This document shows positions 1 through 64,000 of a DNA stretch of 64,000 bases, in pieces. A model generated the notes under the pieces. That model made no database searches. It saw only the letters and a program-made list of their open reading frames with translations, and was not told where the DNA came from. Position 1 is the stretch's first letter. Every line of letters begins with the position of its first letter. The translations under genes and the position numbers were made by a program. Origin of the DNA: Chiloscyllium plagiosum (taxonomy: Eukaryota); contig NC_057753.1 in assembly GCF_004010195.1 (NCBI RefSeq), forward strand, positions 6,940,273 to 7,004,272. The letters run 5' to 3'.

Positions 1-731
1 GTAAAGGGGCAGTACAGAGGGATCTGGGTGTTCTTGTACACCAGTCAATAAAGGCAAGCATGCAGGTACTGCAGGTAGTGAAGTAGGCTCATAGCATGCT
101 GGCCTTCATAACAAGAGGAATTGAGTATAGAAGCAAAGAGGTGCTTTTGCAGCTGTACAGGGCCCTGGTGAGACCACACCTGGAGTACTGCGTGCAGTTC
201 TGGTCTCCAAATTTGAGGAAAGACATTCTGCCTATTGAGGGAGTGCAGCATCGGTTCACGAGGTCAATTCCTGGAATGGCGGGATTACCTTACACTGAAA
301 GACTGAAGCGACTGGGCTTGTATACCCTTGAGTTTAGAAGACTGAGAGGGGATCTGATTGAGACATATAAGATTATGAAACGATTGGACACTCTGGCAGT
401 AGGAAACATGTTCCCGCTGATGCGTGAGTGCCGAACCAGAGGACACAGTTTAAAAATACGGGGTAGACCATTTAGGACTGAGATGAGGAGAGACTTCTTC
501 ACCCAGAGAGTGGTGGCTGTGTGGAACGCTCTGCCCCAGAGGACAGTGGAGGCCCTGTCTCTGGATTCATTTAAGAAAGAGTTGGATCGAGCTCTCAAAG
601 ATAGCGGAATCAAGGATTATAGAGCTAAGGCAGGAAACGGATACTGATTAGGAATGATCAGCCATGATCATATTGAATGGCGGTGCAAGCTCGAAGGGCT
701 GAAAGGCCTACTCCTGCACCTATTGTCTATT
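1..731 (+). mobile_element. CR1 LINE 3' end (ORF2 C-terminus and 3' tail)
   Basis: ORF 96-647 has the CR1 ORF2 C-terminal motifs LYRALVRPHLEYCVQFWSP, RRLRGDLIETYKI, TRGHSLK, FFTQRVV..WNALP; it ends in the tail GGCCTACTCCTGCACCTATTGTCTATT. Confidence 0.95.
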
Positions 732-736
732 AACTT

Positions 737-1208
737 CATTGAGGCAATCATCTAACCACATGAAACACCAGCGAGTCCACACTAGGGAGAGACCCTTTAC
801 CTGCAATGAGCGTGGAAAAGGATTCACTCAGTCATCCCACCTTCTCAAGCACCAGCTAGTTCACAATGATAAGAGATTTTTTTTTAATGTTTGGACTGTG
901 GGAAATGCTTTAAAAGTTCCAAGAAGCGAATCCACCGCTACCATGTTCACACTGAGGAGAGAGCATTTGCATGCCCAGACAGCGGACAGTGCTTTAAAAG
1001 TTCAGGGGAACTAATGTGGCATTGACATGTTCACACTGAGGAGAGAGCATTCAGATGTTATCACTGCGGGGCTGCTTTTAAGCGATCATCTGACTGCATT
1101 GTACACCAGCGAATTCACACTAGAGAGAGACCATTCTCCTACATGGAGTGTGGGAAGGGATTCACTCACTCATTCAACCTGCTGAGACACTGGCGTGTTC
1201 ACAAGTGA
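737..1208 (+). pseudogene. Degenerate tandem C2H2 zinc-finger gene fragment (about 5-6 fingers)
   Basis: Repeated HQRVHTRERPFTC / GKGFTQSSHLLKHQ / CGKCFKS / [11 protein letters not shown] units; frameshift in a T run near 876-885, lost Cys/His residues and an internal TGA; terminal CAC AAG TGA at 1200-1208. Confidence 0.85.
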
Positions 1209-1704
1209 CTATGTGCTGAATTTTGCTGCTAACCACATAATGGTAACAACCATGTTCATTGTGTCTGTTGATATTGATAACATCCAGTCTGTGTTTATAT
1301 GTATAGCCTGAGTAAACGTCAAATATATCAGCTCTGTGTCAGTTTGTTAAATGCTCACAACAGTTCACTTTGAAAGGCTCTCCCTCTCCCCGTCACCTCC
1401 ATCCTCACCTCCATCAAGTGAGAGGAACTCATGGAGCTTCTTTGTCATGACATTGAGACAATCCAATCTTCTGTTTCTGTTGACAGGTGTATTTATTTAG
1501 TGTTATGTGTACTTTGTTACGAGTACTGCTCCACTCTCTGGCACCACCTTAGATTCCTGGAGATGTCCAGCATAGAAACAGACTAGCGGTGCAATTGTCC
1601 ATGTTAGCTAAATATTTTCCGTTAATCTTGTTCCGTTTGCCAGCATTTGTCTCAAATTCTAATAAACCTTTTCTATTCGTGTATCCATGCAGATGTCTGT
1701 TAAA

Positions 1705-2380
1705 TGTTAAAAATCGCATAATACCTGGTTATAGTCCGACAGATTTATTTGGAAAAGCAAGCTTCTGGAGTGCCGCTCCTTCATCAGGCAGCATAGGATC
1801 ATAGGACAGAGAATTTATAGTAAAAGATCATAGTGTCATACAATTGATGCATTCTATTGAACAAACCTAGATTGCTGGTAAGTCTTTTATTTTTTAAAAT
1901 GAGTTGCAGGTTTTGATTGATTGATATGTAAATCATATAACTTCTTCAAGTCACATGCTCGAGATAGCTTAATGTTTTATAAAAAACAAAAGTGACATCT
2001 GAGCTCAGGCAATTCGTTAAAGTTGTAAGGTTAGCATTTGAATTTATTCCATATAAATTATTGGGTTAGATTGGTTCTATTCCCAGAGTTGATGTTGTCC
2101 TGAAGGCTGGGCAGTTTGCTGCAAATAATTGTCTGTTTACGGCTTGGCTGTTGTTTCAAGACGAAAAGTGGAGGCCTAGGGTACGTCTTTTGCTATACGT
2201 TTTGTTTTCTATGATCCTACTCCACTAGCTATCTTACAAAGTTGCAGCATTTTGAAAGCTTGAACTTTCAAATAGACCTGTGGGACTATAACCTGGTGAT
2301 GTGTGTTTTTTTTTAACTTTGTCAACCCCTGTCCAATTCCGGTGCATTCACATCAGGGCTACCATCGACACTTAAATGTT
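1705..2380. mobile_element. Penelope-like element terminal remnants (opposed orientations)
   Basis: ACCTGGTTATAGTCCGACAG..CCTTCATCAGG (reverse of the Penelope terminus at 25800-25899) and CCTGTGGGACTATAACCTGGTGATGTGTG..TTTAACTTTGT (forward terminus); short minus-strand ORF relic near 2090-2170. Confidence 0.65.
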
Positions 2381-3999
2381 GTAAGTGTGCCAGCTTCCAC
2401 GACCTCCACTTGGAAGCACTGTCCACACACGCAGCACTCTCCACATGAAAAAGGAAAATGATGTATGTATGGAGTGGCTGCTGGGGAATTGTTGGAGGTT
2501 GGCTGAAACACTGAAAAATAATGCATAGAATATAAAGGCAGAAAGTAAATAAAGTTTACAGTCCTTCTTGTTCAGTGCTCAGCCATGGCTTGATCAAGAC
2601 TCCGTCACCCGATGCTGAGACCATCACCAGTATGAAACAGTTGGCCAGCCTCGAGTCCCTTCGCTGCTACCGGAATAATAGTGGCCATTCTCTGTACCTC
2701 TTGCCTCCAAACAGACCACCGAAAGCATCAAATCTCTTTGGACCAATTTCACCGATGCTGCTGCCATAAATGCTTCCAGGTCCCATACAAAGACCCAATC
2801 TCACCTCTGCCACTGTTGACATAAGTCTGTACTGGACCAGGTTATTCACAAATAGTTAATTAAAGAATAAAACATTGAAAAGAAGAGAACAGTAATAAGA
2901 AGAGGAGATGGAACAATCAAACCCCTTGCCCTAGAGGCCAACAGTGCGACTGTTATTGAGGTTAATTATTCTGCCTCGTTTCCCTCTGGCACCATCGCAG
3001 TCCAGCTCCCCCATCCCACCCCGAGCAAGCTAATCATCCATATCAGACTTCCCTTCCAAGATCACGGCACAATAGAATGCTTCAGTCGGAGCTCATCTCC
3101 TCGCCAGTTCATTTTTTCTCCTCTTTGTAGCTTTTGTTCTTCTGCCCCTACCCCAAACTTTAGACTACCCTATCCTGTCTGGGAATGAGGCCGTTGGAGA
3201 CGTGTGGCATCTGCAGGCTGGGTGGGAGCAGCGCCTGTCCGGGCCATGGAGCAGCAGCAGCTTGTGAGGGCTGGTTCCTGGGCCAAGACCCGGAGCGACA
3301 GTGGAATGGACCGGAGCCGGATGGAGGCTGGCCCATGATGGAAGTGTTCTGAGGCCAGTAGGCATGGACTCACGATGGATGGAGACTAGAACTAAAGCAC
3401 TCTATAGCCATTTTTATTATTATTCTGGAGTTCCCATGCTAAGCTATTTTTGTTTTTACACTGTAACAACACTTAATTTATCTGTGACTAGGACATGGCA
3501 GAGGAGGCAAATAAATACATTGCATTAGTCTTTACAGAAGTGGACAATAGCTTGCAAAAAATGGAAAAGAATGAGGAAATAAAATGAGGAAATGAAATAA
3601 GTATAATAATTATTACGAAAGAAAAGTGGAATTTAATGGGAGAAAAACTGATCAATCCCCTTAACAAGGCAGGATGTATAGGAAGCAGCTTCCCCTATAA
3701 TATGTGCACTGATGGAAATGTTCCCAGAAACCTAATATTGTGACAAAAAATCTGTTACTCAGGTTTGAATATGTGCAAATCTAACAAGTTTAAAGCCATC
3801 ATCAGACCAACTTGTTCAACGTCTCTCATTATGAAAATATTCGATTCTATCACAAAAGATGGAATGACAAAGCATTTAGAATTACAAAATTGAACTAGCA
3901 GAATGAAAAAAGACATCGTTAAGGGGAAATGATTCATGAAAAACGTATTAGCGTTCTTTGACATAGTAAAAAGCAGGATAAATAAAGGGGAAGCAGTAA

Positions 4000-5425
4000 A
4001 CTGCCATAAATGCTGTTGGCTGCGAATCTTATCAGATCGAACGGATCAGTTGGAGAGACAGATAGAAGAAATGAGGAATTTCCAACATTAACAGTATGTG
4101 GTGGATGGCAGTTATAGGAAGGGGGGGGGGGGGAATGTCTCAGTTACAGTCACATAGATGGGTTAACTCCAGGAAAGGTAAGAGAGGTAGGCAGCTAGTG
4201 AAGGAGTATTTTGTGTGTATTCCAATTTCAAACACGTGTGCTGTTTTGGAAAATGTCGGGCGTGATGGATTCTCAGGGTAACGTAGCACGAACAGTCACG
4301 TTTATAGTATAGAGACTGTCTCTAATGCAACGATGGGTACGTCGGGTTCCAAGAGATCAATTGTGTTTGGGGATTCTCAAGTCCAAGGTACAGACAGACG
4401 TTTCTGTGGCGAGCAGCGACAAACCAGAATGGTGTGTTGCTCCCTAGTGCCAGGATCAAGGGTGTCTCAGGGAGGGTGTAGAATGTTCTCATGGGGGAGA
4501 GGGGTCAGCAAGAGGTCATTGTTCACATTGGAATCAACGACATAGGAAGGGAAAAGATTGATATTCGGAAGGGAGATTACAGAGAGTTAGGCAGAAATTT
4601 TAAAAAGGGGTCCTCGAGAGTAGTAATATCTGGATTACCCCTGGTGCTATGAGCTAGTGAGGGCATAAATAGAAGGATAGAGCAGATGAATGTATGGTTG
4701 GGGAGCTGGTGTATGGGAGAAGGATTCATATTTTTGGATAATTGGAATCTCTTTTTGGGTAGAAGTGACTTGTACAAGAAGGACGGATTGCACCTAAATT
4801 GGAAGGGGACTAGTACACTGGCAGGGAACTTTGCTCGAGCTGCTTGGGAGGATATTAAATAATAAGGTGGGGAGGGGTGGGACCTAGTGAGATAGTGAGG
4901 AAAGAGATCAATCTCAGACTGGTACAGTTGAGAACAGAAGCACGTCAAACAGTCAGGGCAGGCCGGGACAAGGTAGGACTAGTAAATTAAACTGCATTTA
5001 TTTCAATGCAACGGGCCTAACAGGGAAGGCAGATGAACTCAGGGCAAGGTTAGACGGGCCTAACAGGGAAGGCAGATGAACTCAGGGCAAGGTTAGGCAC
5101 ATGGAACTGGGATATCATAGCAATTACAGAAACATGGCTCAGGGATGGGCAGGACTGGCAGCTGAATGTTCCAGGATACAAATGCTACAGGAAGGATAGA
5201 AACGGAGGCACGAGATGAAGGAAATGGCATTTTTGATAAGGGATAGCATTACAGCTATACCGAGGGAGGATATTCCTGGAAGTACATCCTAGGAAATTAT
5301 TTGGGTGGAACTGAGAAATTAGAAAGGGATGATAACCTTATTGGGATTGTATTATAGACCCCATAATAGTCAGAGTGAAATTGAGAAACAAACTTGTAAG
5401 GAAATCTCAGCTATTGTAAGAATAA
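4000..5425 (+). mobile_element. CR1 ORF1 (SGNH esterase) and start of ORF2 endonuclease, degenerate
   Basis: SIVFGDSQVQGTDRRFCG, VIVHIGIND, DGLHLNWKG motifs, then CIYFNA..KADEL, IIAITETWL, LYYRP; 43-bp tandem duplication 5011-5053/5054-5096. Confidence 0.85.
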
Positions 5426-7197
5426 TAGAAACAAAGGAAAACAAATATAACTTAGAGCCCAGGAACTGGTTCTTCGGCCCTCCAAGCCTGAGCCGATCCA
5501 AATGTACTGTCTAAACCTGTTGGTCAATACTTAAGCATCTGTATCTCTCTGCTCCCCACCTACTCATGCATTTGTCCAGACTCATCTTAAATGAATCTAC
5601 CGTGCCTGCCTCCACCACCTCTGCTGGCAACGCGTTCCAAAGGCCCACTACCCTCTGTGTGAGGTAATTACCGCGTGTATACCCCTTAAACTTCCCACCT
5701 CTCACCTTGAAAGCGTGACGTGTCGTTATTGAATTCTTCACCCTGGTAAAAAAAACTTGTCTCTATCCACCCTGTCTCTTCCCTTCAAGATTTTGTAAAC
5801 CTCAATCAGGTCCACCCTCAATCTCCTTTTTTCTAATGATAATAAACCTAACCTACTCAGCCTTTCTTCATAGCTAGCACCTTCCATACCAGGTAACATC
5901 CTCGTAAACCTTCTCTGCACCCTCTCCAAAGCGTCCACATCCTTAAGGCAATGTGGCACCCAGAACTGTACACTGTATTCTAAATGCGTCTGAACCAATG
6001 TCTTGTACAATTTTAACATGACATGCCAGCTCTTATATTCAATGCCCCGTTCAATGAAGGCAAGCATACTTTTTTGCCCTCTTGACCAATCTATCCACCT
6101 GTGCAACAACCTTCAGAGTAAAATGAACCTGCACTCCCAGATGTCTCTGCCCAATAACTTTTCCCAAGGCTCTTCTGTTCATTGTGTAATTCGCTCTCTA
6201 ATTAGTCTTCCCTAAGTGCATCACCTCACAGTTTTCTATATTGAAAATCATCTGCCTCCTTTGCACCCAATTCTCCAGTCTATCTATATTCTCGTGTATT
6301 CTCTGACAGTCCCTTAAGCATTCTGCTACTCTACAAATCTACGTGTCATTTGCAAACGTGCTGACCATACCAATAGTGCCCACTTCTAGATTATTTATGT
6401 GTATGACAAACAACAGTGGTCCCAAAACTGACCACTGTGGAACACCACTGGTCACCTTTCTCTATTATGAGAAACTCCCTTCAACTACTGCTGTCTGTCT
6501 CCGGTTGCTCAACAGGTTCTTTATCCACCTAGCTAGAACACCCTGCACACCGTGTGACTTCACTTTCTCCATTAGTCCATGGGAAACCTTATCAAACGCC
6601 TTACTAAAGTCCATGTATATGACATCAACAGCCCTTCCTTCATCTATCGACTTGGTCGCTTCCTCGAACAACTCTATTAAGTTAGCACGGCACGGTAACC
6701 CCCGCACAAAACCATGTTGCCTATTACGGATAAGCCCATTCCTTTCTAAATATAAATACATCCTATCTCTCAGTAACTTCTCCAGCAACTTTCCTACCAC
6801 TGATGTCAGGCTCACTGGTCTGTAGTTCCCTGGAATATCCCTACTACGCTTATTGCACAGGGGAAACATAAGCAACGCTCCAATTCTCCAGCATCTCAGC
6901 TGTATTTAAGGATGCCACAAAGATATCTGTCAGGGCCCCAGCTATTTCCTCTCACCTCCCTCGGCAACCTGGGATAGATCCCATCCGGTCCTGGGGATTT
7001 ATCCACCTTAATAACCTTTAGCCTACCCAACACATCTTCCCTACTTACGTCAACGTGATCCAGACTAAACAAACATCTATCTGCAATCTCAACATTCATC
7101 ATGTTCCTCTCCTCAGTGAACAACGACGTAAAATAATCATTCAGAATCCCATCCATTTTCTCAGGTTCGACACACAGCCTTCCTTCGTTATCCTTTT
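5426..7197 (-). mobile_element. 5'-truncated CR1 LINE, ORF2 RT and C-terminus, frameshifted
   Basis: Minus ORFs with KSPGPDGIYPR, PGNYRPVSLTSVVGKLLE, QHGF, DVIYMDFSKAFDKV, HLEYSVQFW, RRLRVDLIEVYK. Confidence 0.95.
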
Positions 7198-8139
7198 GAA
7201 GTTTGAAGCGATTTGGGCCTGGTGCTGACAGTTGAGGCTAGATTGGGTTGCGATATCTGGTTGGCATGGACGGGTTGTACTGAAGGGTCTCTTTCCATTC
7301 TGGACATCTCTATGACTCCATGACTCTAAACGAAATAAACTTCGATTTTTAGATTGTGCTTAATAAGAAATAAGACATTATTCTCCTGAAGACGATCTGA
7401 GCCTATATAGTTGGATGGATTATTTTTGCATGGATAGCTGACTGGCTGAGCAAAAGAAAATGGCCAGCTGGGATGCGGAGGTCTTTTTCTGAATTGCAAC
7501 ATGTAACTAGTGGTGTGGCAAAACTATGAGTGCTAGGCCATAATTATACCCAATAGACACAACTTGGATTATGAAAGTGGATATACTCTTGTGAAATTTT
7601 TGCAAGACGCAATAAAAAAGAATTGTTGTGAGAATATTATGAAGACACCTCAAAAGCACATTGACAGGTTAAGCCAAAAATAAACTTGACACCGGAATAT
7701 AATGTGGAGAAATGGAAAATTATGGTTAGTGTCACTTTGGGAGGAAGTCTAGTGGAAGCAAATGTTAATTAAAGTGAGAAAGATGACAGAAACCCGCAGT
7801 AAAGATGAATTTGTGAGTTGTCACCCATTAAAAACACACACGAAAAAACCTCACCTTTGATTGCAGCGGATATCATGGAAGGCAAATTAAATAGTGCTCT
7901 ATATTTTAAAGGAAATGGGCTATAAAATTAAATAGGCTTTACTAAATGTATAAGACTCCAATTAAGCCAAATAAGGAATACTGTAAATAATGTTGAGCCT
8001 TTTGTATTTGGGAATATATATTGGCTTTGAAGGCAGTCCAGAAAATGTTCACTCGCTGAATAGCAGATGTAAAGCATCCAAACATTGAGGAGAGTTTGGC
8101 CTTTATCCTTTGTAATTGGTAGATTGAGAGGAGTTGAAA

Positions 8140-8463
8140 TAGAACATAGAACATAGAACAGCACAGCACAAAACAGGCCCTTCAGGCCACGATATTGTGC
8201 CGACCACTGATCCTTATGTATGCACCCTCAAATTTCTGTGACCATATGCATGTCCAGGAGTCTCTTAAATGTCCCCAATGACCTTGCTTCCACAACTGCT
8301 GCTGGCAACGCATTCCATGGTCTCACAACTCTCTTTGTAATGAACCTGCCTCTGACATCCCCTCTATACTTTCCTCCAACCAGCTTAAAACTATGATCCC
8401 TCGTGTTAATCATTTCTGCCATGGGAAATATTTTCTGGCTATCGACTCTATCCATGCCTCTCA
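8140..8463 (-). mobile_element. Short CR1 3' fragment with (TAGAACA)n tail
   Basis: ORF 8228-8527 segment GMDRVDSQKIFP..TRDHSFK..WNALP; tail repeat TAGAACATAGAACATAGAACA. Confidence 0.9.
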
Positions 8464-9469
8464 GTGAAATATATACGATCATCGAAGGACTTGATTTAAT
8501 ATATGCAGAAAGGTTTTTGTTTCCCACGTGAGATTTCCGAGAGTCCGATACAATAATCTGAAAATAATTGTTCTAATCTGTGCAACAAAAATGAGGTGGG
8601 TATTCACTCTGTCCGAAGGTGGTGAATATGTTGAGTTGTTTTCTGCACAGGGCTGAAGTAGTTGATTTTTTGCTTATATTGAGAACATGGTTCACATCAG
8701 TACTGGAATCACGTGTTCTGGTGGTGGTAGCTTCACAATGCAGTTGAGAATGATCAGGTTCGATGCAATCTCATTGAATAGCGGATCAAACTCAATGAAG
8801 GGAATGGTCGACATCTGCTCACATGTATTGTGTCCCAGTGATTGTCTTAAATCAATGGTAGAATGAACGGGAAGAACTAAAATCATGTGATTATGTTCTG
8901 AAATAATGTACCCGAGAATTCAGTGAAACCATATGCAAACACAAAACAACTAATGAGTAAACAAAATAAAACATGAATGACGAGGAGACAGAAAAGTAGA
9001 ATTATCTGAGATATTTTTTAAATGAGTGGGCATCGACAAGACATGGTTAAAAAAATGTTGAATTTTTTATAAATACAAGAATTATCATACACATTTACTG
9101 CATATAAAATGGGCAGTTACTGAGAATAGAAGACCTGCATTTAATTGTTGGAACAGTGAAGAGCATGAATGAGACCTGGTGGCAGGTGTCAAAATGTGCA
9201 TTTCCAATCCTATGAATGCCATTCCAAATACTTTTAGTTACTTATTGCATTGAGACTTACAGTTTTGTTTGTGTGGTGGGACTAATTTATTCTTGGTGGT
9301 TCAGTCAAATAAAAACGCTTACGTAATTTGTTTGTTCAAAATGAAGGAAATCACTTCGTGCATTTCCGTGGAGATTCTAAAGGATATATAATGAATGACC
9401 GTTAACCATCTATTAGAATTCACTTCCGCTTGTTTTATCACAATCAATTAGATTGGATTCATTCAGAAC

Positions 9470-12048
9470 ATGCTTCAAACAATTCTACGGGTAGAGAAAA
9501 TTTACTATGTGCTCCTCGCTATATTTGCTATTCCTGGTAAGTGTCTTTAATCAATAAATTAACATAAATCTTTGTAGTTCACTGCTGTATTGTAAATGGT
9601 AATATTACATGCCATCGATTGGTCACAGCTATGCATATTTCCAATCAATAATATGTCTGCACTACTGAATTTGACGTGTTGTCGATGCAAAGTTAATCTT
9701 TTGTCTCTATTGCTTCGACCAAACAGGAAATTTGTGCCACAAGGTAAATTTCTCTTTTGCTGAATAAGACATTAAAACAGGAAAATTTATCATTGGACAT
9801 AATACTTGGTACATCTCGTAGTCTGGAATTATGTAAGTGCGGTCACAGAAGCTGATGACAGAATTACAGTGATCATAAATTATGGGGAGTAATTAACATC
9901 CTCGAAACGCATTTAGTATGTGCTGAGCCACATGACACCACGAACCATATATTTTGTGAAACACCCCTCGTTGTAAAATCATATTCGAACTGGAACATCA
10001 TCTGACCCTGATTCTAAGTAAATTGATTGGCACACATTTTGTGACTTACCAAATTTTCCAAAAACAATCATTTGAATTACTTGGTCACGAGTGCACATTG
10101 CTTAAAAGTATTACACTTCTGAATTATGGAAGAATTTCTCACAAATGTGATCTTTTACCACACACGTTAATTATAAAATAGAACAGGAATTGAAGATAGG
10201 CCAAACCGGATGACTTTCCTCTTCCCATTCTATCAGAGAACTCTCCATTCCAGATCGTTTAAATCTATTCCTATTTTCTCCAGTTCTTGTCCTCCACATG
10301 TACCTATGTCATTTTCTATTAAATGATCTTTCTAAGCAACGATTCCCAGCAATAATTCCGCATTCTGACTGTTCTTAGACTATTATTCCTTAAATTATTT
10401 CGTGAATTTATTGAGGATTGCTTCGTACTGATGACACTTAGAATTGAACGGCATCACAAGTGGAGATATTTCCAGAATGTTTTCAATTTCGAACTCCTTT
10501 ATAATGTAGACATCATTATTTGAAACACCTTCTGCCTACTCGCATCCACAACAAAGATGTTACATTATTTACCAATAATGATAGTCCACAACTTATAATT
10601 CTATTTTTAAAAATTGATTGTCCGTCTGTTCAAAACACTGAATTTTCTCCCCTCATTTACATAGATCATGCCAAGTGTTTTGTAGACATACTTCTGTACA
10701 ACTTCAAAGGACTACTCTTCCCAAAAGATAATTTTGCGGAAATAAGAAAGCCGTGATCTTATTTGCATCGTCTATTTCCAAATTCTTTTTAAAGTAATAC
10801 TTTCTTACACATTTTTCGGAGGCAAATGAGAGTCTTGTACCTGAGCCCAAGACTGTCGCGTGTCTGCTAATCCTTGGTGTTGGTGGGATGAAACCAGTTA
10901 AAAACGCTTAAATGTGTCAGTCAATCCTGACCGACACAGGTCCAGTGCTAAAATCCAAACAAATGGTCTTAAATGTGCTAATCTTTTTTTCCTATTGTTC
11001 ATCTTACAGTGAATATCATGACAGTTGTGATTCTTTCCCAGAGAAAGTGTGGACTCTCCACTTGTACCACATACTATCTGACGGCTATGGCAACGTCTGA
11101 TCTACTGATCATTGTTACTGAAGTCATATTCCGCCGTGTCAATTATCATTATTTCCCAGTAAATTTTCTGAACATCACACCTGTGTGCACGGGTATCTAT
11201 GTCCTGCTTCGAGCAGCTTTAGACTGTTCTGTTTGGTTTACCACTGCTTTCACTTTTGATCGATTTGTTTTCATTTGTTGTTCAAGACTGAAGACTAAAT
11301 ATTGCACCAAGAAAACTGCAGCTACGATTCTCGCAACAACTGTAATTCTGTTCTACCTGAAAAACATTCCAATCCACTTTAGATTTAAACCTGCCATGAT
11401 AATCAACAATATACCATGGTTCTGCTCGAATAAGTTGAGTTACAATACTGACCCGAGATGGATTGGATTTAGGATGTTCGAAAAGGTTTTAACACCAATG
11501 ATACCATTCTTTTTAATTCTGTTACTCAACTCTCTTACAGTCAGATTCATTTTCTTGGCCAGTCGAGCCCGTAAGGCACTGAAGTGTCAGAAGAAAGGAG
11601 GCGATCTCAGAGACACAGAAATGGAAAGCAGAAGAAATTCTGTGATTTTGTTGTGATACCATTCTTTTTAATTCTGTTACTCAACTCTCTTACAGTCAGA
11701 TTCATTTTCCTGGCCAGTCGAGCCCGTAAGGCACTGAAGTGTCAGAAGAAAGGAAGCGATCTCAGAGACACAGAAATGGAAAGCAGAAGAAATTCTGTGA
11801 TTTTGTTGTTCACAATATCAGGCAGTTTCACTCTTCTATGGTTGGTTTATGTTCTGTATATTTTTGGTGTCTTTCGCGCCATTGATCCATTCGGTATACG
11901 TATTCATGTCGCATACATGCTGCGGAACTTAAGTTGCTGTACAAACACATTTCTTTACGTGGCGACACAGTCCAAGTTCAGAAAACAGGTGAAGAGTCTC
12001 CTAATGTATCCAATTGCATCAGTTGTTGAACTATTCACAAAGCTTTAA
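9470..12048 (+). pseudogene. GPR139-like class A GPCR, gene A (exon 1 9470-9536, exon 2 11010-12048); disrupted as assembled by a 155-bp tandem duplication
   Basis: Exon 1 MLQTILRVEKIYYVLLAIFAIP ends G|GTAAG; acceptor TTACAG at 11004-11009 gives V-NIMTVVILSQRKCGLS; TM2 MATSDL, TM3 TFDRFV, TM5 IPF..LNSL, TM6 ILLFTISGSFTLLW, TM7 NTFLY, helix 8 SKFR. Removing one duplicate gives 951 nt = 316 aa plus stop. Confidence 0.9.
11500..11809 (+). repeat. 155-bp direct tandem duplication inside GPCR gene A
   Basis: GATACCATTC..TTTTGTTGT at 11500-11654 and 11655-11809; two mismatches seen (TTCTTGG/TTCCTGG, GGAGGC/GGAAGC). Confidence 0.97.
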
Positions 12049-12109
12049 AGCCCGACATGTGAAGACTTGGATTTCTTTTTCTGTTCTCAAGTCAAAACGG
12101 TAGAATTCG

Positions 12110-13450
12110 GTGGAATGGGTGGAATCAATCCTCTGCTGAAACAGTAGTTTTATTTTAAGTTTTTCAGTACCATTTGCTAGGATCTTAAACCAGGGTTTGG
12201 AACTGCAATTCATCTCTCCCTGTTACTCTTTCTCTCAGAATTTTCTCTTTTTTTTTCTTTTGAACTGGATAATTGCATGTGAGATTATTTATTTTACTGA
12301 CTACATCTTTGACAAGTGCACGTTTATGAGGTGTTACTAAATTGGAATAGTCACTGTTTAGTGGTGAAGTAATCTATTATTCTGTTAGGTTTTCCAATTG
12401 AGTTAAGCTAATCCATTTTGTTACGTCGTGTTTATATTTTAACTACTGTGTATGAATAGAATGTGTTTTGTTTCAAGACTGGTAGATTAACCAATCTGAT
12501 TGGATCCGGAATGCAAAGCCTGACAAAGCCTTTATTACAAGACAACATTAGATTCTAAATTTAATATATTCTAATGAGATCTGCTTTGATCCATAACAAG
12601 CTTGGACTCGTCCGGGATTAAAATCTTTATAATTCCCGATTGTATTTAGGATTATTGGATGTTAAAACAGTGAGTGGCGAGTTGTTGCTTTTTTTTTTTT
12701 CATTTTGATGTTGCATTCCATTGTTTAAAACAGAGTGTGGTTTGTATAATAATGGCTTGTTCAGTCACAAAGACGTTTCTGCGAGTGGGAAAAATCTTCT
12801 CTTGAGGAGTTTTACAGGCAGTGAACTGGGCAAAACTTTTGGAATTGACAAAAAAGAACTGGAGTTTAGTTGCTTACGTTTGTGAGAAAAAGCGAAAATA
12901 TTTGTGGCAATTAGAAGGCATTTAAAATGAATATTAATGGAATTGGAATCTTGGTAGAGCTAAAATGCAAATGAAAATGAAGCAGCTGGAGTTGGCAGCA
13001 AAAAAAAACACTCAACAAAGAGAAAAGGAAATGAAACAATTTTAATTCCGATTAAAAGCAGAGAAAGAAAATGAATCGAAAGCTCCAGCAGTAAAATAGG
13101 AGAAAATACAAGAACAATTGGAGAAAACGAGAGTTTTGGGTATTCAGATCTTGGAACTCCAAATTAAATGTTTACTTGAAGTAACGGAAGCTGAAGGTGA
13201 AAACTGGGATTAGTGACGAGGACAGTGATGAAGAAAAATCCCATCGCAACCAAACCTGCTGAAGTATGACCAAACGCTGCCTAATCTTTACAAGAAAAAT
13301 TTCATTTCTTTTTAGAAAGAGGCGAAAGATATGAAATGACCAGTGACTATGTGACTCCTTTTTGATCCAAACAAGGTTGATACCTGGGGAGTTGAATGAG
13401 ATGAAATATGCTACCTCAAGTGTATATGAGCTAATTCCAGCAGCAAAATA
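12110..13450 (+). mobile_element. Gypsy (Gmr1-like) LTR, tRNA-Pro PBS and decayed gag
   Basis: LTR-like end GATCCATAACA at 12598 followed by TTGGACTCGTCCGGGAT (resembles Pro PBS TGGGGGCTCGTCCGGGAT); decayed gag with E/K-rich coil, F.SF.K.A..M.WP and YELIP. 5' boundary approximate. Confidence 0.7.
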
Positions 13451-16066
13451 TACAGTGTCCTACTCGGGAAGTGCAAACAGACGATCTATTCTTGTGAAAT
13501 AGAACAAGACAGGTGATTGAGTTGGCAGTGGGGACGCTCTTTGGGACCAGTGACCCCAGTTTTATTAACGTTAAGGTAGATACGAAGATGGAAAAAAACT
13601 GCTCCACAGGTTCAATTTCTAAATTGGAGCAAGGCGAATATTCATGGAATTCGACATGAGCTCGGAGGGTTTGATTGGAGTAGCTGGTCTGCAGGCAAAG
13701 TGACCTCTGGCAAGTGGGAGACTTTTGAATGTGAGGTAGCTAGAGGCCAAGGTCTTTATGTTGCTGTGAGGGTGAAGTACAAGGTTGGCAGTGAAAGGGA
13801 AACTTGGATAACATATCGTGACTTTGATCGGAAAAGAAAAACAATGAGGATGTATGTCTCAGGGAAAGGCAGCTGGAATCAAGTGAATCCCTTGAGATGT
13901 ATTGGGGATATTATTGTTTACTGAAGGAAATCAGAGGACGAAAAGGGGGCACGAGATTGCCTTGGGTGGGAAGAATAGTGTGAAACCAAGAATGTTTCTA
14001 AGGATATTAAAGAGAAAAGAAAACTAGAGAGTGAATATTCCCCCTCAAAGGCAAAGGTGGACATGCATGTGTTGACCCACAAAACAAGGGTGAGGTCCAT
14101 AATGAATACTTCTCCTCTGCGTTTACTGTGGAGAAAGACATGAAGACTTGGGAACCTGGGGAAGCCTGTGGTCAATTCTTGGCGACAGTCTATATCATTG
14201 TATTGAAGGTGGATAAATCTCCTGACCCTGGTCAGATATATTCAAGAACACTGCAAGAGGCTAGGGAAGAAATTGTGGTGATCCTGGCTAATAATTTTGC
14301 ATCGATGGTTAGCCACAGGTGACGACCTGGAATACTGGAGGAAAGCGAATGTTGTTCCTTTACTCAAGAAGAGCTGCAAAGAAAACCCTGGGAACTATAG
14401 ACCAGTTATCCTAATATCTGTGATGCTACTTGATAATATTCTGAGTAATAAGGTGTACATGCATTTGGAAAGACAGGTTTGATTAGAAGCAGTCATTGCG
14501 ACTTTGTGCGTGGGACATCATGCCTCAGATATTTGTTAGAGATCTTTGATGAAGTGACCAGGTAGGTTGATGTGGCCAGGGCTGTCGACGTTTCGATATG
14601 GATTCCAGTAAGGTCTTTGATAAGATTCCACAGAGAAGGCTGTTCTGAATGTTAGATCTCTGGAATCTAGTGCAGCTGGCAAATTGGATACACAATTGGC
14701 TTGATGGTCGGAAGCAAAGGTTAGTGTCATGATGCTTGTCGGACTGGAGGCCTGTGACTTCTGGAGTGCCTCAGGAATCGGGGCTGGACCCATTGCTGTT
14801 TGTTATCTATATTAATAATTTGAATGAACACGCACGAGATGTCACTAGTACGTCTTCGGATGACACTGAAATAGATGGTATCATGGATAGTGAGGAACGT
14901 AACTAAAAATTGCAGCAAGGCATTGATCAGCCCGGAAGTGGACTAAGAAACAGTAAATTGACTTTAATATAGGTAAGTGTAAGGTCTTGCATTTTGGAAA
15001 CTGAAATTAATGTTGGAGAACCGTGGTGAATGGATGGACCTCAACGATTGCAGTGGAACAGAGGGACCTTGGTGTTCAGATGCATAGTTCACTAAACGTG
15101 GAGTCACAGGTAGACAGGACAGCGAAGAATGCTTTTGACACATCAGTTAAGCATTGAGCATCGAATGGAGAGAATGCAGAGAGACATAGATAGGATGCAG
15201 AGCTGGGCTGAGAGGTGGCAAATGGAGTTTAATGTGGACAAGTATGAGGTGACACACTTTGGACGGAGTAATCGGAATGCAAAGTACTGGGCTAATGGTA
15301 ATTTCTTGGGAGTGCAGATGAGCAAAGAGATCTCAGTGTCCATGTACACAGATTCCTGAAAGTTTCCACCCATATTGACAGGGTCGTTAAGAAGGCATAC
15401 AGTGTTTTGGCCTTTATTACTAGAGGGATTGAGTTCCAGAACCAGGAGGTTATGCTGCAGCTGTACAAAGCTCTGGTACGGCCACACTTGGAGTATTGTG
15501 TACAGTTCTGGTCACCACATTATAAGAAGGATGTGGAAGCTTTGGAAAGGTTAGTATAGGTGGGATGGGCTTCAGATTAGTATGACAGGGCGCAACATCG
15601 AGGGCCGAAGGGCCTGTACTGCGCTGTAATGTTCTATGTCCTATATGTTCTATGTTCTAATCTAGAACTTTTGTCTTCAGAGCATCGGAGTCTGAGTAAC
15701 GGTCTTGAAGAAGTATATCGGATTATGAGAGGCATGGATAAGGGGAATGCACTTAGTCTTTTTTCCCAGGGATGGGAAATCGAAGACTAGAAGGCATTGG
15801 TTTAATATTTGAGGGGAAATAATAAAAGGGAACCTGAGGACGGATTTTTTACAAAGAGAGTGTTACACATATGAAATGAGCTGCTGGCAGAAATGGTTGA
15901 GGTAGGTAAATTAACAAAATTTAAAGGGCATTTGGAAGATTACATGAATAAGAAAGATTTAGAAAAATATGGGCTAATTGCTGTTAGCAGAGGTGGGCAT
16001 TTCTTTCAACATGGACCAGTATGTACCAAAGTGCTGTCGGACTCTATGACTCTTTATGACTCTAAG
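13450..16066 (+). mobile_element. Degenerate CR1 ORF2 containing a younger nested CR1 fragment (about 15165-15660)
   Basis: KSPDPGQIYSRTLQEAREE, ANVVPLLKK..PGNYRPV, 3' tail ACTCTATGACTCT; nested piece MQRDIDRMQSWAERWQMEFN..HLEYCVQFW with (ATGTTCT)n tail and an internal deletion. Confidence 0.85.
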
Positions 16067-16079
16067 TCTAGCGACAATG

Positions 16080-17390
16080 TTTCAAGAATCTGAGAAAGAC
16101 AGGCCAAACACACATAGAATTTTAAAGGTAAAACCAAATATGTTCGATAGGTGGAAAACGATTAATTTGTAGGAGTTCAATCATACACTTCCTGAAGTAT
16201 TCAGTGTTAGTGTGGAGAAGCAGAGAGTTAAGATTGCAAAACAAACGGCAGAAGTATCTGATGATCATGATTTGATTCATAAAACAAACGTCAGACGTCA
16301 GTTGCATTCTGTGAAGTTTATAAATTGGGGATAGAGAAGTTCTCAAGCGTTAAGGGAGAAGAAAATCTCTTTGAAAATAGTAAAGGTTGTTTCTCACAGG
16401 GTAAAAAGGATTCAAAGAACGCGAAAAGTACGCAGAAATATGCTTAGGTGCTTTAACTAAAATGAAGTAGGCCACATAAATTTGCAGTTTTGATTGTCAA
16501 TGAAAACAAAATAATGCAAGATGGATGTAATGAAAATAGGACAAACCAGTGAGCTTTGTTGCATTAGGATAGGAAAGCATGGTGGAAGGTAAAAAACAAA
16601 ACTGCAAAGGAATGTACAAGGTGGTCAGCCGTTACTTGACAGGAAAGTGCCAGATCTCTTTAAGTAATTTAGTGCACGGGATGGTTTATTCATGTATGTC
16701 AGGAGGAGCAGGTGGAAAAATTAAAATTTGAATACACAAGTCAATCATTGATCGTGGAAAATCAGAAGGCTTTCAGAAAGAGCATTGTAATAAAAAAAGT
16801 GCAAAATGTGGAATATATATTGAAACCAAACCTTTTAATTTATATAGTGTGAAGTTGGAGGGCCCGATGGAAAGTGAAGAAGTGGTGGTCAGAGCGATAG
16901 CGAAATTCTTGGAACTAGAAATGCAGGTTATGTTTAGTACTGACATTATTGCAGTACAGATGGTGTAATGCATCTTATTGTTCTAAAACCAGTGGAAAAT
17001 CAAGCAATCGAGGTGTTACAGGAAATATATCCTGGGAGTTTTTCTTCATTGTGTGTTAACAAGGTCAGAAACGCACAGACTGAAACAGGAGAGGAAATCA
17101 AGAACTAAAGATAAAGAAAGTGAGGCTGAATGATCAAAGACTATGCATAATCAAGTATTTGAAAAATAAACACTCAAGAAGAGGTGAGGGATAACTTGAT
17201 ATTTTAGTTCAGATAAATTAGTGGCATTTCAACGAAAAGATTAAAAAGAAATATAACAATCGTATAAAAATCATAGACAGGACAGGGATCTATGTGTATC
17301 CGATATATTAATATTTAAATGACGTCTTGATGAAAAAATACCGACTAACACTTCAGCTGACAGTGAATCAGAGTTTCAAAAACTTACGAT
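16080..17390 (+). mobile_element. Continuation of decayed Gypsy gag/pro region
   Basis: Collinear decayed similarity to gag C-terminus (EKAKH, LLEEF..S), the knuckle region GTAGGCCACATAAA and the post-protease region seen in the elements at 36265-45712 and 52120-53938. Confidence 0.5.
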
Positions 17391-20104
17391 TTCTAATAAA
17401 CCTGATGGAATGTAACCTAGTTTTGTGTGACGTCTGACTGTAAGCAAATCTCATGTAAAGTAATAAGGAAACTGGCAATCTCAGAGAGGAACTAGACAAG
17501 AGAACTCAAACCAATTGACTGGGAATTAGATCACTCTCTATGTTTCCTGGCAATGTGGAAGTAAAAGGGACATGAGGCAGATGACAGATATCAGTTTTAC
17601 CAAGATAAATGGAGGCCAGCACCCTTTCATGTAATTGAACGGCTTGCGTGCCTGACGACCTAAGTCTCAGCCCCATTACAGGTACTATTGAGATAGAAAC
17701 GAGAAAATCTACGCTTAGAAGAAAGTGTTTGGAAGGAGGTAGGAAAGTATTTTAGAATGTGAACAGTGTGGTAGTGTACAAAGAAACAAGAAGACAACTC
17801 TACATTAGAATGGAAATCTTGATTCAGTATTTTATTAGGGGAAGAAATACCTTATTTTGGGCCATGATTTCCTTAAGTGCATATAAGTCATCGATCTAAA
17901 TGTAGTCTGTGCTCTGATCTTCAATACATTTGTTTTTGTTCTTTGGTTGTGAAATATTGCTTTCGATATATTGGTAACTGTTTTTGAGATTTCGAACCAG
18001 TTTTAATTTTAACTTGTTTTCCTTCTCCCATAATGCCCATGATCTCAGAAAATTGTAGCTCGGAGGTCTGTATACATTTTGCTCTTCTTTTTCTGCAAGT
18101 TATAGGAGTTCATCTTTGGTGTTTATGGAGTTTTATAATGATGCAAAAGTATTTCAGTGTACGTCTTTCAGTCGAATGCCAATCAGCATTCACGTTGCAG
18201 CTCGCGATATAATATTTAAATTTGGCATTTTTGTTGTGGTATTATGAAACTCTGAGATAAAACAAGAGAGTTATGCTGAAAGGCAAATTAATTAGAGCTG
18301 TGATGTCATAGTATTCGGTCTTGTTAAAAAAGGTATCAGCAGTTCTGAAAAGCTGCTATGATACATTTGTTAGAGTCAGAATGACAAAGGTATACCTGTG
18401 AGAATTTGCCTCTTAGTTTTATTAATTAAATAAAGTCAAATGGGTGAAAAAAGATTCACGATAAATGAAGAACTGCATTTCCTCAATTCCCTTAAATGAT
18501 TGACTATACAATTTGTCATTAGATTCAGGGAAAAGTTTTAGACAAACAGTTGCCTCTAAAACGTTTAAACCTGAATTGAAAAATTTAGGATTCCATTTTC
18601 TGGCCTCAGCAAACTTCGAGATACTTCAAGAAGTATTTTACTCCGAATAATTTCGTTTTTTCAAAACAAATATTTCTTTGTCTGAACTGGCATTTCAGTT
18701 CAAAGAACGGGTATTTGAATTTTTAGTATTGGAGCATAAACATTGGAAGATTACATTTCTTTGAATAAAGTCAGTATTCTTTCAATTACCGTTATTAAAG
18801 GGACAAAAAGAAGAAACAATGAGTAATTCGATGTCATATTTTTGCATTTCTTAATGGAAGAAACATAATACTTAACTTTCGCTGAAAGGAAAATGTGTTA
18901 TGTGACATAATCATGCCCAATTTTTGTCCTGCATGCTATTTTTCAAGCAGATAATTATTGAGATCAGAACGTCTACTGTGATAACTTTAACTCTTTTGTA
19001 TTTCGACACCATGAAGTTGAAGCCACAGAAATAGAAATGCGTTAGATATTACCACAATTAATTTATTTAAGACTCACAAGGAATTGTATTCTAAAATATT
19101 AAAATGTATTGCAGGAAAATAATAAAACAAGTTGTCTGGAATGCCCAGAAGGAAAAAAAAAGACGAGTCTTTAAGGCGCCAAAAATCCTGTGAGATAAAA
19201 TGAAAGCGAACTACCGGTTTTAATTTATGGAAATAATGTTTGAAATAGATTTCTGTGATTACACAATTTCCCTTCTTAAGCAATATACTTAGCAATTAAC
19301 GATATGTATGGATGTTTTTCTAATTTTAAGAACGATGTTGGTATACTGGCCAAGTATAAACAATGTCTTTTTGGAGATATCGTGATAATAATTTCAATCA
19401 TGCATTGATATAGATAACTTTGGGACTCTAATTCTACCTATATTATGTGAACAGATTTTAGAATTTCACTGTATCGGTCCCACAAACAGCAGCCCGAATA
19501 GAAACGACTTTGAAATGAATTTTTCTTAACAGTAATCAAATCTAACTGAGGCTTGTTTAAAAGGGGCTGTTTTCATAATGCTGATGAATCTATTCTAACG
19601 AAAATGAATAAACTGCCAGGCACATACCATTCCCTTCACGCTTTGCTGGATAGTATATTGCAATGTGGACTCGGGAAGCCTGAATTAATATTTGAAGTGA
19701 GTGTGCAATTTATTGGACAAAATGCAGGATGCAACTTTCTTTGTGGGAAAAATTTCAGACAGAAGACAAACATGCAGACAGGACATGCAAAGTGACCTGG
19801 AAATGAAGGTTTCTTTCAGAGAAAGACTTTTTGATTTAAATATTAAACGCAACCAGTTGAATACCATCAAATTGCATTGTAAGAAAAAAAAACATAAGTC
19901 TCAGGCATATAACGTTTAAATCAAAATCAGATGCAAGTGACAGTATCCTTCAGAATTCCTCAGGAGTAATGCATGCAATTTCCTCAAAAGTGACTTGTTT
20001 GGTGATACGTAGATTTTCTTTCATTCATAATTATCCAATATTCCATATGGTAACAATGGACTCGAATGATAAAACCGTGCCAAGTCCCAGCAGTGATGTT
20101 GAAT

Positions 20105-20325
20105 TGACAAAATCAGAACGTGCTGGAGAAGCTCAGCAATCTGGTCGTTTCTGCAGAGATAGAAGTAGATTTAACGTTTCGAGTCCAGTAAGCCTTAATC
20201 ACATATTCTGGTGAAAGTTCAGGAGTCTCGAAAACATAATTCAGTTTTACAATCTGCAGATTTTGCCAGATATTCTGAGTGTCTCTAGAACCTCCTGGTT
20301 TTGAGTCAAGGTTTCAGCATCCAAG
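20105..20325. repeat. Degenerate palindromic Penelope-derived MITE-like repeat
   Basis: GCTGGAGAAGCTCAGCA..AACGTTTCGAGTCC followed by the inverted CTCGAAAAC..CTGAGTGTCTCTAG. Confidence 0.55.
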
Positions 20326-21560
20326 TTTATGTTTTTAAAGAAATCCTGTTGTTGATGTGACAGGTTTAATTAGTGGCCAATTAACTTCTTCCCAAACAAC
20401 ATTTGCCATTTTGATATTAATGAGAAACCCACATCTTGTCCCCATTTACTCTTTTTCAATTATTTTTTAAAAACTCCTAATTCACCAATCAAATAAACTA
20501 TTGCATTCTTGAGAAAGTAATTTTTATCGAATTATTTCATCAATCCCAGTTTCTGAAGCAATTATGACTGTGCTTGTTGATTTTAAATTGCTATTTTGTG
20601 TTGAAAATGCAAGTGACCACGGGCAGTTCAGCATCGCTCATTTTCAATGACGCTGTCACTGAAAAGTGAACTCTCTATGTTCTGGAAACACATTTGAAGA
20701 ATAAGAACACAATTTACTATGGCTCGGGAAGAAATCCGGTGTGTTAATTAAAATATTTGTAAACATGCAAATCAAGAATTTGATCTAATTCAAAATCATG
20801 TATTTTGCCACAAAGCAATGTGTAATGAATTGAGCGAAGCCCAAATTATCAGGTGACGTCCTGATATACTTCATATGCTCTGTTAATAAAAACATGTCAT
20901 AATCTTCCGGAAACTTCAAACTCCATTTTGAAATTTCGAGAAGAAATCATAAATAACTCAAGATTCAAACATTCATATACAGCTTCCCCATGGCTTGAGA
21001 ACTTGTCACACTTCGTTTCATTTTTTCTGTTAAATTCCACAACATAATATTTTGATTGGCTTTCTTCTTTTTACAAAAGGAAGCACTTTGTAAAACTTGT
21101 CAATGCGATATGGTTTTAATGGCCCGAATGGATGATACTTTTGGACTATTCCCTGTTCAGTAATGATTTCTCTGGAATGTAAGGAATACACTCGTATAAA
21201 CGTTTTGACAACTTGCTATGAAAATAATCCGGGGTTTATATGGGTATACTTCAATAACACTGCCAGAGCGAAATTTTTGATCTCTTACTCAGCCATGTCT
21301 CAGAGTTCAATTTTCCCCAAGCGTTCCAGATCCTGAGTGACTATGCATTTTACTTTGTCACAGCACATTGGGATCGAACAGTGAGGGAGCTGCTTTCAAT
21401 TATGTTCAAAGGTTGCTTTTCTTTCGTTGCGGGGTAGCTGCTCTCTGTTTACACAATCCTGCTTGGCAGTCTTTGAATTTTCGTAAGTCAGAGAAATGTG
21501 CTTATTTTACATTCTGTTGATTTGCCCTGCTGCTGTTTTACCAATTCTCACCAAATGTTA

Positions 21561-21854
21561 GACAATAGACAATAGACAATAGGTGCAGGAGTAGGCCATT
21601 CAGCCCTTCGAGCCGGCACCGCCATTCAATATGATCATGCCTGATCATTCCTAATCAGTATCCTCTTCCTGCTTTATCTCCATAACCCTTGATTCCACTA
21701 TCTTTGCTGCTAGAGTGTCCAATCCTTTCATAATCTTATACGTCTCAATCAGATCCCCTCTCAGTCTTCTAAACTCAAGGGTATACAAGCCCAGTCGCTT
21801 CAGTCTTTCAGTGTAAGGTAATCCCGCCATTCCAGGAATTGACCTCGTGAACCT
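21561..21854 (-). mobile_element. Short CR1 3' fragment, same subfamily as 1-731, internally deleted
   Basis: Near-identical to the reverse complement of about 253-399 joined to about 596-731; (TAGACAA)n tail; flanking ATGTTA direct repeat at 21555-21560 and 21855-21860. Confidence 0.9.
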
Positions 21855-21939
21855 ATGTTATTTTTGGTATCCAAGTATACAGCACACAAACAGTTTTTAC
21901 TACTGCATGAGAAGATAGGTAGAAATAAGAGGGGAATAC

Positions 21940-24900
21940 TAACTGAATTATGCATGATGTAAATTAGGAAATGCGGTTCCGATTAAAAAACAATTTTGTT
22001 GGCTGAATCCGCCAAAGTTGGTACACAGTCAAGAGGAGATTGAAAGCATGCTCCAAGACGACATAATCAAAGTGAGTTGCAGTGGCTGGAGCTCACTCTC
22101 AGTAATGGTAGTAAAATCACATGGTACCACACGGTTCTACCACGAAGTTAATGCCGTTACAAAGTCTGATTCATGTCCGATTTCACGTTTGGATGACTAT
22201 GCTGAACAGACGGGACACAAATTATATTTGTAAATTGGTCTCGCTCAGAAGGTACTGGCAGATACATTTATCTGAAAGAGTGAAGACAGTTTCAACTTTT
22301 GTAACGCCACATCGACTGCATCAATTCAAATTCATGTCATTTGATATGAAAAACGCAACAGCCATGTTTCAAAGATTAACCAATAATGTAATTTCCAGAT
22401 TAACCATTTGTGCATTTTACATTGATGACGCAGGAAAGGAACATTTGCAACATTTTACAGAATTATTCATTCGACTTCGGGAGGCAGGCTAATGAAAATT
22501 CGGAAAGTGCAGTGCCAAAAAGTACATCATGTGAGGCAGCATACGAGGAACAGGACAGTCGACTTTTCAAACATAAGCCCTTGGTCAGGGTCCCTTGTGA
22601 AGGGCTTATGCTGGAAACGTCTACTCTCCTGCACCTGGAATGCTGCTGAGCTGCCATGTTTTTCTAGCAGCACGTTTTTCGACTCTCACTCACCAGCATC
22701 TGTATTCCTAACTTTATACTAAGCTTTATGATAAACCTGGCGAAGATTAGTTTTGATAAAGCTCAAGTTACCTTCCTGGATCATATTATTGGACATGGAC
22801 AAATGACCCCATGGAATGCAAAACAACAAAGGTATTTGGAGAGTTTCCCAAGCCATCGACATAAGGAGCAGTACTACTGCTCCTCGAACCGAGTGGAGTT
22901 CATTGGAAATCCGTCAGAAATTTTAGCAATATGGTTGCTCCACTCGCTGACTTATTAAACAAAGGCGAGAATTTTCAGCGAACAGCGGATTGTCAGTACA
23001 CATTTGACAACTTGAAAGTTGTGTTTACAACTGTCCCTGTGTTAGCCACACATAATAGCACAAAGCTATTCAAGGTGGCTATCGAGGCGAGTGATGTGAT
23101 ATACTCTTAAAGGCAGATGACAAGACGATAAAAAGACCTATTAGATATTTCTCCACAAAAATAAACATTCATCAACAGAAATTGGACTCCACCGGAGGGT
23201 CCCTGCCCTGGGCTTGACATTTATGCTCAAACCATCAGGAAATATATAAATGCCAGATTCATCAGCCGCACTCACAATGTAGACCAAAACATCATCTGAT
23301 CACAACACAACGCCATACATGCTCTCAAAAGCAATCACAACATTGTCATCAAACCAAAAGAAAAAGGTGGAACCGTCGTCATTCAGAATAGAACAGATTA
23401 CTGCAAGGACATGTACCAATAACTGGACCACCAGGAACACTACAGGCAACTACTGGCCGATCCATCGAAACAATACACCCGTGAACTAAACACATTGATC
23501 ATGACGTTTGATCCAGTCCTTCAGAGTTTTCTACGCACCATCATCGCACGTACGTCTCACGTAAATGACATCTACTGCCTTACAAAGATTCGCAAAACCA
23601 ACACACCAGGACAACCCATCGCACCAGGCAATGGGACCCTGCGTGAGAACCTCTCTGGCTACGTCGAAGGCATCTTGAAACCAATTATACAGGGGACCCC
23701 CAGCTTCGGTCGTGACTCTACAGATTTCTTACAGAAAGTCAGTGCCCATGGACCAGTCGAACCAGGAACATTCCTCGTCACAATGGACGTTTCAGCACTC
23801 TACACCAGCATCCCCCACAATGATGGCATTGCATCAACAGCCTCAGTACGCAACATCAACAACTGCCAATCTCCAAGCACTGTCCTACAACTCATCTGCT
23901 TTTCATCTCGATCACAACATTTTCACCTTTGACAACCAGTTATTCATCCAGACGCACAGAACAGCCTTGGGGAACAAATGTGCACCCCAATATGCCAATA
24001 TTTTCACGCACATGTTTGAAGAAGACTTCTCCTCTACGCAGGACCTCCAACCATACACCAGGTACATTAATGACATTTTCTTCCTCTGGACACATGGCGG
24101 GGCGTCATTAAAAAACTACACAGTGATATCAACAAGTTTCATCCCAACATCAAACTCACCATGGACTACTCTCTACTACCTGTCACATTCTTGGACACAT
24201 GTATCTCCACCAAGGTGGGCATCTTAGCACCTCACTCTATTGCAAACCCACGGATAATCTCACGATGCTACACTTCTACAGTGTCCACCCTTAACACATT
24301 AAAACAGCTATCCCCTATTGGCAAGCCCTAAGCAAACAGAGGATTGATTCAGATGAGGAGGAATGTGATGGGCACCTGAAATTACACAAGGATGCCCGTA
24401 TAAGAACGGGTTACGATGCTCAACCATCGACCATCGACCACCGAATTGCCACAGCGAGAAAATATCATGATCTCTCCAGGAGATAGGCACGAGCTGCAAA
24501 CGACAGCGTACTCTTCATTTGTCCAGTACTTTCCAGAAGCCGAAAAACTATGCCACCTTCTTCTCAGCCTGCAACACATTATCAATGAAGATGAGCACTT
24601 CGCCAAGACTTTTTCCACACTTCCCGCTCTCACCTTTTAACAACCACCAAACCTCAAACAGATCATTGTTCGTAACAAACTACCCACCTTTCAGGACAAT
24701 ACTATACAATCTTGCCACGGTAGACACTGCAAGACGTGTCAGAGTGTCGATCCGGATACTACCATTACGCGTCTGGACACTTCCCACTGTGTACGTGCCA
24801 GGTACCTTGTGACTCAGCCAACGTTGTCTATCTCATACACTGCATGAAAGGATGCCCTGAGCCATATTACATTACCGAGACCATGCAGAGGCTACAGCAA

Positions 24901-26943
24901 CGGATGAATGAACACCACTCAACAATCAGCAGACACGAGTCTTCCCTCCTAGTTGGAGACCACTTCAGCATTCCGAGATATTCGACCTCGGACCTACAAG
25001 TGACTGTCTTCCAAGGTAGACTTCGTGACAGGCAACAACGGAAAGTGGCAGAGTGGAGGCTGATAGCCAAGTTTGGGACCCATGGGGATGACCTCAACTG
25101 GGACCTTGGGTTCATGTCTCATGCGGGTGACCTTACTGCACTACACACCCATAATCGAGACACAGAAACCGAGACACAGACACACACACATAGAGACTCC
25201 TACACACGCACACTCCTACACACACATTCCTACTGTCACACACACTCCTACAGACATGCACACACTCCTGCAATGCATACACACACGCAGACCTTCTCTC
25301 ATACACAAGCTCTCTTTCATATGCTCACACAGACACTCCCACACACGCACCCTCACAGACTTGTGGCCCTTTACACTCTCACACACAAACACACTCTGTC
25401 ACAGAAGTTCATAATCCACCGCACAAACACACCCACATGCAGCAACAGAAATATAAGTTTGTGGGGTGAAGTTGCACTTGAGAATTAAATTTTATTTTGT
25501 TCAAAAACTGCATGAATCCACGAAACATTCTGTAAGGCGGCTGAAATTTGTGGCACAGACAGTCTCACACAGAGCATCTCAACCATCAATGCATTATCTA
25601 GGCCGACATGACAGCAATTGTTAAAGTTCACTTGAGAGTGTAACTTCAAAAAATTGTATGCTTTAAATATGAAAGAACGGAAACAAACATGCCCATTCTA
25701 AAAGATGAGAGACTTAACAAACAACCCAGGCCTTTTCAGTTTACAGTTTCAGCTGTATCAAACTGCAAACCGTTGCCACAAATTCTGTGTCTTATGATGT
25801 TATTCTCCACACCAACCTGATGAAGGAACAATGCTCCGGAAGTTAGTGCTTCCAAATAAACCAGTTGGACTAGAACCTGGTATTGTGTGACTTTTAACTA
25901 TCAACAGAAATATTCGGCAAATCTAATGGAGACTTTCAGCTTGCTGTTGGAGTTGCAACATTTTAACATTTATGTCAACGGTAATACATTTGAAGCATTC
26001 ATATTTACTGTTCATACCCCATTGAAGATTTTTAGCAACAAATATCCAGACTATTTTGGTGGAGATTGCTTTTACATTCAGATTGAAAATTGTGCATGTG
26101 GCAGGGCAAGAAAACATGATTGCCAACGCATTGTCAAGACTTGGATGAGAAACCGAGGTATTCAGCGGTGGGAATATACAGACTGATATAGAACGTAGTC
26201 GCGCATGTTCGCATGGTTACAGTCAAAGTAATGCACGTGTGTTGCAGTGTGCTAACAGGGTAATACTAAAGGGTTTAAAAATGAAGCGTTCTTTGAATAT
26301 TGATCGTTCACTTTTTTAAGTGGGAAGAAGCAATGATTCTGCCTTTTTAATAAGGTCATTGTACCCTTTTTATCGAGAGTGGTTAGATGCCGATTTGTCT
26401 GAACTGGCTACTTTAATAATGGCTAACGTCCTTAGTCAACAACCAGAGGAGTCCTTTAGGAATCTTTGTTGAAATACTTACAAAATGAAAGGGAGCTCCG
26501 GGAATTTTCTCGTTTGGTTTAACTTTAGCTGGGCACCTATCAAAAGCTGCGGTCATTGAAAGAGGTTTCATGTTTCAAAGAATGGTCCCTGGCCGATTCT
26601 CTCTTTCTCTCTTGCATCTCTCTTGGAAGAAACTCTGCCTCAGTTTACCTTTATGCCAAGGTGTGTGTTTAAAGAATATTGCAGGATATCAGAACAGCTC
26701 TTTGTTAAGTTGGATTGTATCGACCAGATTTTCACTGCGTGGTTATTCTGCATTCTGTTTTCTTTTGTTTGCTTTTAGTTTTGTAGTCTGTAAATCAATT
26801 TTGCTTTGTTTATAACTGAATGGGTTGACAAGCTGCATCATTTCTGGAATGCCCACATTCCACATGCATAAGACAACTAAAAGCATTACGGTCTGGGCTA
26901 ACCTCTTGAAATGTTATGAGAAGATTTGGCCGAGTCCATAACA
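21940..26943 (+). mobile_element. Gypsy (Gmr1-like) RT-RNase H, PPT and 3' LTR, interrupted by a MITE and a Penelope element
   Basis: EIESMLQDDII..SGWSS, YWQI, FVTP..QFKFMSFDMKNATAMFQRL, FYIDD, INLAK..VTFLDH, FKVAIEASD, HQQKYS, FTVHTPL; purine tract AAGTGGGAAGAAG near 26318; LTR about 26330-26943 ending GTCCATAACA. No integrase after RNase H. Confidence 0.85.
23183..25899 (+). mobile_element. Penelope-like element (RT, GIY-YIG endonuclease, CA-rich tract, terminal repeat), frameshifted
   Basis: VIKP.EKGG, PGQPI, LVTMDVSALYTSIPH, LDHNIFTF, APQYANIF, RYINDIF, CDSANVVYLIHC..YITETMQRLQQRMNEH; flanking 12-bp direct repeat ATCAACAGAAAT (23171-23182, 25900-25911). Confidence 0.93.
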
Positions 26944-27882
26944 GTGTATAGCTCCACTTATCAAACAAGTATTGAACAGCAACATTGTGGTTTTGCCTTT
27001 TAATGTCACTCACCTTGAGAAATATGGAACTATTCTTGGTAAGCTAAGCAGAAGAAAACAAAGTGAAACCAAGGATCAGAAATTCTATGTTTGCATGACT
27101 TGCCAATAGTGACAGCTTTCCAAAATTGTTTTTCCCTTTCTTTTGGTGAGGCTCATGGTGCTAATATAATGCAAATGAAAAACTTTAAGAAAAGAAAAGA
27201 GCTACAATATGGTCGGACCAAGCGTGGAAGCTTTTCTCCAGTAATACCATTCACTCGAAAGTTAGAAACAGAACTGAGGTATTCAGACACGAATCTGCTA
27301 CACCATTCAATAAGATCGTGACTGATCGTCATTCTCACTTTGCTGTGTTTCCTTATAACCCTCCAATCCATTATTATTTAAAAACGATCACAATTGAAAA
27401 TCATTGTCCAAGTTCATAAGGAGGAATTGCGACTAAGTATCAAAACACACGTCTGCAATATTCGTTATAAGGAACAAAATGACACGTTCAGGAGAGTTTT
27501 CCACAAAGACAGAAATCTTGTAGTCTTTAATCTGAATGTAAAAGAAAGCGTGGAATTTGGATTACTGTGTCTATACTGGATTACTTTGCTGTTTATTCAT
27601 ACATCAGTTTTCACCGCTGTGGTCCTTTGATTTTTGTTTTGTATGTTGAACCACAAGTTTGACATGTTCTACCTTTTAAGGAATATATTATTTGCATCCA
27701 TGGGGAAATATTGTAAGGAACACAAAATAACAACAGAACCAAACGCCCAAATAGAATGTTGAAGGAACATAAGCACAAAATACATTGTTACATTGTATCA
27801 GAATCTGAGGGAACACGACTTATGATAAAATTATCGAAATGAAAAATCAGATGCGCGGATGTTCCTCTAAAAGAAATTCTTA

Positions 27883-29243
27883 TTATTCACATTTTTTTTT
27901 TAATTTGAGGAGGTGCTTCCATAAAAATGTAACTACATTCTTCATCTCGTCTCTGAATTTGCTCTGTGTTATTGTATATATACAAGGGTTAAGAAAACAA
28001 CTCAACATCTTTAGCATATTTCCTGCTTCAGTTATGATATATTCAGCGTTTGTGACGTTGCCTCGGTAATAATTAGGGTGGGACAGTCTGGTAATAATCA
28101 AACTCAGAGAATATGTCAACCAAACCATTACGAAACTGAACGAAACAGAGAATAATAGAATGATGGATTTCCTACGGCATTCCATATCTGAATTATTGTG
28201 ATTCTCATTTCTGCGTCCTTGGAATTCAAGGCGGATTCTATTCGCCATCAAAATACGATGGATAGTTAAAGAATTACACATGAAAATTAGCAGAAATGGA
28301 ATCCAAACAATCCAGGCGCAGTAAAACCAGACAAACGATATTCCCGGAGATGAAGCTAAGAAACTTAAACTTGTTTGGCACCCCCACGGCAATTTATTAA
28401 TGATTTGTTCAGGCTCATATAGAAATAAAACCGGAACATTCTTTAACAAGTTCAGGACTGAGATGATTATTAACACTCTGGTGGCAGTTCTTTTGGTGCA
28501 ATACCATGTGTTGAATTTCTGAAGGCAAATCATCACAAATCTGTCAAGTGTGAAGGAAACTGTGAACCAAACATTTAAATCGAGTGCGATTGCGATCATG
28601 TATATAATAAGTTTGCAGACAGGCGTGTAGGATAAGAAGGAAAAGGGAAAGTAGTAGCTGAAAATTCGATACACTACAATGCTATTGATAATAACCAATA
28701 GATCTGCTGTTGCCATGGCCACCATGTAAACGGAGATGCACTTGGAAAGTCCACAGTTTCCTCGCAAAATGATTAAAATAGTCATCAAATTCGCTGTAAG
28801 AGAGACAGAAAATATCTCAAAGCATCACTGCAATAAACATGAAGACATTGAAAGAGTATTTGAAAACATTCTAGTTGATATTTTACATACTTAATTAATC
28901 CAACATTTTCTTATGCTAGTGCAGATATTCTGCTTGGTATGATGAGATCATTTAAAGGTTAACAAACGTATATTTATAGAACGTTATTATTACACCAGAA
29001 ATATTTCAGATAGCAGCAAAAAATGGGAAATGTCCACCACCGTTTCTTCATCTTATGCTAGTAACAATCCATTGCGGAAAAGTGACATTGTTAATCAGGC
29101 TATTTTGACAATATGCAGCATTAGCAATGACAAATTAGCATTGACTCAAGCCAAAGAGGTTAGAATGACTCACCTGGGAAGCAAAGAATTGCAAGAATTG
29201 GGTAGTAAATCTCTTTCAAAAGCATAATCACTGGCTTCGCCAT
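27883..29243 (-). CDS. GPR139-like class A GPCR, gene B, intact (exon 1 29243-29174, exon 2 28793-27883; 326 aa)
   Basis: Exon 1 MAKPVIMLLKEIYYPILAILCFP ends G|GTGAGT; 380-bp intron ends CTTACAG; splicing gives A-NLMTILIILRGNCGLSK; MATADL, TLDRFV, PWGC, IPF..CNSL, SIILLFSVS..VW, NPCIY, SKFR; 981 nt uninterrupted. Confidence 0.93.
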
Positions 29244-29869
29244 CACAGAGCATAAATTATTAATAGGCTTTGATTGCCTGTGACTGGTGCATGAGCAAGG
29301 GAAGGACAGGTATATGCATTTATGCACACATCAGACCTCCAGAGATTCATTAGTGTTAAATCATCTTTCACGTCAATTTGAACTATAGAGAAAAACAATC
29401 AGTTCCTTTCAGGTCTTACCCATGAAATAAAAGAAAGCCTGACTCTGGTATCACATACGTCGCTTAAATTGCTCTATGTATTCACCTGGTCCTCATTTCA
29501 TGTATATACCTTATTTCTGAACTTAGGCAGTTACCTGCCTATAAAATGAACCTATCCTGTGTATCCGTTTCATCTCATCTATTGTCATTCCAAACGTGAT
29601 ATATTGCAGTGTTTCTCCTAACTGCCAAATGAAGCATTTGGGTAGATATAACACAATCTAATAGAGGTTAATTTTCTGATAGTGTATATTTAACTGGAGT
29701 AATGAATGATGCAATGTGAATACTATGGCTGCCATCTTGGAGATTCACTATGTTCCGTATCCCACATCAGATGAGGTACAGGACGAGTTGAAACCTGTCA
29801 AGTTGTCACCCTTTCCAGAAGTGGGGCAAACTGCGAGCAAATATAATCTGATGAGCCGAATAGCTCTTA

Positions 29870-30700
29870 TTGGCAAAACAAAAGAACGAATTAATAATGA
29901 AGTGTACGGCTTCACATTTGGAAGTTTAATCAAGAATAATCAGTATGCCTTCATGAAAAGGGAATCATACTTGAACATTTTATTAAAGTTTTATGGGGAA
30001 GTTGAACCAGAATGGATAGAGGGAGAGCTGGTAGATGTATTGTATTTGGAGTTCCTGGTAACGTTCAACTAGAGCCTTGGATTCAACGATTATAGAGGTC
30101 TATAAAAACATGAAGCACACACGTAAGGTCAATGGCATGTCTAATTTCCTAGGGTGAGTTATTCCAAGACAACGTGACATATTTTCCAAGGACGAAAAGC
30201 GCAGCAGGTCAGGCAGCATCCAAGGAACAGGAGAATCGACGTTTCGGGCATAAGCCCTTCTTCAGGAGGGCTTATGCCCGAAACGTCGATTCTCCTGTTC
30301 CTTGGATGCTGCCTGATCTGCTGCGCTTTTCCAGCAACACATTTTCAGCTCTGCTCTCCAGTATCTGCAGTTCTCACTTTCGCCTCGAATATTTTTTCAA
30401 GCAGAATGGACAGATATTTTTTTTAAAAAACCTATGAGAAATACTTTAAAAAGGTATGAGGGGCAAAATTATTCCACGTAGTTAAGACCTTATGTGGAAA
30501 GAACATACAGAGAAAGTAGTAAAGGTGTGTATAGTTGCAAAATTTAAAGGATGTTTAGTTAAGAACATGAACAACAAATGTTTGTATGAATAATGGTAAT
30601 ATTCACGCAAATGGGAAGAGATTAGCTTGGGATGACGTTCTGCATTGATTGTTTGGCCCGAAGGATCTATTTCCGTTCTCTGTGACGCATGACAGTATGA
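29870..30700 (+). mobile_element. Decayed CR1 fragments with an inserted palindromic Penelope-derived MITE (about 30195-30380)
   Basis: LIKNNQYAFMKRESYL..VDVLYLEF and a 3' tail; the insertion GAGAATCGACGTTTCGGGCATAAGCCCTTCTTCAGG-AGGGCTTATGCCCGAAACGTCGATTCTC is an inverted repeat. Confidence 0.7.
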
Positions 30701-30922
30701 AATATGAAGTATTCCTAAGTGACCTTATAAAGGTAGATGCTGAAAGGATGTATTTCGCCATGTGATGGCCTGGAATAAAAAACGTGAAAGTGCACCAATG
30801 TATAACTGGCATAGAAATGAATTTCTCCTTTCATAGCATTGCAAACCTTTGGTACTTCTTACCACAGAGAGCTGTGAGAGCAGAATCATTCTGATAGTTC
30901 GAAGCATGCAATATTTATCCAA

Positions 30923-30974
<52 letters not shown>
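30923..30974 (+). repeat. (CTAT)n tetranucleotide microsatellite
   Basis: Uninterrupted CTATCTATCTAT run. Confidence 0.97.
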
Positions 30975-33900
30975 ATACATGCATGCATATATAATCCACT
31001 GATTAAGGATTACACATATGTACATCTATATAAATATGTGTATCTCCTTAACCAGGAAAGAGGTTTGCCTATTCTACCTTTCAGGTGCTGCAAAGATGTC
31101 TATCATACAATATTTCACTGCATTTTGTCCAAAACCATTTGCTTTATTTTAACTGCTGACCTCCATATTGTGCTAGCACTGATCCAGAGTGTTCAAACAA
31201 GTCGGGTGGCCTTGCTTCTTACAAATAACGTCTATAAATTAATTCAGATCTTCTCTCACTTTCCTACTGAGAATTTGTATTTTTGTTCTGGCTCTCAGAT
31301 GTCCAGTTATCTGACTTTCATTGTCTGATTTCTCCAAAGCTTCATTTATCCACAGTCTTGGGTTTATACCCATCAACGCTAAAAAAAAAGTGTCTATGAC
31401 GTCTGCAAAACCGTTCATAATGAAACTACAAATCCCACTCCCTCAATCAGAACATCCAGAAGCTTGTAAGATAAAGAGCTCAGCAGTCCGATTTTGGTTT
31501 CAATTTTTTCAATCTCCCCAAAGCTGCTTCTGATTATTGTCTGTTACTCCTTGCACATGTGCTATATGAGTAATATTGAACTCCCATGCAGTCCTGCACA
31601 GGCGACTTGCACCCCAACGTTAATTGAATTGATGTATCTAACTTTACGTGATGTATTCTTAAAGCTCAATGACTTCTCTGAAAACAAAGATAGAAACAAG
31701 AAAAAGCTTATTTTCCTTCTTGAAATGAATCCTGATTGATCTTCACTGATTTCCTGCATTTCTTTTTCAATGCCTCCAGATTATGACTCTATCTGACCTG
31801 TCGAAGTTTAATGGATACTAAACCGTGAAATACCCTGAGGAAACTTACTTAGGTACCTTGGCACCTCCAAAAACAGTGAACATCAACACGTATAAAGACA
31901 CGCACAATAGAGACTTCGGGACATAATCACGTCACACTCCCCTCTAATGTTCTTACCAACCAGATTTCAAAACGTATTTCCAATGTTTTACTGTCAGTGG
32001 ATGAGTTCCAAGATGCCCGTTGTTAAGGGAATTGTGATGCATTTGCAGCGCATAACCTACAGTTATGCAAGAAGGCAGCTCATCATCATCTTGTTAAATG
32101 GCAACTGGAGTTGAGCAATAATTGTTAGTTCAGCCAGTGAGGCCCAGAAAGGCTCATTTCAGGATCCTTCCAAGATATCGCCCTTCTTCACGGCAGTAAC
32201 TTATCCTTAATTAAGAATTCAACACCACTTCCTCTTTTCAAAACTTTCTAGACCTGCTGAAATGCCAATTCCCAATAGTGTTGAGTAGTTGGTCCTTCCC
32301 CTACGTCAACCATGTTCCACGATGGCAGCAACATCCTAAGTGTCAACTCAAACGCTGATCGGTTTTCCCTTCAACACTCTTAGCTTTTAAGTCGACAAAT
32401 TCCAGCCTCTCTTTATTCTTTGAATCTGAACATGACTGTAAACGTTTTACCTTGGTTGCTTAACAATATTATGCCTTGTGCCTACTTTTGTGCAAAAGTT
32501 GCATACCCCTTCCCCGCCGAACTGGTTTCAACAATTCCCAGCTGCACTTAAAATCTCACCCACAAATATGTTGGTCCCCTTTTGTTCGATCTATAGATTT
32601 CTTTCAGTTCCTGCTGAATGGTTTGTTTTTCAAGCTCTTTTTTTATTAGGCACCGTCTTTCAACATTGAGGAACAGAAAGATAGATACAGACACAGAGAC
32701 ATCGACAGAGACAGAGGCTGTTGAGAATCCTTGTTGTTTTCTCCTCTGCCTATGCCTGAAACATTAGGTAGAATGATCCATTTCATATTCCTGTTTTCCA
32801 TTGCGATGTCTTTCTCAGCTGAAAAGGTGCCAGCAACCCTTTTAGCTCCAACGTTTGAAACTTATCATACAGATGTGAATTGCAAAGGCCCTGTACATCT
32901 CTTGCTAATGACTCAGTTGACTTGTTTCGATAATATCATGTCAAATACCAATCTCATTACAAGCATTTCGTTTATTGCATTTTGGTTTCTTAAACTTGCC
33001 ACAATCCAGGGTGAGGTTCTGACTGAAAGCATTAGAAACTCAGCATCTCTGATAGCAGTAGTGGAGAGAGAAGTGAAGTCAATGTTTCGACTCCATTTTA
33101 ACTCTTCCTCAGGAGATAATCGAAGTGAAAAATCGCACGAAGCCAGTACATCTCCACAACCACGAGAGGACGGAGCAACTTTCCGAAAGCTATTGCTTCC
33201 AAAAAAAAAAGAACCTGTTGGACGAGACCCTAGTATAATGTGAGTTTTAACTTTGTCCACCCCAGTCCAACACCTTCTCCTCCAAATCATCACCAAAGTG
33301 GACATCGGACAAAATGTGTTAACAGTCTTATGCGAAGAGGTTTGGAAAATTTGGCAGTGAATTTTATGGAACCTTGACACATATCGGTCCAAACTGTGTC
33401 CAGTGTTATTTTTGTTCCCTACAGCATAGAATAGTTTTTTTTTCTTGTTTTATTTATCCCCATCTATATCTGACCAATCATGTCGAACATTTCGTATAAA
33501 ATACTTGGTGCTAATATTAGACGCTGTATGTGTTGCTTTCAACGTACAGCTTTAGCATTCTACATTCTGAGGTTGTAATGTTCATTGCTTTAGTACTGTT
33601 TATTCCCCTTTCCAGTTTTAAGCAGTGTGAAAAGATATAGACTGAAACGAAAACACTCTAACAGCATTGTGATAATTAGCAGAATATGAGAATGCTCACA
33701 TCTGTACGTGTTCTAGGAAAACAGAAGCATGTTGTCACACAACGGATTGGTAACTTCGAAGGCGTGCAGTGTCATTGATCATCGCTAATCACTACTGTGA
33801 ATTGAACAGCTCTCAAATTGTAAAATGCTCCAAACTAAGATGACATGAAAGTTAGGCTTTTGAAATGTAATTGCTTGAGTTCCAAACAAGTATTTGCCAG

Positions 33901-35464
33901 GTTGTTGACTGGGTGAAACATATGGAATAGTGCCAATAACCTTTGACTCAATACAGGAAGCGAAGTCATCCCTTTGCAACGACTTCAACTTTGCCCATAT
34001 CAAATAATGATTCCCGGAAGCCAACCTCATATGCCCATATCATTCCAATACAAAAGTGAATTGGCAGTCTGAGGAGATAGGTATAGCTTTGTGGGGTAGG
34101 GATTGGTTCCTCTTGTGATTTATGGAGTATTGTATTTTAATTTGTCAGGCCAGGAATCAGCATTGGTTTTCCTCCCAGTTTCTAGATTTTTTTTAATTTG
34201 CGAATTACCTGCTCCTCCTTTATAATGGTGCAATTCAACACCTATTGCCTCTTCTTAAAATAACTGCCAGAAAAAAACTTTAATTCTCCAAGTTAAATTT
34301 CATCAGTCTTTTCTCACTCTGTTTTGTCTGCTTCCATCTCCGTGAAAACAGCCAACTAGCCTCCAGTTCTGATGAACGGTTACCCGATGTGAAACATTAA
34401 CTTTGATTTCTCGTCACCAATGCTGCCAGACATGATGACTTTTTTTCTAGAACGTTACGTTTTTGGCACTGAACATAATAAAGGCGTACAATTAGAACAT
34501 TTCACCACCATAAACACTGCACTGGCATTGCCCGTACCTCCTTCCATTTAATCTCAGTTCCATGTAAGCTGACATCAATAAGGTACAGCACCTGCTGCAT
34601 ATGCACAGTTAACCAATTTTTTTTGGTCGTAAACGTATGTCAAAGAAGTGTCATTGGTTTACTGCTCTCCAGTCTGAACAATTTTTCGTCACCATTCTCT
34701 CATTATTGACTTCAGAAATATTTGGTCTCGAGCCTACTGGTGCCTCCTCAGTCCCATAAGCTTTATTTTTGATCAAGAGTATTTATGTGGCATTTCACTA
34801 AATTTCTTCTGAAACTTTGTTAACGAATCATCCACACGTGAGCCTCCATCACCCCTTTATGAAACGCCGTGAGATAATCGAATGTATTCCAAAGGTGTAT
34901 GTAGTAGAAGAGATCTATCCTCTTGTTAAGCACGTACTCGTCCAACTTCGTACTGCCTCCCCGATTTTCTGCTGTCTGTCTTGAAAATTAGCTATGTTTC
35001 AGCAGGGCATAAGAAAGAGCATGGAGAGGACAATAGTTCCCTCGAGCCTGCTATTCTATTTAGTAGGATCATGGCTAATCCAAAATTAGTCACGCCAACT
35101 TTCCTGCCATTCCCCTTACCACTTTATTCCTTTATGGTTTGTGAACAATGAAATTTGACTGTAGCGCCCTTTCAGGTAATGGGTCCCAGATATTTGGAAC
35201 TTTCTCAGCGAAAATGAAAATATTCCCTTCTTGAACTGCACAAAACGTTCGTTTGGCCACAGCTGGAGTTTTGTTCTGGAATCTACGTTGTGTGAAAAAT
35301 GTGACTGTACTGAAAATAGTACAGAAAATGTTTATCATGCCGTTGTCTGGACTGGAGAGCTGTATGTACACAGAAATATTGGTAGACTGGGGTTAAATTC
35401 TTACAGCAGTGGACACACACAGGCACATGATTGAACATTACAATATTATGAGGGCAATTCTGAA

Positions 35465-35770
35465 AAGATTTGTAGCTCAGTTTGAGGTTCTGGATGTAAG
35501 TTATCTCGTTGAGCTGAGAAGTTTATTTTCAGATATTTCATCACCATAATAGGCAACATTGTCAGTGAGCCTCCAGTGAAGAACTGATTCTATATCCCAC
35601 TTTGCATTTATGTATTTAGTGTGTTGGTAGGTTTGTGAGCTACCAAAATGTCAAGAGGTCGGAGTAGTCTGATAGTCATTTTCGAGATGTCTTTGATGTA
35701 AGGCAAAGTGGCTAGAGTTTCTGGGCGTGCTATGTTTGTTTGTTATCAGTTAAATCCACAGTAACACATC
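35465..35770 (-). mobile_element. Penelope-like fragment of a second family
   Basis: Minus strand reads LATLPYIKDISKMTIRLLRPLDI; adjacent terminus-like GTAGCTCAG..GTTCTGGATGTAAGTT. Confidence 0.55.
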
Positions 35771-35929
35771 TGCAATTACATTGTTACGACCCACAAAATG
35801 TACGTTTTCGAAATTAAAAATCTCTAACACAAGACTTCGACGAAATAGTCTCATATTGTTGTCATTACAGCATTCTAAAAAATTAAGAGGATCATGATCT
35901 GTGTACATTACTGTGTCCAACACATTGTT

Positions 35930-36242
35930 TTTTTTTAGATTGCATCACATTACAGTGTGGAAACAGGCCCTTCGGCCCAACAAGTCCACACCGACCCGCT
36001 GAAGCGCAACCCACCCATACCCTTACATTTACCCCTTACCTAACACTACGGGCAATTTAGCATGGCCAATTCACCTGACCGGCACATCTTTGGACTGTGG
36101 GAGGAAACCGGAGCACCCGGAGGAAACCCACGCAGACACGGGGAGAATGTGCAAACTCCACACAGTCAGTCGCCTGAGGCGGGAATTGAACCCGGGTCTC
36201 AGGCGCTGTGAGGCAGCAGTGCTAACCACTGTGCCACCGTGC
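35930..36242 (-). mobile_element. HE1-type V-SINE (tRNA-derived), young
   Basis: GCACGGTGGCACAGTGGTTAGC (A box), GGTTCAATTCCC (B box), V domain TGTGTGGAGTTTGCACATTCTCCCCGTGTCTGCGTGGGTTTCC, CR1-like tail and poly(A); flanking CATTGTT repeat (35923-35929, 36242-36248). Confidence 0.95.
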
Positions 36243-36264
36243 ATTGTTCTTGACATACACATTA

Positions 36265-39200
36265 AAATGTCGTAAGGCCAGTAGCAAATTCAATAGTTCT
36301 TTTTCGATCGAGGAGTATTTCCGCTTCTGACGATAGACCTCTTGGAAAAGTGACCGACTGACAGTTCAACCTATTCTCATCTTCCATTAGGATTACAGCT
36401 CCAACTCCTATGTCACGAACATCGATGATGACTTTAAAAGGTCTTGAGAGGGTTGATGTGGCTAGAAGTGGTTAATATGGCTTTCAAATGGTCGAATGCC
36501 TCCTGGAATTATTTATCCAGCGAAACTTTGTGTTCTTCCTCTGCAAATCAATTAACAGTGTCAATACACTGCTGACGTTTGGAACAAAGTTCTGATAAAA
36601 TCTGCAGAGTCCTAAGAATTGAAGCAACTCTTTCTTCGAGGTTGGTCGGGAAAATTCCTTGATGACGTTCGCCTTTGCGTTCTGTATGGTCAACCCTCCA
36701 AGACCGATGTTCAGATCCAAGAACGTCACCTCTGCTTTCACAAGTTCAGTTTTATTTAAATTTATCACCAGTTTTTCTTCTCGTTGTCGTTCAAAGAACT
36801 TTGCCAACTGTACCATGTCATCTTTCCAGGACTTACCAAAGATCACTACATCATCCCAAAAGACAGAACAATTTTGTTAACAAAGCCACAACTCTGTTCA
36901 TGAGTCTTTGGAATGTGGCGGATGCATTCTTCATTCCAAAGGACATCACTTTAAATTGATACAGCACATTTGAGTTTACAAACTCAGAAATTTCCTTCAC
37001 TGTCCCTGATAAAGATACCTGTCATTATCCACGCATTAAGTCCAACTTGGTGATGTAGCTGACTTGTCCGACCTCCTCGATACAGTGCTCCAATCTCGGA
37101 ATTGGCTATGAGTCACATTTTGTGACACGGCTGAGCTTCACTCAGAATTGTTAAGTCCTGTCCTGTTCGGGAACGAAGACAATCGGCGAACTCCACTCGC
37201 TCTGTCTTGGTTCAATGATGTCCTCGTCGAACATGGACTTCTCCTTCTGCACCTGTCTGGCTTTGAAAGGACTGAGCAATTTGTGGTATTGTTTTATCGG
37301 AGCAGTATTCCTTATGTCTACTTAATGAATAATAGAATTAGTCCTCCCCATTTGATTCTTACATATGTCCTTGTACTGCTGTAACAAGTCTTTCAAGTGG
37401 AACCATGCTCCTGAGGCAGATAGCGTACTAAACTACCTCACTCCTCTATTTTGAGGCACATCAAAATCCAAATCATCTGTTTTTGATTCCGCATTGTTCG
37501 GGGTAGTAGCTAACACCTGTTTCTCCAGTACTTTCTCTCTAGAATCATACGGTTTCAACATGTTCACATGGCATACCTGATAACATTGTTTTCCTATCTG
37601 TTATCTTCACTCGTTAGTTCACCTGACACAACGTTTTCTCAATTTGATAGCAACCACTAAAGTATGAAGGTATCTCCTATCAATGGCAACAGGACAAACA
37701 CGTCATCCCCTGGGAAAACGTCCGAATCTCAGAGTCTTTATCTACCACCTGCTTCATTCTACACTTTAGTCGCTGATGAGCGAATTCACCTACTCGATTG
37801 TATCTTTCCCTCATCTCCGATATGTAATCTAAGTGTGAATTTACCGACTCTGGCCCTTTGAATTTTTCTTTAGTTGATTTCAAAGGGCCTGTACCTCATG
37901 TCTGAATATTAACTTGAAGGGATTGAACTGAGTCGATTCGTTTGGGGTATCTGTAACATCAAACAGTACGAATGAGATATCTTTACCCTAATCATTCGAG
38001 TAATGTTGACAGTATGTTCTTAACCCGGTCAAGGTCTAATGCCACTTCTCTAAAGTTCCCTGGGATTTAGGATGATTCGCATTGGATTTTAAGAGCTGAA
38101 TAATGTAAGCTATCCATTAAGTTCTTAAACAGCCTTGCAGTAAAATTTCACCCTTGGTCCAAGTTAATCTCTCTGGGTAGCCCATTCCTCTTTCACTTTT
38201 ATTGCCTTGGTAATCTATAATGGAGTTTCCACCTGTAATCTAGTAGACTCATCCATTGTGGTTAGCAAGTACTGGCCACCACTTTTAGTTCTCAGGAGGG
38301 GACTTACACAATCAATTATAAACTGCGTGAAGGGTTCTCCAAATTCGGGGATTGGTAACAAAGATGCCTGTGCCTTATCTACAATTTGGCAAGTAAGACA
38401 CAGCTCTTAAAATCCAACACAGCAAATGTTAAAAACATTCTTGTGAAATCCAGCCCAACAAAATTGTTTTTGTACCTTAGTCTGAGTCTTTCATATCATT
38501 TTGTATCCTTTGGTGACCTCCTACATGTAGTTTATGTGCTACCCGTAACACCTCCTATCTGCTACCGGCAATAGAATCAAGTGAACGTTGGCCCATTTCT
38601 CCTCTGCACTAAACTGCCGTGGTCTCCATTTTCATCTATCTTTCAGATAATATTTCTCCTGATTATCCTCGACCTCATTTTCAGTGTAAGCATCCAATAT
38701 GCATCTTTTATCGTCTTTTCTTGCTATTGCAAGTCATTGAGCCTTTCAGGACTCAACACTGGCTGACTGTCTGCTTATTAAGGTTTTTCCTGCACAATTA
38801 CGTCAAACAGGGTGTCCATTAACTGAGGGGCGGGAGCAGCGAGAGGCGGGAGCCGGAAGGAGGTGACGTTGGTGCGAGGTGGTTGTCGGGAAGGCCGGTA
38901 AGTATATTTAAACTTCTTACCTTCAGGCCAGCGAGGGAGGAGCAAGCAAAGGACTTCTGGGAAGGGTAAGTAGAACAGTTTATATTTGCATGGTTGCGTT
39001 ACCCGCGACACTACGCGGATAGTGTCTCCCACCCAACCTCCTCATCTAAACTAAAAAAAAATGTTTGGGAACCAGATTGATAAGGTAAGGTAACTAGTTT
39101 ATTTCCTAATTTTTTTTTAGTAGTCACTTAGGGAGTTAGAATAGTCGAAATGGAGTTTCAGGCAGTAGAATGTTCCTCCTGCAGAATGTGGGAAGTAAGG

Positions 39201-42200
39201 GTCACCACTAGTGCCCCTGCTGACTATATCTGTGGGAAGTGCACCCAACCGCGTTAGGAACTAGAGCTGGAGTTGGATGAACTTCGGATCATTCGGGACG
39301 CAGAGGGGGTTATTGGCAGGACTTACAGAGAGGTAGTCACTCCCCAGATAAAAGAAAAAGACAGATGGCTGACAGTTAGGGGACAGAAAGTGAACCGGCA
39401 GGCAGTTCAGGGATCCTCTGTGGTCATTCCCCTCAACAATAAACATACCGTTTTGAATACTGTTGGGAGGGGGGGGGGGATGACTTAACAGGGGAAAGCA
39501 GTGGGGCACCTGCTGCTCAGAAATGAAGAGGGAAGAGGAGCAGAGCAGTAGTCATTGGGGACTCGATAGTTGGGCGACAGATAGGAGGTTCTGTGGGGAG
39601 GAGAAAGACTCACGGTTGGTGTGTTGCCTCCAGGGTGCCAGGGTCCGTGATGCCTCTGATCGTGTTTTTGGGATCCTTCGGGAGGGCGGGGGAGGGGGAG
39701 AGCAGCCCCAAGTCGTGATCCACATTGGCACCAATGACATAGGTCGGAAGATAGATGGTGTCTTGAGGCAGAAATTCAGGGAGCTATGATGGAACCTTAG
39801 AGCTAGGACAAACAGTTGTTTTCTCTGGTTTGCTGCCCGTGCCACGTGCTAGTGAGGTGAGGAATAGGGAGAGAAGGGAGTTGAACACGTGGCTACAGGG
39901 ATGGTGCTGGAGGGAGGGTTTCTGGTTTTTTGAAATCTGGAGCTATTTCTGGGGTAGGTGGGACCTCTACAAGGAGGATGGTCATAATCAAAACCAGAGG
40001 GATACCAATATCCTGGGTGGGAAATTCGCTGAAGCTATTAAGGTGGATTTAAACTAATACAGCAGGGGGATGGGAACCAAAATTGAAGGACAGGTACAGA
40101 AAAGGATGAGATAGGGAGTTCCCAAATCAAGTATCTGAAACTGGCAAGCGAGAACCTGGTTTGAAGTGTGTGTACTTCAACGCGAGGCGCATCTGGAAAA
40201 AAGTAGGTGAACTGGCAGCGTGGGTTGGTACCTGAGACATCGATGTTGTAGCCATTACGGAGACCTGGATAGAGCAGGGGCAGGGATGGCTGTTGCAGTT
40301 TCCGGGATTCAGATGTTTCAGTAAGAACAGAGAAGATGGCAAAAGAGGGGGAGGTGTGGCATTGTTGATCAGGGACAATATTACAGTTGTAGAAAGGATC
40401 TTTGGGGACTCATTAACTGAGGTAGTATGGGCTGAGGTTAGAAACAGGAAAGGAGAAGTCACCATGCTGGGAGTTTTCTATAGGCCTCCGAATAGCCCCA
40501 GAGATGTAGAGGAAAGCATAGCAAAGATGATTCTCGATAGGAGTGAGAGAGGCAGGGTAGTTGTCATGGGGGACTTCAACTATCCAAATATTGACTGGGA
40601 TCACGACAGTACGAGTACTATAGATGGGTTAGTTTTTGTCCAGTCTGTGCAGGAGGGCTTCCTGACACAATATGTAGACAGGCCTACAAGGGGAGAAGCC
40701 ACTGTAGATTTAGTACTGGGCAACGAACCTGGCCAGGTGTTAGATTTGGAAGTAGGTGAGCACTTTGGTGAGAGCGATTACAATTCTTTTATATTTACTT
40801 TAGTGATGGAAAGGGGTAGGTGTACTCCAGCGTAAAGAGTTACAACTGGGGGAAGGGAAATTACGATGCAATTAGGAAAGATTTAGGAAGTGTAGAATGG
40901 GAAAGGAAACTACAGGGGATGAGCGCATTAAAAATGTGGAGCTTATTCAAGGAAAAGCTCGTGTGTCCTAGATAATTATGTACCTGTCAGGCAGGGAGGA
41001 AGACATAGAACGCGTGAGCGTGGTTTGCTAAGGAAGTGGAATCCCTGGTCAAGGAGAAGAAGGCGGCTTATGTTAGGACAAAATGTGAAAACTCAGTTAG
41101 GGCGCATGATGGTTAAAAGGAAGTCAGGAAAGACCTAAAAAGAGAGCTCAGAAGAGCCAGGAGGAGACATGAGAAGTTGTTGGCGGATAGGATCACGGTT
41201 AACTCTAAGGCTTTCCATGGATATGTCAGGAATAAATGAATGACGAGTTAAATTAGGGTCAATCAAGGATAATAGTGGGAAGTTGTGTGTGGAGTCAAAG
41301 GAGATAGGGGAAGCACTAAATAAATATTTTTCGGCAGTGTTCACTATAGAAAATGAAAATGTTGGCGAGGAAGATACAGAGATACTTGCATCTAGACCAG
41401 AAGAGATTGAGGTTCACAAGGAAGAAATATTAGAAATACTGCAGAGTGTGAAAATAGACAAGTCCCTTGGGCCGGATGGGATCTAAACTAGGATCCTCTG
41501 GGATGCAAGGAAAGAGATTGCCGAGCCTTTGGCATTGACCTGCAAATCATCATTGTCTACAAGAATAGTGCCTGAGTACGGGAGGATAGCAAATGTGGTT
41601 CCCTTGTTCAAAAAGGGTGGGAAAGACAACCCTGGTAATTACAGACCAGTGAGTCTCACTTCAGTTGTTGGTAAAGTGTTGGGAAAGGTTATAAGAGGTA
41701 GAATTCATAACCATCTCGAAAAGAATAATCTGATCAGGACAGTCAGCACGGTTTTGTGAAGGGTATGTCGTGCCTAACGAATCTTATTGAGTTTTTTGAC
41801 AAAGTGACCAAACAGGTAGATGAGAGTAAACCGGTTGATGTGTTGTATATATGGATTTCAGCAAGGCGTTCGCTAAGGTTCCCCACAGTAGGCGATTATA
41901 CAAAATGCAGAGGAATGGGATTGTGGGAGACATAGCAGTTTTGATCGGTAATTGGCTTGCTGAAAGAAAACAGAGGGTGGTGGTTGATGGAACATGTTCA
42001 TCTTGGTGTCCACTTACTAGCGGCGTACTGCAAGGTCGGTGTTGGGTCCACTGCTGTTCGTCATTTTTATAAATGACTTGGATGAGGGCTTAGGAGGGTG
42101 GGTTAGTAAATTTGCGGACGACACTAAGGTCGGTGGAGTTGTGGATAGTGATGAAGGATGTAGTAGGTTGTAGAGAGACATAGATAGGATGCAGATCTGG

Positions 42201-45200
42201 GCTGCGAGGTGGCAAATGATATTTAATTGGACAAGTGTGAAGTGATACACTTTGGACGGAGTAATCAGAATGCAAAGTACTGGGCTAATGGTAGGATTCT
42301 TGGGAGTGCAGATGAGCAGAGACAACTCGGTGTCCAGGTACACAGATCCCTGAAAGTTGCCACCCAGATTGACAGGGTGGTTAGGAAGGCATGCAGTGTT
42401 TTAGCCTTTATTAATACAGGGTTTGAGTTCCAGAACGAGGAGGTTATGCTGCAGCTGTACAAAGCTCTGGTACGGCCACACTTGGAGTACTGTGTACAGT
42501 TCTGGTCACCGCATTATAAGGATGTGGACACTTTGGAAAGGGTACAGAGGAGATTTACTAGGATGTTGCCTGGTATGAAAGGAATGTCTTACGAGGAAAG
42601 GCTGAGGGCCTTGAGGCTGTTCTCGTTAGAGAGAAGAAGGCTGTTCTCGTTAGAGAGAAGAAGGTTGTGAGGTTAATTAATAGAGACATACAAGATAATC
42701 AGAGGGTGAGATAGGGTGGACAGGGAGAGCTTTTTTCCAAGTATGGGGACGGCAAACACGTGGGGACACAACTTTAAAGTGAGGGGAGATAGGTATAAGA
42801 AAGATGTCAGAGGTAGTTTGTTTACTCAGAGTAGTAAAGGTATGGAATACTTTGCCTGCAACGGTAGTAGATTCGCCAAGTTTATGTGCATTTAAGTCGT
42901 CATTGGACAGACATATGGACATACATGGAATAGTGGAAGTGGGATGGACTTCAGATTAGTACGACAGGGCAGCGCAACATCGAGGGCCGAAGGGCCAGCA
43001 CTGCGCTGTAATGTTCTATGTTCTAATCTCAACTCCCTCATCTTTCTCTTTACTTTTCACTTCGTGGTGACTTATTTTAGTGGGATCTGCTTACCACACT
43101 GTCTGGGAAAGTACTAGGATATTGCTGTTTTTAATCACTCGGTTTCTTCTTCTTCCTTGGGCTTTTCCACAACAAGCAGTGTCACTCTCACGTTGGATCC
43201 TGCCAAATCATTCCCAAGAATGAAATTAATTCCGGGAAATAGCACTCTGTCAATCACTCCTGCTGTAACTTCCACAGACCTAAGTTGGCACTCCTACCTG
43301 GTCTTTTATAGGGGAACTTAAACATCTGTCCATCTATCCCACAAACTTTCACATTCTAGCGTAACAGATCATAAACGGTGTATATTCGGTCATCTCTTAC
43401 TATCACCAACTCGTTAGATCCTGCATCACTCAAAATTATAACTTCTTGCCCTTCTCCCACTGTCCGTTCTGAGTAAATTTAATCCACATGTGAATTCTTT
43501 GTAGAAATCAGGTACTATCTTCATTTGCAGCCCCTGCCTATGCTGTCCTCTCTCCTGCAGATGCTCGATTCTTTTTGGTCTCTGCTTTATTACCTTCATT
43601 CGTGCCACTGGCTTAGCTTCCTTTACCACATCCTATCCCACAGCACCTTTCATTAACAACCAGCACTGAAACTTCGTGTGTCCCACTTTACCATACTGGC
43701 AACATTTGAGGCCTTCCATTTCATTTGCACCCTCTTGAGCTTCTTTTTAATCCTGTGGTAATTTTTTTAGCAGTGCTCTCTACTCTTGGTTTTATAGTAT
43801 AGGATCATCCCTTTTCCCAACTTCTACCACTCACAGGTTAAAATTTTGGCTGGAAGCTTGCCTGAAGCACCAACATGTATTCAACTGCTAATTCTGCTTC
43901 CCTTCTCACTTCATGAACTTTTTGTTCCTTCACGTGAATTCTTACCATCTGTGGAAGTGAGTTTTTATTTTTTTCCATCAGAATAATCTCTCTTAGAGCC
44001 TCATAGGTCTTAGTTATTTTTAAAGCACGCACCTATCTATCAAAATGACTATGTTTAATTCTTTCGAAATCACCGTAAGTTTGACCTGGCTCTTTATTTG
44101 TGTCTCTGAACCGCTGTCTTAATGCTACTGGTACTAAATCATAAGTACTTACATTACTCTTTCAGTTTGTCCTAATTTCTTAATCCCTAATCTGACAGCG
44201 GGGTAAATACCTCACAAGCTCTGACAAACAGTTTAGCCTGAATTAGCATTACCCATTAATACTCGAACAACTCCATTTTCCCAGCCAATTTTTCAAATGA
44301 AATAAAGAAGACTTCAACATTTTTCTCATCAAAACGTGGCAGACCTTTGGCAAATTTCTATATCTCGACCTTCTCTTTTCATCTCTGTTCTGTTGACTTT
44401 GCTGAATAATTAGCAACATCTCAAGTTCAAATTATATATTTTGCTGAGCAAAGAGCCTTCTCTCTCTTTCTTTCTCCTCTCCCTCTCTTTCTCTTTCCCT
44501 TTCTTCTCTCTCTTTGCTCAGCAAATTACATTCTCTTTCTATTTCGCTTTCTCTCTCCCTTTATATATCTTCTAACTCCATTTTCCTCAATGGTAATTTA
44601 ATTTTTTCTACCTCTATCGCACTTGTTGGTATCTCTGACAGTCCTAAGAGTTTGAGTAACTCCCTTACAATTTCAGTTTTGCTTTTGTCCTTGGTTAAAC
44701 CCAAATCTACCTTTATTTGCTAATTCTAAACGTATGATAGTTTTTCTTTCGTTTTAAACTTTCTTGGCAAATCTGCGAATCAGGTGTAAATCTTAAAACG
44801 TCTTTAGGAACTTGAAGAGCCATTTTTCTCTCTTTTAATTGAATCAACTGCAAGTCACCGAAATTAAACAAATTACCTCATCTACGCTGTCTTTAAAGAT
44901 TTAGGTCAGTAACCTGCAACTTTTTACATCTGCTGATACTATTCGTTCACCCAAATCCATTCAAAGTTGTCCAAACCAGTTCAAATTCCGGAAGGGGCCC
45001 CCGAACTGTTACGACACGGGATAAGCCCTCGTGCTTAATTCAAACCAGAAACAGAAGATTTATCCCGTGCAGTAATCTGTGAAAATTTGAGAGGCCAAGA
45101 GCTACTTCAAGTTCAATAAACAACTTTATTTCTTGAAGTGTAACATAAGTTAATTATTTAACAATTATTTACATCTCCTTCCTCTAAGCTATCTTTTACT

Positions 45201-45712
45201 TTCCTATCTATAATACGAGTCCAATAAAACACCCCGATTAAGATTTACTGAAAAAAAATAACATTTCAAACCAAGCCAGTGTTCGAACCTTATCCTGTAT
45301 TTTCCTCAGTAGACTTGCTCTCCAAGTTGGTGTTGATGTTTTTCTCTGTGCCACCTCCTTCTCGAGACAGGCACCTCTCAGAGAATTCTGAGCCTACATC
45401 TGTTGGCCTTTTGGCAGTTCTCCTCCAACTGTTCAATATTCCCCGGTTTTATACCCCAAAACATAGCATTGTTTCATTGGTTTTAATATTGTCAATATAG
45501 TAACTTCACACTTGTTTGGAGGATGGTATTTTGGGGAATAATTTGAACTGATTAGTCGAATTCACATTTTTATTTTTGTTTCCAGGCAAACAGCTACCCT
45601 AGCCGCTGGGCCACATGTTACTTTGTATCTTATTCAGAACGTTGTTGCTCTTAGGTAATTCTTCTAACATTTAATTGTCTTAAAGATGCAGTACACCCAC
45701 ATCATCATAACA
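36265..45712 (-). mobile_element. Gmr1-like Gypsy LTR retrotransposon (5' LTR 45712-45007, PBS, gag, protease, integrase, RT, RNase H), split by a CR1
   Basis: 706-bp LTR TGTTATG..GTAACA then GTTCGGGGGCCCCTTCCGGAAT (Pro-like PBS); gag YEALREIILME..SLPQMVRIHVKEQKV..AAEL and C-x2-C-GKVGH knuckle; integrase EPFTQFIIDCV, GLPREINLDQG, HPKSQG (38400-37500) lies before RT (KLDLMRG, FKVMSFGMKNASATFQR, VINLNK) and RNase H. Confidence 0.88.
38827..43024 (+). mobile_element. Near full-length CR1 LINE (5' UTR, ORF1 zinc finger and esterase, ORF2 endonuclease and RT, 3' tail), inactivated
   Basis: ORF1 CSSCRMWE..CGKC, GDS..DRRFCG, VIHIGTND; EN GGGVAL, FYRPPN, VMGDFNYP, DLVL; RT PGNYRPVSLTS, MDFSKAF, FADDTK; tail (ATGTTCT)n; 24-bp in-frame duplication 42614-42661. 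The Gypsy sequence reads through if it is removed. Confidence 0.95.
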
Positions 45713-46530
45713 CTTGGTCACAGATAACGGGCTATTTTTTAGCGGCAGGGAGTTTGAAAATGTCTTAAAATCGACTGGCATTCCACATATAAGGATAGCC
45801 CCATACCATAAATCCTTCATTGATCTGATGGAAAGAGCAATTAAAGTTTGAAGGCAGACCTAAGAAACAATCGATAGCTTCGCTATGTGCACGGCTCCTA
45901 TTTGATTAACTGCAGGGGTAGCTTGAACACAGCTGCTCATACGAGGGACACTCCAGGAAACGTTTGGTCGTGTTGGTGCTAAAATGGCGTCAGGATCACA
46001 AATACTGAGCACAGGTCTCTGCTAAGCGAGGGAGACCGATTACTCAGGGGATGAAGATAGGGATAGGAATCATGGGAAAGGTGTTGCATGTACAAGAGGC
46101 ATGATGCAGTGACATATCATGTTCGATAGCTCAACTGCCCTGAACAAAAATCTGGACCTGATGGAAGGTGCAAAATTACAAACAATGCCGAATTAAAACA
46201 TTCATCTGTTCTTCAGTCTTCCGAACTGTTCTGGATGTCCTTGGTTCTCCACTTGCATGTTAAAACACCCTAGAAGTAGCAACAGAAATGAACAAATCTA
46301 CATCGTCAGACTCGAGGGATTGGGGGGATTTAATGGTTGGAATAAATTCAACCAGATGAACGTCATAGCATATGAGTCTGTTAATTGATTCCAATAAGGG
46401 AGCCCTGACTAACAGGTAAGAACAGGAATGTCAGGTAACTGGGCACTCTGACAGGCGGCCCTGAGAGAGAAGGAACAGTATTAAGGATTGTTCACAGAGA
46501 CATAAAGGGTCACTTAGTGACTGGATACAG
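45713..46530 (+). mobile_element. Fragment of a different Gypsy lineage: integrase core, PPT and LTR remnant
   Basis: LVTDNGLFFSGREFENVLKSTGIPHIRIAPYHKS..LMERAIK; purine tract GAGGGATTGGGGGGAT near 46314-46329 followed by LTR-like sequence. Confidence 0.65.
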
Positions 46531-46621
46531 ACCTCTCTTTCAGAAAGTCATTACAAACTCTCATTCTTCCCGTGGTTTTGTTAGCTTGCACGTTAGATCT
46601 GCCTGACACCATAGACTGCAG

Positions 46622-46844
46622 TTGAAAAGTGTGGTGCGGGAAAAGTACAGCAGGCAAGGCAGCACCCGAGGAACAGGAGAATCGACGTTTCGGGCATAAG
46701 TCCTTCTTTAGGAAGGTCTCCTGAAGAAGGGCTTATTCCCGAAACGTCGATTCTCCTGCTCCTCGGATGCTGCCTGGCCTGCTGCGTTTCTCCAGCACCA
46801 CATTTTTCAACTCTAGTCTCCAGCATCTGCAGTCCTCACTTTTT
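46622..46844. mobile_element. Palindromic Penelope-derived MITE with 14-bp target-site duplication
   Basis: About 90-bp inverted arms centred near 46715; ACCATAGACTGCAG at 46608-46621 and 46845-46858. Confidence 0.88.
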
Positions 46845-47112
46845 ACCATAGACTGCAGCAGATCAAGAACATGATCAAGCACCAACGCCCGAAGTTTAAT
46901 GGGGCACCCAGTGACAGCAACGTACTGGCAATGAATAAAGGGAACTCGCCAAAAGGAAAAAACATAAAGTTATAAAATGCCTTAATTACTGGTAAATTAT
47001 TGAGAAAATTTGTCGATGACAACTTGAAAGAAATGGAGTATAACCTTTTTAAACAAGAGAAGCATGCATTCTATTGACAGTGGAAAGTGACTCAATGAAG
47101 TGATTTTCTTTC

Positions 47113-48430
47113 AAAGTTAAAAATCACACAGCACCAGGTTATTGTATAACAGATTTAATTGGAAGTACTGGCTTTCGGAGTGCTGATCCTTCATCAGATG
47201 GTTTAAGAGTATGAGATTCTAAGACATAGAATTTATAGCAAAATTTACAGTGTATGTAACTGAAATTATATTTTGGAAAAGATGTGGATTGTTTGTTAAA
47301 TCTCCCATCTGTCAGAATGATCATGTTGGTTTAAATTCTTTCATATGTAAATTGCAAAACTGTTTAAAAGTTACATTCTCAAGTGAAATTTAACAATTGG
47401 TGTCATGTTGGCAGAGATAATGTATTGAAGGCGTGAGTTTCCCTGTGTGAGATTGTTTGTGCCACAATGGTCAGACTTATTCTAATCTAAAAATCACACA
47501 GGCTTACCGAATCTTAGATGGATTCATGCAGTTTTTGAGCAAAGTAAAATGTAATTCTGCAAGTACAGATTTACAACGCAAACGTATATGCGTATATGTG
47601 CATGTGGGTCTGTGTTTGGTGGGGAATGGGGCTTATGGGTGTCTGAGAGAAAGTATGTATGTGTTTGAGTGTAAAGGGGTATAGGTCTGTGCGAGGGTGC
47701 GTGTGAAAGTGTGGGAGTGTATGAGAGAAGGTTTGCTTGCGTGTGTGTGACTGTCGGAGTATGTGCATGTTTGTTTGTAGTGTGACATGAACCCAAGGTC
47801 CCAGTTGAGACCATCCTCATGGGTACTGAACTTGGCTGTCTGCCTCTGATCGACCACTTTTCATTGTTGCCTGTCCCAAAGTCTGCTTTGGAGGATGGTC
47901 CGTGGTCGAATGTCCTTGACTGCTGAAGTGTACTTTTAATGGTAAAGAACACTCCTGTCTGTTGATTGTTGTGCGGTTTCCATTCATCTGTTGCCATAGC
48001 CTCTGTTTGTTCTTGACAATGTACCATGCCTCAGGGCATCCTTGTCTGCAGCGTATGAGATAGACAACGTTGGCTGGGTTGCATGAATACCTGCCACGGA
48101 CATGGTGGGAGGTGTCCCCACGAGTAATGATGTACGTGTCGACAATTTGACACATCTTGCAGCGTCTACCATGACAGGGTTGCATGGTATTGTCTGAAAG
48201 CCAGGCAGTTTGCTACGAACAATGATCTGTTTGAGGTTTGGTGGGGGTTGTTTAAAGGCGAGAAGTGGAGTGTGGCTAAGGCCTTGGCGAGGTACTCATC
48301 CTCATTGAAAATGTGTTGCAGGCTGCGAAGAACATGACTTCCTTTTTTTTGGATCCTGGGAAGTACTGGACCGTGAAGGGCATCCTGTTGGTTGCTGCCC
48401 GTGTCTGTCTCCTGAGGAGGTCATTCCAGC
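47113..48430 (-). mobile_element. Penelope-like element 3' portion (GIY-YIG, CA-rich tract, terminus)
   Basis: QPCHGRRCKMC..YSCNPANVVYLIRCRQGCPEAWYI; same terminal sequence as 25440-25899 in reverse. Confidence 0.9.
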
Positions 48431-50264
48431 TCCTCTTAATGTACCACTGCATACAGAAATACTGAGCTGATAATTAAGTTTTGAGAAGATAAATTGCACA
48501 AGAATATCTGGACTTCATTTGTTTCAACATTTCGATCAACTCACGATAGGCCTTCACTATTCTCCTCATGATTCTGAAACGGGTTACAATCTTTTCTATA
48601 GGTTATGCACTTCTTATGGCTCGATACAACGCTTGTATGCCATGGCAAATCAAGTACACATTAAAATACTTCTCAACAGTTATAAGTGTTTCGGCCTTCT
48701 GCACTTACAGACAGTGAGTTCCATTTTCACACTATCCTCTTGAGTGATTATTTACCTCACATTTCCTATAACCCTCCTGTTATTTGCTTTCTGTCCATCC
48801 TCCAGACCCCGTCACGGATTCCTCCTCCAAAGGGAATATTTCCTTCCTGTCTTTGCTGGCTATGTTCTTCGCATTATTATACTTGCGTTACTTTATACGT
48901 CCCCCTGAATCTTTTCTGCTCCAAGAAAACAAAGTAAGTCTACAAATCTATCTACATAATGTCAACTTTCAAATATTGGCACTGTTATGCTTGATCTTCT
49001 CTGAACCCTCTTCGATACCACAAGATCCGTCCAATACTTTCCAGAACTCTAACTGTGGTCTCGGCATTTTCTTTGCACTTCTCTAGGAAGCTGTTGTTTT
49101 TTATTTCTTTCACAAAGAAAGTTCCCAACATGTGTAACTGGCTACGCTTCAGGATGCTAAAGTAAAATGTCATCATTTACAAACTGTACTTGAATCAAGG
49201 GATAAGAGAGAAGGGCAGTGCAATGAATGTTCGATCATCTGTGATGCCATTGAATGAAATAATAGACTCGAGGGAACGAACATCTTATTCCTGCTCAGAT
49301 TGATTATGGTCTTATGGAACAGAGCGAACTTTCAAGACTGAGAAAAGAAAATCGGGAGAAATTGAATGAGTGCGTGTTTGGTGGGACAATAAACATCTTC
49401 TGCGATGTATCCCTATTGAATTTATTCTATTATCCAATGAAGTTTCGAAAAGGGTTGTGAGAGGTCGTGTGCATGACACGTCAACGTGGATTCGAAGGAT
49501 ATTCGATGAAACGTCACACAAAGTCATATTGAACAAAAGTGAAGCCCTTGCAATTGAAAGGGCAGTGAGATGGGAAGTTTCAATTTTTAAACTTTTATAA
49601 TTGACTTTGACATTTGTGGAGAATATTTGGGCATTTGAATGAAATCGTAGGTAACTGAAATACTGGAAAACTCAAGTATGGCATCAGGTAACTGAAAGTT
49701 TGCACTGCCGAAAAGTACAGCACTTCAGTGAACTCTCAGTTTGAGCAGGGAATGGAAGATTTAATCGTAAGCATGCGAGTTATACTTAAACGTTTCTAAA
49801 ACTTCCAACATCACATGATATCACATAATTGACTCTCTGGAGACCCGATGTGTTTATAATTGCAAAGACGTTGGTCGCTCAGCAGCCACAGACTTTCAGA
49901 AAATACAGCAGTCATTGATTCTCGGATATGGGGAAACCAGTAATTTTGCTCTTGAATGAAATATGCTATCCGATTCTTGCATTTTTTTGTATTTCAGGTG
50001 AGTCATTCGATCCTTTGTGCTTTCAGTCAGTGTATTATTTTTTCATTGATAATGCCCTGTTGCATAAAATCCTTTACCGATGTCAACATTTTATAATATA
50101 ATGTTACCACGACAAATTCAAGAACGGTCTGCAGACACTTTCCAGACTTTACCTTCCTTAAACGTTCTAATAACGTAATAAAAATGTTCTGTGCAATTTT
50201 CTTTTTCCTTAATACTTTCCCTGTTACTAAAGCACACTGAATAACAACTCTACCAGCAATGGCA

Positions 50265-50625
50265 AGACACCGCCGCTCAGAGTTTAGCACTGATGCCTCA
50301 TACAACCAGCGTCCCGAGCTTGATTCTACCTCCTGGTAACCGCCTCTATGAAATTTGCCCGTTCTCCTCGTGTCTGTGTGAGTTTTCGTCGGGTCTCTAG
50401 TTGTTTCCCACCATTCAAAACTGTGCATGTTAATTGGATTGGCAAAGTGAAATTGCAAGAAGTGGTCAAGGATGTGTACCGTAGGTGCTTTAGATATCAT
50501 AAATGCAGGGTTACGGGGGCTGGGGGACGGAGGGGATGTCCCGAGGGGATGTGTCTGGATGGGCTGCTCATCAGATGGTCGTTGTGGACGTGTTGGAAAG
50601 AATACACTATTTTCACACAGTAAGG
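50265..50625 (+). mobile_element. Old degenerate HE1-like V-SINE in the intron of gene C
   Basis: GTTTAGCACTGATGCCTCA..TTTGCCCGTTCTCCTCGTGTCTGTGTGAGTTT resembles the SINE at 35930-36242. Confidence 0.75.
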
Positions 50626-50714
50626 ACTTAACAAATCTGTATTTGAATTGAGTTCAAATAGTTATGAAGAATCTTCACCTGTATTTCAATCATGCATTGG
50701 TATAAAACTGAGGG

Positions 50715-51060
50715 TTGGGTGATGGACTAGTGATATATTCGCTGGACTACTAATGCAGGGAACCAAATGATGCTCTGGAGACCTGCTCTCGAATTCTGCT
50801 AGGTTAGGGGTGGAACTTGAATTTCATAAGAAATCAAGAATTAATCCAATGACGGTCAAGAATGCATTGCTGATTGTCAGAAGAAAAAAAACAACATACT
50901 TAGGTCACTAACATCCTTTAAAGAAAAGAATTGCCACTTTTTCATTGTCTAACTGACATAAGACTGCAGATGCTTAATAATGTAGTTCGTTCTTTGTTGC
51001 GCTCTGGGGAATTAGAAATGGGCAATGAATGCCCCTCCAGGTAGTGACACTGACATTCAA
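50715..51060 (+). mobile_element. Degenerate tRNA-headed SINE (SacSINE/DeuSINE-like) in the intron of gene C
   Basis: Head GTGATGGACTAGTG..CTGGACTACTAAT, ..GGTCACTAACATCCTTTA.. and tail GGGAATTAGAAATGGGCAATGAATG, resembling recalled shark Deu-domain SINEs. Confidence 0.5.
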
Positions 51061-52119
51061 TACATAACTTTTTTTAAAGTACTTACTTTCTCTTTGTCCT
51101 TTGCAGCGAATTCGATGACGATTTTTATTCTGTTGCGAGGAAACTGCGGCCTTTCCAAGTGCATATCTGCTTACATGATTGGGATGGCAACATCAGATCT
51201 ATTGACCATTATCATTAATGCTCTGGTGTATCGCATTTTGAGTTATTATTTTCCATTTTCCTTCTTGTCTCACACACCTGTGTGTTTATTCAATACCTAC
51301 ATGAGTGCTATTACTCTCGATTTAAGTGTTTGGTTCACCGTTTCTTTCACATATGACAGATTTGTGATGATCTGCTGTAAGGAGTTGAAAAGAAAGTATT
51401 GCACTAAAAGAACCGCGACCATTGTATTAATAATCATCTCAGTCCTGATCTCGCTGAAGAATATTCCGCTTTTGTTTGCATATGAGCCTGAGAAGAACGT
51501 TCAAAATGTCCCGTGGGGTTGTCGATCAAGGGGAACTTTCTTTGCTTCACCTCTTGGGATGACGTTTGTCTGGGTTTACTACGCCTCTGTTGCCTGGATT
51601 CCATTTCTCCTAATATTCATATTTAATTCCTTAACCGTCCACCGCATTGTTGTGGCGAATAGAACACGTATTGGACTCCAGGGACACAAAACAGAGACTC
51701 GTAGAAATTCGGAGATGGAGAACCGGAGGAAATCCATGATTTTATTATTCTCTGTCAATAAGCTTCATCGTGCTTTGGTTGACATACTCCCTGTGTTTGG
51801 TAATCACCAGAGTGTCACATCCTAATTATTACCGAGGTGACTTGACAAACCCTGAATACATCGCAACGGAAACGGGAAATGTCCTGAAGCTGCTGAGTTG
51901 TTTTCTTAATCCATGTATTTATATAGCAACACAGAACAAATTCAGAGAACACCTGAAGAATATAGTGAAATCCATATGTAAACAAACCCTCAGATTATAT
52001 TAAAGAATGATCAAAGTAAATCTACTTTGTCAGGACAACAACATAGCTGAGAGAGCATTTCACATATATCAAAAAAAAAACAATACATTTCACTTCGACT
52101 CTAGTACTGTACACAATGT

Positions 52120-53938
52120 TATTTTTTTACTTTAACTATTGCTTGAAATAGTTTTCACAGATTACTGCACGGGATAAATATTTTCTGTGTTGCTGAGTTA
52201 AATTGAGCAGGAAGGTTTACCACGTTGGAACAAGTTGGGGGCCAGTCATCGGGATTTGAACTGGTTTAGACAGACTTGAATACATTTAGGGGTGCAAAAA
52301 GTCCAGTAGATTTAAGCACTTGCAGGTTAGTGTCTTAGATCTTTTAATTAAAACTTAGTTGAGACAATTTATTTCCTTTCAGTGCCTTGTGGTTGATTAA
52401 ATTAAAAGTGAGAGACATTGCTCTTAAAATTGCTAAAGAGGTTTTGTGAATGGACGGGAATTCTCAAATTTTCCAAGAAAGTTTAGAAGGAAAAAAAAAG
52501 GCCATACCTTCAGATTTACCAAGTAAGGTAGGTTTGGGTTTAACCAAGGATAAAAGTCAAGTTCAAATTGTAAGAGAGTTACTCAAGGACTTGGTGTGCC
52601 AGAGAATCAGGCAAGTGCAGTGGAGGAGAAAAACTTACATTGAAATTAAGGAAAATGGAGTTAGAAGATAAACAGATGGAGAGGGGAAAGAGAAAAGGAC
52701 AGAGAACGAAAGAGAGAGAGAGAGAGGGAGAGAGAGAGAGAGAAGGTTCTTAGTTGAGCAAAGAGAGAGAAGAAAGGGAGAGAGAAAGAGATAATGTTGA
52801 AATTTAGAAGTGAAGAAATAGTCAGTACACTCAAGTTAACAGGATGGAAATTAGAAGAGAAGGCAGCGATATATATGTACATATATATGTCAAACTATGC
52901 CACATTTTGATGAGAAAAATGTTGAAGTCTTCTTTACTTCATTTCAAAAATTGTCTAGGCAGATGGAGTGGTCCGAGGATTAATGGGTAATGCTAGTTCA
53001 GACTAAATTGGTCGACAGACCTCGTGAGGCATGTACTGCACTGTCAGATGAGGGGTCAATAGATTATGTCGAGGTTAAACTGGCTATGCTAAGTGCTTTT
53101 GAATTGGCACCAGAAGACTATAGTCAGCAGTTAAGAAACAGGGAAGACTTACGTTGATTTCGACAGAATTAAACATAGTAATTTTGAACAATGGGTGCAT
53201 ACTTTGAAAATGGATATACCTTTGAGGCTCTAAGAGAGATTATTCCTCTGGTGGAGTTTCAAAACGCAGCGCCAGAGATGGTATGAATTAACGTGGAGGA
53301 ACAGAAAGTTCAGGACGTGAGAAGGGTAATAGAATTAGCAGATGAGTCCATATTGTTGCATAAGACAAGCCTCTAGCCAGAATTTCTTCCTGTCAGGGAT
53401 AGAATTTGGGAGAAGGTGAGATCCTAGACACTAAACCAAAAGTAGAGAGCACTGGTAAGAATTTACCACTGGATAGAAACGAAGCTCAAGGGGTTGAAAG
53501 GAGGTGAAAGGTCTCAGATACTTCCACTGTAGTAAGGTGGGACACGTAATTTCACACTAGCCTTGAAAGCAAGACGATGTGAGAAAACATGAGGTCAAAG
53601 AAACTAAGCTAATGGCATTAGTGAGGGTAGTAGAGGCTACCACAAGAAAAGCTGAGCAGCTGCAGGACAGTGCACAGCCTAGGCAGGGGCTTGGTATGGA
53701 GTTAGGATATTCAAAAACAAGTCCCATCTGTGGATAAAGTATACTCTGAATGAATGGGAGAGAAGGACAAGAAGTTATAATTTTGAGAGATACAGGATCT
53801 AACCAGTCGCTGATAGAAAGGGACGAACGAATATGCACTCTTTATAATATGTTACCCGAGTGTATTGTAATTTGTGGGACAGATGGACAGAAATGTCACG
53901 TTCCTCTGGGTAAGATCAGGTTGGAGTGCCAACTCAAG
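52120..53938 (+). mobile_element. Gmr1-like Gypsy 5' half: LTR U5 remnant (to 52232), PBS, gag, protease
   Basis: ..CACGTTGGAACA then TGGGGGCCAGTCATCGGGAT (Pro-like PBS); gag with (GA)n coil, PHFDEKNVEVFFTSF, EALREIIPLVEF..AIELADE; protease EVIILRDTGSNQSLI. Collinear with the minus element at 43100-45100. Confidence 0.88.
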
Positions 53939-55065
53939 ATACATCTGGGATCTCTCTGGATGTTGGGCCAGTACTGAAGATCCAAGGACGATATTCAGAG
54001 TGCAATGACGAAGGTTCGTCGATCCTTGAATGAAATTCCAATAGTTGAGTCTGAAATAAAGATAAAAAAAAGTGGTGAGCTGACGATTAATGGTGATGTT
54101 CAGGTGATTCCAACGCAAAAACGTTTGATGGAAATAGGGATGTATGCAACCCAGGGTGCCCTTAGCACAAGGTCTTCTTAAAAGGATGAAAATGGATCAC
54201 CCTTGCGAGGGTTCCTACTAGATGTGGATTTCTTTATTGCAACTATATTAATCAAAATAGCTTTGTGTTATATGGTACTTCAAGAAGACGAGAAGAAACT
54301 GATTTTTTTTTCCATGCAGAAGCCATGCTGATCATTTTACACATTGGTCAATCATCACTCCCAAAGGAATCAATTACCAGCGATGATATGGATCGTATTT
54401 CACTGTGTCTTAAAGTCGTTACAGAATGTTTCCCAGTGATGAACAACACCTTTAACAAAGAGTGCAGAAAAGAATCTCTCTCAAATGCAATCAGCGAAAC
54501 TTGAAGAGGAAAATATTTCTCAAAAGAAACAATCTGAAAAAAACAATGTATTGGTACAAGCAGACGATCCCATTTCCTTTATACAGCTAATGGCCAAGAA
54601 TGAGATGACCTCTAAGGATTAGTTTATTGGCAAATCTGATCCTTTAGCATGCAATCTCAGCAAGGTTACACAACTGACTGGTTTATCTGATCTAGTGTAT
54701 GCAGAAGCCTATGTGCATGTTGATCAATATGATATTGTACTTAATGTACTTGTGGTCAATCAATCAATGACTCACTTAAGAACTGTACTCTGGAATTTGC
54801 CACGTTTGGTGATCTAAAACCGATTAAAATCCTTCACTTCTAATCTTTGTACCACATGATTTTGCTAACATTAAGGCCAATGTGAAAATAGTGTTAGAAG
54901 AAAATGGCATTATTTTTGCTAATATAGTGTATGACATATCTGTGGCTGCCAGTGATCGAAACTGTGTGGTACTGAGTGACATTCACATTGATATCATGGA
55001 CTATATATAGCTTACCGTGTGCACTGATGCAGAATTTCGTCGGATGTGGCTGAGTTTTAGTGGAG
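53936..55065 (+). pseudogene. COPB1: Processed (intronless) fragment of coatomer subunit beta, degenerate
   Basis: [178 protein letters not shown]: collinear with recalled COPB1, no introns, several stops and frameshifts. Confidence 0.93.
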
Positions 55066-55476
55066 GAGAACTGCCAAACTACCAGCATGTAAAGACCGGC
55101 TTTAAAAATGTCTCTTAACGGTACCTTTATCGCTTAGTAACCTGTGAAGCTGAATCCCCAAGAAGAATAGAAGATGAGAATGCAGAGAAGAAACGAAAGT
55201 TGCCTGGTTTTGAGATAAGAAGCTTTGTTTTATAAATGTTAATCCGTGGTTTTATCCAACTTGTACTGTAGAACGTGAAGCTAAAAGATAGGTTCGAGAA
55301 TGGAGTTGTAAATAGTTGTTAGTTAATTATTCTCTGTTATGCTTTAAAAACAAATTTGTTAACTTTTACTTTAACTAGTTCTTGGCCACTCGAATTTTCA
55401 AAAAATACTTCACAGATTAAAACTTTTATGCGTTGCGGGATTTAAATTACAGAGTTGTTTAACCCATATTGGAACA
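55061..55476 (+). mobile_element. 3' LTR (R-U5-like portion) of the same Gmr1-like family
   Basis: Starts TGGAGGAGAACTGCCAAA, matching the reverse complement of 45427-45410 inside the full LTR; ends CCCATATTGGAACA, like the 5' remnant ending at 52232. Confidence 0.8.
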
Positions 55477-55799
55477 ATATACAAATATATAAAACAAGTT
55501 GTCAGCTAGCATTACTTAGACTTTTTACTGGACATTTCTTCCTGCATTATTTTCTGTTTTCATGACTTACCTTTGTCTTATAAATTTTGGCATATTTCTT
55601 CAAAGTTAACAAATTTAACTTTTTTGGATTAATGCTAAAATAAAGTTAGATGGACCACATGAGTGATGGTCTGACACATGAATTAACACAAAGGAATCTC
55701 TTACAGGAAACACAAAGCATCACACACGGTGATCCAATGCAGCAGGTTTTGTTTCTTGTATTTAGATTGAAACGAAACAAAGATTGCATTCTTGCTTGA

Positions 55800-55935
55800 N
55801 NNNNNNNNNNNNNNNNNNNNNNNNNNNNNNNNNNNNNNNNNNNNNNNNNNNNNNNNNNNNNNNNNNNNNNNNNNNNNNNNNNNNNNNNNNNNNNNNNNNN
55901 NNNNNNNNNNNNNNNNNNNNNNNNNNNNNNNNNNN
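55800..55935. other. Assembly gap (136 N)
   Basis: Run of N. Confidence 1.
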
Positions 55936-56253
55936 GACCCGATGACTGATCACAATTCCTCTTTGGCAATGAAGGTGGTGAACTTGCAACAGGATGGATT
56001 TTTCAGTAACGGATTGGAGGTTTATGGGAAAAGGCAAGCAGAGTGGGATTGAGGATCAGCCATGTTCTCATTGAAGAGTGGAACACAATTTGTGGCCGAA
56101 TAGCGTACTTCTTTATCGATATGTTATGATGTAATTGTTTTCTGGTGATTGATGTTCCAAGGAGAAAACAAAACTTCCGAACTAGACCCAGCCATATGAT
56201 AGATCACTTCTTTTGCTGAAGCGGTTTCTTCACATCGTGGTCTTATTTTTAAA

Positions 56254-56326
56254 GTTTTTGCGTTGGAATCACCTGAACATCACCATTAATCGTCAGCTCA
56301 CCACTTTTTTTATCTTTATCTCAGAC
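56254..56326 (-). repeat. 73-bp inverted near-identical copy of 54049-54122 (COPB1 pseudogene segment)
   Basis: Reverse complement GTCTGAGATAAAGATAAAAAAAGTGGTGAGCTGACGATTAATGGTGATGTTCAGGTGATTCCAACGCAAAAAC; one substitution and one A-run indel versus the source. Confidence 0.93.
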
Positions 56327-57179
56327 ATATTTTCATTGTGAAGGCAACATTTTCTCAGAGTAATAAAAAGAAAGCTATGTTGCAGAGCTTTTCCTGTTGT
56401 GGTGTTTGTTAAACGTTAACATTCCAGTTCCTTGTTTTTATTGTGTTTGTTTATGTCTTCATAGGTTTACAAAGTATGATTCCACACTGTCGCAGCTGAG
56501 GTATATGCACAAGCAAAGCGATTCCGTTGCTGTTGCAACATTTGTATCATGGATGGAACTACACACTCAGCCGAAATATGTATTTGCGTTAAATTGTTAA
56601 CTAAGTTGATCTTTCAAGCTTTTTTCTCAGAACGTGAGCAGACAAAATTGATCTGCAACTTGGAGACAGCATCGCAGCTCTTATTCTTAATAAGGAGCCA
56701 TATATGAACGAGCTCAATACGATACCAAAATCAAATGCGCCAGTTCGAAATCATAATAAAAAATCAAAGACGTTTCCTGTCACAAACGTGGATGCACTCC
56801 AGGATATTTTAAATCAATATAGAACATTATTATACCTCATAATAACATAATGAGACTTCATGCGGGACAACTTCTAAAAGGAAAGAAGTTGAAGAAAAGT
56901 TTTTTTTTGCGATTCTGGTAATAATATAATACAGAATAAAGCATTGCTTATTAACCAATAGGAAACGGTGATTTAAAAAAAAACGATAAAGCACAAAGGC
57001 GTGATGCCTAAACATTCAGTAATAAGTTCATTCATGAATCGTACATTCATGGAAACATCGAAAGTAATTGCAGGTATAGGTTGGTCAGCTCATGATGTCC
57101 ATATTCAGTATATTCATTGTTGCAGCACAGTAGTAAAAGCGTCTGATAATTAAATCAAATACCCCGAAAAGCTCATTTC

Positions 57180-57890
57180 GCCTCTTAATCTGTTAAAATA
57201 TGAATGACAGAGAAGTCCCAAATTCCACTATTTAAATAAACTTAAATCAATTTATGTTTGAACTCTAAAAGTCAACCTTAAACAGCAGCTATTCACATGT
57301 CTTACTACACCCCTCCCTTTCTTTTAACTTCTCATTACCTGCCTTCATCTCAATCACAATATGCTGTTCCAATAAGACACTTATTAAAATTGTATCAACT
57401 TAATTTCAAAACCAAACAGCCGCTGCCATCTTCTGTGAATTCACTGTCTGGCTGCTGAATTCCCTGAGTTGTCTGCTTACTTTTTGCTGTGAGTATGTTT
57501 CAGGTGAAGAGGTACCTTTGATCGAAAGTGTTTCCTAATTTCTTGGGACATTCTTGATGGCAGTTGCTCTGTTTGTAATTTTCACAATATACATATTTTT
57601 ACGTCACTAACATCTGATCATCTCATTGGTTTGATGTTGGCAAAACAATAAATTGAAATTCGAATGGGTTTTTGTGCCCTTGGTCGTAATTTAAACTAAA
57701 AGTCGAATTGTTGCAAAAACATCAACCAAAAGTCAGGTATCCATTTCACAGACAAACGTCACACATTTTCAATTTTCCAATACACTCGGTGTCTGTCATT
57801 TAGCCATATACACGGGTGATTGTAAGTTCCCCTCTCAGAACAGTATTCACTCTCTGTTACAGTTACAGTACAAGCCTTCAACTACTGAAC
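57180..57890 (-). mobile_element. Probable solo LTR related to the Gmr1-like LTRs
   Basis: Shares the blocks TAATCTGTTAAAAT, TGGCAGTT, CTCATTGGTTT..TGTTG and TAATTTAAACT with the LTR at 45007-45712; boundaries approximate. Confidence 0.45.
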
Positions 57891-58914
57891 ACTATTGCTG
57901 ATTGTCTGTCTCAGTACCCTTTTTCTACATTCTCGCTCCATCGTTTGAGGCCTGGAGTCATCGGAAATATGCAGAATACGTCTTGAAGACATTTAATACT
58001 ATGGCGTCATTCAATTTCTGCAGCAGTAGCTCCTCAGGTTCACCAGAGTCCGAATGAAAAGCCGTCTCCTCATTCGAGTACTAAATCATTGCGCCCATGC
58101 TCTTGGACTGTCACCCAGGATTCCAATTCGCAGTTACATGGCGAGAAATGTAATTCAGCTTATTTTATTCTCAATCACAAAGCAATATTTTCTGCTCTGA
58201 ATCCAAACATTAAATATTTGGTTCAATGAGAGTATGTCACTGACCGAGACTGAAAATTTGGTGCCCTGTGTTCTTTAGCTGCTGCAATTTTTGTGGTAAC
58301 AACAGGTGCGCTTTTCGGGTGATTATGATGTGGGATGGTGACTTATGGTTGCTTGTCCAGCTTTAGTCAAACAGACATAATGAAAAGCGGACGTTTGCAC
58401 TTAGCGGTAGTGCCCACCGAGCGACTTCTTGCAAACTACTCATTGCAGATCTATTTCCAACATTGCTGAAATCCTAAAATTTAGGATTTTAAACCTAAAT
58501 TATGTGATATCTGGCCAATTCTCAACCGGATTTTTGCTTTCTGTAATCTTCTTGCACGGCTCACAAACAAAACTTTACACTTTACTTCAGTACACGGGTC
58601 TACGAAAAACTAAATTAAATCAATTGAATTTTATCCAGTTGAATCATTTATATCAGTTCTGCAAAATTCAGAGAGATTTGGAATTTGCAGCTCACTCTTA
58701 TTATGGATACTTCTTACTTTGTAACTACTGAAGTGTCAGCTCCCATATCTTTTCATTTTTAAGCTTTTTTTCCCAGTAAATGAACCAAACTATTGAACAT
58801 TGCAGTGACTTTAATTAACTGCGCCGTTTAAACATAAATTTGCTGTGCATGGAATTGAGGGAAAAGTTGAGAGGATGGTGAACGAAATTCCAAATGTTGG
58901 TGTCACTAAACAAA

Positions 58915-59010
58915 AGATTCCTGAAGAAGGGCTTATGCCCGAAACGTCGATTCTCCTGTTCCTTGGATGCTGCCTGACCTGCTGTGCTTTTCCAGCAACA
59001 CATTTTCAGC
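58915..59010 (+). repeat. Penelope-derived half-MITE with a hammerhead-like core
   Basis: CTGAAGA-A-GGGC-TTAT-GCCC-GAAACGTC at 58921-58948 followed by GATTCTCCTGTTCCTTGGATGCTGCCTGACCTGCTG. Confidence 0.8.
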
Positions 59011-59359
59011 CCGTCACGAAACAAAAACTGAGATTTAATTGTACTTATTTAACAGCAATAAAAACGATGATTAACTTTCCAAAATTCTAGCACTGGAAAG
59101 CAAATGAGAATAATTATGAAAAACATAGAGGTCATGGCTTACATTTATTGGAACAGCATGCTATTAGCATTTTGTTTTATAGAGTATTGAGAAGGGATTT
59201 CTTCTGTTTATTAATAGTTTAGTTAATTTGTTCCCTATTAGAGCTAGATAAATAAATTGTTATTTGCTGATGATAAAGTAAGTGTCAGGGATTTATTTTA
59301 TTTTATCAATAGACGCTTCTGCATAGGTAAGTTGAATAACAATGACCTTTTTCGCCGAC

Positions 59360-59665
59360 AATAGTGAATTCAAATTTAGATGGTAAACTTTCTGTTGTGA
59401 GAAGAGAAATTTTAAAAGGAACCTGAGAGTAATCTTTTGACACAGAGGGTGTTTCGTATTATTAATTAGTTGTCAGATGAAATGGCAGATGCAGTTACAG
59501 GTAGAAGATTTGAAAGACATTTGCACACGTACATGATTAGTGAAGGTTTGGAGACATATGGGCCAAATGTAGACAAATGGGACGAGTTTAGTTTGGGAAA
59601 CTGGGTCGGTAAGGACTGTTAAATGGAAGGATCTGCTTCCATACTGTCTGACCCTCTGATTCTAA
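59360..59665 (+). mobile_element. Decayed CR1 3' end
   Basis: FKRNLRVIF.TQRV-like segment and tail CATACTGTCTGACCCTCTGATTCTA. Confidence 0.65.
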
Positions 59666-60619
59666 TTGGAACATTATTGTTCAATAACCTTTCTTTAAGT
59701 TTGTCTAAAACAGACTGGTAGTCAGTGCGAATGCTCTCCCAATTTTCTGTTCTGAATCAAATGGGTTAATAATATTCCAGCGATTAAAATACTTTGACCC
59801 TCTGTTTTTTTTTTGTTTGGAAAAAAGAACAACCTTCAATTCCTGGTCTGCCATGAGATCCAACTGGGAAGTTTTGAAAACTTTGAGTAAGTCATGATTT
59901 ATTTCTGGTTGCAATAAAAAAACTATGTTTGGTTTCATTCAAAATTTCATGGGAACCGAGATGAGTTATAATGCCAGAAATGTTTCAACAAGTGGAAATA
60001 TGCAAAATGAAAAAGAAACTGTAATTAGAGAGAACGAGGGAACAATGACGAGAATATTTCCTGTTCAAACAAAGAAGGTTATTTTGTAATGACAAAAGTA
60101 AAGAGCTTTGTCTTGACTAGTAACGTCTGATTGCCTTCATCTTTTTCTTGTACTTTTGGATTTTAATTTCCTCTCTCCTTTGTTCTACTAACTGTTATTT
60201 CGTGAAATATTGTATTTGGCATGCTTTCTCGCAGGATTGTTTTACATGATGGAGCAGGCTGGGCGTCCATTTGCCTACTATTATCTCTGTGTGTTCGTTT
60301 CTTTTTCACTAGGCTTTTATCTGCCACTCACTACAACACTACAGTTTGCATTCCAATTTACCATCCGGGATTTCCAACAGTGCTATGGGGTATTAATACA
60401 AGTAGATGAACTAGTCATTCATTATCTCCACAATCATGCTGTTCTTCCAGTCAAGCAAAAAGTCAGACTTTGTCCTATTCGTTTTCTTTATTTATTAGGC
60501 AGGTGGCTTTCTACATTTCAAACGATTTGCAACCATTTTTGTTGTCACACTCTCCCTTCGGGATTTGTCAAAGCAGAGATTTCGATTTATGCAACCTGAC
60601 ACCTAAACTTGAACAACGC

Positions 60620-63600
60620 TTGTTAAATAGGGCAGGACTGGCGACTGAGGTGACAGTGGGAGAACACCTTGGAACCAGTGAGAATAGTTCTATCAATTAA
60701 AAGGTAGTTTTGGAGAGGGTTAAAACTGGTCCATAGGTTCAAGTCCAAAATTGAAGCATGACGATTTTTGATGGAATTAAACAGGAGCTTGCAGGGATTG
60801 ATTGTGACCGTTTCATTTTATGCAAAAGCGATAACCGGCAACTGGGAGACGTTTAAAAGTGAGATCGTTAGATCTCAAGGTCGGTATGTTGCTGCGAGGA
60901 TGAAGGGCAACATGGGCAGGAATAGGGAATCTTGGATGACAAGAAATACTGAAGCATTCATCAGAGAAACAAAGACGGCATGACTCAAGTACAGACAGCT
61001 GGGATCCGAATTCCTGGCGGTATTTAGAAGATACAGGAGATTACTGAAGAAAGGAATCAGGAGAGCGACAGGGGCACGAGATACCCTTTGCTGAGAATCT
61101 TAGGTTGAATTCAAAGATGTGTTTTAAGTATATTAAAAGTAAAACGAATAGCTAGAGAGAGGTTAATACTCTCAAGGACCAAAGTAGAACCACAAACGAT
61201 GGGCAATACCTGAATGAACATTTCTCCTTTCCGTTTACCATGGAGAAAGACATGAAGACATGTAAACTTGAGGAAGTTAGTCGTCATATCTTGGGGTGAG
61301 TCTATACCACAGTAGAGGAGGTGTTGAACATATTAGAATGTGGGAAGATGGATACATCTCCTGGTCTTAACCAGATAGCTCCAAGGACTCTGCAAGAGGC
61401 TAGAGAAAAAATGGCAAGGGCTTTGGCTGATATTTTAACATCTTCGTTCGTCAAGGGTGAGGTCCCAGAAGATAAGAGTGTAGTTAATAGTGTGTCCTTA
61501 TTCAAGAAGGGCTGCAAGGAAAATGCTGGGAACTATACACCAATAACCTTAACGTATGTGGTATTTACTGAACAAGATTCTGAGAGATACGATGCACATG
61601 CATTTGGAAAGGCGGGTTTCGATTAGGAGTGATCAATATGACTTTGTGAGTGGAAGATCATGCCTCACCAATTTATGAGATTTGTATGATGAAATGACGA
61701 GGAACGTTGTGGATTGAAGTGTGGTACATTTAGTTTAAATAGATTTCAGTGTGGTATTTGAGAAGGTCCACATGGTAGGCTGGTCTGGAAGGTTATTTCG
61801 CAAGCAATCTAAAGGTGGAGCTGAGAAATTGCATGCACAAGTGGCTTAATGGTTGGAAGCAGATGGAGCTCTATGAGTAGTGGGGTGACTCGCAGTTCGA
61901 CGCTGGACCACGAGAAGAAAGTGAAGACTGCAGGTATTGGATATCAAAGTCAAAAGGTGTGGTGCTGGGAAATTACAGCAAGTCAGGCAGTATCCGAGGG
62001 GCAGGAGAGCCAACGTTTTTGGCATAAACCGTTCATCAGGAATGTGCAGGTTCCAAGGCGGCTGAGTTATAAATAGGTGGCACTTGGGCGTGGCGGTAAG
62101 GTAACTTGGAATGCCATAGGTAGATGAAGGGGGAGGGCTGCTTGCTGATAGGTCGGAGCAGAGGGTGGAACGAATAGGTGGGGAAATACAGGTCGGACAG
62201 TTCAAGAGGGCAGTGACGATTTGGATGGTTGTATCTGGGATAGGGTGGGCTGGAAGGGAGATAAGGAAACTGATGAAATTGACATTGATGTCGTGTGTTT
62301 GGAGGTTTCCAAGGCAGAAGATGAGGCGTTCCTCCTCCAGGCGCCAGATGGCATGGCTTTTGTGATGGAGACCCAGCACTTGCATGCCCTTGGCGGTTTG
62401 GGATTGCAAGTTGAATTGATGGGCCACAAGGCCGTGAGGTTTTCAGGTGAGTGTGTCTCGGAGATGGGCCCTGCAAATTCCGCAAGTTGACTCCTGTCTC
62501 CTCAATGTAGAAGACACAACATCGGGAGCATCAGACATAGTAGATGAGGTATTTTGATGTGCAGGAAAATCGCTGCCAGACGTGCAATGATCTTTGTGTG
62601 TCTTGAATGGAGGTGACGGGCGAGATTTGGGTACAGGTCTTGCACCTCTTGAGGTGGCTAGGGAAGATGACAGGCGTAGAAGTTGGGTTGTTGAGCAGCA
62701 ATGTACCTAAGGCAGGGGTCGCAAAGAGAATGGAGTCTGTGGAATGCTAACAGGGGTGGAGACGGAAAAGATATGCCTGGCACTGGGGCCTGGTGGAAAT
62801 GGCGGATGATGATGTGCCATATCCTGAGATTGGTGGGGTGGAAGGTGAGGATCGAGAGGGTTCTAATCCTATTGCGGTTAGAGCGGTCTGGTTCAAGGAC
62901 GGAGACACAGGAAGTGGAGGAGATGCGTTGGAGGGAGTTGTTTACCACATGGAAGGGAAAATTTCTGTCCTTGAAGTAGGAGTCCATCTGGGATTTTCTC
63001 GAGTAGAGTACATCCTCCTCAGATCATATACAGCGCAGGCAGAGAATCTGGGAATCAGAGATCGCCTTTTCAGAATGAGTGGCTGATTTGGAGGAGTTGC
63101 AGTCCAGATGATTGTGGAAGTGAGTAGGTTTAAAATAGCTGGGTGAGTTGAGTCTGTCAACAGAAATGGAGATGGAGAGGAACCCATACCTGTGTGTTAT
63201 CTGTATCAATGACTTGAATGGGAATGTACCAGTCATGATTAGTAAGTTTGCAAACAACATTAACAGAGGGCAGTATTGTGTAGATTGAGGAGGTTTATCA
63301 GAAAATGCAGCAGAACGTTGATCAGCTGGGCATGTGGGCCCAGAAAAGTGAAATGATTTAAATATAGAAAAATGTTAGTAATTACATTTTAGAATGTCTC
63401 GTGAAGGTAGGAAGTTTATGGTATTTAGGACGTCTTAAGGAGCATACTGGAAGAGAAGGACCGTGGAGGTCAGCAGCATGGTATCTGAACGTGGAATCAC
63501 AGGCAGACAGTGCAGCGAAGAAAGTTTTGTCACCTTAGCCTTTATGAATCAAGACATTCAGTGTGGAAATTGGGTAGTTATATTGTTGATGCAAAACACT

Positions 63601-64000
63601 TAGCCGTTCTTGTGTTTTTGTATTTGGTATGGTAACGTGGCTATCGGAAGAATGCTATTACACTGGAAAGAGTGGGGAAGAACTGTACAAACAAATTGCT
63701 AGGACTGAACAGTCTTAATCATCTGGAGATTCAGAATAAAACAGGACTTTTATAATTGAAGCATAGGAGACTGAAGGGGGATCTTATAGAAGTGTATATG
63801 ATCATGAGAGGCATGGATAGAGTGATGCGCTCAGAATGTTTTCTCAGGTTTGGGGAATTTGAGAAGAGAGGGCATCAGTTTAATGTTAGATAGGAAAGAT
63901 CCAAAGGGAACCTGAGCAGCAACGTATTTGGAAAAAACATGATATGCATAGGGCATGTGCTGCCAATAGAAGTGTTGGTGCGGGGACATTAACAACATTT
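60620..64000 (+). mobile_element. Degenerate CR1 ORF2 split by a Penelope insertion
   Basis: VGEHLGTSE, SPGLNQIAPRTLQEARE, LFKKGCKENAGNY before 61910; resumes at about 63195 with INDL..SKFANN and RRLKGDLIEVY. Confidence 0.8.
61913..63190 (-). mobile_element. Penelope-like element 3' portion
   Basis: YFKPTHFHNHLD, SQILCLRCI, FKDRNFP, LTFHPT, LIYYV.C, AHQFN..RLEEERLIFCLG; terminus matches the MITE arm sequence. Confidence 0.85.

What the first reader, a model, noticed from the sequence alone, without database searches (positions are those of the whole stretch)
9470..52003. Cluster of divergent GPR139-like receptors evolving by birth and death: candidate expanded shark chemosensory or nutrient-sensing family
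Seen: three paralogous 7TM genes within 43 kb in both orientations, one intact and two with single recent lesions. Each has only about 10 residues before TM1 and differs most in the extracellular loops. Established: mammalian GPR139 and GPR142 are single-copy aromatic amino-acid-sensing receptors, and elasmobranchs have small classical OR repertoires. Inference: clustering, compact structure, loop divergence and pseudogenisation are signatures of chemosensory-type families, so these may be an uncharacterised amino-acid or peptide sensing repertoire.
Basis: partly seen in the sequence, partly recalled or inferred. Interest (0 to 1): 0.8.

Follow-up and report, generated by a model that had tools for sequence, protein, structure and literature searches.

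The report
Large orphan shark receptor gene family
These three shark genes belong to a large, apparently undescribed family of cell-surface receptors whose binding pockets differ widely from copy to copy, the pattern seen in smell, taste and immune-surveillance receptors, but where they are active and what they detect is unknown.

Summary
The three two-exon class A GPCR genes are real: B is intact, A carries a 155-bp tandem duplication and C a 2-nt deletion. Either lesion could be an assembly error. They are not GPR139/GPR142 orthologues. They belong to a large elasmobranch clade: all 120 best named hits are from sharks (10 species, up to 30 distinct proteins in one species, many on one chromosome), and a skate member also turned up. 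Databases mostly auto-name them 'probable GPR139'. The closest relatives are two apparently single-copy genes and a small amphioxus set. At matched overall divergence, the ligand pocket is the least conserved transmembrane class among shark paralogues (0.50) but the most conserved among single-copy orthologues (0.78, 0.97), while the G-protein side stays conserved. GPR139's Trp/Phe site is not kept, so amino-acid sensing is unsupported. The short N-terminus is ancestral rather than a sensory signature, and loop divergence among the three genes is not significant. B versus C gives dN/dS 0.34. Best reading: an old multi-ligand detector repertoire with one shared signalling output. Expression is untested, so sensory, immune-sentinel and endocrine roles remain open. 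Ten literature searches found no description of the family.

The parts
9470..9536 (+). Gene A exon 1 (ATG to mid-TM1, 22 codons + 1 nt; GT donor at 9537)
   Evidence: nhmmer E=4e-11
11010..12048 (+). Gene A exon 2 (rest of the 7TM to the normal stop); deep subfamily, 42-43% identical to B and C
   Evidence: (7tm_1 E=6.5e-13)
11499..11808 (+). 155-bp tandem duplication in gene A (TM5-ICL3-start of TM6); frameshift, stop at 11654-11656; real or assembly artefact
   Evidence: 98.7% identity
29174..29243 (-). Gene B exon 1 (ATG at 29243; GT donor follows 29174)
27883..28793 (-). Gene B exon 2; intact, 326-aa receptor in total
   Evidence: 7tm_1 E=3.2e-20; 7 helices, pLDDT 84
49928..49997 (+). Gene C exon 1 (GT donor at 49998)
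51107..52003 (+). Gene C exon 2; 2-nt deletion near 51756 in TM6 shifts the frame; 67% identical to B, 79% to Chiloscyllium plagiosum P0006
9369..9391 (+). Candidate shared proximal promoter element upstream of A (TGGAG, then a TATA-like ATAA 13-14 nt later); lead only
   Evidence: pattern chosen after seeing the alignment
29320..29341 (-). Same candidate element upstream of B
   Evidence: B-C upstream similarity p=0.011
49838..49859 (+). Same candidate element upstream of C

Best explanation
The window is a slice of an old tandem cluster of an elasmobranch-expanded orphan class A GPCR family. The family is a cousin lineage of GPR139/GPR142, not a set of copies of them. SHOWN: one ancestral two-exon gene, which survives as an apparently single-copy gene in amphibians and sturgeon, multiplied to at least tens of copies per shark genome in many deep subfamilies. 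The copies kept the activation motifs and the intracellular face (ICL1, inner TM halves) but changed the residues lining the orthosteric pocket. INFERRED: each copy binds a different small molecule or short peptide inside the helical bundle (there is no N-terminal domain), and all copies feed one shared G-protein output. Together they would work as a broad chemical-detection repertoire for outside-derived ligands, in the manner of ORs, T2Rs, FPRs or MRGPRs. Copies are gained and lost because any single one is dispensable. The most likely site is chemosensory or barrier cells (nose, taste buds, skin or gill chemosensory cells, gut); this last step is untested. A conserved acid at 3.37 (D in 78-80%) under W6.48 may anchor a ligand amine (speculative).
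For: Family size and range: 120 of 120 best named hits are from sharks, 10 species, with 30 Heterodontus, 30 Pristiophorus and 23 Heptranchias clusters at 90% identity; a skate member; 26 single-linkage groups at 60% identity among 165 proteins. Pocket test: 28 pocket positions have mean identity 0.50 in 116 paralogues, against 0.60 for other outer-half positions (p=0.03) and 0.71 for inner halves (outer vs inner p<0.001). In single-copy orthologues the pocket is the most conserved class: 0.78 vs 0.61 in SC1 (n=92; overall TM identity 0.66, matching the paralogues' 0.65) and 0.97 vs 0.79 in SC2 (n=21); rank contrasts p=3e-6 and 3e-9. There are 27 distinct 8-residue pocket patterns among 28 Pristiophorus paralogues against 1 among 21 SC2 orthologues. 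Purifying but loose selection, dN/dS 0.34 (0.25-0.48), means functional genes. Context: cartilaginous fishes average 43.8 olfactory receptor genes despite many sensory neurons (PMC10869828) and lack MAS1-related receptors (PMC8455134).
Against: There are no expression or ligand data. A variable pocket does not separate sensory from immune or endocrine use. The pocket-vs-other-outer contrast is significant in only 2 of 7 paralogue sets (p=0.03, 0.03; the others 0.06-0.40), so relaxed constraint after duplication could give much of the pattern. No dN/dS above 1 was seen. Pocket positions come from generic class A numbering (recalled list), not from the model's coordinates. Catshark olfactory neurons are all TRPC2/Go microvillous cells with robust V2R expression, and the top-50 olfactory-library genes held no GPCR. 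Shark ORs themselves are expressed mostly outside the nose, and a conserved OR is immune-expressed. The wider GPR139 group is ancestrally neuropeptidergic. Two of the three genes here may be broken only in the assembly.
Confidence: 0.55

Rival explanations
1. Immune or barrier sentinel receptors (FPR/MRGPR-like) on granulocytes, mast-like cells or skin sensory neurons, detecting microbial, parasite or damage peptides. This shares the multi-ligand mechanism of the best explanation but not the organ.
For: Same pocket pattern; sharks lack MAS1-related receptors; immune expression of OR-kappa is a precedent; short N-termini, tandem clusters and gene turnover are MRGPR features (recalled).
Against: No sequence tie to FPR or MRGPR: the family profile's best PDB hit is GPR139, then peptide receptors. 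No expression data.
Confidence: 0.22
2. Receptors for endogenous neuropeptides or metabolites in brain or endocrine tissue, subfunctionalised by expression rather than by outside ligands.
For: GPR139 is a CNS receptor for Trp, Phe and peptides; the sister protostome clade binds W/Y/F-amide neuropeptides; the model's nearest folds are peptide receptors such as ghrelin receptor and NTSR1.
Against: Receptors with one endogenous ligand keep their pocket, as SC1 and SC2 do; the shark paralogues do the opposite. A matching expansion of peptide precursors is not known to me (recalled, not searched).
Confidence: 0.12
3. Largely neutral copy-number drift: a duplication-prone, transposon-rich cluster in slowly evolving shark genomes, in which most copies are redundant or decaying.
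For: 2 of 3 local copies look broken; the spacers are full of retroelement relics; many family hits are partial; dN/dS 0.34 is loose.
Against: dN/dS is well below 1 over dS 0.60; subfamilies are shared across shark orders; inner TM halves and ICL1 are held at 0.71 and 0.87 identity while the pocket varies.
Confidence: 0.08
4. Duplicated GPR139/GPR142-type aromatic amino-acid (nutrient) sensors.
For: Human GPR139 is the best PDB match of the family profile (99.6 bits vs 80.0 for NTSR1); two coding exons in both; W6.48 kept in 158 of 162 and H5.42 in 76 of 162.
Against: E3.32 in 0 of 162, R6.51 in 1, N7.39 in 8, F3.33 in 16; no protein keeps more than 3 of the 6 site residues. Gene B alone scores only 25.5 bits on GPR139, no better than the motilin or BLT1 receptors.
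Confidence: 0.05

Closest known systems
Human GPR139 (and GPR142)
   Same: Best solved-structure match of the family profile; class A; two coding exons; similar TM1, TM5 W-x-H and TM7 patterns in the alignment.
   Different: Distant (25.5 bits for gene B). The agonist site is not kept. The shark family has the TM3-ECL2 cysteines (C3.25 in 100% of 116), whereas GPR139 has D at 3.25. P6.50 is mostly lost in the sharks. GPR139 is single-copy and 70% identical between human and zebrafish.
SC2: apparently single-copy 'GPR139-like' gene of amphibians and sturgeon (P0213 Pleurodeles, P0389 Xenopus, P0414 Acipenser)
   Same: Sister or co-orthologue of the shark expansion (joint clade 96/98); same short N-terminus.
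   Different: One hit per species; pocket almost invariant (0.97); 26-27% identical to the window genes; no function found.
SC1: apparently single-copy 'GPR139-like' gene of sharks, bony fishes, coelacanth, amphibians and reptiles (P0228 clade); possibly Rinne et al. 2019's GPR210
   Same: Same short N-terminus; gene models lacking exon 1 start their homology at the same TM1 point, implying the same intron; 27-29% identity.
   Different: Separate clade (100/100) with its own shark orthologues (P0269, P0272, P0276); conserved pocket (R6.51 in 92 of 92). The link to GPR210 was not tested: the supplement held no usable sequences.
Vertebrate chemoreceptor families (OR, TAAR, V1R/ORA, T2R) and sentinel families (FPR, MRGPR)
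   Same: Works-like resemblance: clustered, many-copy, compact class A receptors with a variable pocket and conserved inner face.
   Different: No sequence membership: Pfam gives only 7tm_1. It arose independently from the GPR139 lineage, and expression is unknown.
Protostome FMRFamide/MIP/myosuppressin receptors and nematode srw chemoreceptors
   Same: Sister group of GPR139/142; Atlas neighbours include Srw-bearing nematode clusters and rotifer clusters; srw is a peptide-receptor-derived chemoreceptor expansion (recalled).
   Different: Separate expansions; the window proteins do not match Pfam Srw.

Membership tests
Class A (rhodopsin-like) GPCR | Seven TM helices and class A fold | tested here: met
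   7tm_1 E=3e-20; AF2 model pLDDT 84, helix count fits; Foldseek TM about 0.7 to class A receptors
Class A (rhodopsin-like) GPCR | N1.50, D2.50, D-R3.50, P5.50, N7.49-x-x-x-Y7.53, C3.25 | tested here: met
   All present in A, B and C (DRF variant; 7.50 is P in B and C, T in A); P6.50 absent
GPR139/GPR142 orthologue | High identity to GPR139 (70% human-zebrafish) | tested here: not met
   25.5 bits, E=8e-5 vs figure in PMC7318219
GPR139/GPR142 orthologue | Agonist site E3.32, F3.33, H5.42(5x43), W6.48, R6.51, N7.39(7x38) | tested here: not met
   A keeps 1 of 6, B and C keep 2 of 6; at most 3 of 6 in 162 proteins
GPR139/GPR142 orthologue | Single copy per genome | tested here: not met
   Up to 30 in one species among 120 hits
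GPR139/GPR142 orthologue | Nests with GPR139 or GPR142 in a tree | not testable with these tools
   No true GPR139/142 sequence was among the 386 proteins then stored; the trees lack them
GPR139-related supergroup | GPR139 is the nearest characterised receptor | tested here: met
   Profile 99.6 bits vs next 80.0; SC1 protein 70.4 vs 43.9; Foldseek did not single it out (rank 11)
GPR139-related supergroup | Intron in TM1 at the same codon as in GPR139 | tested here: inconclusive
   Two exons in GPR139; the exact human position is recalled, not checked; SC1 position inferred from truncated models
OR/TAAR/V1R/T2R chemoreceptor families | Sequence membership (7tm_4, V1R, TAS2R profiles) | tested here: not met
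   No such Pfam match at E<=0.1 for 5 of 5 segments
Chemosensory-type repertoire (works-like) | Many clustered paralogues | tested here: met
Chemosensory-type repertoire (works-like) | Pocket variable among paralogues, conserved among orthologues | tested here: met
   (p=3e-6 vs SC1, 3e-9 vs SC2); the orthologue sets are sister genes, not orthologues within the expansion
Chemosensory-type repertoire (works-like) | Frequent pseudogenes | tested here: inconclusive
   2 of 3 broken locally, but assembly error is not excluded; no genome-wide count
Chemosensory-type repertoire (works-like) | Positive selection at pocket sites | tested here: inconclusive
   Only pairwise dN/dS was possible: 0.34 overall, 0.35 in the pocket
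Chemosensory-type repertoire (works-like) | Sparse expression in sensory cells; response to external ligands | not testable with these tools
   No expression data; the catshark atlas supplement was unreadable
Nematode srw | Pfam 7TM_GPCR_Srw match | tested here: not met
   Not among matches; only an Srx score under its cut-off for C

The most novel reading that the evidence does not exclude
A further vertebrate chemosensory receptor family, recruited independently from the GPR139/neuropeptide-receptor lineage and hidden under a wrong automatic name. It would be expressed sparsely in shark olfactory, taste or solitary chemosensory cells and be as large as or larger than all known shark olfactory receptor genes together, which would explain how sharks have large olfactory organs with only about 44 recognised receptors.
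Probability: 0.3. Interest if true: 0.9.

Novelty: new variant of a known kind. Interest (0 to 1): 0.68.

Why it matters
Published counts give cartilaginous fishes the smallest olfactory repertoire among vertebrates (mean 43.8 genes) and describe them as GPCR-poor. One subfamily search already gives 30 distinct members in each of two species, comparable with the 35 catshark V2Rs. Whatever its tissue, a pocket-diversified receptor family of that size has been missed by surveys that start from the six known chemoreceptor families. Existing shark organ and single-cell RNA-seq can test it directly. The single-copy sister gene in Xenopus offers a laboratory handle on the ancestral ligand and cell type.

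Tried and rejected
(1) A fourth copy or remnant: none found by hmmsearch --max or nhmmer. Other tblastn hits come from transposon-derived ends of database gene models, and the 1.8-kb inverted match beside gene C looks like a retroelement gag-protease relic. (2) A recent species-specific triplication: rejected by AU tests. (3) Foldseek could not rank relatives; all class A peptide receptors scored alike. (4) An olfactory-type promoter: no consensus O/E site within 1.5 kb of any gene (patterns recalled). A's upstream region is not significantly similar to B's or C's (p=0.70, 0.39), and the shared short motif occurs 4 times in the window against 3.1 expected; only its position is suggestive. (5) No tRNA or Rfam hit. 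Whether chimaeras, lungfish or cyclostomes have the expansion is open. (7) True GPR139/142 could not be placed in the tree. (8) Marra et al. 2019 (white shark genome) was not held, Hara et al. 2018 was not read, and the catshark atlas supplement was unreadable; any of these may mention the family. bioRxiv supplements were closed.
Full report
1. Observation. The window is 40% GC, rich in retroelement relics, with one 136-N gap. It holds three receptor genes, each with a 67-70-nt first exon and a phase-1 GT-AG intron one codon before N1.50 of TM1. Gene B (minus strand, 29243-29174 and 28793-27883) is intact at 326 aa. Its exon 2 matches Pfam 7tm_1 (E=3e-20) and folds as a seven-helix bundle (pLDDT 84). 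Gene A (plus, 9470-9536 and 11010-12048) has a 155-bp tandem duplication whose copies differ at 2 positions; it stops the frame after 237 aa. Gene C (plus, 49928-49997 and 51107-52003) lacks 2 nt in TM6 and ends after 262 aa. Each lesion is single. I could not tell real lesions from assembly errors: two haplotypes placed head to tail would also give A's pattern, and the window has one other near-perfect tandem unit of 30 bp or more (43 bp at 5011). Core identities are A-B 0.42, A-C 0.43 and B-C 0.67. No fourth copy exists in the window.

2. What it is. A search with B exon 2 gave 539 proteins at E<=0.001 among 2038 candidates, of which I saw the best 120. All 120 are from sharks (10 species), and 113 are auto-named probable or putative GPR139. 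They include 30 Heterodontus, 30 Pristiophorus and 23 Heptranchias clusters at 90% identity. These are lower bounds from one subfamily's neighbourhood. Many share a longest-contig length (18 of 30 Heterodontus, 9 of 9 S. canicula, 7 of 7 S. torazame), which I read as chromosomal clusters. Two further Heterodontus members list other contig lengths, and one member is from the skate Leucoraja. The unnamed 50% library gave 92 hits at E<=1e-30 and then a steep fall; 46 full-length representatives group with the named shark proteins, but their taxa are unknown. The best hits to B and C are carpet sharks (67-79%), so the window is probably from an orectolobiform (inference).

3. Relatives. Two apparently single-copy genes emerged. 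SC1 (Latimeria P0228) has 51-66% identical hits near the top of the list, with named members in sharks, sturgeon, teleosts, amphibians, turtles and squamates; no mammal or bird was named among the 120 listed of 145. SC2 (Pleurodeles P0213) occurs in frogs, a caecilian and sturgeon. Amphioxus has a small set, three of them on one contig. In a 68-row ML tree (LG+G4) the expansion plus SC2 form a clade (96/98), SC1 is separate (100/100) and holds its own shark orthologues, and amphioxus lies outside; the join of SC1 with the rest is weak (81/73). Monophyly of the expansion without SC2 is weak (78/47). True GPR139/142 could not be included. A lies in a different deep subfamily from B and C. One clade for A+B+C (p=2e-66) or B+C (p=0.011) is rejected (groups follow from the window, not from the tree). 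So the cluster is old and mixed. The family profile's best solved relative is human GPR139 (99.6 vs 80.0 bits), which explains the automatic name. The single gene B scores only 25.5 bits on it. The family has C3.25 where GPR139 has D, and the six agonist-site residues listed in PMC7318219 are mostly absent: E3.32 in 0 of 162, F3.33 in 16, H5.42 in 76, W6.48 in 158, R6.51 in 1, N7.39 in 8. The short N-terminus is shared with SC1, SC2 and amphioxus, so it is ancestral.

4. How it most likely works. I compared column identity by position class. The sets were 116 full-length named paralogues (4 of 120 dropped as partial), 46 representatives, 92 SC1 proteins (of the 120 listed) and 21 SC2 proteins; the 28 pocket positions come from a recalled generic class A list. 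Paralogues: pocket 0.50, other outer-half 0.60, inner half 0.71, ICL1 0.87. SC1, at the same overall TM identity (0.66 vs 0.65): pocket 0.78, other outer 0.61, inner 0.67. SC2: 0.97, 0.79, 0.77. The rank contrast at pocket positions has p=3e-6 and 3e-9. Columns and related sequences are not independent, so these p-values are optimistic. Against a strong reading, pocket-below-other-outer was significant in 2 of 7 paralogue sets. B vs C gives dS 0.60, dN 0.205 and dN/dS 0.34 (0.25-0.48), and 0.35 in the pocket; A is saturated. Shown: many functional copies, a conserved signalling side and divergent pockets. Inferred: different ligands per copy and a shared G-protein output, i.e. a detector repertoire. 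Not shown: tissue, ligand and G protein. I put 0.55 on a repertoire for outside-derived chemicals in sensory or barrier epithelia (0.3 of it on strictly sensory cells). The rivals get 0.22 for immune sentinels, 0.12 for endogenous peptide receptors, 0.08 for drift and 0.05 for GPR139-type amino-acid sensing; these overlap slightly.

5. Upstream DNA. TGGAG followed 13-14 nt later by ATAA lies 69-101 nt before all three start codons, 3 of its 4 occurrences in the window. The pattern was chosen after the alignment, its total count is at chance, and only the B-C upstream similarity is significant. It is a lead for a shared core promoter.

6. Literature. Ten searches of the held library were run (terms combining GPR139, receptor 139 or GPR142 with shark, elasmobranch, cartilaginous, amphioxus, expansion, olfactory). 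None returned a description of this expansion. What I saw of each paper: PMC7318219, passages and section 10; PMC6504862, passages and a supplement search (names a GPR210 orphan with three sets near GPR139/142; sharks do not occur in the text); PMC8557429, passages; PMC6368271, abstract and section 4; PMC10869828, passages; PMC11979771, passages, supplement unreadable; PMC8455134, passages and all 24 supplements searched with no hit; PMC10620051 and PMC7677710, passages; PMC13113109, abstract; preprints 10.1101/2022.11.27.518102, 10.1101/2025.02.19.638963 and 10.1101/2024.09.09.611499, passages. Marra 2019 was not held and Hara 2018 was not read. Subscription papers are mostly missing, so absence from print is not proven. 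The genes are visible to anyone in NCBI annotation under the GPR139 name.

7. Verdict. A real feature: a new variant of a known kind (lineage-specific receptor expansion), from a lineage not known to have produced one in vertebrates. Interest is 0.68, and 0.9 if sensory expression is shown (probability about 0.3).

Noticed in passing
window 703-1011 (+): Degraded C2H2 zinc-finger fragment (Pfam zf-H2C2_2 below cut-off), the only non-receptor, non-transposon coding trace seen.
   Followed up: partly
window 43283-45085 (-) and 52152-53934 (+): Two 73%-identical inverted copies of a 1.8-kb element with a DTG protease-like motif, probably LTR-retrotransposon gag-protease relics; one starts about 150 nt after gene C.
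   Followed up: partly
window 5741-7237, 13491-14716, 39484-42667, 60619-61861: LINE (CR1/L2-like; name recalled) RT and endonuclease relics.
   Followed up: partly
window 23423-25485 and 47105-48424: Two 72-77% identical inverted relics resembling Penelope-type RT/GIY-YIG elements (label recalled; no Pfam hit).
   Followed up: no
window 249-399 and 21707-21857: 151-bp inverted match at 97% identity, the youngest dispersed repeat pair in the window.
   Followed up: no
window 5011-5096: Perfect 43-bp tandem duplication; a possible second example of the process, biological or assembly, that hit gene A.
   Followed up: no
P0272 (Stegostoma) and P0370 (Hyla): SC1 proteins annotated as TMEM183A isoforms in both a shark and a frog, suggesting SC1 lies beside TMEM183A: a synteny marker for this unnamed conserved gene.
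   Followed up: no
SC2 set (P0213, P0389-P0410, P0414): The amphibian/sturgeon gene has S1.50 and N2.50 instead of N and D, and an invariant polar pocket (Y3.32, K6.51, K6.55, E6.58, R7.35), suggesting one conserved, possibly anionic, ligand (inference).
   Followed up: partly
database proteins P0121-P0248 and others: Many gene models have wrong N-termini or transposon-derived ends because the tiny exon 1 is missed, so family counts from annotation are unreliable.
   Followed up: partly
gene B ICL1 and ICL2 (residues 35-42, 111-123): Several family-wide conserved cysteines on the cytoplasmic side, candidates for palmitoylation or metal binding.
   Followed up: no

Follow-up and report, generated by a model that had tools for sequence, protein, structure and literature searches.

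The window, by which we mean the whole 64-kb stretch of DNA analysed, contains a chimera of a Gmr1-like LTR retrotransposon and a host COPB1 cDNA on its forward strand, with ends placed at 52117 and 55476. Read 5' to 3', it consists of a U5 stub, PBS, gag and protease (52117-53939), eight spliced COPB1 exons (53934-55071) and an R-U5 part of an LTR (55063-55476), the element parts being in the same sense as each other and in genomic order. The 5' LTR stub (52117..52232) corresponds to the final ~116 bp of the LTR of this family, roughly its U5, starting with TGTTA and ending with ACA. It is followed by a PBS region (52235..52262) whose position and motif match those of 12 other family copies and which may resemble tRNA-Pro; no tRNA genes were found in the 64-kb window. 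A decayed gag, with a SCAN-type capsid region and a zinc knuckle, and a protease then occupy 52450..53939, with many stops and frameshifts. The 5' switch point (53934..53939) is formed by the 6-nt microhomology TCAAGA and leads into the processed COPB1 fragment (53938..55071), while the 3' switch point (55063..55071) holds the 7-nt word GGAGAAC, common to COPB1 and the LTR, plus two more LTR bases 5' of the word. The 3' LTR piece (55063..55476) covers LTR positions ~303-718, i.e. the predicted R-U5. Although both LTRs are partial, the outer termini of the chimera read TGTTA (left) and AACA (right).

The host part of the chimera is spliced mRNA. Positions 53938-55071 map in order and in the same orientation onto eight exons of an intron-bearing gene (G000:C16:36374261-36392630), with all seven introns absent and the exon joints crossed at 54035, 54196, 54305, 54527, 54665, 54809 and 54928. 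With AG/GT boundaries set, the parent exons total 1,195 nt and contain no stop, one of the introns being GC-AG, and Pfam assigns the product to Coatamer_beta_C (coatomer beta C-terminal region). Compared to the parent, the retrocopy differs at 80 of 720 non-degenerate sites (K2P 0.121), at 19 of 163 fourfold sites (K2P 0.128) and at 139 of 1,116 sites overall (0.137), and it has accumulated six indels, two of them frameshifts, as well as stops. It shows no sign of selection and is in neutral decay, has no promoter, and has made no working gene. A LINE-made processed pseudogene was considered as a candidate and rejected, as there is neither a tail nor a target duplication and both ends are internal to the coding sequence, so that no intact mRNA 3' end is present. 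Within the final 63 nt of the piece no run of A exceeds 2, and the one 6-mer common to both of its sides, TGCCAA, was discarded as a target duplication, since both of its occurrences belong to the element's own sequence.

A DNA search with 53940-55060 (9/9 candidates scored) returned the chimera locus, a nearby inverted 76-bp fragment and eight exon matches in one C16 gene. No further COPB1 retrocopies were found by this search, by a Pfam search (9/9 scored) or by two parent-exon searches (2/2 each), which yielded only the parent and the chimera locus. The inverted fragment (56252..56326, minus strand) copies retrocopy bases ~54049-54125 and lies 1.2 kb away, with 96% identity to the retrocopy and 91% to the parent. 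It is a later copy that has derived bases in common with the retrocopy and keeps two parental bases, a combination that records an intermediate state of the retrocopy.

The family from which the remainder of the chimera derives has a second copy within the window (43025..45713, minus strand), with a whole 5' LTR, PBS, gag and protease before it is cut at 43025. Using this as a comparison copy, the chimera's element was found to be 73% identical to it up to 53934. Pfam gave no match on the two element pieces of the window, and the domain calls come from sister copies. In the fuller copies, SCAN, CCHC, integrase, RT and RNase H occur in that order, with integrase upstream of RT-RNase H in L076 and L080, and the SCAN domain PF02023 was identified in four sister copies, in three of them above cut-off. 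Integrase upstream of RT is the defining feature of Gmr1-like elements (PMC3587641), and the origin of the SCAN-like capsid domain is treated in PMC8321522; domain order and the SCAN-like capsid in the fuller copies would thereby place the family among the Gmr1-like Ty3/gypsy elements. It is large, with more than 3,000 first-look candidates for the LTR and for gag-protease alike, the best matches being 80-82% identical. A solo LTR of the family measures 718 bp, with a TATA box at 274, the word of the 3' joint at about 303 and AATAAA at 590. Normal copies have a polypurine tract ahead of the 3' LTR and 4-bp target duplications, which match at 3 or 4 of 4 positions in 8/10 copies and at only 2 of 4 in the other two.

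The chimera misses ~3.5 kb of element interior, the protease region abutting LTR position ~303 in element terms, and the internal ORFs have thus been replaced and not interrupted. Neither LTR piece contains U3 or its TATA box, and no polypurine tract was found before the 3' LTR piece, where the longest purine run is 4. An earlier note on this DNA had described an element intact in order up to the protease with a switch near 53936, an intronless COPB1 piece in the same orientation with neither poly(A) nor a target duplication of its own, and a switch into a same-family LTR near 55061; all of this was borne out, the last switch being located at 55063, and the alignment to the COPB1 gene that the note proposed does cross seven exon junctions. 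Its placing of LTRs at both ends has to be revised, as each is partial with respect to the ~718-bp family LTR.

The chimera is one insertion, situated ~115 bp downstream of the stop codon of a rhodopsin-type GPCR gene (51016..52003, plus strand; ORFs 51016-51825 and 51740-52003; Pfam 7tm_1, E 9e-12), which is frameshifted near 51760 and has many paralogs on C44. Among 11 paralogous GPCR loci, the left flank could be aligned in all 11 and the right flank (55477..55699, plus strand) in nine. In these paralogs the right flank directly follows the left one, i.e. they represent the empty site, and in the closest paralog, L050, both flanks meet at one point. At the flank joint, a variable AT-rich region, the window carries ~13 extra bases, so that insertion cost little or no host DNA. 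The 4-bp target duplication of the chimera (ACAA/ATAT) matches at 2 of 4 positions, as in two of the ten normal copies.

That unrelated repeats were joined with cDNA-like sequence by the assembly is so improbable that we regard the chimera as real. No part has a near-identical source from which it could have been misplaced (best matches 80-82% for the element parts and 78-94% per exon), both flanks are contiguous in paralogs, and the neighbouring inverted fragment keeps an intermediate state of the retrocopy. Furthermore, 33-59% of the words sampled occur in contigs from 8 runs of 2 studies, although one of them may be the assembly source and such shares give no view of the joints. None of the listed runs was of RNA, which carries no information on expression; for a run from a second organism the share was 0.05.

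The protease frame crosses the 5' joint and enters COPB1 in frame (ORF 53750-53977), and at this joint TCAAGA spans the junction of the upstream exon with the first captured exon, so that this word exists in the spliced mRNA only. At the 3' joint, GGAGAAC lies 3 nt short of the end of the last captured exon, and the two bases that the chimera retains 5' of this common word are of LTR type. In random joints of an element copy with the mRNA, microhomologies of at least 6 nt and at least 7 nt have probabilities of 0.002 and 0.0007, respectively. Both switch points are situated within 10 nt of exon boundaries, with a joint chance of about 0.013, a feature noticed post hoc. Splicing as the origin of the chimera was rejected, as no GT donor occurs at the 5' joint in the 20 family copies compared and no polypyrimidine tract precedes the 3' joint in the LTRs compared. 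A circular, back-spliced RNA template was raised since the piece is almost exactly eight whole exons, and was likewise set aside, as a circle, unlike linear mRNA, would need additional changes to account for the 5' joint.

A related possibility is that capture proceeded via a same-family, same-sense element within an intron of the parent COPB1 gene, by read-through, by splicing or by a back-spliced circle of these eight exons. Such an element exists at C16:36383464-36386005, the chance of a sense copy in 30-80 kb being about 1-6%, and the nearness of both switches to exon boundaries (again about 0.013, post hoc) would suit this route as well. We nevertheless consider it very improbable: the intronic copy is no closer to the chimera than unrelated copies are (0.225 vs 0.228 expected; 21st of 22), it is without the LTR word of the 3' joint, and the captured exons lie on both sides of it, while the 5' joint has no splice donor and its microhomology is explained exactly by linear mRNA and not by a back-splice joint.

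The ages of the parts were compared. For gag-protease the branch of the chimera copy is ~0.138 in a star-like tree of 23 copies, whose references are its best matches, which biases the estimate. Corresponding values are ~0.157 for the 3' LTR piece, 0.152 for the 5' piece and 0.218 for the U5 part of the 3' piece alone. As the element estimates agree with the 0.12-0.14 of the retrocopy, all parts of the chimera are about coeval, at 0.12-0.16 substitutions per site. The two U5 pieces of the chimera differ at 33 of 113 sites (K2P 0.37), a distance that cannot tell one template from two: in this star-like family, the values for true LTR pairs (0.08-0.19) include that of random pairs (0.16). Markers close to the end of the LTR group the 5' piece into subtype B and the 3' one into subtype A. 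When two-LTR copies were typed in the same way, 17 of 20 were concordant and the three exceptions resembled later small deletions; by this crude typing, with its 3/20 discordant copies, the two LTR pieces probably represent different subtypes, leaning to two template RNAs. Both pieces end in TTGGAACA (52225-52232 and 55469-55476), an ending seldom seen in this family (frequency 0.02 of 44), yet it was rejected as proof of one template, given that at this divergence ~1 parallel change would arise by chance over 113 sites (an estimate).

These results qualify several further claims of the earlier note. The ending common to both LTR pieces was confirmed and does not show a shared template. Of the divergence comparison that it proposed, the agreement in age between the parts stands, whereas the LTR-LTR distance turned out to be undiscriminating. 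The note named LTR pieces of different subfamilies as a finding that would speak against its reading; the U5 markers indicate that this is probably the case, which counts against canonical two-LTR integration and not against capture. Capture by template switching is accordingly retained from the note and the canonical two-LTR form is not, with U3 and polypurine tract missing and the LTR pieces probably of different subtypes. The suggested non-autonomous family was not recovered either, the parent and the chimera locus being the only ones found and the unit having neither U3 nor polypurine tract. The COPB1 chimera is single-copy, decayed and dead.

Different subtypes at the two ends would also fit a composite made at the DNA level, i.e. 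a COPB1 cDNA from a LINE or other RT that microhomology-mediated repair had patched into a break flanked by pieces of one or two resident LTR elements. The later, templated inverted copy 1.2 kb away implies that local template switching does occur at the locus, and retrocopies are numerous in cartilaginous fishes, with 14,081 counted according to bioRxiv 10.64898/2026.06.26.734816. Such an origin is still improbable in view of the absence of poly(A) and of a duplication around the piece, the internal position of both mRNA ends, the same sense and genomic order of the element parts, the one clean empty site and the equal ages. The absent introns, the replaced interior, the 6- and 7-nt microhomologies and the equal ages together support the view that template switching captured a spliced host mRNA, and the RT of the LTR element very probably made the chimera in this manner, whether by way of strong-stop DNA or by the canonical route.

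The choice between these two routes centres on the position of the 3' joint. Of 66 occurrences of the joint word (a few of them from loci that overlap), 39 have an intact TATAA, and in 33 of these the word starts 29 nt past the first T of the box; mouse CAGE data place the TATA box at -32 to -29 (PMC1779604). Taken together, the spacing and the mouse data put the predicted cap site in the first bases of the joint word. That minus-strand strong-stop DNA ends exactly at the cap site is established retroelement biology (PMC7175516). The two LTR bases beyond the 7-mer are expected of such a fixed strand end and not of a clean microhomology deletion, and the differing U5 subtype markers, fitting two template RNAs, likewise count for an origin from strong-stop DNA.

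Similar joints were looked for in 54 other copies, comprising 37 of the best 40 matches of one search and 17 of the best 40 of another, and thus best-scoring copies and not a random sample. A 3' LTR is seen in 39 of these, the remaining 15 being without one in the stretch compared, and in six of the 39 the sequence jumps from the internal region to a point inside the LTR, at positions 287, 303, 303, 324, 601 and 678. The junction counts leave out L068 and L115, which keep the LTR start and have the interior deleted, L112, which starts at 57 where the threshold was 60, and the intronic COPB1 copy. Four of the six jumps fall within 302±22 (p 0.0003), an optimistic value since this interval was set after the positions had been seen. 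The two copies that jump at 303, L061 and L108, are not sisters (0.133 vs a median of 0.130), and their left ends are abnormal; the former lacks a 5' LTR and is flanked by a 44-bp target duplication, and the latter has a ~30-bp U5 stub before the PBS. Truncations at the 5' end were not significantly clustered in the 303 region (2/7, p 0.08), in counts that leave out L066, L108 and L130, which are cut by the stretch compared. A genome-wide 20-mer pattern test gave 501 exact matches, nine of which passed the filter, namely eight small deletions in normal LTRs and the chimera locus itself. No second foreign joint at the cap-site word was thus recovered by this test, whose filter passes roughly one third of foreign joints and whose 20-mer is not matched by L061 and L108.

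Other observations from the same copies count against strong-stop DNA. Three of the six with interior jumps (L072, L101 and L118) combine a whole 5' LTR with target duplications of 4-5 bp that match, and these normal ends show that the family does lose U3 by deletion after insertion. Moreover, L061 and L108 have an 8-nt microhomology with pol at the joint word, which could also drive a deletion at the DNA level. The alternative would be the canonical double template switch of Tan et al. with insertion by integrase, after which deletions took the 3' polypurine tract and U3 as well as the interior of the 5' LTR, from the terminal to the internal TGTTA. In its favor are the termini TGTTA and AACA, the clean empty site, the normal-ended copies with later U3 loss just mentioned, and the existence of LTR starts fused to interior sequence (L068 and L115). 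We regard it as unlikely, although a serious competitor: it requires two extra deletions, one of them ending at the predicted cap site, and leaves the two LTR bases beyond the shared 7-mer to be accounted for. The U5 subtype markers also differ, even though the normal cycle copies one U5 to both ends, and the target duplication matches at only 2 of 4 positions.

Our best reading, to which we assign a probability of about 0.55, is that the chimera is a promoterless product of minus-strand strong-stop DNA that jumped onto COPB1 mRNA, the cap site being a predicted one. A processed COPB1 fragment would have been made by a Gmr1-like Ty3/gypsy RT during the burst of the family. The tRNA-primed minus-strand strong-stop DNA (R-U5) would have missed the 3' R of the element RNA and annealed through its terminal word to a co-packaged COPB1 mRNA, of which RT may then have copied 1.13 kb through seven exon joints. 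At TCAAGA it would have switched onto a second element RNA in the protease region, continuing through gag and the PBS into U5, and yielding a cDNA product with neither polypurine tract nor U3 promoter. Such a product could have entered the flank of the GPCR gene once, either via its TG...CA ends, in which case the left end would be the internal TGTTA, or by being captured at a break, and would have been incapable of transcription from a promoter of its own and of further transposition.

More tentatively, mis-jumps of strong-stop DNA may recur in this family, with COPB1 mRNA as the target here and the element's own pol RNA in two copies. They might take place onto any RNA sharing the cap-proximal word and be followed by insertion without normal LTRs. 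If so, such joints would mark where transcription of an extinct element began, and LTR elements would have a second way of copying genes in vertebrates, one without a promoter. The nearness of both switches to exon junctions might even show a junction-bound protein steering where RT leaves the mRNA.

With regard to known systems, the COPB1 chimera is clearly a new example of an already known process, LTR-mediated retroposition (Tan et al. 2016, PMC5131818), which that paper reports in animals including zebrafish. As in the retrocopies described there, a partial mRNA replaces internal ORFs, poly(A) is absent, the sense is the same, an in-frame fusion is possible, and microsimilarity is found at both joints, with a median of 6 bp in their set and 6 and 7 nt in the chimera (the 7 with a 2-nt offset). 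Some of the zebrafish cases are directly flanked by LTR sequence, e.g. Gypsy164-LTR_DR with microsimilarities of 7 and 4, and BLASTOPIA switches near exon junctions (PMC5131818). Their model differs in expecting both LTRs and allowing further transposition, whereas the chimera has no U3 or polypurine tract, a mere stub of the 5' LTR and one copy. The main text of that paper contains neither "PPT" nor "polypurine", and its five uses of "strong" are unrelated to strong-stop DNA. The only unusual feature of the COPB1 chimera is that one of its switches lies at the predicted transcription start of the element.

Ty1 retrosequences of yeast, as described in PMC7175516, are alike in that the element RT copies a cellular mRNA and the chimeric cDNA enters at breaks or rearrangements without normal integration. 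Those events were selected in laboratory yeast, in contrast to a fixed, old and natural copy in a large animal genome. Host exons within an LTR element are likewise known from maize Bs1 and other amplified, gene-carrying non-autonomous LTR elements (PMC5131818), unlike which the chimera is unamplified and has no promoter or polypurine tract to allow amplification. To Gmr1-like elements (PMC3587641, PMC8321522) the likeness lies in the integrase before RT and the SCAN-like capsid, both seen in fuller copies, the chimera copy itself having lost integrase, RT and RNase H. In a weak literature search, with most subscription papers outside it, we found no report of LTR capture of mRNA in cartilaginous fishes or of strong-stop mis-jumps in natural retrocopies. 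LTR-driven mRNA capture has already been shown in flies, fish, birds and mammals, and to these the chimera adds a well-resolved vertebrate case in terms of parent gene, exon joints, both microhomologies, empty site and ages. If the origin from strong-stop DNA is true, LTR machinery can copy host mRNA also when the first strand transfer fails, with products that still enter the germ line.

Two loci elsewhere in the genome carry pieces of the Gmr1-like family joined at LTR position 303, the predicted cap site and the 3' switch point of the COPB1 retrocopy. At L061 (G000:C39:15365876-15375875), a 5'-truncated gag-pol piece is fused to this position between the two arms of a 44-bp target duplication, and is thus not an integrase-type insertion. 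The same joint is found at L108 (G000:C9:22837394-22845893), where a unit with the order U5 stub-PBS-gag-protease-R-U5 is nested in another copy, just after the initial 530 bases of that copy's internal region.

An internally deleted LTR element of the same family (G000:C16:36383464-36386005) lies within the parent COPB1 gene, in the gene's sense orientation, where it occupies a GC-AG intron that separates two of the captured exons; the first ~460-490 bp are missing from both of its LTR pieces. At L068 (G000:C27:14571383-14581382), both LTRs share an identical interior deletion of ~500 bp and keep the terminal motif, and this short-LTR variant has therefore passed through a replication cycle. 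Two mutually inverted family LTR pieces occur at G000:C20:11270575-11273995. The branches of both window copies (52117-55476 and 43025-45713) are ~2x those of the best-preserved copies elsewhere, which would reflect either a raised rate of substitution in this region or bias in the sampled copies.

The window also holds part of a cluster of single-exon rhodopsin-type GPCR paralogs (27901-28812 and 51016-52003; G000:C44, about 6.97-7.30 Mb) with 75-83% identity, and many further paralogs are found on other contigs. Short repeats occur as inverted pairs, with arms 2-5 nt apart, at five window sites (22504-22719, 30194-30380, 46613-46842, 58918-59010 and 61918-62044).

Lastly, a 76-bp inverted copy of retrocopy bases ~54049-54125 is situated at 56252-56326 on the minus strand. 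It arose late during the decay of the COPB1 retrocopy and looks like a local templated insertion; the surrounding segment (about 55700-56575) is absent from the GPCR paralogs.
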